In this document: positions 1 through 32,000 of the stretch, piece by piece
Layout of the letters: each line of letters starts with the position of its first letter
Position numbering within the stretch: position 1 is the stretch's first letter
Assembly: GCA_942493095.1 (NCBI GenBank)
Contig: OW818675.1
Span: forward strand, 780,001-812,000
Source: Candidatus Electronema halotolerans
Lineage (GTDB): Bacteria > Desulfobacterota > Desulfobulbia > Desulfobulbales > Desulfobulbaceae
Direction of reading: 5' to 3'
DNA: 32,000 nt
Notes under the pieces: generated by a model
What the model saw: only the letters and a program-made list of their open reading frames with translations
What the model was told of the DNA's origin: nothing
Database searches by the model: none
Made by a program: the position numbers and the translations under genes

Positions 1-1100
1 TTTTGGCATTCGATGCCGTACATATTGGCGGTCGGCCCGCCCACGTCATGGATGCGGCCCTTGAAGCCCGGGCTTTCCGCCAGCCGTCGGGCCTCGGCCA
101 AAATTGACTGCCTGCTCCGCCACGTGACAGTGCGGCCCTGATGCACAGCAATGGCGCAGAAGTTGCATTCGCCATAGCAGCCGCGATGCGAGGCGATGGA
201 AAAACGGATGGTCTCCAAGGCGCGCACCTTTCCTTTTTGCCTGTCAAAGGGATGCGCGTCATGCTGATAATCCAAGCTGTGGACCTGATCCAGTTCTGCC
301 TGACTGAGGGGCGGCTGGGGCGGATTATGAATCAGCCAGCGTGAACCGTGCTGCTGGGCCAGTCCCTGCGCGGTGATCGCATCATTGTTGGCATAGAAAA
401 GGCGGAACATTTCGGTAAAGGCCTTTTTCTCCGCAGGCGAGCTGCCAGCAACCTCCTCGTAAGATGGCAAAGTAAGATATGTTTCCGGTTTTGCCTTGGC
501 CGCATAGCAGAGACCGCGAATCTGATGCGCATCTCCACCGTCGCGCAGGGCTTCAGCCAATTCAACCACACTGCGTTCGGCCATGCCATAGAGCAGATAA
601 TCCGCCTTGGCATCAAGGAGAATGGAACGGCGCACCGCATTTGACCACCAGTCATAATGGGCAATGCGGCGCAGGCTGGCCTCAATGCCGCCGAGCACGA
701 TTGGGCAGGTCTTTTTGAAATGGGCGCGGATCAGATTGGCATAAACAAGCACGGCCCGGTCAGGACGGCGGTTGTTGAGACCGCCGGGCGTGTGATCGTC
801 CTGCTTTCGTTTTTTTCCTGAAGCCGTGTAGTTGGCGACCATCGAATCCACGCAGCCGCTGCTCACGCCCCAGAAGAGGCGCGGCTCGCCAAGACGGCGG
901 ATGTCATCGCTGCGCAGGTCTGGCTGGCTGATGATGCCGACCCGGAAGCCTGCCGCCTCCAGCACCCGACCAATCACAGCAGCACCGGCAAAGGGTGAGT
1001 CTATGTATGCGTCGCCATTGACAAGGATGACATCCAAGCCGTCCCAGCCGCGCTGGCGCAGCTCCTGCCGGGTCGTGGGCAGGAAAAGATTTTCAGGCAT
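1..1100 (-). CDS. ygiQ: YgiQ-family (UPF0313) radical SAM protein, N-terminal part; the C-terminus runs off the left edge
   Basis: Hand translation of the minus strand from the ATG at 1100-1098 is open to position 1. It reads MPENLFLPTTRQELRQRGWDGLDVILVNGDAYIDSPFAGAAVIGRVLEAAGFRVGIISQPD... and contains the radical SAM motif CYGECNFC (about 156-179). It is absent from the ORF track because there is no stop inside the window. It overlaps the end of the LptF/G gene by 8 nt. Confidence 0.85.
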   Translation of the reverse strand, partial: MPENLFLPTTRQELRQRGWDGLDVILVNGDAYIDSPFAGAAVIGRVLEAAGFRVGIISQPDLRSDDIRRLGEPRLFWGVSSGCVDSMVANYTASGKKRKQDDHTPGGLNNRRPDRAVLVYANLIRAHFKKTCPIVLGGIEASLRRIAHYDWWSNAVRRSILLDAKADYLLYGMAERSVVELAEALRDGGDAHQIRGLCYAAKAKPETYLTLPSYEEVAGSSPAEKKAFTEMFRLFYANNDAITAQGLAQQHGSRWLIHNPPQPPLSQAELDQVHSLDYQHDAHPFDRQKGKVRALETIRFSIASHRGCYGECNFCAIAVHQGRTVTWRSRQSILAEARRLAESPGFKGRIHDVGGPTANMYGIECQ

Positions 1101-2178
1101 CCTCACGCAGCAGGAGGAAGAGACCGGCAGCAGCCACGGTGAGATGAATGGAAAGGGCTGCGGCCAAGGGATTGAGATAATCCGCCTTGGCCAAGGATTG
1201 CAGAATCGCCCATATTCCCCAGCAGACAAAGGCCATGCCGCAGCTCACCGGCACAGCTAAGGACAGGTCGCGGCCCCATTTTTGATAGACTGTGAGCAGC
1301 AGGGGCAGGCCGAGCAGGAGCAGGGGCAGGCCGAGCAGGATATACGATATTCGGCCATAGAACTGCGCCCAGGCAAGTGCCCGGTCTTCTGGACTCTGCT
1401 TGCCGCGCAGGGCCTCCCGGTACAGCTCCAGCAGGGACAGCTCATAATTGCGATACTGAGGAACGAAAAAATCAGCGGGTTTCTGCGGAAACCTGAAACC
1501 ACGGCTGCTGAAGACTTCACTGCGGAAGCCGCCGCCGTCCTTGGCCACTTGCGCCTGCCCATTAAGTAGAATCCATGCGCCGTTCTGCCAGAAAGCAAGT
1601 TCTGCCGCAACCAAGGTGCGCAGCTCATACTTTTTATTCCACGTGGCGTAGGAAAAAAAAGCAAATTCATTGCTGCGCGGATCAGGGCGGGCAAAGGAGT
1701 AAAAGGTGTCATCGCCCTGATAATAATAGCGGCCATTGCGGTAAATGCCGAGCGGCACCTTGCCCTTGACCTCCTTGTTCCAGATTCGGTTGGTCTGGGC
1801 CGCAGTTTTTGGCAGGACAAACTGGGACAGGGCCATGAGCAGCAGGGTGGCGATGATGCCGCCGCCAATGATCGGCGCAGTGATCTGCTTGAGGGAAACT
1901 CCGCCCGCCTTGAGCGCGGTCAGCTCGTTGGAATGATTGAGCACTCCCAGCGTGACCACTCCGGCCAGCAGAATGCAGACCGGCCCCATCTGCTCGATGA
2001 CAAAGGGAATCGAAAGCAGAAAGAACTTGGCCACCAAGGCCATTGGCTTGCCTTTTTCAAGGAAGTTGTCAATCTTTTCAAAAAAATCGATGAGAATGTA
2101 AATGGCAATGAAGCTGAGGACAAGCAGCAGCATGTTCTTGGCAAACTGCCGGAGGATGTAGCGGCTGAGAATGTTCAA
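1093..2178 (-). CDS. LptF/LptG (YjgP/YjgQ) family LPS export permease
   Basis: 361 aa ORF. The N-terminus MNILSRYILRQFAKNMLLLVLSFIAIYILIDFFEKID and the multi-TM layout with a central periplasmic domain are typical of the YjgP/YjgQ family. Confidence 0.82.
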   Translation of the reverse strand: MNILSRYILRQFAKNMLLLVLSFIAIYILIDFFEKIDNFLEKGKPMALVAKFFLLSIPFVIEQMGPVCILLAGVVTLGVLNHSNELTALKAGGVSLKQITAPIIGGGIIATLLLMALSQFVLPKTAAQTNRIWNKEVKGKVPLGIYRNGRYYYQGDDTFYSFARPDPRSNEFAFFSYATWNKKYELRTLVAAELAFWQNGAWILLNGQAQVAKDGGGFRSEVFSSRGFRFPQKPADFFVPQYRNYELSLLELYREALRGKQSPEDRALAWAQFYGRISYILLGLPLLLLGLPLLLTVYQKWGRDLSLAVPVSCGMAFVCWGIWAILQSLAKADYLNPLAAALSIHLTVAAAGLFLLLREDA

Positions 2179-2232
2179 GGGTCGATGGACGGGTAATTTT
2201 TTCTTGCAAGATGCTGCTGTAAAAATTACCCT

Positions 2233-3837
2233 TTGCAGACTGTTCCGTCAAGCAATACCCGGAGAAGACGTTTGCTGCCCTCAGTTCCCCTGAGCACTGC
2301 TGTGCCAGTCAAGGCTGTGCCGCCCAGCCTTGCCGACAACACCGCTGATCTTGACCGGCTCAAGCTGGCCGTGGCTGCTGCCCTGCTGCCGCCATTGGCC
2401 GGACAGCCGCTGCATGTCCCTTTTGCCTGCATGGCCGTGCTGGCAGCCAAGTTCCGCGCTACCGGATTTGCAGGCTGGGCGATTGTGCAGGTGCTGCCGG
2501 AGCGGCTGGAGCTGATTGATTTTCTCCCGGAAAAACCAGTCCGACTGCTCGGCGCGGCCTTGGATTTAGGCTCCACCCATCTTGAAGCGAGCCTGCTTGA
2601 TCTGCTCACTGGCAAGGTGCTGGCCCGCCGCACGGCCCTGAATCAGCAAGTTAAATATGGAACCGACATCCTCAGCCGCATTCATTTTGCGGATAAGGAA
2701 GAGGGGCAAAATGTGCTCCAACAGGCCGCAGTCCGTTCCATCAGCGGCCTGCTCGACCAGCTCTGCCAAGAAGCTGCGGCCCAGCCAGAGGAAATCATTG
2801 CTCTGACTGCCGCAGGCAACACGACAATGGTGCATCTGCTCCTCGGCCTCAGCCCGCACCATCTCTGCCGGGAGCCATACATTCCCTTGGTCAACAGCCC
2901 TGACCCGCTGCCAGCCGCAGCAATCGGCCTGCGCCTCCATCCACAGGCCCGGCTCTGGCTCCTGCCCAGCCGGGGCAGCTATTTTGGCGGCGACCTGATT
3001 GCAGGCATTCTCGCGGTCGGGCTGGATCAGGCTGAGGAAATAGAAATGCTGATTGATGTCGGCACCAATGCCGAGGTGGTCTTGGGCAGCCGCGACTGGC
3101 TGATCGCCTGCGCCGGGGCAGCTGGCCCGGCCTTGGAAGGCGGAGTGGCGCGGATGGGCATGCGGGCCGCGCCCGGAGCCATTGAGCAGGTGACAATTGA
3201 CCGGGAAAACTGGCAGCTTGCTTGGCACAGCATTGCCGCCGCGCCGCCGACCGGCCTCTGCGGCTCCGGCCTTATCGACTTGGCCGCAGAACTGTATTTA
3301 GCCCGGATTATCGACCTGCGCGGCAAGTTTCAGCGTGAAATCAAGGGCCAGAGCGCGGCCCGGCAGGCCTTTGTTCAAGAACACCTGCTGGAGCGGGACG
3401 GAGAAACGATTTTTGCAGTCACTGACAGCGTGGCGGTCAGCCAGACGGACATTGATGCCATGATGCGCTCCAAAGCAGCCATGTATTCGATCTTAGAGAC
3501 TATATGCAGCCAAGTCGGGCTGAATTTTGAGGAGCTGACCCGGATTCATATTGCCGGAGCTTTTGGCAAGCATATCAATCCGCGCCAAGCTGTCACCTTG
3601 GGCATGCTGCCAGACCTGCCGCTCTCAGTGTTTCAGCCTGCGGGCAACACCGCCTTGCACGGGGCGGAAATGCTCCTTCTTGACCATGCGCTCTGGGAAC
3701 AGGCCAAGGCAGTCTGCCGCAAAATCACCTACGTGGAATTGAATGTCAATCAGGAATTCATGCTCTGTTTTTCAGGCTCACGCTTCATTCCTCACACTGA
3801 TCCAGTCCGTTTTCCCTCAGTGCCGCATTTTCGTTGA
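2233..3837 (+). CDS. ASKHA-fold DUF4445 protein (RACo-like corrinoid-activase ATPase domain) with no recognisable Fe-S domain
   Basis: 534 aa ORF with a TTG start. It has acetate/sugar-kinase-like phosphate motifs (LGAALDLGSTHLEASLLD; LIDVGTNAEVVLG; ACAGAAGPALEGG; GLCGSGLIDL). The start codon is uncertain. Confidence 0.6.
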   Translation: MQTVPSSNTRRRRLLPSVPLSTAVPVKAVPPSLADNTADLDRLKLAVAAALLPPLAGQPLHVPFACMAVLAAKFRATGFAGWAIVQVLPERLELIDFLPEKPVRLLGAALDLGSTHLEASLLDLLTGKVLARRTALNQQVKYGTDILSRIHFADKEEGQNVLQQAAVRSISGLLDQLCQEAAAQPEEIIALTAAGNTTMVHLLLGLSPHHLCREPYIPLVNSPDPLPAAAIGLRLHPQARLWLLPSRGSYFGGDLIAGILAVGLDQAEEIEMLIDVGTNAEVVLGSRDWLIACAGAAGPALEGGVARMGMRAAPGAIEQVTIDRENWQLAWHSIAAAPPTGLCGSGLIDLAAELYLARIIDLRGKFQREIKGQSAARQAFVQEHLLERDGETIFAVTDSVAVSQTDIDAMMRSKAAMYSILETICSQVGLNFEELTRIHIAGAFGKHINPRQAVTLGMLPDLPLSVFQPAGNTALHGAEMLLLDHALWEQAKAVCRKITYVELNVNQEFMLCFSGSRFIPHTDPVRFPSVPHFR

Positions 3838-3885
3838 GCAAAAGTCTGCTTGCATTTTTTTTTCTCCCTGTGCTAAGATAGAGTA

Positions 3886-4974
3886 TTGACCTGTCTTCAG
3901 ATAGAGCGCATTATTTCAAAACAAACCCTTGCAGGTGCCTCCTTGAAGCAGACACGATTGGAAAAAATTGCTGACACCGTCACCCGCAGTTCAAACCGCA
4001 ACTCCGCTCTCAACCGGCTGAACGGCTTTTATCAGCTTTTTGAAAAGACGGACGAGGTGTTGATTGTGATTGTCGCTGATCCTGACTCGTTGGCCAGCGC
4101 AATGGCGGTCAAACGGCTGCTCAGTTATCGGGTCGGCAGTGTGGTCATTGGCTATCCCAATGAAATCAGGCGGCTGAACAACATGACTATGGTCGAGCGG
4201 CTGAAAATTCCCATTGAACGCCTGCACACCCTCCAAGTCAATGACTATTCTAAGAAAATCATCCTTGACTCCCAGCCCACCCATCAGCCCTGCTTTGAAA
4301 AAATTCAGTTTGACGCCGTGATTGACCATCATCCGGTCACGCAGGGCTGGGATGCGAAATTCATTGATATCCGTCCTGATTACGGGGCAGTGTCCTCAAT
4401 GATGGTGGAGTATCTGCGCGCCGCCAATATCAGGCCCTCGGTTTCCTTGGCCACGGCCCTGTATTACGGCATCAAGGTTGACACCCAGAATTTTGAAAAG
4501 AAAAACATGCAGCTCGCTGACGGCATCTCGTTCCGCTATGTCTTCAGCCTTGCCAATCGCAACTTGGTGCGCAAATTCGAGCTGACTGAGCTGCGCCGCT
4601 CTGAGCTGAAATACTTCCGCATCGCCCTCAAGGAAGTCAAATTGAGCAAAGGCCGGGCTTATGCCCACATAGGCAAGGTCGGCACCCCGGACGTGCTGGT
4701 GATTATTGCTGATTTCCTTAATCATGTTGACAAATTCGACTGGGTGCTGGTTTCCGGCATCTACAGTGACAAGCTGATCATCATCCTCCGCTGCGACGGC
4801 TACCGCAAACATGCGGGCAAATTCGCGCTGAAGACTTTTGCCGAATACGGCTCCGCAGGCGGCCACCGGGAAGCGGCGCGGGCCGAACTGCCTCTGAAAA
4901 ATCTGCCGCCCCGGCGCGAGGGCCAGGACTTCACCACCGCCGCTCTGATGAAAATCGCCACCCGGCATCTGTAG
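3886..4974 (+). CDS. DHH/DHHA1 family phosphoesterase (NrnA-like nanoRNase/pAp phosphatase)
   Basis: Motifs seen: IVIVADPDSLASAMA (DxD), AVIDHHP (DHH), GIKVDTQNF and AGGHREAA (the DHHA1 GGGH-type motif). The start is uncertain; an alternative TTG at 3943 is preceded by AGGTG. Confidence 0.8.
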   Translation: MTCLQIERIISKQTLAGASLKQTRLEKIADTVTRSSNRNSALNRLNGFYQLFEKTDEVLIVIVADPDSLASAMAVKRLLSYRVGSVVIGYPNEIRRLNNMTMVERLKIPIERLHTLQVNDYSKKIILDSQPTHQPCFEKIQFDAVIDHHPVTQGWDAKFIDIRPDYGAVSSMMVEYLRAANIRPSVSLATALYYGIKVDTQNFEKKNMQLADGISFRYVFSLANRNLVRKFELTELRRSELKYFRIALKEVKLSKGRAYAHIGKVGTPDVLVIIADFLNHVDKFDWVLVSGIYSDKLIIILRCDGYRKHAGKFALKTFAEYGSAGGHREAARAELPLKNLPPRREGQDFTTAALMKIATRHL

Positions 4975-4984
4975 CTTTCCCGCC

Positions 4985-5012
4985 TTGTCTTTTCTGTTGA
5001 ACAGGGTATAAT
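4985..5012 (+). promoter_or_regulatory. Candidate sigma70 promoter for the glgC pair (TTGTCT, 16 nt spacer, TATAAT)
   Basis: A perfect TATAAT at 5007-5012 lies 16 nt downstream of TTGTCT at 4985-4990, in the DHH-glgC intergenic region. Sequence pattern only. Confidence 0.4.
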
Positions 5013-5105
5013 CCAATTGCGGAGCAGCGGCTTTTTTGCGCATTTCTGCCGGGTTTCCGCTGAACATCATTTCTTTGTCCAAAGCGATTGCGGAGACTAT
5101 TTTCT

Positions 5106-6347
5106 ATGGCAATGCCTTCCACATTGGCGATGATTCTGGCCGGGGGCCGTGTTGACGAACTGGGTGTGCTCACCCATTACCGTCCCAAATCCGCTGTCCC
5201 GTTCGGCGGCTTCGCCAGAGTGATCGACTTCCCGTTAAGCAACTTGATGCGCTCTGGCATTGAGCGCGTCGCCATTCTCAGCCAGTACCGGTCGTACTCG
5301 CTCATCAACCACATCGGCACGGGCGCGGCTTGGGACATGATTGGCCGCAACCGGGGCATCTTCATCCTGCCGCCGTTCAAGGATTACGAAAATCCGCACT
5401 GGTACCGGGGATCAGCGGACGCAGTCTATCAGAACCTTGATTTTGTCCGCCACCATAAGCCGGAGGAGATTCTCATTCTCTCTGGCGATCATATTTATGC
5501 AATGGATTACCGGCAGCTGATTCGGTTTCATAACGAGCAGGACGCTGATTTGACTGCCGCCTTCATCCGGGTGGAGAAAATAAGTTCAGCCCGCCGCTTT
5601 GGCGTGGCCGAGATTGCTGATGATCATGCTGAGGGCGGACGGTTGCTCTCCTATGAGGAAAAACCAGCGGCGCCAAAAGGCGAATGGGCCTCGCTGACCG
5701 TGCTCTGCTTCCGGCCCCAAGTCCTGACAGCGGTGCTCAAGGAGAACCAAGCCTCATCGTCTTATGAATTTGGCCGCGACATCATCCCGATGATGATGGA
5801 ACAGGGCATGAAAGTTTTTGGCTATAAATTCAACGGCTACTGGGGCTACAGCCGGACTGTGGATGAATACTGGCGCACCTCCATGGACCTGCTCGGCGAC
5901 AAGCCGCTGATTGACATGGAACAATGGGGCATCCGCACCAATCTGGAGCATCGCGGCATCCGCGACTGTCAGCCGCTGCAAGTGGGAAAAGATGGCCTCA
6001 TGGACAACTCAATGGCCTATAACGGCTGCATTGTTGAAGGCAAGGTGCGGAATTCGATTCTCTTTCCCGGTGTGCGGGTGGCCAAGGGCGCGGAAGTCAG
6101 CAACTCAATCCTTTTTTTCAACAACGTGGTCAAGGAAGACAGCAAACTGGAGCGGGTGATCAGCGATGTCAACACCACTTTTGGCAGCCAAGTGCGGATC
6201 GGCACTGCTCAAGGCCGGGTGACTGTGATTGGCTGGAACAATCAGGTGCCAGACGGCATGGTCATTGGCGGCGGCTGCACGGTTGCCCCGGAAATACCTG
6301 ACAACGGCTGGCCGCAGGCTCTGGCTGATCTGGAGGAGCTGCGATGA
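5106..6347 (+). CDS. Glucose-1-phosphate adenylyltransferase family paralog with a degenerate Gly-rich loop (possible GlgD-like, non-catalytic subunit)
   Basis: The N-terminus reads MAMPSTLAMILAGGRVDELGVLTHYRPKSAVPFGGFARVIDFPLSN. The fold motifs are conserved (SGDHIY, C-terminal left-handed beta-helix region), but GGRVDEL replaces the canonical GGxGxRL. The start was moved to the first ATG (the track gives a TTG at 5088). Confidence 0.78.
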   Translation: MAMPSTLAMILAGGRVDELGVLTHYRPKSAVPFGGFARVIDFPLSNLMRSGIERVAILSQYRSYSLINHIGTGAAWDMIGRNRGIFILPPFKDYENPHWYRGSADAVYQNLDFVRHHKPEEILILSGDHIYAMDYRQLIRFHNEQDADLTAAFIRVEKISSARRFGVAEIADDHAEGGRLLSYEEKPAAPKGEWASLTVLCFRPQVLTAVLKENQASSSYEFGRDIIPMMMEQGMKVFGYKFNGYWGYSRTVDEYWRTSMDLLGDKPLIDMEQWGIRTNLEHRGIRDCQPLQVGKDGLMDNSMAYNGCIVEGKVRNSILFPGVRVAKGAEVSNSILFFNNVVKEDSKLERVISDVNTTFGSQVRIGTAQGRVTVIGWNNQVPDGMVIGGGCTVAPEIPDNGWPQALADLEELR

Positions 6348-7627
6348 GAGATATAAACGACGCATTGGTGCTGCTGCTGGCAGGCGGAATCGGCAGCCGC
6401 CTGAATATTTTGGTTGGTCATCGGGCCAAACCAGCAGTGCCTTTTGGCGGCCTGTACCGGATCATTGACTTTTCCCTCTCCAATGTGATGAACGCCGGTC
6501 TGAGCAAGGTCGGGGTGCTGACCCAGTACAAGCCGCTCTCGCTGATGCGGCACATCCGCAACGGCCAGCCGTGGGATTTCACCGGGCGGACGCGGGGCGT
6601 GGAAATCCTGCCGCCGCGCACTGGCGAAAAAGATTCAGACTGGTACAAGGGCACCGCCGACGCGATCCGGCAGAATATTGACTTCATCAAAGCCAATCCT
6701 TCCGAGCAGGTGGTCATTCTTTCCGGTGATCATATTTACCGGATGGATCTCAATGACATGATCGCCTGCCACCGGGCGAAAAAGGCGGGCATCACCATTG
6801 GCATGATGGTGGTGCCAATGAGCGAGATTCACCAGTTCGGGGCCGGCATTGTTGACGAGGAAAACCGAATTGTTGACTGGGAGGAAAAGCCCAAGGTGGC
6901 CCGCACCAATCTCGCCTCAATGGGCATTTATGTCTTTGACACCGAATATTTGCTCGCCATGCTGGCCCGCGACCGCAAGGAAATTGACTTTGGCATGCAC
7001 ATCATTCCCAAAGCGATTGAGGAGCGGCAGGTCTTTGCTTATCCCTTTTACGGCTACTGGCGTGATGTCGGCACCATTCAGGCCTACTGGGATGCGAACA
7101 TGGACATCATCCGCCCGGATTCCGGCATCTCGCCGGAGGAATGGGGCATCCGTCCCAATGCCGAGAGCAGTCGCCGGACTATGGACCGCGCCCCGGCCCG
7201 TTTCGCTGCTGGCTGCACAGTTCAGTCCTCGCTGATCAGCGCAGGCTGCGTGATTGAGGGCACAGTGATCAATTCCGTGCTCTCGCCTGGGGTGACAGTG
7301 CAAAAAGGGGCAGTGGTCCGTGATTCGGTCATTTTTGAAGATGCGCTGATTGAGGCGGATGCAGTCGTTGATCTGGTGGTTGCGGACAAGCGGGTGCAGA
7401 TCGGCAAAGGCGCAGTCGTCGGTTTCGGCGATGCGGCAGCGAAAAAAATCAAGAACAAGGACTTTCCCACCCATCTCTACAGCGGCATCACCCTGCTTGG
7501 CAAGGAGGCCCGGATTCCTGCTGGCCTCAAGATCGGCAGAAACTGCATTTTCCAGGCCGGCTGGGGCCGAAACGAGGCAGTCTTGCCGGAAGATGCAGGC
7601 CACGGGGCAGTTTTTTCTGCTGCCTGA
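6344..7627 (+). CDS. glgC: Glucose-1-phosphate adenylyltransferase
   Basis: Motifs LLLAGGIGSRLNILVGHRAKPAVPFGG, YRIIDFSLSNVMNAG and ILSGDHIYRMD. There is a 4-nt overlap with the upstream paralog. Confidence 0.85.
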   Translation: MRDINDALVLLLAGGIGSRLNILVGHRAKPAVPFGGLYRIIDFSLSNVMNAGLSKVGVLTQYKPLSLMRHIRNGQPWDFTGRTRGVEILPPRTGEKDSDWYKGTADAIRQNIDFIKANPSEQVVILSGDHIYRMDLNDMIACHRAKKAGITIGMMVVPMSEIHQFGAGIVDEENRIVDWEEKPKVARTNLASMGIYVFDTEYLLAMLARDRKEIDFGMHIIPKAIEERQVFAYPFYGYWRDVGTIQAYWDANMDIIRPDSGISPEEWGIRPNAESSRRTMDRAPARFAAGCTVQSSLISAGCVIEGTVINSVLSPGVTVQKGAVVRDSVIFEDALIEADAVVDLVVADKRVQIGKGAVVGFGDAAAKKIKNKDFPTHLYSGITLLGKEARIPAGLKIGRNCIFQAGWGRNEAVLPEDAGHGAVFSAA

Positions 7628-7694
7628 TGCGGAAAGGCTTGCCTTTGTCCTTTGCTTTCAGTAGAATCCTGCCGTGTCTGAGAGCAATGTTCAT

Positions 7695-7771
7695 GCGCCC
7701 GTAGCTCAGTAGGATAGAGCACCAGATTCCTAATCTGGGTGCCGCAGGTTCGACTCCTGCCGGGCGCACCA
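7695..7771 (+). tRNA. tRNA-Arg (anticodon CCT), CCA encoded
   Basis: Hand-folded cloverleaf: acceptor GCGCCCG/CGGGCGC, D arm GCTC..GAGC, anticodon stem CCAGA/TCTGG with loop TTCCTAA, T arm GCAGG-TTCGACT-CCTGC, then ACCA. Confidence 0.9.
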
Positions 7772-7850
7772 TCTCACACCCTGCGCAGTTCCATCCCTTC
7801 CGTCCTTTTTACTGACGTATTTTTTCAACATATCAGGATAACAATTTATT

Positions 7851-8813
7851 ATGAAAGCTGTGCCGCAAAAAAAACGGATAGTAGTCACCGGCGGAGCTGG
7901 TTTTCTCGGTTCGCATCTCTGCGAGCGGCTGCTGGCTGAAGGGCAGGAAGTGATCTGTCTCGACAACTTCTTCACCGGCGGCAAGCAGAACATTGTTCAT
8001 CTGCTTGACAATCCCTATTTCGAGCTGATCCGCCACGATGTGACCTTGCCGCTTTATATCGAGGTGGATGAAATCTACAACCTCGCCTGCCCGGCCTCGC
8101 CCATTCATTATCAGTACGATCCGGTGCAGACCACCAAAACCTCGGTGCATGGGGCAATCAACATGCTGGGGCTGGCCAAGCGGGTCAGGGCCAAGATTTT
8201 TCAGGCTTCCACCTCTGAGGTTTATGGTGATCCGCAGGTGCATCCGCAGCCGGAATCCTACTGGGGGAATGTCAATCCCAATGGCCTGCGCTCCTGTTAT
8301 GACGAGGGCAAGCGCTGCGCTGAAACGCTCTTTTTTGACTACCATCGCCAGCACAGGCTGCGGATCAAAGTCGCCCGGATTTTCAACACCTACGGCCCGC
8401 GCATGCACCCCAATGACGGACGGGTGGTGTCCAATTTCATTGTTCAAGCCCTGCAGGGCCAGCCGATAACCATTTACGGCGACGGCTCCCAGACCCGCTC
8501 CTTCTGCTATGTGGATGATTTGATTGAAGCCTTCATCCGCCTGATGAACACGGATGATGACTTCACCGGCCCGGTCAACACCGGCAATCCGGGCGAGTTC
8601 ACCATCCTGCAACTGGCAGAAACCGTGCTGGAGCTGACCGGCTCCAAATCGGAATTGGTCTTCAAGTCCTTGCCGCAGGATGATCCCAAACAGCGGCGGC
8701 CTGACATCACCTTGGCCAAGGAAAAACTCGGCTGGGAGCCTAAGATTTCCCTCCGCGAAGGACTGATTCCAACCATCACCTATTTTGATAATTTTCTGAA
8801 AGGACAGCCGTGA
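7851..8813 (+). CDS. UDP-glucuronate decarboxylase (UDP-xylose synthase-like SDR)
   Basis: Motifs [20 protein letters not shown], the YDEGKR catalytic YxxxK region and [16 protein letters not shown]. Confidence 0.85.
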
Positions 8814-9895
8814 AAACAGCTCTGATCACCGGCATCACCGGTCAGGACGGTGCCTATTTGGCCGAATTTCTTTTAAGCAAAGGCTACATGGTGCATGGCA
8901 TCAAACGCCGGGCCTCGCTCTTCAACACCGACCGGGTCGATCATCTTTACCAAGACCCGCATGAGGAAGATGTCCGCTTCCAGCTCCATCACGGCGACCT
9001 GACGGATTCCACCAATCTGATCAGAATCATGCAGGAAGTGCAGCCAGATGAAATTTACAATCTGGCGGCGCAGAGTCATGTGGCGGTGTCGTTCGAGACC
9101 CCGGAATACACGGCTAACAGCGATGCCCTTGGCACCTTGCGTCTGTTGGAGGCCATCCGCATTCTTGGTTTGGAGCGCAAGAGCCGCTTCTATCAGGCTT
9201 CGACCTCGGAGCTGTTCGGCAAGGTGCAGGAGATTCCCCAGACGGAAAAAACGCCGTTTTATCCGCGTTCTCCGTATGGAGTGGCCAAGCTCTATTCGTA
9301 CTGGATCACGGTCAATTACCGGGAAGCCTATAATATTTATTGCTGCAACGGCATTCTTTTCAACCACGAGTCACCTGTCCGGGGCGAGACCTTTGTCACC
9401 CGCAAGATCACCAGAGCCTTGGCCCGGATCAAGCTCGGCTTGCAGGAAACGCTCTTTCTCGGCAATCTTGATGCCAAGCGCGACTGGGGTCATGCCAAGG
9501 ATTACGTGCGGATGCAGTGGCTGATGCTCCAGCAGGATGAGCCGGAGGATTTTGTCATTGCCACCGGGGTGCAGCATTCGGTGCGGGAATTTGTCGAAAT
9601 TGCCGCCGCTGAACTGGGAATGGCCGTTGCTTGGCAGGGCGGGGGCGTTGAAGAGGTCGGCATTGAGCAGCAGAGCGGCAAGGTCATTGTCCGCATTGAT
9701 CCGCGCTATTTCCGTCCGACTGAGGTCGAGACCCTGCTCGGCGACCCGTCCAAGGCCAAGGAAAAATTAGGCTGGGAGCCGAAGATCACTTTTGCCCAGC
9801 TTGTGCAGGAAATGGTCAGAGAGGATTTGAAGATTGCCGAGCGTGATCAGATTGTCCGGCAGAAAGGGTATAAGGCGTATAATTATTTTGAGTAA
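8810..9895 (+). CDS. gmd: GDP-mannose 4,6-dehydratase
   Basis: Motifs [43 protein letters not shown] and [17 protein letters not shown]. Confidence 0.92.
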
Positions 9896-9905
9896 CAGCT
9901 GCGTT

Positions 9906-11195
9906 GTGGGAACCCGGCACAAAATAATCAATGGCGATAGTCGGCAGATGAATTTGCTGCCTGACGAATCGGTGCATCTGATCGTCACTTCGCCGCCCTA
10001 CTGGCAGCTTAAAGATTATGGCACGGAAGAACAGATCGGCTATAACGAGAGTTATGAAAGCTATATCAACAATCTAAATTTAGTCTGGAATGAGTGTCAT
10101 CGGGTTCTCCATCCCGGATGCAGGCTCTGCATCAACATTGGCGACCAGTTTGCCCGCGCAGTCTATTATGGCCGCTATAAAATAATTCCAATCCGCACGG
10201 AAATCATCAAATTCTGTGAGACTGTCGGCTTTGATTACATGGGAGCCATTATTTGGCAAAAGGCAACCACGACAAACACCACTGGCGGAGCTGTCATTAT
10301 GGGCAGTTTTCCCTATCCACGCAACGGCATTGTCAAAATTGACTATGAATTTATTCTGATCTTCAAAAAGCAGGGCAATGCACCTAAGCCAAGTCAAGAG
10401 CAGAAAGAGCGTTCCGTCCTCAGCAAGGAAGAATGGAACACCTGTTTTGCCGGTCATTGGAATTTTGCCGGGGCAAAACAAGATGGACATCTTGCCATGT
10501 TTCCTGAAGAACTGCCTGCCAGATTGATAAAAATGTTCAGTTTTGCCGAGGAAACAGTCTTGGACCCTTTTCTCGGCAGCGGCACCACTTCATTGGCGGC
10601 AAGAAATCTGCGGCGAAACTCAGTTGGCTATGAAATAAATCCTCAATTTATCGAGATCGTAAAACAGAAGCTGAATGTTTGCCAAAGCGATCTTGCCGGA
10701 ACTGAATACGAATTTCTCAACGATGAAGCAGCAGTCAATGCAAAAGAGAAAGTTGATAGTCTGCCGTATATCTTCCGTGATCCGCATACGCTGAACACAA
10801 AGATTGATCAGAAAAAACTTCAGTTTGGCTCAAAGATTGATCAGAACAGCGGCGAGCGGGAGGAATATTTTTCTGTCAAGGAAGTGATCAGTCCTGAATT
10901 GTTGAAATTAGACAATAACTTGACTGTCCGGCTGATTGGGATTAAAGAGAATCCGGCAACACGGGCGGAAGCTGTCAGTTTTCTTGTTGAAAAAACAAAG
11001 CGGCAGAAGGTGTTCATGAAGTTTGACAGCAGCAAATACGATGACAACAATAATTTGCTTTGTTATTTGTATTTGAAAAATAAAACATTTATCAATGCGC
11101 ACCTTCTGAAGCAGGGGCTTGCTGGTGTCAGTGCGGATGATGATTTTAAATACAAGAAAAAATTTATAAAAATTACAGAGCAGCTCAATGGATAG
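9906..11195 (+). CDS. Beta-class N4-cytosine/N6-adenine DNA methyltransferase with a C-terminal degenerate SNase-like (OB-fold) domain
   Basis: Motif IV IVTSPPYW (9990-10001) precedes motif I VLDPFLGSGTTSLAA, which is the beta-class order. The C-terminal ~110 aa (about 10866-11192) align by eye to staphylococcal nuclease. The start was moved to the GTG at 9906, 10 nt after the gmd stop; the track ORF start at 9834 overlaps gmd. Confidence 0.85.
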   Translation: MGTRHKIINGDSRQMNLLPDESVHLIVTSPPYWQLKDYGTEEQIGYNESYESYINNLNLVWNECHRVLHPGCRLCINIGDQFARAVYYGRYKIIPIRTEIIKFCETVGFDYMGAIIWQKATTTNTTGGAVIMGSFPYPRNGIVKIDYEFILIFKKQGNAPKPSQEQKERSVLSKEEWNTCFAGHWNFAGAKQDGHLAMFPEELPARLIKMFSFAEETVLDPFLGSGTTSLAARNLRRNSVGYEINPQFIEIVKQKLNVCQSDLAGTEYEFLNDEAAVNAKEKVDSLPYIFRDPHTLNTKIDQKKLQFGSKIDQNSGEREEYFSVKEVISPELLKLDNNLTVRLIGIKENPATRAEAVSFLVEKTKRQKVFMKFDSSKYDDNNNLLCYLYLKNKTFINAHLLKQGLAGVSADDDFKYKKKFIKITEQLNG

Positions 11196-11898
11196 ACCGA
11201 AAAAATATTCGCTGGACTTTGGCAAGAAAGAAAAAGTCTTAAATTACACCTGCCAAACCTATCAGCTATCGAGACCAAAAAAAGTTGGTGCAGTCATGGC
11301 ATTGATCAGAGAATGCCAGCCAGCAACGTTGCAGGAATGGGAAGAATGGTATTTTCAGAATGCTTGTGCCGCCGATAAGAATAAGACCAAAATAACAAAT
11401 GATTTGTTGCATGAGCTTGGCGAAAGGCTCTATGATAAAGTTACAAAAGTTGTCATTCCTGAATGGCGGGAAGCATTCAGCCAGCTCACCCTGCAAGACT
11501 GTATTGATTATATTTACAATCTCACCATCAACAGAACCTTTGACGGATTTTTGCGGGAAAAATCTGTCGTGCATAATGGCTTGGCCAAACATTTCCCGCA
11601 ATTGACCTTTGAAGAAAGTGACCCTGAGCTTGACCACTCCGGTGATGTTGATTACATCGCCAAAGTCGGCAGCAAGGCATTTGGCCTGCAAATCAAACCG
11701 GTCACAGCTAAGGCAAATTTCGGCAATTACTCACCCAGCGAGCGGATGAAGGCGAGTTTTCAAGAATTTGAGGAAGAATACGGCGGCAAAGTCTTCATCA
11801 TTTTCAGCTTGGACGGAGAAGTTGCCAACAAGGATGTTCTCGATGAAATCAAAAAGGAGATAGAGCGGTTAAGCAGATTGCAGCAGTCTGCCAGATGA
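11188..11898 (+). CDS. Putative type II restriction endonuclease, cognate to the adjacent methyltransferase
   Basis: 8-nt overlap with the MTase stop. It is AT-rich like the MTase. A candidate PD-(D/E)XK-like core is GDVDYIAKVGSKAFGLQIKP. The function is inferred from context. Confidence 0.5.
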   Translation: MDRPKKYSLDFGKKEKVLNYTCQTYQLSRPKKVGAVMALIRECQPATLQEWEEWYFQNACAADKNKTKITNDLLHELGERLYDKVTKVVIPEWREAFSQLTLQDCIDYIYNLTINRTFDGFLREKSVVHNGLAKHFPQLTFEESDPELDHSGDVDYIAKVGSKAFGLQIKPVTAKANFGNYSPSERMKASFQEFEEEYGGKVFIIFSLDGEVANKDVLDEIKKEIERLSRLQQSAR

Positions 11899-12092
11899 AA
11901 AAATTGCGAATTCAAGTTCCAAGTGCAACTTTTCAGCAGACTCCTGAAAACAGCTTTTTCAGCTGTGCTGAATCCTAAAAATTTTCGTAACCTGACACTG
12001 TTTTTTCGTAAAAACGGTTATGGCTTGTCTGCCTTAACCAATGAATCTGACAGCGTTTCGATGAGCTGTGTGCGCTTCTCATTCACGCACCT

Positions 12093-12150
12093 CTTACAGG
12101 ATGGCAAGAATTCTGTAAGAACGCGCTTTTTTCCTGCCTCGGAAAAAGTT
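12093..12150. terminator. Hairpin pair between the convergent R-M and ABC operons (possible bidirectional terminator)
   Basis: CTTACAG-13nt-CTGTAAG (12093-12119) is followed by GCGCTTTTTTCC, then a CTTTTTTCC/GGAAAAAG hairpin. The stems are AT-rich and the call is weak. Confidence 0.3.
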
Positions 12151-12208
12151 GCATTTGGAACTTTAATCTACATTTTTGCAGCGATTTCAATGTATTTTCA
12201 ACCCATTC

Positions 12209-13012
12209 TCACACCTCACCATTGCCCATCTTGCAGCTCACTTGCAGGCAGCCGGTGAAGGCATCCTGCCGCACCTGCGCCTGCACCCCATAGACCTCAT
12301 GAATGACCTCTGGGCGCAGCACCGCCTCAGTCTCCCCGCAGCAGACCACCTGCCCATGCTTGAGGAAGAGCAGCTCGTCGCAGAACAGTCCGGCCAAATT
12401 GAGGTCATGCAGGGCCGCGACCACGGTCAGGCCCTGCTCATCCACCCGGCGGCGGAGCAGGCTGAGGATGGCTAACGAGTGGCGGATGTCCAAGTTGGAG
12501 GTGGCCTCATCCAAGAGCAGGGCTTCCGGCTCTTGGACCAAGGCGCGGGCAGCGGCAACCCGCTGCTTCTCGCCGCCGGAAAGCTGCGTCACTGGCCGTT
12601 CGGCCAGCCCAGCCACGCCCATCTCCGTCATCACCGCATCTGCCAAGGCATAGTCCTGCGCGGTCATTGAGGCCAGCCTGCCCAAGTGAGGGTGGCGGCC
12701 CATCTCCACAGCCTCGCGCACAGAGAAGTCAAAGCGGAGGGCAAAGTCCTGCGGCACCAAGGCCACCCGGCGGGCAAGCTGACGGCGGCTCCACTGCCGG
12801 AGCGGCTGGCCACGATAGGTCAGCGTGCCGCTGTCCGGCTCCAGCAGGCCGCAGAGCAGATCAAGCAGGGTGGTCTTGCCGCTGCCGTTCGGGCCAAGGA
12901 TGCCGCACCAGCGGCCCGGCCTGATCGTCAGACTGATTGCATCCAGCACCGAGCGGCTGCTGCGGGCCAGGCTCACGTCCTCAAGCTGCCAGAGCAGGTC
13001 AGAAGCCGCCAT
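12209..13012 (-). CDS. ABC transporter ATP-binding protein, iron-chelate/cobalamin (BtuD/FecE-like) type
   Basis: Walker A GPNGSGKTTLL, signature LSGGEKQRV and Walker B LLLDEATSNLD. It overlaps the permease gene by 14 nt. Confidence 0.9.
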   Translation of the reverse strand: MAASDLLWQLEDVSLARSSRSVLDAISLTIRPGRWCGILGPNGSGKTTLLDLLCGLLEPDSGTLTYRGQPLRQWSRRQLARRVALVPQDFALRFDFSVREAVEMGRHPHLGRLASMTAQDYALADAVMTEMGVAGLAERPVTQLSGGEKQRVAAARALVQEPEALLLDEATSNLDIRHSLAILSLLRRRVDEQGLTVVAALHDLNLAGLFCDELLFLKHGQVVCCGETEAVLRPEVIHEVYGVQAQVRQDAFTGCLQVSCKMGNGEV

Positions 13013-14036
13013 TGTCCTGCTGCCGCCGCTTGAAGATGCAGGCGAAAAAGGGGCCGCCGATCAGCGAGGTCAGCACCCCAATGGGCACTTCCGCAGGCAG
13101 CACGGCCCTAGTCAGGGTGTCAGCACAGAGGAGGAGGAGGCCGCCGCCAAGAAAGGATAGCACGATCAGGCGGCGGTTGTCCGGGCCTGCCAGATGGCGG
13201 AGCAGATGCGGGGCGACTAAGCCGACAAAGCCGATGATCCCGGACACGGCCACGCAGAGGGCGGTCATCAGGGAGCAGGTGAGAAGGAGGGTCCAGCGCA
13301 GGCGGGCCGTATTTACGCCCAGTGAGGCAGCGGCCCGTTCACCTGCGGCCATGATGTTGAGATCGCGGCTGAAGAGCAGGCAGATTGCGGAACCGGCTGC
13401 GGCTGCCGGAGCGAGCAGGAGCAAATCCTGCCGGGAGGCACTGGACAGGGAACCCATGAGCCAGAAGATGATGATGCTGACCTGCTCGTCTGCCAGGAAC
13501 TTGAGGAAGCCGATGGCGGCGGAGAGGATGGCCGCGACAATCACCCCGGAGAGAATCAGGCTGGACGAGGAAAGCCGCCGGTCGCCAGCAGCTAAGGTCA
13601 GCACTGCCATCAGGGCGGCAATGCTGCCGATAAAGGCGAAGATCGGCACAGAGACGCTCTGCGGCAGGGCCAAGCCTGCCACTTGCAGGACTATGGCCAA
13701 CGAGGCTCCAAAGGCTGCGCCGGACGAGACCCCCAAGGTGTAGGGATCAGCAAGGGGATTGAGGAGGATGGCTTGAAAGACTGTGCCGCAGACTGCCAAC
13801 ATGCCGCCCACCAGCACTGCCGCGACAATCCGGGGCAGGCGCACATCCAGCACTACGGCCACGACTGCCGAATCAAGCCCGGCCCCAAGTGAGGGAAAAC
13901 AGCGGCTGCCGACTGCCTTGGCCACAGACTGGACTGGGATGTTCATGAAGCCCATGCCTGCGGCGGTCAGCATGGCGGTCAGCAGCAGGAGCAGCAACGC
14001 CCCTGCTGCCCACGGAAAGCCGAGCCGGGCGGCCAT
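12999..14036 (-). CDS. FecCD-family ABC permease (BtuC-like)
   Basis: 345 aa polytopic protein. It has the typical FecCD features LNPLADPYTLGVSSGAAFG and GIIGFVGLVAPHLLRHL. Confidence 0.9.
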   Translation of the reverse strand: MAARLGFPWAAGALLLLLLTAMLTAAGMGFMNIPVQSVAKAVGSRCFPSLGAGLDSAVVAVVLDVRLPRIVAAVLVGGMLAVCGTVFQAILLNPLADPYTLGVSSGAAFGASLAIVLQVAGLALPQSVSVPIFAFIGSIAALMAVLTLAAGDRRLSSSSLILSGVIVAAILSAAIGFLKFLADEQVSIIIFWLMGSLSSASRQDLLLLAPAAAAGSAICLLFSRDLNIMAAGERAAASLGVNTARLRWTLLLTCSLMTALCVAVSGIIGFVGLVAPHLLRHLAGPDNRRLIVLSFLGGGLLLLCADTLTRAVLPAEVPIGVLTSLIGGPFFACIFKRRQQDNGGF

Positions 14037-14038
14037 CC

Positions 14039-15034
14039 TTATTTCAGAGTGATGCCCGCATCTGCGGCTGCGTCCTCGGCATGACGGACAAACAGCTCGG
14101 CAAAGGCATCGATCTCGCCCAGCCCCTGCTCCACGGTAATCACCTCAAAGCCGTTCTTCTCCATGATCGTCTTCCAAGACTCCTCTTTCGGGTCGGTGCC
14201 AGCCATGTCATTCATGGCATGATCACCAGCCACGATCATGCAGGGCTTGAGCACCACCTTCTTGACCCCGAACCGCTTCATCTTGTCCATCACGTCCTCA
14301 AGGGCAGGAAAGCCCTCGACCGTGCCGATCAGGGTCACCACATCCGGGTACAGGGCGCGCATCTGGTCGGCCAGCTCCAAGTACGAGCCGCCGGAAGGAA
14401 AATGCTCATTGCCGTGGCCCATATAGACCAAGGCCGCCTTTTCCTGCCGGGCCAGTTCTGCGTCTGCTGCCAAGGCTTTGGCCGCCTCCATCACATCCTC
14501 GCTGTATGGATGGGCGATGCCGTAGGTTCCCAAGGCCGGGCGGCCCAGCACCACCTTGTGAAAGGGCTTGTATTTCTTCTTCTTGATCGTGCCCATGCGC
14601 AGCAGACTATCTACATACGTGCCAAGATCAAGGTATTCCTCGCCCATCGCAATATGGGTCGGCTGAAGGACGATGGTGTCATAGCCCTGATCCTGAAGAT
14701 CGGCAATGGTGGCCAGCACGGTCTTGACGTGCAGCACTTCCGCTGGAATCTCAGGATGGGCTTTGACATACTCAGAGTCAGCAGACCGCTTGCGCCATTT
14801 CTTACGGATGATGTTGGAGGTGAAGCCGATCCGCACCGGTGTTTCCGGGAATTTCTCCATAATCTTAGCCCGGATGTTGAGCAGCCCCTTCAAGCCCGAC
14901 TCAACTGTGGTGCCGAACATGGCCAAGACAATGGCGTTCTTATGCTCCACCTTCCATTTCTCCCCTTCCGCAGCCTGTCCAGCCGCCGCATTGACAAGCA
15001 GCAGCATGGTCAGAATCAACACGTTCAGTTTCAT
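14039..15034 (-). CDS. cbiK: Periplasmic CbiK-type sirohydrochlorin cobaltochelatase homolog with a signal peptide
   Basis: Aligns by eye with Salmonella CbiK (AMFGTT, IGFTS, VYMGHGNEH, LKPCMIVAGDHAMNDMAG, ESWK, GLGE). The start was moved to MKLNVLILTMLLLVNAAAGQA (Sec-type signal), which follows the RBS GGAAAGGAG. The longer track ORF (to 15217) would read through the riboswitch. Confidence 0.85.
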   Translation of the reverse strand: MKLNVLILTMLLLVNAAAGQAAEGEKWKVEHKNAIVLAMFGTTVESGLKGLLNIRAKIMEKFPETPVRIGFTSNIIRKKWRKRSADSEYVKAHPEIPAEVLHVKTVLATIADLQDQGYDTIVLQPTHIAMGEEYLDLGTYVDSLLRMGTIKKKKYKPFHKVVLGRPALGTYGIAHPYSEDVMEAAKALAADAELARQEKAALVYMGHGNEHFPSGGSYLELADQMRALYPDVVTLIGTVEGFPALEDVMDKMKRFGVKKVVLKPCMIVAGDHAMNDMAGTDPKEESWKTIMEKNGFEVITVEQGLGEIDAFAELFVRHAEDAAADAGITLK

Positions 15035-15070
15035 GGCAGACTCCTTTCCTGCGATCCGGGAACAAGGCAT

Positions 15071-15108
15071 AAAAAAATCCCGGATCAATTGCATAATTGA
15101 CCCAGGAT
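15071..15108 (-). terminator. Intrinsic terminator/attenuator (riboswitch expression platform)
   Basis: Minus strand: ATCCTGGGTCAATT-ATGC-AATTGATCCGGGAT followed by TTTTTTT. It lies between the aptamer and the cbiK start. Confidence 0.6.
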
Positions 15109-15169
15109 GCCCATTCTGGCCCGGATGCCTGTTCCTCCCCCTTTGCCGAGAGGGGCGGAACACCTTGTT

Positions 15170-15324
15170 CAGGCAGGTTTTCTGACTTCCGGCTCTTCCT
15201 CTGCCGCGCCTTCCCATCCCAAAACGGACAGTGACATCATGCGGCTTTGTCCCCGGTCACAGCAGCGGGCCTGTCCCGGATTCGCACCGGGTTCCCTTTT
15301 CATCCGCCCGCAGGCAGACACCTG
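15170..15324 (-). promoter_or_regulatory. Cobalamin (B12) riboswitch aptamer
   Basis: Minus strand: AAAAGGGAACCCGGTGCGAATCCGGGACAGGCCCGC (15300-15265), then ..CACTG..GGGAAGGC.. and the B12 box AGTCAGAAAACCTGCC (15187-15172). P1 is CAGGT...ACCTG. This matches the classical consensus elements. Confidence 0.85.
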
Positions 15325-15334
15325 AAACAGGCGC

Positions 15335-15363
15335 ACTTTAGCCTGCCAAGGCTGCAACGTCAA
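15335..15363 (-). promoter_or_regulatory. Candidate sigma70 promoter driving the riboswitch operon (TTGACG, 17 nt spacer, TAAAGT)
   Basis: -35 TTGACG is at 15363-15358 and -10 TAAAGT at 15340-15335, about 10 nt upstream of riboswitch P1. It starts only 18 nt after the stop of the upstream Met-rich gene. Confidence 0.55.
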
Positions 15364-15380
15364 GGGAGAAGAGAATATTA

Positions 15381-16451
15381 TTACATGCCCATGCTTGGCA
15401 TCATACCCATACCGCCGCCCATCATACCACCCATGCTCGGCATCATCCCCATGCCGCCGCCCATCATGCTCATGTTCGGCATGCCCATACCCATTCCTGG
15501 CATCATCCCCATGCCGCTGGAAGACATGTCATCGCTGTAACCGCCCCCCATACTACTTCTAGGGAAGGGAAAGTTAGGATTATTCATGATGCCCTGCTGC
15601 ATGTACTGCATCTGTCGTGGGATAATTGATTGACTAACATACGGAGCCATGTTCGGCATCATCGCACTCTGGAATCGGCTGGGGAAGTTCCACGGCTGAA
15701 TCTGGCTGATCATACTCTGTATTGCCCCTGGCTGAACCACGGGCATAAACATCCTCTGACCCATCCGAGAAATATCGTTTATCCGGTTTCCCATAATCTG
15801 ATTTCGGATGTTATTTCTCATCTGATAAATCGGAGACATGCTGTTCGACATGCCCTGATTAAGTTGGTTCAGGTTTTGATTAGCCATAGCCATAGCCCCA
15901 TACTGCTGCTGCTGTTGCGGCAAATTCCGAACACCCTGCCAGACCACCCGACGAAGATCAACTGTTGGCATGAGACTGCTGCTGGAACCGCTTGACGGAT
16001 AGCTGCTGCCCATGCCCATGCTTGGCATCATGCCCATACCGCCGCTCATGCCGCCCATCATCCCCATGCTGCTGCTTGGCATCATGCCCATACCGCCGCT
16101 CATGCCGCCCATCCCCATGCTGCTGCTTGGCATCATGCCCATACCGCCGCTCATGCTGCCCATCCCCATGCTGCTGCTTGGCATCATGCCCATACCGCCG
16201 CTCATGCTGCCCATCCCCATGCTGCTGCTTGGCATCATGCCGTTTCCGGCATAGGTGCTGGCCAGCATGTTGGGATTGACCGGCATGGTGAAACCGCTGG
16301 ACATTCCTGCGGAGGAATTGTTCATGCCCATCTGGCCATTGTCGTAGGAATACGAACTCATATCGTTCGGGTCCTCCCATCCGCCCGCCCATACTGACGA
16401 CGCGGCCAAGCAGACAAGAGCTGTTCCCAACACCACACTGACTTTTTTCAT
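15381..16451 (-). CDS. Secreted methionine/glycine/serine-rich protein A (uncharacterised family)
   Basis: 356 aa. RBS GAGGAGAGAAAATG. Signal peptide MKKVSVVLGTALVCLAASSVWA. About 75 Met by manual count. The mature chain has no His or Cys. It carries 17-aa GMGMMPSSSMGMGSMSG repeats and a Q/N/M-rich core shared with the upstream paralog. Confidence 0.8.
   Translation of the reverse strand: MKKVSVVLGTALVCLAASSVWAGGWEDPNDMSSYSYDNGQMGMNNSSAGMSSGFTMPVNPNMLASTYAGNGMMPSSSMGMGSMSGGMGMMPSSSMGMGSMSGGMGMMPSSSMGMGGMSGGMGMMPSSSMGMMGGMSGGMGMMPSMGMGSSYPSSGSSSSLMPTVDLRRVVWQGVRNLPQQQQQYGAMAMANQNLNQLNQGMSNSMSPIYQMRNNIRNQIMGNRINDISRMGQRMFMPVVQPGAIQSMISQIQPWNFPSRFQSAMMPNMAPYVSQSIIPRQMQYMQQGIMNNPNFPFPRSSMGGGYSDDMSSSGMGMMPGMGMGMPNMSMMGGGMGMMPSMGGMMGGGMGMMPSMGM
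16008..16247 (-). repeat. In-frame 51-bp tandem repeat, 4 full units plus 1 partial, inside Met-rich gene A
   Basis: Plus-strand unit: cttggcatcatgcccataccgccgctcatg(c/t)(c/t)gcccatccccatgctgctg, repeated head-to-tail. One unit is 54 bp. It encodes aa 69-150. Confidence 0.9.
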
Positions 16452-16571
16452 TTTCTCTCCTCACATTAGCTGAATGCACCTGCTTCCTCTCAACAGTTAA
16501 TAGAGTAGCAAGTCCAGCGTGATTTGTAAAATTATTTTCTGGCAAATATACCCAATGCTGCGGCCTGCAAG

Positions 16572-16606
16572 AAAAAAGCCGGGGATGCGTTCCACATCTC
16601 CCGGCT
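16572..16606 (-). terminator. Intrinsic terminator after Met-rich gene B
   Basis: Minus strand: AGCCGGGAGATG-TGGAACG-CATCCCCGGCT followed by TTTTTTCTT, about 40 nt after the stop. Confidence 0.6.
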
Positions 16607-16643
16607 CTGATTCATCCTCCGGCAGGAGGAAGGCGATGAGTTC

Positions 16644-17537
16644 TTACTTCTTCATCATATTCATGGGGAAGTTGGAGTTCATGATGCCATCCTGCATATA
16701 CTGCATCTGCTCCTTCTGGATTCCGCCGCTCATGCTTGGCATTCCCGGCATTCCCGGAATATTCGGAAACTCAGCATTGCCGATGCCTTCCTGCATGAAG
16801 TTGATCTGCGGCATTTTGATCTGGCCGCTGACTTGCTCAACAACTTTGGGCATCATCTGGTTCTTGAAGCGGTTGGGCAGTTCCCACGGACGGATGTTGC
16901 CGATGATGGTCTGCACCATATTCGGCTGGATGTTGCTCCGGTACAGGTTTGGTGCCATGGAAGAAATATTTTTGTACCGGTCCGTCATGATCGTATTCCG
17001 AACCTGGTTTCTGATCTGATTGGCTGCAGCTGCGCCTTGCTGCATCATGGACAGATTTTGCTGCGTCAGCTGATCAGCAATTTGAGTGCGCTGCTGATTC
17101 GGCATATTGCCGACAGCCTGCTCAATCATCTTGCGGATATCCAACGTCGGCGCAGGAGAAGACAGAGCCTGCTGATCAGCAGTCGGCTGCCAGAGATTGT
17201 CCATACCGACATTAGCAGAGACCTGCTGGCTGACTCCTGACATCATGGCGTTTGCCATGCCAGCGGCAATGCTGGCTCCCATGTTGCCCATGCTGTTGTT
17301 GGCCATGCCGCTCGGCATGCTTGGCATGCTTGGCATGGCACTTGCGCTGCCTCCCATCTGATTCTGGACATTGCCCATCATCTGATTCTGCATGCTGGAC
17401 GACATCTGATTGGCCATGTTGCTCATCATCTGATTCTGCATGTCCTGAATGGACGTGCCTGCCGCCGCTGCTGAACTGGCAAAACCAGCTAAAGCCAGCC
17501 CGATTCCCAACGTGAAACCAATAACAGCCTTTTTCAT
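16644..17537 (-). CDS. Secreted methionine/glutamine/asparagine-rich protein B (paralog of A)
   Basis: 297 aa. RBS AGAGGAGGAGGAAAATG. Signal peptide MKKAVIGFTLGIGLALAGFASSAAA. About 40 Met by manual count, no His or Cys. It shares core motifs with A (PT[VL]D[LI]R, IRNQ[IV], PW[NE].P.RF..MMP, MQYMQ[QD]GIMN..NFP). Confidence 0.8.
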   Translation of the reverse strand: MKKAVIGFTLGIGLALAGFASSAAAAGTSIQDMQNQMMSNMANQMSSSMQNQMMGNVQNQMGGSASAMPSMPSMPSGMANNSMGNMGASIAAGMANAMMSGVSQQVSANVGMDNLWQPTADQQALSSPAPTLDIRKMIEQAVGNMPNQQRTQIADQLTQQNLSMMQQGAAAANQIRNQVRNTIMTDRYKNISSMAPNLYRSNIQPNMVQTIIGNIRPWELPNRFKNQMMPKVVEQVSGQIKMPQINFMQEGIGNAEFPNIPGMPGMPSMSGGIQKEQMQYMQDGIMNSNFPMNMMKK

Positions 17538-17748
17538 TTTCCTCCTCCTCTTGTTTAAGCAACAACCGTCTGCCCTGCGCGGACGGAATCCTGCATATAT
17601 ATCAGCTCCGAATCCTCTTCACGCATGTACGATAGCGCGTTATATATCTTTTTGCAAGAGTTTTACGCAGCGTGTACAATTTTTTTTACCCGCTGCGCGG
17701 CTGCGGCACTTGCCTCCTCTCCATTTTTATTGTCATTGCAACCTGTTT

Positions 17749-19176
17749 TCATCCTGCCACAGCCAAAATACCGCTGCTGACGGACGGCAGAATGCCTGCC
17801 AGCAGCATAGCCGCTGTGAGCAGGAAAAGGCTGATGGCCTGCACATTGTCCAATGCCAGCGGTTTGACCTCAGCCTGTGGCTGAATAATGTAGGCCTCTT
17901 TCACCAGCAGCAGGTAGTAATAGAGAGAAATGGTCGAATTGAGGGCGGCAAAGATCACCATCGCATAATAGCCTTCCTTGGCAGCAGCGGCAAAGAGGAA
18001 GAACTTGCCCATGAAGCCTGCCAGCGGCGGAATCCCGGCCAGCGAAAAGGCGGTCAGCATGAGAATTGCGGCCAGCCCTGGGTTGTTTCGGCCCAAGCCT
18101 TGCAGACCACTGCGCTGCTCCTCGCCATCCCGGCCAATGGCGGACATGATGAAGAAAATGGCATAGTTGGCTGCCGCATAGACAAAAAGATAAAAGATGA
18201 TGGAGGAGCGGGCATTGCCTGCGTCGCCGGTCAGGGCCATGATGATGTAGCCAGCCTGGGCGATGGACGAATAGGCCATGAAGCGGCGCAGCCGTTCCTG
18301 CTTCATCGCGCCAAGGTTGCCGACCGTCATGGTGGCGGCAGCCAGAATCAGGATGACTGACTGGAGCGAGCTGTGCAGGGCGGCCAGCGGCTCGTAGAGC
18401 AGGATGAGGAGAAAGGCGATTGCCACCGCCTTGGAAGACACGGAAATAAAGGCTGTGACCGGGCTGGGTGCGCCTTCATAGACATCCGGTGCCCAAGTAT
18501 GAAAGGGGAAGACGGTCAGCTTGAAGCCAACTGCGGCTAAAATAAAGAGCACACCCAAGCGGAGCAGCGGCTCTCCCGGATTGGCGGCGCAGGCTTTGGC
18601 CACTGCCGCAAAGGTGACGGAACCTGCTGCGCCATAGATAAAGGAGAGGCCAAAAAGCATCAGGCCGGTGGAAATCGACCCCATCATCATGTACTTGGTC
18701 GAGGCTTCAACCGACAAGTCGTCATCCTTGTAAAAGCCGCTGAGAATGTAGAGTGGAATCGCGGACAGCTCCATGCCGACAAACAGCGTCAGCAAATCAG
18801 TAGCCGAAACCACGGTGAACATGCCAAAGGTGCAGAGCAGGATGATGAACAGGAACTCGCTCTGATGCTTCATCGTTCCCCGCTGGTTGCCGCCGGGCAT
18901 GAAGTAAGGCCGGGAAAGCAGGACGGTGAAGAGCGCGGACAGGACAAAGACCTGCTTAAAGAGCAGCGATGCGCCTGTGACCTGATAGCCGCCCGGATAG
19001 AGTGCGGTCTGGTTGTACGGCAGACAGGCCAGCACAATGAAAATCACAGTTAGCCCCAGCCAAGCTATATGAAAGGGCGCGGACGAAGTCAGGTTGACCT
19101 TGCCCTTGTACAGATCATGGCCCAGAATCAGGGCGGCCAGCAGGACGAGGAGAATATCCGGGAGAAGGAGCTTCAT
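17749..19176 (-). CDS. nuoN: NADH-quinone oxidoreductase subunit N
   Basis: 475 aa polytopic antiporter-like subunit. Motifs GMELSAIPLYILSGF and FHTWAPDVYEGAPSPVTAF. Confidence 0.92.
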   Translation of the reverse strand: MKLLLPDILLVLLAALILGHDLYKGKVNLTSSAPFHIAWLGLTVIFIVLACLPYNQTALYPGGYQVTGASLLFKQVFVLSALFTVLLSRPYFMPGGNQRGTMKHQSEFLFIILLCTFGMFTVVSATDLLTLFVGMELSAIPLYILSGFYKDDDLSVEASTKYMMMGSISTGLMLFGLSFIYGAAGSVTFAAVAKACAANPGEPLLRLGVLFILAAVGFKLTVFPFHTWAPDVYEGAPSPVTAFISVSSKAVAIAFLLILLYEPLAALHSSLQSVILILAAATMTVGNLGAMKQERLRRFMAYSSIAQAGYIIMALTGDAGNARSSIIFYLFVYAAANYAIFFIMSAIGRDGEEQRSGLQGLGRNNPGLAAILMLTAFSLAGIPPLAGFMGKFFLFAAAAKEGYYAMVIFAALNSTISLYYYLLLVKEAYIIQPQAEVKPLALDNVQAISLFLLTAAMLLAGILPSVSSGILAVAG

Positions 19177-19179
19177 GGC

Positions 19180-20691
19180 TTAACGCATCAGGTTGTTGTA
19201 AATGGGATGCACTGCCTCGTTGACCAGATTGATAATCCAGCCGGGCAGCATGCCCATGCCGAAGAGACAGAAGAGCAGAATGGTCACTGGGATTTTCTCC
19301 AAGGGCGAGGCATCGGTCAAGGTCGCAAAGCGTTCAATGACCGGCCCGCCGACAAAACCGTTGACCGCCCGCAGGATATAGACTGCTGTCACTACAATGG
19401 AGAGCACCGCCAAGACTGTGCAAATCCGGTACAGCGGGGCGGAATTGGCAAAGGCTCCGACAAAGACGTTGGCCTCGGCGACAAAGCCGGACAGACCCGG
19501 CAGCCCCAGTCCTGCCAGACCGACAATCACGTAGGCTGTGGAGAGAAAGGGCATAATTTTCATCAGGCCACCCATCTCGCTCACTGTCCGGGTATGGGTT
19601 CTGCCGTAGATCATGCCGATCAGACAGAAGAAGAGGGCGGTCATCAAGCCATGCGAAATCATCTGCAAGACTCCGCCCTTAATGCCGGTAAAGGTCATGG
19701 CTGTGAAGCCGAAGAGGACCATGCCGCAGTGCGAGACCGAAGAATAGGCGGTGATGTATTTCAGGTCGGTCTGCTTGATTGCGCCCAACGCGCCGTAGAG
19801 GACATTGATGGTGACTAAAACCAAGAAAAAGGACATCCACATATTGGCCCCTTCCGGCAGCAGATACATGCCGACCCGCAGGCAGCCGTAGCCGCCCAGC
19901 TTCATCAGCACTCCGGCATGCAGCATGGAAACCGCTGTTGGCGCGGAAGCGTGGCCGTCCGGCGACCACGTATGGAAGGGATAGAGCGCGCCCAGCACAC
20001 CGAAGCCGACAAAGATGAGCGGGAAGACCCAGTGCTGGAATTCCGGCGAAAAATGATGCTGAGAAAGCTGCTGGAGGTCAAAGGTGTTGAGGCCGGATTC
20101 AAAGTAGAGGGCGAGAATGCCTGCGAGAATGAAGGCCGAGCCTGCGACCAGCATCAGGGTCAGCTTCATGGCTGAATATTCCTTCTTGCCCGTTCCCCAG
20201 AGACCGATCAGCAGGTACATGGGCAGCACCGCAATCTCGTAGAAAACAAAGAAGGTGAAGAGGTCGATGGAAACAAACACGCCATAGACCCCGGCCACCA
20301 GCACGTTGAGGAGAACAAAGAACTCCTTGGCCTGCTTCTCCACACCCCAGCTTGCCAGCACGCCGCAGAAGATGACAATGGCTGTGAGGAGCATCATCAG
20401 CACGGAGATGGCATCCACACCGATATTGTACTCAATGTGCAGCATCTGGAGCCACGGCACTGTGGCGGTGAATTGAAACTGACTGAGCCGTGCGCCGTCT
20501 GCCACAGGATGAGCTGCGGACACGCCGATGAACTGGAAAGTCAGGCTGATCACCAGCAGCAGGTTAAGCGCATTCCCGGTCAAGGAGATTATCTTGATGC
20601 GCCGGTGGTCGTCGCGGTCAACCGGCAGCAGGGCCAGCGCGGTGATGAAGGGGACTGCCCAGATCATGGTCAGCAGAAATGATCCGTTCAT
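19180..20691 (-). CDS. nuoM: NADH-quinone oxidoreductase subunit M
   Basis: 503 aa. Motifs FVFYEIAVLPMYLLIGLWG, FHTWSPDGHASAPTAVSMLHAGVLMKLGGYG and YSSVSHCGMVL. Confidence 0.92.
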   Translation of the reverse strand: MNGSFLLTMIWAVPFITALALLPVDRDDHRRIKIISLTGNALNLLLVISLTFQFIGVSAAHPVADGARLSQFQFTATVPWLQMLHIEYNIGVDAISVLMMLLTAIVIFCGVLASWGVEKQAKEFFVLLNVLVAGVYGVFVSIDLFTFFVFYEIAVLPMYLLIGLWGTGKKEYSAMKLTLMLVAGSAFILAGILALYFESGLNTFDLQQLSQHHFSPEFQHWVFPLIFVGFGVLGALYPFHTWSPDGHASAPTAVSMLHAGVLMKLGGYGCLRVGMYLLPEGANMWMSFFLVLVTINVLYGALGAIKQTDLKYITAYSSVSHCGMVLFGFTAMTFTGIKGGVLQMISHGLMTALFFCLIGMIYGRTHTRTVSEMGGLMKIMPFLSTAYVIVGLAGLGLPGLSGFVAEANVFVGAFANSAPLYRICTVLAVLSIVVTAVYILRAVNGFVGGPVIERFATLTDASPLEKIPVTILLFCLFGMGMLPGWIINLVNEAVHPIYNNLMR

Positions 20692-20764
20692 AATAGGAAT
20701 GCTCCGTTGCGGGATTTGCCGGTGGGGCTGGAGATAGTCATGCGATATCTTTTAAATTGCATTT

Positions 20765-21154
20765 TCAAGCAGTTCTGTGTCCGATCTTTTCTTGCAGCCA
20801 TGAGACCAACTCCTCATGACTTGTCCTGCCAGAAGCGAGGTCTATCATCAATTTTTCCTGTTCATCAACAGTTGCGAATATATCCATGCCGTTCTGCACA
20901 AGAAAAATTTCCATTGCGGCGTGGCTGACACGTTTGTTTCCGTCTATAAATGGGTGATTTTTGACCAATGAAAAGCAGAGAATTGCCGCCTTTTCAATTA
21001 TAGATGGATAAAGTTCTGTTTCTCCAAAAGTCTGCCTTGGCAAGGCAAGTGCTGATTCCAAACCGCCTTGATTTCTGATGCCTTGCCTGCCGCCGCTTTC
21101 TTTGAGTATGCGATCATGAAGATAGAGAATTTCGCTGAGGCTCAAATAACGCAT
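20765..21154 (-). CDS. doc: Doc (death-on-curing) family Fic-fold toxin
   Basis: 129 aa with the Doc-type motif HPFIDGNKRVSH. It shows an ATGA-type overlap with the upstream small gene. Confidence 0.88.
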   Translation of the reverse strand: MRYLSLSEILYLHDRILKESGGRQGIRNQGGLESALALPRQTFGETELYPSIIEKAAILCFSLVKNHPFIDGNKRVSHAAMEIFLVQNGMDIFATVDEQEKLMIDLASGRTSHEELVSWLQEKIGHRTA

Positions 21155-21348
21155 CAGCTTAGTCGGTTATACAGTTCTTTATTCTTGTTCAGTACATAGT
21201 TTGCTGCTGCAAGAAATTCTTCGTCGCGTGTATTCAAGAGATCAGCAATGGCTACCAGAATAAGCTGTTTTGGCAGCAGGCCAAGTTTTTTTGCTTTTTC
21301 TTGCAGCTTTGCAAATTGCGACTCGTTGAGTTCTATTGAGAGTTCCAT
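21154..21348 (-). CDS. Ribbon-helix-helix-like antitoxin partner of Doc
   Basis: 64 aa. LSIELNESQFAKLQEKAKKLGLLPKQLILVAIADLL fits a beta-alpha-alpha RHH pattern. Its position and overlap with doc support the call. Confidence 0.6.
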   Translation of the reverse strand: MELSIELNESQFAKLQEKAKKLGLLPKQLILVAIADLLNTRDEEFLAAANYVLNKNKELYNRLS

Positions 21349-21562
21349 ATAAAGCCGCTTCAGTTAAAATTGGATCAACTATAGCAGTTACGAGTTGGAC
21401 AGTTACCAAATATCCTTGCCTTGTCAAAAGTTTTATCTATTTAAATTCAACTTATTACGTGCTTATCGGCATGTTGAACTGATCGCCATTTCGCGTGTAA
21501 CCGCTATACATGAAAATTGACAAGTATTGCACGCGATACCCGTAGGATACCAGTCAGGTCTC

Positions 21563-22645
21563 TCATCTTGCCCAGTTATAACGATCCGGGTCTCTTCTGA
21601 GAAGATCATCTCGCATAGCTTTTTTCTGAGATTTTGCTAATCGCTGGTAAATGGTTCTCAGCTCAGAATCAACATAATCTTGACTATACCCTCGTTCGAT
21701 AGCTTTTTCATACCAAGAATGCCCTAAACCGTGTTGTCCCGTTTCTATATACACTGCACCAAGCAGAGTACATGGTCGGAAATCTTGAGGCGTGTACTCG
21801 TGAGCTTGCTTTCCAAGACCTAATGCTTGATCCCACTTTCCCAAATCTCGCTTAACTCCTCCATGAGTTGTGCAAATTGCTGATTTTAATTTTTTATTTT
21901 TTATATTAAGAACATCAATTATTTTTAATATCTTTTCCGCTGTTCTTGATTCATCAAATTTCCGATAGTGACTGCTTGCATTAACCGCAAACCACGGATC
22001 TTTATTTTTTTCAAATTCCTTGTGATAAAATTTTGCCTCGTTTTCATGATATTTTCTTTTCAATTCTTCAGTGAAGTAATTTTCACCATTCTCATCTTCA
22101 GATTCGTAAAGCCAAACAACCTGTTCATCGGAAAGACGTTTTCCATTATCAACATGACGCAAAAATTCCATGAGTTTTGCAAAATCATCTTGTTCGATAT
22201 AACGAGTTAATCCATACTGCTCCCTTAATTTCGACAATCTTTCTCTTGCTTTGTTTCTTGGATCATTCTTCAGTTTGGCAAAGAGAGCCTTTTCGTTTGA
22301 TTTTTGTTTAGCAAACAATGCCGCTTGTTTAGCAACTAACGCATCTCGTTCCAATTTTTGCCTAACTTTTTCTATTGCAGCTACTTCTGCCGCCGCTTTA
22401 ACTCGTGCAGATTTTTCTATTTCTGCAATTTTCACAAAATCAACATAGGATGCTTCGCCTCTTGCATAGCTCAATAACGCAAAGAAACCTTTTTCTTGCA
22501 AGAATTTCTGCGTTATATCAAAAAGTTTACCTTTTGACTCCAATTCTTGGAGTATATTAAAAAAACGACCTCCTGGAATAGATGCGCTTCTTATATCTTC
22601 TATTTTGTATTTGATCGCTAAATCGCTGTATCTAACAAACGTCAT
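21563..22645 (-). CDS. Hypothetical protein: N-terminal domain, Lys/Ala/Glu-rich coiled coil, C-terminal TPR-like repeats
   Basis: AT-rich ORF. The start was moved to MTFVRYSD (M22 of the track ORF) to remove overlap with the upstream gene. TPR-like segments are DLGKWDQALGLGKQAHEYTPQDFRPCTLLGAVYIETGQHGLGHSWYEKAIERG. No family was recognised. Confidence 0.55.
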   Translation of the reverse strand: MTFVRYSDLAIKYKIEDIRSASIPGGRFFNILQELESKGKLFDITQKFLQEKGFFALLSYARGEASYVDFVKIAEIEKSARVKAAAEVAAIEKVRQKLERDALVAKQAALFAKQKSNEKALFAKLKNDPRNKARERLSKLREQYGLTRYIEQDDFAKLMEFLRHVDNGKRLSDEQVVWLYESEDENGENYFTEELKRKYHENEAKFYHKEFEKNKDPWFAVNASSHYRKFDESRTAEKILKIIDVLNIKNKKLKSAICTTHGGVKRDLGKWDQALGLGKQAHEYTPQDFRPCTLLGAVYIETGQHGLGHSWYEKAIERGYSQDYVDSELRTIYQRLAKSQKKAMRDDLLRRDPDRYNWAR

Positions 22646-22682
22646 CTTTATGATAAACCAAATTGTAATTGATATGAATCCA

Positions 22683-23096
22683 CTATTCCAGCTTTGCCAC
22701 AACCTCAAACAGACAGTTCAAGACATTGAACATTTTCTGCAAATTATCAGCAGCAGAGATGGAAACTGGATCAACGGTGAAAAGATTCTGCTCCAGCTTG
22801 CCAAATTCCCACGTTTTCTCTGTCGTGACCACAGCGTAGCAAGTCGTTGCACCTGACAACGAAGAAGCCACCATTTCTGCCAAAGCCTGCGCCCATCCTT
22901 GAGCAAAATCGATTCGTTCGCATATTGTTGTTTCATTCACAAAACTCAGGCTGTCGCTGATATTTTCGGCAATCATAACGAACAGACATTCTGACACATC
23001 CATTTCCTTTTGCGCGATGAAACTTGTCCGTTCACCAACCGCAATATCAAATGTTCTGGCAACCTCCTCAATGGTTTTGAATGTGCCATAAGCCAT
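22683..23096 (-). CDS. Hypothetical 137-aa protein; resembles the N- and C-terminal flanks of a PD-(D/E)XK (HsdR_N-like) protein without the catalytic core
   Basis: The C-terminal pattern QALAEMVASSLSGATTCYAVVTTEKTWEFGKLE parallels QLLAELISALELN..GAYIIGGSWHFVILEK of the 27782-28549 product. No D..ExK core is visible. Confidence 0.45.
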   Translation of the reverse strand: MAYGTFKTIEEVARTFDIAVGERTSFIAQKEMDVSECLFVMIAENISDSLSFVNETTICERIDFAQGWAQALAEMVASSLSGATTCYAVVTTEKTWEFGKLEQNLFTVDPVSISAADNLQKMFNVLNCLFEVVAKLE

Positions 23097-23108
23097 GTGA
23101 ATGCACCG

Positions 23109-23564
23109 TCAATCCTGCATTTCTTTGCTGCACGGCAGTTTGCCCTCATGCGAATAACAGGAAGTCTGTCCCTTCTCATCCACAATCCAGACCTCAACCG
23201 CTCCCTTTGCCAGATAGAGCTGCACTTTTTCTTCAATCTCGCCCGCTGAATTGGACGGCGAAGTGATTTCGACGCAGATTTCAGGAGCTTTTCTGTACGG
23301 TGTGCTGTATCCGTATTGCTCAATAAAAGCATCTGAAGCCCATGCGACATCAGCAACTTTCACGCCATCGCTGGTCTGAATAGAGCATTCCATGATAATC
23401 TTGCCGTTCCCTTTAGCTATATCAATCCGGCGGCCCACTTCATATTGCAGGCGGCCATGATTGTTGCTCGCCGGACTCATGAGGATTTTTCCCCATTTGT
23501 TCAGCTCGATTTTGAACGGCAGATTTTGCAGCAAAGGATTGCTGATGACGCTGGCCCATTCCAT
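23109..23564 (-). CDS. Uma2 (DUF820) family PD-(D/E)XK putative endonuclease
   Basis: 151 aa. VADVAWAS ... APEICVEITSPSNS ... KVQLYLAKGAVEVWIVD matches the Uma2 pattern. Its ATG lies only 6 nt after the nuoL stop. Confidence 0.78.
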   Translation of the reverse strand: MEWASVISNPLLQNLPFKIELNKWGKILMSPASNNHGRLQYEVGRRIDIAKGNGKIIMECSIQTSDGVKVADVAWASDAFIEQYGYSTPYRKAPEICVEITSPSNSAGEIEEKVQLYLAKGAVEVWIVDEKGQTSCYSHEGKLPCSKEMQD

Positions 23565-23570
23565 CGTTGA

Positions 23571-25493
23571 TTATCGTCCCATGAACAGCAAAGCAATCAA
23601 ACCTACCACGGTCGCGCCAAGATAGAGATGCAGCTCACCGTTCTGCACCAAACGCACGCCTTTGCCGCCAAGATGCAGGAGCCAGCCGCAGAGATTCATC
23701 ACACCATCAACCACATTGCGGTCAAACCATTTGATCGACGCGGCAATGCCGTTGAAAATGATCTTGTGGGTGATGAAGAGATACAGTTCGTCAATGTAGA
23801 ACTTGTTCTGCACCACCGTATGCAAGGGGCCAAATGCCTTTTGCAAGGCCGCAGCTTTTTCTGTCTTTCCCTCGCCGTAGAGCAGCCACGCGCCGCCAAT
23901 GCCAATTGCTGCGACCAGCGTTGCCAGCCAAGGCAGCCAGCCCGGATGGGCAAAATGGCTGACCTCGCTCAGATGCGGCGGCAGGACTTGCTCAACAAAG
24001 GTATGCTCCAGCAGGCCCGCCAAAATCGTCGGCACAGTCAGGGCAATGATCGGCCACGTCATCCACGGGTCTTCATGAACATGATGGAGCTGCGAGCGGG
24101 CCTCGCCGTGGAAGATCAGGAAAAAGAAGCGGAACATATAAAAGGCGGTCAAGCCGCCGGTGATCAGGCCGACCAAAAAAGTGATCCAATGACCAGACTG
24201 CAACGAGGCCAGCAGAATCATGTCCTTGGACCAAAAGCCGCTGAAAGGAAATACGCCACCAATGGCAAGACAGGCAGCTAAAAGCGACCAGTAAGTGCGC
24301 GGCATCTGCCGTTTCAGGCCGCCCATTTGGAGAATATCGTTGCTGTGGACAACGTGAATCACCACGCCTGCGCCAAGGAATAACATGCACTTGAAAAAGG
24401 CATGCGTGAAGACATGATACATGGAAGCGGAAAAGCCGAGCAGATTGACCTCCGCGCCATGATGCCCACCCTCAGCGCAGACCTTGGCCGCACCGAGGGA
24501 GAAAATCATATAACCGAGCTGGGACAAGGTGGAAAAGGCGAGGATGCGCTTGATGTCCATCTGGGTGATGGCGATGACCGCAGCAAACAGGGCCGTGAAC
24601 GCGCCGATGCACTGGATGACAAAGAGAGTGCTTTCTGCGGCGGCAAAGAGCGGGAACATCCGGGCGGTCAAATACACACCGGCCACCACCATTGTCGCCG
24701 AATGAATGATCGAGGAAACCGGAGTCGGTCCTTCCATTGCGTCCGGCAGCCAGACATGGAGCGGGAACATGGCCGACTTGCCCCAGCCGCCACAGAAAAT
24801 CAGCAGGGTGGCAAGGGTGAGCACGCCAGCCTTGTTGAGCAGCAGGGCAGTTTCCGGGCTGTTAAGCGTTTGGAAGCTGAAGCTCTGGCTGTAAAAACTG
24901 ACGATGAGAATGCCGAGCAGGAAAAAGGCATCAGCAAAGCGGGTGACGATGAAGGCTTTTTTCGAGGCGGCCACGGCAGAGGGTTTTTCATACCAGAAGC
25001 CGATCAGCGCATAGGACGACACACCGACTAATTCCCAGAAAACAAACATCTGGAGGATATTGCCGGAAGTGACCAAGCCCAGCATTGAGAAGGAAAACAG
25101 GGCCAGCAGGGCGAAGAAGCGGTTGAAGGAACGGTCGCCCTTCATGTAGCCAACTGAATAAATGTTCACCAGCAGTGAGATCACCGTGACCACAACCAGC
25201 ATCATCACCGAAATCGGGTCTAAATACATGCCCAAGTTGGCGGTCAGACCGGGGGCAAAATTGAGCCACGCGGCATCGTAGGCCAGCAGGGTGCGTTCCG
25301 GCAGATGCGGCAGGCGGCTCAAATAGGCGAGCGTGGTCAGCAGGGCATAGCCCAACGACAGGCTCGACATGGTGATGGCGAACTTGGCGACAAAGCGGTT
25401 GTCCGAGTTCAGATGCCCCAGCCCGATGATGGCAAAGCTGAAGAGCGGAAAGAGCAGAATCAGGTAGCTGTGGAAAAAGATGAAATCAGCCAT
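23571..25493 (-). CDS. nuoL: NADH-quinone oxidoreductase subunit L
   Basis: Motifs WELVGVSSYALIGFW, LHVWLPDAMEGPTPVSSIIHSATMVVAGVY and STLSQLGYM. The start was moved to MADFIFF (M56 of the track ORF), giving an 8-nt overlap with nuoK. Confidence 0.92.
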   Translation of the reverse strand: MADFIFFHSYLILLFPLFSFAIIGLGHLNSDNRFVAKFAITMSSLSLGYALLTTLAYLSRLPHLPERTLLAYDAAWLNFAPGLTANLGMYLDPISVMMLVVVTVISLLVNIYSVGYMKGDRSFNRFFALLALFSFSMLGLVTSGNILQMFVFWELVGVSSYALIGFWYEKPSAVAASKKAFIVTRFADAFFLLGILIVSFYSQSFSFQTLNSPETALLLNKAGVLTLATLLIFCGGWGKSAMFPLHVWLPDAMEGPTPVSSIIHSATMVVAGVYLTARMFPLFAAAESTLFVIQCIGAFTALFAAVIAITQMDIKRILAFSTLSQLGYMIFSLGAAKVCAEGGHHGAEVNLLGFSASMYHVFTHAFFKCMLFLGAGVVIHVVHSNDILQMGGLKRQMPRTYWSLLAACLAIGGVFPFSGFWSKDMILLASLQSGHWITFLVGLITGGLTAFYMFRFFFLIFHGEARSQLHHVHEDPWMTWPIIALTVPTILAGLLEHTFVEQVLPPHLSEVSHFAHPGWLPWLATLVAAIGIGGAWLLYGEGKTEKAAALQKAFGPLHTVVQNKFYIDELYLFITHKIIFNGIAASIKWFDRNVVDGVMNLCGWLLHLGGKGVRLVQNGELHLYLGATVVGLIALLFMGR

Positions 25494-25791
25494 GAAGTTC
25501 CTCCAGCCGGTACACATCCAGCCGTTTTTTGCGGCGGTACATGGAGATGATGATGGCCAAGGCCACGGCGATCTCGCAAGCCGAGACAGCCATGACAAAG
25601 ACCGGGAAGACCGCTCCGGCAACCGGATCCGCAGCCCGGAAATGGGCAAAGGCGGCAAAGTTGATGTTGGCTCCGTTGAGAATGATCTCCACCGAGAGCA
25701 GGATGCCGAGCAGGTTGCGTCTTGTCAACATGCCGAAGATGCCGATGGCGCAGAGAATCAGCGACAGGGCGATGCAATGGGAAAGGGTCAT
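25486..25791 (-). CDS. nuoK: NADH-quinone oxidoreductase subunit K
   Basis: 101 aa with 3 TM helices. Motifs LLSVEIILNGANINFAAF and ACEIAVALAIII. Confidence 0.92.
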   Translation of the reverse strand: MTLSHCIALSLILCAIGIFGMLTRRNLLGILLSVEIILNGANINFAAFAHFRAADPVAGAVFPVFVMAVSACEIAVALAIIISMYRRKKRLDVYRLEELHG

Positions 25792-26315
25792 TGTTTATCC
25801 TCCTTTTTCGGTTCCCGCCGGGACAGCACCACGGCCCCGATCAGGGAGGCCAGCAGCAGGAGCGAAATCACCTCAAAGGGGACTATGAAGCCGTTGTTGG
25901 TTGAGAGCAGACGAATGCCGATCTGGTCAATGGTCACTGGCGCGGCCCGATGCGTTTCTGTCAGCAGCGGCGAGGGATTGCGCTTGAAGAAGAGAAACAG
26001 GGCGGAGAGCAGGCCGACGACGATCAGCACCTTGCTGGCTTGCCGACCGAGCGTGACCCGGCTCAGGCTGTCATCCACGCCAAGGTCGTTGGTCAGGAGG
26101 ATGATGATCAGCATGAAGATGACAATGCCGCCGACATACAGGGCGATCTGCGCCAGAGCCAAGAACTCCATTTGCAGCATGATGTACAGGGCGGCAGTGG
26201 CAAAGAAAGAGCCGACCAGCGCAATGGCACCATGCAGGAGATTTGGCAGACTCACTGCCAGCAGCGACAGAATCACCATTGCTGCTGCCAGAATATAAAA
26301 GAGGAAATCGCTCAT
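25788..26315 (-). CDS. nuoJ: NADH-quinone oxidoreductase subunit J
   Basis: The start was moved to MSDFLFYILAAAMV, which forms a TGATG junction with the nuoI stop. It has the typical NuoJ TM pattern and its operon position fits. Confidence 0.88.
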   Translation of the reverse strand: MSDFLFYILAAAMVILSLLAVSLPNLLHGAIALVGSFFATAALYIMLQMEFLALAQIALYVGGIVIFMLIIILLTNDLGVDDSLSRVTLGRQASKVLIVVGLLSALFLFFKRNPSPLLTETHRAAPVTIDQIGIRLLSTNNGFIVPFEVISLLLLASLIGAVVLSRREPKKEDKQ

Positions 26316-26809
26316 CAGCAGGCTCCCGGAGTTGTGTTTTCCGTTTTGTTGAGCACCCAAGTCAGTTCGTTGCGGTCATACACTGCCAGCTCAAAATCTT
26401 TTGCCAGCTCAATCGCGCCAAAGGGACAGGCTTCAACGCAGAGGCCGCAGAAGGTGCATTGCGAGAGTCGGTAGATGTATTTTCCCAGCACCTTTTTTCC
26501 GGCAAGGTCTTTGGTCGGCAGGACGGAAATAGTGCCGTTGGGGCAAGATTTCTCGCAGATGCCGCAGGCCGTGCAGGCGTTATTGCCGTTTTCATCATGC
26601 GGCATGTGCAGATGGCCCCGAAAGCGGTCAAACATTTGCAGCGTGTCCCGGTTTTCCGGGTACTGCTGGGTGATGACCGTCTTGGGATTGGCAAAATACT
26701 TGATGGTGATGTCCATCCCCTGCATCAGGGTGTACAAGCCAGTGATCGTCTTATGCACGTAACGGCTGACGAACTCCAGCACGTTTTCTTTCTGGGCGAT
26801 TTCTTTCAT
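26315..26809 (-). CDS. nuoI: NADH-quinone oxidoreductase subunit I (2x[4Fe-4S])
   Basis: Two ferredoxin-type motifs: CTACGICEKSCP and CTFCGLCVEACP. Confidence 0.92.
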   Translation of the reverse strand: MKEIAQKENVLEFVSRYVHKTITGLYTLMQGMDITIKYFANPKTVITQQYPENRDTLQMFDRFRGHLHMPHDENGNNACTACGICEKSCPNGTISVLPTKDLAGKKVLGKYIYRLSQCTFCGLCVEACPFGAIELAKDFELAVYDRNELTWVLNKTENTTPGAC

Positions 26810-27627
26810 AGATACTTCCCTGAACGTTTCTGGTCAAGCAGCGGCAATTCTTTTTGTGATAATCCAGTTAATTTCATGACAAGCTCCACAGCAAGTCCTT
26901 CCTGAAGCATGGCCGCAGCAATCTCTTGTTGACGATTGCGTCTTCCCGTTTCCTGTCCCTCGATAAATTTTTTCTGCTGCAATTCTTCCAGATGAAATTC
27001 ATCAATCATCCACGCCCGCTCTTCCGGCGAAATTTGATCTCGGCGAATGGCCTCGAAGAGTTTCTGGATAGCAGACTGCCTGTATTGCGTTTCATCAACC
27101 TCTTCATCTAAGGTATCATTGATGGCCCGCAGCCAGTCCCGGCACGGTTCTGGGGTGTCCTCGTTGACATATTTTGGGCAAAGATAAATTACCTTGTGAT
27201 CAATCTCATGCAGCGGCCTGCCTTGCAAATCGTGCGGATCGAAATTAATCAGAGAAATATCCCGCTGATGTCGGTCGCCAGAAGTCAGCACCACCACCGT
27301 GAAAACCTTCAGATTGGGATGATAATTCTGCGCCTTGACAATTTGCTCCAGCAAGGCGGCGCAGTGATAATAGAGAAAACGGTCATAATGATCTGAGGTG
27401 CGGGCGTGTTGAATATCAACAATCACTCGATGTTGTAAATCTTCAGCAAAAAGATCAAATCGAGGTTTAATATAACCAACAGGAGGATCAAATTCCTTTT
27501 CCGTCTCCACATGATCGATTTCCAACGGGAGGCCGATGACATCCTTGGCAAAGGCAGTGAAAATTTCCGGGTCGCAGAATGCCTTTTTAAAAACAACTCC
27601 GTATTTCAACGAGGCAACTTGTTTCAT
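26806..27627 (-). CDS. Rpn/PDDEXK_2-family PD-(D/E)XK nuclease (recombination-promoting nuclease/putative transposase family)
   Basis: YGVVFKKAFCDPEIFTAFAKDVIGLPLEIDHVE ... RFDLFAEDLQHRVIVDIQH fits the family pattern. The start was moved to MKQVASL, which follows an AGGA RBS. Its stop forms an ATGA overlap with the nuoI start. Confidence 0.68.
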   Translation of the reverse strand: MKQVASLKYGVVFKKAFCDPEIFTAFAKDVIGLPLEIDHVETEKEFDPPVGYIKPRFDLFAEDLQHRVIVDIQHARTSDHYDRFLYYHCAALLEQIVKAQNYHPNLKVFTVVVLTSGDRHQRDISLINFDPHDLQGRPLHEIDHKVIYLCPKYVNEDTPEPCRDWLRAINDTLDEEVDETQYRQSAIQKLFEAIRRDQISPEERAWMIDEFHLEELQQKKFIEGQETGRRNRQQEIAAAMLQEGLAVELVMKLTGLSQKELPLLDQKRSGKYL

Positions 27628-27781
27628 GATCGTCCTATTACGCTGTTTGTCTGATAATTGCAGAGATGATGCCGGACAATTTTCCACATATTTAACATAA
27701 GTCATGTTTGCTTGAACAACAACAAATTGCTGTATTTTTTGCTCTCTTTTTTATGACAATCAAGTTGCTTTTATCAATTAT

Positions 27782-28549
27782 TTATACCTTACTATGAGCG
27801 TTGCTATCTGCTGTGATCATAGAAATGATTTCTTGTTTCACATAGACAAGGTGTTGATAGATGCGTTTCAAGTCGTCAAGTTTCGTTGCATCGAAATTTT
27901 GTGAAATAAAATATTGATATGTTTCACTTGCGAGTTTTTCAAGAATCACAAAATGCCAACTCCCTCCGATAATGTATGCTCCTTTGATCGTGTTCCACGT
28001 ATTGAGTTCCAGCGCGCTGATCAATTCAGCTAAAAGTTGAGGACGAGGATTGCCATATTCTTCGCTCCGTTTAAATTCTTGAATGAAAAAATATGGGCGC
28101 TTGCTCTCGACTAAGCCTTCAGCCACCACGAAGTCAACAGTCCCATTGAAGACAAAACGACTTGTGGCGTATGTCATGGACACTTCATAAAAATCTCGAA
28201 TGCGTCGTTCAAATGATGCAAAACGAACTCGTTTGAGCAGCGGGCCGATAAAGTTGATTTTCAAGTCCTCTTCACCATAGCTTTCCATCAAAACGGCATT
28301 CTCGTCAAGCAGCTCGGCCAAAAACGCTTCCGTTTCACGATCAATGTCAACTGATCTATCAAACCATTCATCAAACCGATGCTGATCAATATTCCGTTCA
28401 ATCTCAAATAGCGAGGTTAAGTCGCGATCCCGAATTTTGCTGTACTGATAGGTCGGAATCGGAGGTGTCTTTTTTCCTTCAAGGAAACTGACTTTCCTCT
28501 TGAGTTCTTCGATTTCCTGCAAGAGTTGCGTTTCAAACTCGCTCCTCAT
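27782..28549 (-). CDS. Hypothetical PD-(D/E)XK-fold protein (HsdR_N-like domain) with an N-terminal coiled coil
   Basis: EEDLKINFIGPLLKRV ... GTVDFVVAEG ... PYFFIQEFKRS ... QLLAELISAL ... GGSWHFVILEK shows a D...ExK arrangement. It is AT-rich. Confidence 0.5.
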   Translation of the reverse strand: MRSEFETQLLQEIEELKRKVSFLEGKKTPPIPTYQYSKIRDRDLTSLFEIERNIDQHRFDEWFDRSVDIDRETEAFLAELLDENAVLMESYGEEDLKINFIGPLLKRVRFASFERRIRDFYEVSMTYATSRFVFNGTVDFVVAEGLVESKRPYFFIQEFKRSEEYGNPRPQLLAELISALELNTWNTIKGAYIIGGSWHFVILEKLASETYQYFISQNFDATKLDDLKRIYQHLVYVKQEIISMITADSNAHSKV

Positions 28550-28602
28550 GCCATTATCTCTAGTGTAAGTTCATGCACGACATGATTTCATTGCAAAAAA
28601 GA

Positions 28603-29673
28603 TCACCCCGCCCAGCCTTGCGCGACAAACAGGCCAGACAGCATCAACAGGAGCAGATTGGCAGGCAGCATAATCCGCCATTCCAAATACATGAGCTGAT
28701 CGACCCGGATTCTGGGGAAGGTCCAGCGGAACCACATGTAAATAAAGACGATAAAAAAGGCCTTGGCAAAGAACCAGATGAAGCCGGGAATGAAGTTCAA
28801 CATAGGAAACGGTGCAAAAAAGCCACCAAGGAAAAAAGTGGTGATCAGGCAGGCTGAGACAAACATGTTGACGAATTCGCCCAAGAAAAACATGGCAAAG
28901 CCCATGCCTGAATATTCAGTGGCAAAACCGCCAGTCAGCTCAGATTCTGCCTCAGCAATGTCAAAGGGAGTCCGGTTCAGCTCCGCTGTGGAGGCGATCA
29001 GATACATGATAAAGGCGAAAATGCCGAGAAAAGGCAGCTTGAAAATCCACCAGTCAAAAATGGTGCCCTGCTGGGACAAAACAATGCCGCGCAGGGAGGC
29101 CGTGCCGGAGACCATGACAATCAGGAGCATGAGCAGGGCGATGGAAATCTCAAAGGAAACCATCTGCGCGCCGGAGCGCATCGCACCCAGGAGCGAATAT
29201 TTATTGTTCGAGGCCCAGCCTGCCAAGAGAATGCCGAGAACGCTGAGGCCGGACACACCCAGCACATAGAGCACTCCGCCTGCCGGGTCGGCCACTTGCA
29301 GGTGATGATCAAACGGAATGACCGCCAGCACAAGAAAGGCGGCACTGACCGGCAGGAGCGGGGCGAGGAAGAAAATAAAGGTGTCCGCGCCATCCGGCTT
29401 GAGAATCTCTTTGAAAATTGTTTTGATGCCGTCAGCCACGGCCTGAAGCAGCCCGTGCGGCCCAACCCGCATTGGCCCAAGACGGACTTGAAAATGGGCG
29501 GAAACCTTGCGCTCCAAGTAAATCAGCACTGCGCCCAAAGAGCCAACCAGAGCCATCAGGCTGAGGAGGGCCAGTAGTCCGTTGACCAGCACGGCAAGGT
29601 GGGGCGGAAAAAGACTGCGGACAAGATCGCCTATCGGGTTGTTGACCGGGTATGATTCTGGGTAAGGCAGCAT
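28603..29673 (-). CDS. nuoH: NADH-quinone oxidoreductase subunit H
   Basis: Motifs YLERKVSAHFQVRLGPMRVGPHGLLQ, TPFDIAEAESELTGGFATEYSG and RWTFPRIRVDQLM. Confidence 0.92.
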   Translation of the reverse strand: MLPYPESYPVNNPIGDLVRSLFPPHLAVLVNGLLALLSLMALVGSLGAVLIYLERKVSAHFQVRLGPMRVGPHGLLQAVADGIKTIFKEILKPDGADTFIFFLAPLLPVSAAFLVLAVIPFDHHLQVADPAGGVLYVLGVSGLSVLGILLAGWASNNKYSLLGAMRSGAQMVSFEISIALLMLLIVMVSGTASLRGIVLSQQGTIFDWWIFKLPFLGIFAFIMYLIASTAELNRTPFDIAEAESELTGGFATEYSGMGFAMFFLGEFVNMFVSACLITTFFLGGFFAPFPMLNFIPGFIWFFAKAFFIVFIYMWFRWTFPRIRVDQLMYLEWRIMLPANLLLLMLSGLFVAQGWAG

Positions 29674-29689
29674 GGCATTTCACCTGTGT

Positions 29690-30856
29690 TTAACGGTCGA
29701 TATCCGGGATGACTAAGTCGAGGGTTGACATGATGGTGATTAAATCCGCCACCTTGTGTCCGGCAGCCAGCTCGTTCAGCACGCTCAGGTTGGAGAAATT
29801 CGGCGAGCGGTATTTAAGCCGGTAGGGCTTGGCATCGCCTTCAGAGACAATATAAACACCGAGCAGGCCGCGTGGAGTCTCAACTTGGTTGTAATAACTG
29901 CCTTTGGGCAGCTTGTAATTCGGCTTGGGCTGGCTGCGGTGCGGCCCGCCGGGAAAGCGCGCCACTGCCTGTTCTAAAATGCGCAGCGATTGCTCCATTT
30001 CCTCCATGCGGACTTGGCAGCGGTCGTAGCTGTCGCCTGTGCTGCCGAGCGGAATGTCGAAATCAAACTGCTCGTAGATCGAATAGGGATCGTTGCGGCG
30101 GATATCGTAGTTGACCCCGGAACCGCGCAGCACTGGCCCGGTGCAGCCATAAGAAAGGGCTTTCTCTGGCGAGAGAATACCTATTCCCTTGGTGCGCTCC
30201 AAGAAGATGATGTTTTTGTTGAGCAGGGTTTGGTATTCGTCCAACTGCTTGCGCAAAAGAGGAATCAGGCTTTTGATGCGAGGAATGAAGCCATCCGGCA
30301 CATCTGCCGAGGCACCGCCGGGCCGGAAATAGTTCACAGTCAGGCGTGCGCCGCAGAGTTCTTCAAAAATATCGTTGATCAGCTCGCGCTCGCGGAAGCC
30401 ATAAAAATAGGTGGTGAAGGCACCCATGTCCATGCCGAGAACACCCCACCAAAGCAGGTGCGACTGGAGCCGTTGCAACTCGCTGACCATGACCCGGATG
30501 TATTCGCCGCGCTCCGGCACACCGATGTTCAATGCTTTTTCAACGGTCATGCAGAGGCAGAGATTGTTGAAAAAGGCGGACAGATAGTCGAGCCGGTCAG
30601 ACAGGTGGATGTTCTGGATGTATGTCTGGCTTTCCGCCATCTTCTCGATGCCACGATGGATGTAGCCAAGATGCGGCACCACTTCCACGACGGTCTCGCC
30701 GTTGAGCCGGACCACCACCCGGAGTACGCCGTGGGTGCTGGGATGCTGCGGCCCGATGTTGACAAAGAAGTCTTCCGCTTCGCTGTCCTCGGATAATGGC
30801 AGCTTGAAGCCTTCCGGTAACGGACTGGCAGATATGCCTACTGTTTCTGTTTGCAT
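29690..30856 (-). CDS. nuoD: NADH-quinone oxidoreductase subunit D
   Basis: Motifs NIGPQHPSTHGVLR, HLGYIHRGIEK and DLVIPDIDR at the C-terminus. Confidence 0.92.
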   Translation of the reverse strand: MQTETVGISASPLPEGFKLPLSEDSEAEDFFVNIGPQHPSTHGVLRVVVRLNGETVVEVVPHLGYIHRGIEKMAESQTYIQNIHLSDRLDYLSAFFNNLCLCMTVEKALNIGVPERGEYIRVMVSELQRLQSHLLWWGVLGMDMGAFTTYFYGFRERELINDIFEELCGARLTVNYFRPGGASADVPDGFIPRIKSLIPLLRKQLDEYQTLLNKNIIFLERTKGIGILSPEKALSYGCTGPVLRGSGVNYDIRRNDPYSIYEQFDFDIPLGSTGDSYDRCQVRMEEMEQSLRILEQAVARFPGGPHRSQPKPNYKLPKGSYYNQVETPRGLLGVYIVSEGDAKPYRLKYRSPNFSNLSVLNELAAGHKVADLITIMSTLDLVIPDIDR

Positions 30857-30893
30857 CTCATTCTCTCAGTTCAGGCGGCAACAGCAATGAATT

Positions 30894-31286
30894 TCATATC
30901 TCGGTCAAATAGCTGCTCATGATTTCGTCCAGCACTTCCGGCAAGGCAGGAGTTACAGCAAAAATGATTCCCGTGACTGTATGTTTATGTTCAGAAAAAC
31001 CAAGGGCAGGTTTATGGGCAGCATTGTTATAGCGAAATCGTAGCATGGCATCAGCATTCTGATAATGAAATGAATACATTTTTCTGTCAAGGCCATGCCG
31101 GAGATCAAGATACTCTTTGAAAAAAAGCGTTGAACCGTCGGTAAAAGTCACAATTCCTTTCAGCAGACCGAGCTGTTCTGTTCGCATATCTGCGGTCAGC
31201 TCAGAATGAACAAGCAGTTCACTGCGGCTGAACTCCGCAAGAACATTCTGAATATCAAGGACATATTCACTGAACAGCATACTCAA
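30894..31286 (-). CDS. DUF6516/TumE-like family protein (putative TA toxin component)
   Basis: GIVTFTDGSTLFFKEYLD ... YSFHYQNADAMLRFRYNNAAHKPALGFSEHKH resembles the DUF6516 pattern (..DGS.L...E....YsYH.....RYDNAPHH....PHHKH) as I recall it. This needs an HMM check. Confidence 0.5.
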   Translation of the reverse strand: MSMLFSEYVLDIQNVLAEFSRSELLVHSELTADMRTEQLGLLKGIVTFTDGSTLFFKEYLDLRHGLDRKMYSFHYQNADAMLRFRYNNAAHKPALGFSEHKHTVTGIIFAVTPALPEVLDEIMSSYLTEI

Positions 31287-31560
31287 TCTGTTGCAGCAGA
31301 TGGAGTTCTTCCAACACCGCTTGACGGATATTGATTTCTCCCATCCAGCTTACATAATCATCATCTCCGCCTGCCAAATCTTCCGCTGAACAGTCGTTCT
31401 GAAATTGTTCTGAAGACATATTGTATTTTTCTTCAAATTTCTGAATTTCTTTTTCTGTTTTCCGCAGGCCGATTTCGATGCGCCTCATTTTGGCGGCAAT
31501 GGCGGATTGAATAACAGGAAGTGCATTCTGCTGATCAGAAGCAATATGAAGCCGTATCAT
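31267..31560 (-). CDS. Small hypothetical protein, possible partner of the DUF6516-like gene
   Basis: 97 aa, helical and acidic. It overlaps the downstream gene by 20 nt. No family was recognised. Confidence 0.4.
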   Translation of the reverse strand: MIRLHIASDQQNALPVIQSAIAAKMRRIEIGLRKTEKEIQKFEEKYNMSSEQFQNDCSAEDLAGGDDDYVSWMGEINIRQAVLEELHLLQQIEYAVQ

Positions 31561-31579
31561 TTTTTCTATCCTTATGACT

Positions 31580-31996
31580 TTAGCTGTCCAGCACCTTGCC
31601 TCGCAACTGCTTGATTCTGCCCTGCCGTGTCTTCCTTTCCAAGCGTTTTTTCTGAGCTGCCTGTGTTATTCTGGTCGGCCTGCGCACTTTCTGCACAACC
31701 ATCGCCCTTTTGATCAAATCCCGCAGCCGCTCCAGCGCATCCTGCCGGTTCTGCTCCTGAGTCCGATATTGCTGGGCCTTGATGATTACCACGCCGTCCT
31801 TGCTCACCCGCGCATCGTTGAGGCAAAGCAAACGCTGCTTGCAGTGATCGGGCAGCGATGAGGCGTTGATGTCAAAACGCAGATGAATCGCTGAGGCAAC
31901 TTTGTTGACGTTCTGCCCGCCCGCTCCCTGCGCCCGGATGGCCAGCAGCTCAATCTCATGATGAGGAATGGAAATATTACGGGAAATGTGAAGCAT
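31580..31996 (-). CDS. arfB: Alternative ribosome-rescue factor ArfB (YaeJ), peptidyl-tRNA hydrolase
   Basis: 138 aa with the GGQ motif (AQGAGGQNVNKVASAIHLRFD) and a basic C-terminal tail (RRPTRITQAAQKKRLERKTRQGRIKQLRGK). Confidence 0.88.
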   Translation of the reverse strand: MLHISRNISIPHHEIELLAIRAQGAGGQNVNKVASAIHLRFDINASSLPDHCKQRLLCLNDARVSKDGVVIIKAQQYRTQEQNRQDALERLRDLIKRAMVVQKVRRPTRITQAAQKKRLERKTRQGRIKQLRGKVLDS

Positions 31997-32000
31997 GTTT

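Follow-up and report, generated by a model that had tools for sequence, protein, structure and literature searches.

Why ten inserted genes lie among the complex I (nuo) genes of Candidatus Electronema halotolerans, and how they are tolerated there, is the question raised by this locus. The window analyzed here is a 32,000-nt stretch of DNA (GCA_942493095.1, contig OW818675.1, 780,001–812,000), and the nuo cluster is of the 11-subunit type found in cable bacteria (nuoA, nuoBC, nuoD, nuoH, nuoI, nuoJ, nuoK, nuoL, nuoM and nuoN). The housing of selfish or defence genes between complex I genes is unusual but not unprecedented. We consider it probable that, in cable bacteria, the nuo cluster has become a lasting hotspot where small accessory genes settle inside the operon, and that these genes are tolerated only in the read-through orientation.

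Gene order, composition and cargo of the nuo cluster

Between 12.2 and 32 kb of the window, every gene lies on the minus strand. Among them are nuoD (29690..30856; Pfam Complex1_49kDa, 5.5e-94; dN/dS 0.04–0.10), nuoH (28603..29673; Pfam NADHdh, 3.4e-109), the overlapping genes of the nuoI-nuoJ-nuoK-nuoL block (23571..26809; Pfam) and nuoM-nuoN (17749..20691; Pfam Proton_antipo_M), which are 3 nt apart. The ten inserted genes are all in the nuo orientation, and their order, strand and annotation, as given in a preliminary description, were confirmed in every detail, with matches from Pfam, NCBIfam and PADLOC. Exactly as described there, the ATG of the Uma2 gene follows the nuoL stop by 6 nt, and the stop of the PDDEXK_2 gene overlaps the nuoI start as ATGA. 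The remaining gaps are 12, −26, −1, 19, −20, 37, 53, 73 and 76 nt. The only large spacer (214 nt, 21349..21562, at which short-read contigs break) is the sole one long enough for a cassette's own promoter.

The composition of the window is sharply bimodal. GC3 is 0.67–0.82 in all 12 native genes and about 0.28–0.55 in all 12 accessory genes, namely the ten inserts and a further restriction-modification pair at 9834–11898. Since the nuo genes of the window have a GC3 of 0.68–0.76, the inserts are more AT-rich than nuo, in agreement with the preliminary description.

At the nuoBC-nuoD junction, the gene for the alternative ribosome-rescue factor ArfB (31580..31996, minus strand; NCBIfam NF006718, 2e-55; Pfam RF-1) has a native composition (GC3 0.68) and is present between nuoBC and nuoD in every Electronema locus, including L001, L003, L004, L006, L012 and L013. 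The first cassette shares this junction with arfB; it is counted as a fourth junction, which the preliminary description had missed. The 97-aa gene (31267..31560, minus strand) starts 19 nt past the arfB stop and overlaps the TumE gene by 20 nt. Its product is a putative TumA-like antitoxin with weak matches to TumA (E 3e-3) and PDC-M44A (E 2e-3), and its dN/dS against L001 is 0.05. The gene for the predicted TumE (DUF6516) family toxin (30894..31286, minus strand; Pfam PF20126, 1.2e-14, scoring 54.5 bits where the cut-off is 23.4; PADLOC PDC-M44B, 3e-10) ends 37 nt upstream of nuoD. The toxin domains of TumE and Doc pass the Pfam cut-offs, and the TumE and TumA matches are far under the NCBIfam equivalog cut-offs (37 vs 90 bits and 18 vs 100 bits, respectively). 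In the TumE-TumA arrangement, the small partner lies upstream of the toxin gene and overlaps it (PMC10584680), and the pair in the window has the same layout. In L001, TumA-TumE lies on the other side of arfB from its place in the window, one of the signs of turnover.

At the nuoH-nuoI junction, a 255-aa PD-DExK nuclease-fold protein (27782..28549, minus strand; PADLOC PDLC01472 PD_DExK, 6.4e-7) possesses an intact catalytic motif, read from its sequence as VDFVV...IQEFK. L006 has an orthologue of it here, with 93% amino acid identity and a dN/dS of 0.07. The PDDEXK_2/Rpn-like nuclease gene (26806..27705, minus strand; Pfam PF12784, 2.5e-9, over the cut-off), which has HTH_Rpn_C on record and a TIGR01784 match under its cut-off, has an orthologue in L013. 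In L009, a 3′ remnant of it adjoins a BsoBI restriction-modification system. This junction is occupied in 7 of the 17 cable loci.

At the nuoL-nuoM junction, the first gene encodes a Uma2-family PD-(D/E)XK nuclease (23109..23564, minus strand; Pfam PF05685, 2.1e-15) and has no Shine-Dalgarno sequence. Uma2 occupies this site in nine cable loci, with 81–87% amino acid identity and a dN/dS of 0.08–0.12. The following 137-aa gene (22683..23096, minus strand) was aligned with nine homologues and found to lack the PD...EAK catalytic core through the in-frame loss of about 62 aa. The retained residues are 68% identical to a 199-aa form in Electrothrix, and the PADLOC PD_DExK profile scores 1e-18 with the 137-aa protein and 2e-44 with a full-length homologue. 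The gene is the decayed remnant of a nuclease of roughly 200 aa, which had been missed.

Next to it lies the gene for a 360-aa coiled-coil plus TPR-like protein (21563–22708 in the gene order; 21563..22645 for the 360-aa product; minus strand). The AF2 model (pLDDT 92.6) is all-alpha, and its PDB matches are generic TPR only. This gene has the lowest GC3 of the window (0.27). Its family (390 members) occurs in an integrative conjugative element, on eight viral or prophage contigs and also as solo genes; at nuoL-nuoM it is present in five Electronema species (dN/dS 0.15–0.21). The last cargo ahead of nuoM, also in L001 and L003, is a predicted pair (20765..21348, minus strand; dN/dS 0.10–0.18) of a 64-aa RHH-like putative antitoxin (21154–21348) and a Doc toxin (20765–21154; Pfam Fic, 5.4e-22; TIGR01550, 1.5e-18) with an intact HPFIDGNKR motif. 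As in type II Phd/RHH-Doc systems, the small upstream partner overlaps the toxin gene, here by 1 nt; the putative antitoxin in the window is RHH-like, not Phd.

Immediately before nuoM, a leader mini-ORF (MTISSPTGKSRNGAFLL*; 20688..20741, minus strand) ends in a TGA that overlaps the nuoM ATG. This leader ORF was found in 17/17 cable loci and in none of the relatives. It is 12–20 codons long, and its five indels are each a multiple of 3. No conserved RNA structure was detected in the leader.

Comparison across cable bacteria and their relatives

We compared 78 related loci, most of the relatives being metagenome-assembled genomes. The nuoL-nuoM gap contains 648–4576 bp of variable cargo in 17/17 cable loci, whereas it is 8–194 nt in 50/50 non-cable loci; a gap of more than 600 bp was thus observed in 17/17 and 0/50 loci, respectively. 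This occupancy pattern is far from chance. Between nuoBC and nuoD, arfB with or without cargo was found in 7/7 Electronema loci, and the two genes are contiguous in 8/8 relatives. In non-cable Desulfobulbales, nuoA-nuoBC-nuoD are contiguous, nuoH-nuoI are 47–131 nt apart and nuoL-nuoM 20–194 nt apart. These compact junctions, together with the species-variable cargo and the presence of the same families in unrelated contexts, support the earlier claim that the junctions were colonized and that the genes are insertions, not ancestral nuo subunits. The pattern is lineage-wide in cable bacteria, which the preliminary description did not recognize.

The cargo is confined to spacers where the neighboring nuo genes do not overlap (nuoBC-nuoD, nuoH-nuoI and nuoL-nuoM), and no insert was found within the overlapping nuoI-J-K-L block in any locus. 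Of the insert ORFs of at least 100 aa, 54/58 run in the nuo direction. Among the other four, at least two are antisense to Uma2 sequence, and the remaining opposite-strand ORFs look like non-coding antisense frames (low complexity, or overlapping the conserved leader).

The cargo belongs to known toxin-antitoxin, nuclease or defence-type families. Overall, these include the type II toxin-antitoxin pairs RHH-Doc, TumA-TumE, MNT-HEPN, DUF2442-PIN and HicA, restriction-modification systems, a ThsB-like TIR protein, five PD-(D/E)XK nuclease families and the coiled-coil/TPR protein. None of the genes is universal among the 17 cable loci (Uma2 in 9, TPR in 5 and Doc in 3), and some species have wholly different cargo, such as an alkaline phosphatase gene or the BsoBI restriction-modification system. 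A Uma2 gene followed directly by a PD-DExK type-B gene is present both in the window and in Electrothrix. The nuoL-nuoM site was filled before the Electronema/Electrothrix split, and its first occupants were probably a Uma2 gene and then a PD-DExK gene.

The cargo is under purifying selection, with dN/dS values (0.05–0.21) like those of nuo (0.04–0.21). The dS of the cargo roughly matches or exceeds that of the flanks, which fits co-divergence. The AT-richness of the inserts here is no sign of recent arrival, a point that had also been overlooked. The density of AT-rich segments is 21.5% within nuo, 27% in the flanks and 1.6% in relatives. Since cargo is no denser in nuo than in the flanks, the term hotspot denotes persistent occupancy, not enrichment, and the earlier notion of a safe harbour fails in the sense of enrichment. 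The special feature is the loss of the cargo exclusion that relatives show.

Transcription, arrival and maintenance of the cargo

No terminator-like site or hairpin was found in any spacer of the window, and none of the spacers, including that of 214 nt, is structured (z about 0). With the tight or overlapping junctions and the strict co-orientation, this fits read-through, and transcription as a single nuo mRNA is plausible. Co-transcription and translational coupling are what we infer from spacing alone.

If the cluster is a hotspot within an operon, each cargo unit would be little more than an ORF, most likely delivered by illegitimate or short-homology insertion and then spread by recombination in the conserved nuo flanks. 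Since the genus split, this mix of selfish and defence genes has changed through gain, differential loss, decay and replacement in place. The cargo may persist because it is individually maintained by purifying selection and leaves the operon unbroken. Only co-oriented, terminator-free and tightly packed insertions would have survived, so that RNA polymerase and ribosomes still reach the downstream nuo genes. Downstream translation could be secured by two routes: the final cargo ORF runs into the ATGA at a nuo start (PDDEXK_2 into nuoI), or a conserved, unstructured leader ORF ends on the ATGA of nuoM. Several observations count against this explanation. The region is rich in promoter-like sites, the Electrothrix cluster is already divided (both described below), cargo is no denser in nuo than in the flanks, and most relatives are metagenome-assembled. 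In addition, the regional strand bias may partly account for the co-orientation, and the GC3 of the TPR gene (0.26–0.34 in five species, yet with a dS of about 0.7–1.0) is not easily explained by long vertical residence under host mutation pressure.

Alternatively, nuo may no longer be one operon, and the cargo may lie in the space between separate units (nuoA-BC, arfB, nuoDH, nuoIJKL and nuoMN), with cargo-borne or adjacent promoters driving the downstream nuo genes. The AT-rich cargo is enriched in promoter-like hexamers, with 23 in the region vs 12.3 ± 3.3 expected from shuffles. One of the two best sites is inside TumE (TTGACA-17-CATTAT at 31090–31062), 205 nt before nuoD, and the other is inside Doc, about 300 nt before nuoM; since they face nuoD and nuoM, the nuo blocks could be separate transcription units. 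Furthermore, nuoD-N of Electrothrix is detached from nuoA-BC, with MOSC, LysR and ilvC genes upstream of nuoD instead and a conserved promoter-like CTTGACA-17-TTCATT element about 70 nt before it; the conserved leader ahead of nuoM points the same way. However, the 6-nt nuoL-Uma2 gap and the PDDEXK_2/nuoI overlap leave no space at these borders for both a terminator and a promoter, the spacers are free of terminator-like hairpins, no promoter-like hexamers were seen by eye in the nuoM leader, and independent units would not need strict co-orientation. We regard this arrangement as rather unlikely.

It is less likely still that the nucleases invaded actively, the solo PD-(D/E)XK genes behaving like free-standing homing endonucleases that cut cargo-free spacer alleles and are copied in at repair. 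Five distinct families (Uma2, two PD-DExK types of roughly 200 aa, the 255-aa protein and PDDEXK_2) are present at the junctions, and the nuclease genes are AT-richer than their neighbors in every examined context. In addition, the Uma2 subfamily, which keeps at least 74% identity between unrelated genomes and contexts, is found elsewhere as a solo ORF, always in a spacer by housekeeping genes, and the homology ends at the ORF ends. However, copies with 74–82% identity lie at unrelated sites (DcuC/UvrD, RecQ/aconitase, cytochrome c/trehalose phosphatase and nuoL/nuoM) without common flanking sequence, and no sign of site-specific targeting emerged. The distance from the nuoL stop to Uma2 ranges from 6 nt to about 1.7 kb, a large share of the cargo is non-nuclease, and the dS values match vertical co-divergence.

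Co-option for complex I appears very improbable, whether in the forms raised in the preliminary description, namely operon-stabilizing addiction modules and control of subunit stoichiometry at the RNA or DNA level, or as accessory subunits. Purifying selection on the cargo is as strong as on nuo, and the nuoL-nuoM site is never vacant in cable bacteria. Against this, no cargo gene is common to all cable loci, content differs completely between some species, the 137-aa gene and the PDDEXK_2 remnant of L009 are decaying copies, the same families occur far from nuo genes, and the composition is foreign. Because content is variable and some copies decay, the addiction and stoichiometry roles are not supported.

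Chimeric contigs fusing nuo fragments with unrelated AT-rich DNA can practically be dismissed: although many relatives are metagenome-assembled and short-read contigs break at two cassette borders, the identical arrangement recurs in four assemblies made independently from different samples and in the 3.2-Mb Ca. Electronema halotolerans contig, junctions are also occupied in the complete chromosomes CP178758.1 and OW818652.1, and the genes are packed tightly and in frame at the junctions.

Likeness to known systems

Pan-genome hotspots are conserved core-gene junctions with varied small cargo that is AT-rich, turns over fast and is rich in defence, toxin-antitoxin and restriction-modification genes. 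The cable nuo cluster resembles them in that the same junction is filled by differing cargo in every genome of the lineage. It differs in that the junctions are inside one operon, between subunit genes of the same enzyme, that the strictly co-oriented cargo is packed so closely that gaps shrink to 6 nt or to ATGA overlaps, and that a conserved leader ORF precedes the downstream gene. No integrase, tRNA gene, prophage, attC site, flanking or boundary repeat or target duplication was found at the site.

Integron arrays, including chromosomal superintegrons, consist of small, co-oriented and mostly promoterless ORFs behind an upstream promoter, and they are strain-variable and rich in toxin-antitoxin genes. 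The nuo cargo is alike in size, co-orientation, variability and toxin-antitoxin richness; however, IntI is absent from the arrays and their surroundings, the borders carry no attC-like imperfect inverted repeats, no repeat families are found, and the spacers are unstructured. The free-standing homing endonuclease genes seg and mob of T4-like phages are ORF-only, AT-rich and co-oriented in short spacers between essential genes. The nucleases in cable nuo clusters share these features, but they belong to other nuclease families and reside in a chromosome, not a phage.

In the nqo/nuo clusters of Paracoccus denitrificans and Rhodobacter capsulatus, a few co-oriented URFs not belonging to complex I lie between nuo genes. 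To our knowledge, neither a toxin-antitoxin or nuclease identity nor variation between species has been reported for them, whereas the cable nuo cargo consists of identifiable selfish and defence families that vary by species.

Cyanobacterial hox/hup hydrogenase clusters are interspersed with xisH/xisI, Uma2 and hypothetical ORFs, and co-transcription of xisH-xisI-ORF15-ORF16-hoxW was demonstrated by RT-PCR (PMC2674450). Both cases concern a filamentous bacterium and an energy-metabolism cluster with unrelated small ORFs, including Uma2. The Uma2 ORF of Lyngbya is downstream of hoxW, not amid structural subunit genes, and to this the present study adds a lineage-wide comparison and an analysis of turnover.

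Gene order and base composition of the nuo cluster

ORF listing and profile searches of the minus strand bore out the gene map of the preliminary description. The order is arfB (31580-31996, minus strand; NF006718, 2e-55), a 97-aa ORF, TumE/DUF6516, nuoD, nuoH, a 255-aa PD-DExK protein, a PDDEXK_2/Rpn-like protein, nuoI, nuoJ, nuoK and nuoL, followed by Uma2, a 137-aa ORF, a coiled-coil/TPR protein, a 64-aa RHH-like ORF, Doc, nuoM and nuoN. The complex I genes nuoD to nuoN are co-oriented within the window (11-subunit type). nuoA and a fused nuoBC lie upstream of arfB in the Electronema relatives, i.e. past the window end, and nuoE, F and G were seen in none of the compared nuo loci. The tight junctions reported earlier were exact: Uma2 starts 6 nt after the nuoL stop, and the end of PDDEXK_2 and the start of nuoI overlap in the bases ATGA. 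Among the cassettes of the window, a single spacer is large (214 nt).

The inserts had also been described as AT-rich, and two GC3 classes were indeed separated. GC3 was 0.67-0.82 in 12/12 native genes of the window and 0.28-0.55 in 12/12 accessory genes, namely the ten inserts and a methylase/MjaI-like restriction pair at 9834-11898. The same gene order was present in four independent assemblies; thus, the arrangement is not an assembly artefact. The window TPR protein is 100% identical to a Candidatus Electronema halotolerans protein on a 3.2-Mb contig. Short-read contigs of the window species (contig ends at L085/L100, and L086 and L088) stop 33 nt upstream of arfB and within the 214-nt spacer before RHH-Doc, which hints at population-level presence/absence variation or at repeats at the cassette borders.

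Occupancy of the nuo junctions in cable bacteria and their relatives

Relatives were collected by a NuoL scan with one genome per species, which gave 79 loci, and the window proteins were mapped onto them. The nuoL-nuoM gap measured 648-4576 bp in all 17 cable loci (Electronema and Electrothrix, including two complete chromosomes), whereas it was 8-194 nt in 50/50 non-cable loci; the single apparent exception, locus L057, is a split alignment. The nuoH-nuoI gap was filled (325-2634 bp) in 7 of the 17 cable loci and was at most 394 nt elsewhere. The earlier claim that the operon was colonised is therefore supported, since the junctions are filled in cable loci and compact in relatives, and the families of the inserted genes (cargo) were also found in unrelated contexts.

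A fourth junction was recognized between nuoBC and nuoD. nuoA-nuoBC-nuoD is contiguous in relatives. In all Electronema loci (L001, L003, L004, L006, L012, L013 and the window, 31580-31996, minus strand), nuoBC and nuoD are separated by arfB, whose GC3 is native, and additional cargo is often found next to it. An MNT-HEPN pair directly precedes arfB in a sister assembly from the window species. This gene for a ribosome-rescue factor stands amid predicted toxins against mRNA or translation (TumE, HEPN and, farther off, Doc). In Electrothrix, nuoD-N is wholly separated from nuoA-BC, and the nuo operon is truly split. In five Electrothrix loci (L007, L008, L010, L025 and L026), the 1-6.5 kb upstream of nuoD contained MOSC, LysR and ilvC genes and neither nuoA nor nuoBC.

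No insert was detected in the overlapping nuoI-J-K-L block of any locus, and none in the nuoD-nuoH and nuoM-nuoN spacers, save one gap in L005 that holds a run of N. The cargo nucleases over the 17 cable loci were Uma2, two PD-DExK subfamilies of about 200 aa, the 255-aa PD-DExK and PDDEXK_2. The toxin-antitoxin genes were RHH-Doc, TumA-TumE, DUF2442-PIN, PIN/DUF3368 and HicA. The other cargo comprised a BsoBI restriction-modification system, a ThsB-like TIR, a CyanoTRADD-associated membrane protein, an EEP-like protein and the TPR family, together with alkaline phosphatase in four Electrothrix loci. Among insert ORFs of at least 100 aa, 54/58 run in the nuo direction. Of the four on the opposite strand, at least two are antisense to Uma2 sequence (L025, L010), and the remaining ones look non-coding by eye (low-complexity, or overlapping the conserved leader upstream of nuoM).

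The density of AT-rich cargo was 21.5% inside nuo, 27% in the flanks and 1.6% in relatives. Enrichment within nuo over the flanks was thus not supported. In relatives cargo is almost completely excluded from nuo, and it is the loss of this exclusion that sets cable bacteria apart. Synteny downstream of nuoN was not kept even among Electronema species, which points to a generally fluid genome. For the annotation of cable-bacteria genomes, contiguous nuo genes should not be presumed.

The closest non-cable relatives already possess enlarged nuoL-nuoM spacers of 164-194 nt (L016, L021, L035). A common 25-nt element, ATATGGAGTAC..CTGAACAGTTAC, was observed in L016 and L021, and a long inverted repeat, GTAAAATTTCTA...TAGAAATTTTAC, in L035. 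These may be small non-coding mobile elements.

Families and history of the accessory genes

Uma2 scored 57.0 bits against PF05685 (cut-off 27), and the catalytic residues VADVAW...VEITSPS of this PD-(D/E)XK family were read in the sequence. At 69% identity or higher, its subfamily comprises over 120 clusters, and in other bacteria it stands alone, as a single ORF flanked by unrelated housekeeping genes. In three unrelated genomes (L080, L081, L083), Uma2 is 74-82% identical to the window copy and always a solo ORF in a spacer beside housekeeping genes. These contexts are Gammaproteobacteria-like and very GC-rich, and the conservation is far above what NuoL would show at such phylogenetic distances. 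The PDDEXK_2/Rpn-like protein matched PF12784 (37.6 bits, cut-off 27.4), and PF27070 HTH_Rpn_C is recorded for an identical gene; since it scored below the cut-off of NCBIfam TIGR01784 (35.2 vs 52.1 bits), it is only distantly related to the Rpn proteins of E. coli. The 255-aa protein matched PADLOC PDLC01472, a CRISPR-associated PD-DExK nuclease model (E 6.4e-7), with an intact core, VDFVV...IQEFK. The 137-aa ORF (22683-23096, minus strand) matched the same model in its C-terminal half only and was rejected as an intact PD-DExK. It is a type-B PD-DExK of roughly 200 aa that lost about 62 aa, including the PD...EAK core, by an in-frame deletion, and its frame is still open.

The Doc protein matched Pfam Fic (5.4e-22) and TIGR01550 (1.5e-18; 67.1 bits, cut-off 38.65), and the motif H-x-F-x-D-G-N-K-R was read as HPFIDGNKR. 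The small upstream partner of a type II toxin-antitoxin system is represented by the 64-aa ORF, which ends 1 nt inside the Doc gene. It is RHH-like by eye only and had no match in Pfam, NCBIfam or PADLOC. The two genes are kept together in L001 and L003. By both sequence features, RHH-Doc is a predicted toxin-antitoxin pair of the Doc family, type II.

TumE belongs to DUF6516/TumE (PF20126, 54.5 bits, cut-off 23.4). However, it scored 37.1 bits against the NCBIfam equivalog NF045777, far under the cut-off of 90, and is therefore a distant member and not the equivalog. The 97-aa ORF lies upstream of TumE as a bicistronic partner with a 20-nt overlap, and it showed weak matches to TumA (NF045776, E 3.3e-3, 17.6 bits, cut-off 100; PADLOC PDC-M44A, E 1.9e-3). 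TumE-TumA is an experimentally validated toxin-antitoxin family, and its described arrangement matches the overlapping pair of the window (PMC10584680). The putative TumA-TumE pair of the window is, from these scores, only a distant member of that family. It is located between arfB and nuoD, and a related pair is located between nuoBC and arfB in L001.

A confident all-alpha structure model was obtained for the TPR protein (360-381 aa). Its PDB matches were generic TPR repeats only, and a function could not be assigned from structure. The family has 390 members, found as solo genes, in an integrative conjugative element and on eight contigs of viral or prophage origin. Both the TPR family and the Uma2 subfamily are mobile, and their genes were AT-richer than their neighbors in every context examined.

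Synonymous divergence was compared between cargo and flanks in species pairs without a compositional shift. dS was 0.79-0.88 for RHH and Doc, 0.79-1.08 for Uma2 and 0.70-0.97 for TPR, i.e. about equal to or above that of nuoL and nuoM (0.62-0.81), which fits long residence, vertical descent and differential loss. The dN/dS of cargo (0.05-0.21) was in the same range as that of nuo (0.04-0.21). By these ratios the cargo genes are functional, and the complex I genes of cable bacteria remain under strong purifying selection despite the fragmented operon. Selfish and defence genes can live very long inside a multi-subunit respiratory operon, not just in islands between operons.

The TPR gene (21563-22645, minus strand) and its orthologues in L001, L004, L012 and L013 have kept a GC3 of 0.26-0.34, against 0.75-0.85 for the nuo genes of these five species, although the dS of the TPR gene reaches that of the flanks. 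Since the gene stays AT-rich despite this divergence, AT-richness cannot be read as recent arrival. Cargo shared by five species is still AT-rich at a divergence close to that of the nuo genes on either side, which corrects the shortcut that equates AT-rich with recent. The GC3 of the TPR gene is not accounted for by simple amelioration; possible causes are a weaker GC-biased conversion of accessory DNA or its repeated re-delivery out of an AT-rich pool. The 255-aa gene was considered as a recent transfer between the window species and L006, with 91% nucleotide identity vs 78-82% in nuoH (dS 0.46). The difference hints at transfer, but less strongly than it seems, as the nuo GC3 shift of L006 (0.5 vs 0.7) inflates the divergence of the flanks.

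The order of Uma2 followed by type-B PD-DExK is present in the window and in Electrothrix, and suggests that this pair is the ancestral occupant of the nuoL-nuoM site. Turnover was also visible. At the nuoH-nuoI junction of Electrothrix sp. YB6 (L009, about 8600-8846), a BsoBI methylase-endonuclease pair is followed by the last ~20 codons of PDDEXK_2, which directly precede nuoI; this is evidence that new cargo replaces old in place. The native spacer of 48-65 nt was lost at filled nuoH-nuoI sites, and a seemingly degraded Uma2 was found in L010. As cargo can be seen at one site in intact form, with internal deletions and as 3' remnants, cable nuo is well suited to the study of cargo turnover.

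Possible read-through, the nuoM leader and competing explanations

The preliminary description had proposed that cargo and nuo form a single mRNA. No terminator-like site was found in the cargo spacers, these spacers folded no better than shuffled sequence, and in three filled nuoH-nuoI sites the last cargo ORF ends on the nuoI ATGA. A common mRNA is plausible from these junctions and from the shared orientation. For the nuo region, neither tRNA, tmRNA nor known RNA elements were detected; the only such hits of the window, a cobalamin riboswitch and a tRNA-Arg gene, fall outside it. A search for Uma2 or NuoL/M terms in the supplementary files of PMC11976967, for proteomic evidence of cargo expression, gave no match.

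A conserved segment of ~55 nt precedes nuoM in 17/17 cable loci and in none of the relatives. Its window copy is a mini-ORF at 20688-20741 (minus strand), MTISSPTGKSRNGAFLL and a stop, and it is found at the same position in L001-L013, L025, L026 and L061. The leader is 12-20 codons long, and its TGA overlaps the nuoM ATG (ATGA). Five independent indels between the homologous leader ATG and nuoM are all multiples of three, for which the chance is about 0.4% if the frame is irrelevant. The peptide sequence is variable, and no conserved RNA structure was found in the leader (-1.96 kcal/mol, no covariation). We infer that this unstructured leader couples or re-initiates nuoM translation whatever lies upstream. 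Within the leader, the region of the nuoM ribosome-binding site is also present as a second, duplicated copy, GCAACGG...GCAACGGAG. In E. aureum GS, the HicA toxin ORF (L012, 15230-15664) runs on into the leader frame and gives a 144-aa fusion ORF ending on the nuoM ATGA. With this lineage-specific leader and with cargo stops placed over start codons, cable nuo is also suited to the study of how an operon adapts to its guests.

The best-supported explanation is a persistent accessory-gene hotspot inside the operon, filtered by selection. Cargo would be limited to spacers between non-overlapping nuo genes, and selection for read-through orientation would filter what is kept there. Arrival in that orientation and without terminators appears to be the condition for survival of cargo in the operon. 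The main rival is that the nuo cluster now consists of several transcription units. Promoter-like sites are enriched in the AT-rich cargo, with the two best facing nuoD and nuoM, and a TTGACA-type element is conserved upstream of nuoD in Electrothrix (CTTGACA-17 nt-TTCATT, ~70-110 nt upstream, in L007, L008, L010, L025 and L026). However, junctions as tight as the 6-nt and ATGA ones speak against complete insulation. The embedded hotspot and the several units may each hold in part.

For the nuclease ORFs, a homing-like spread is an appealing idea. Against it, the close relatives of Uma2 occupy four unrelated sites with no flanks in common, and a free-standing homing endonuclease with one target site was rejected on this ground. 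No target-site duplications or common flanks of the Uma2 unit were found, and homology stops at the ORF borders. A further reading, of nuo as an essential operon in which cable bacteria would have evolved a permanent 'cargo bay', combines three propositions. The dedicated leader ending on the nuoM start would restore nuoM expression whatever foreign gene stands upstream, as a translational insulator; the nuoL-nuoM site would thereby be a neutral landing site, continually refilled through the whole history of the lineage; and the main colonists would be solo PD-(D/E)XK ORFs that move between genomes without integrases, by homing-like or recombination-promoting spread. Taken jointly, we consider these propositions unlikely. 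An integron was rejected: neither the window nor the inserts of the 17 loci contain an IntI tyrosine recombinase, the borders possess no repeat family or inverted repeat, the spacers fold like shuffled sequence, and searches for any integrase, att or attC site or target duplication were negative. Co-option for complex I function, which the preliminary description had offered as an alternative, is unsupported and is contradicted by the variable and decaying cargo content.

The pattern of cable nuo, as a hotspot within the operon, is similar to core-gene-flanked accessory hotspots, and to integron arrays minus the integron machinery. It also resembles the URFs of alphaproteobacterial nuo clusters. 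Neither for nuo URFs nor for an interrupted nuo operon of cable bacteria did we find a citable paper. The pattern is similar, too, to cyanobacterial hox clusters, which carry Uma2 and xisHI ORFs, some of them co-transcribed with cluster genes (PMC2674450).

Outside nuo, the AT-rich restriction-modification pair at 9834-11898 (plus strand; GC 0.40-0.46, GC3 0.49-0.50) is co-oriented at the end of the GDP-mannose dehydratase operon, inserted in the same manner as the nuo cargo. Its two genes encode an N6_N4 methylase with an SNase-like C-terminal domain and an MjaI-like endonuclease. The genes for an ABC-transporter ATPase and its neighbor lie in a GC-rich stretch at 12500-14000 (GC3 0.78-0.82; GC 0.64-0.68 vs about 0.55 on average in the window). 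A tRNA-Arg(CCT) gene (7695-7771, plus strand) lies between two sugar-nucleotide operons with no mobile element attached. A cobalamin riboswitch (15155-15340, minus strand; Rfam RF00174, 135.5 bits) was detected upstream of the gene at 14039-15217. As the listed start of this ORF overlaps the riboswitch, its true start must be further downstream.
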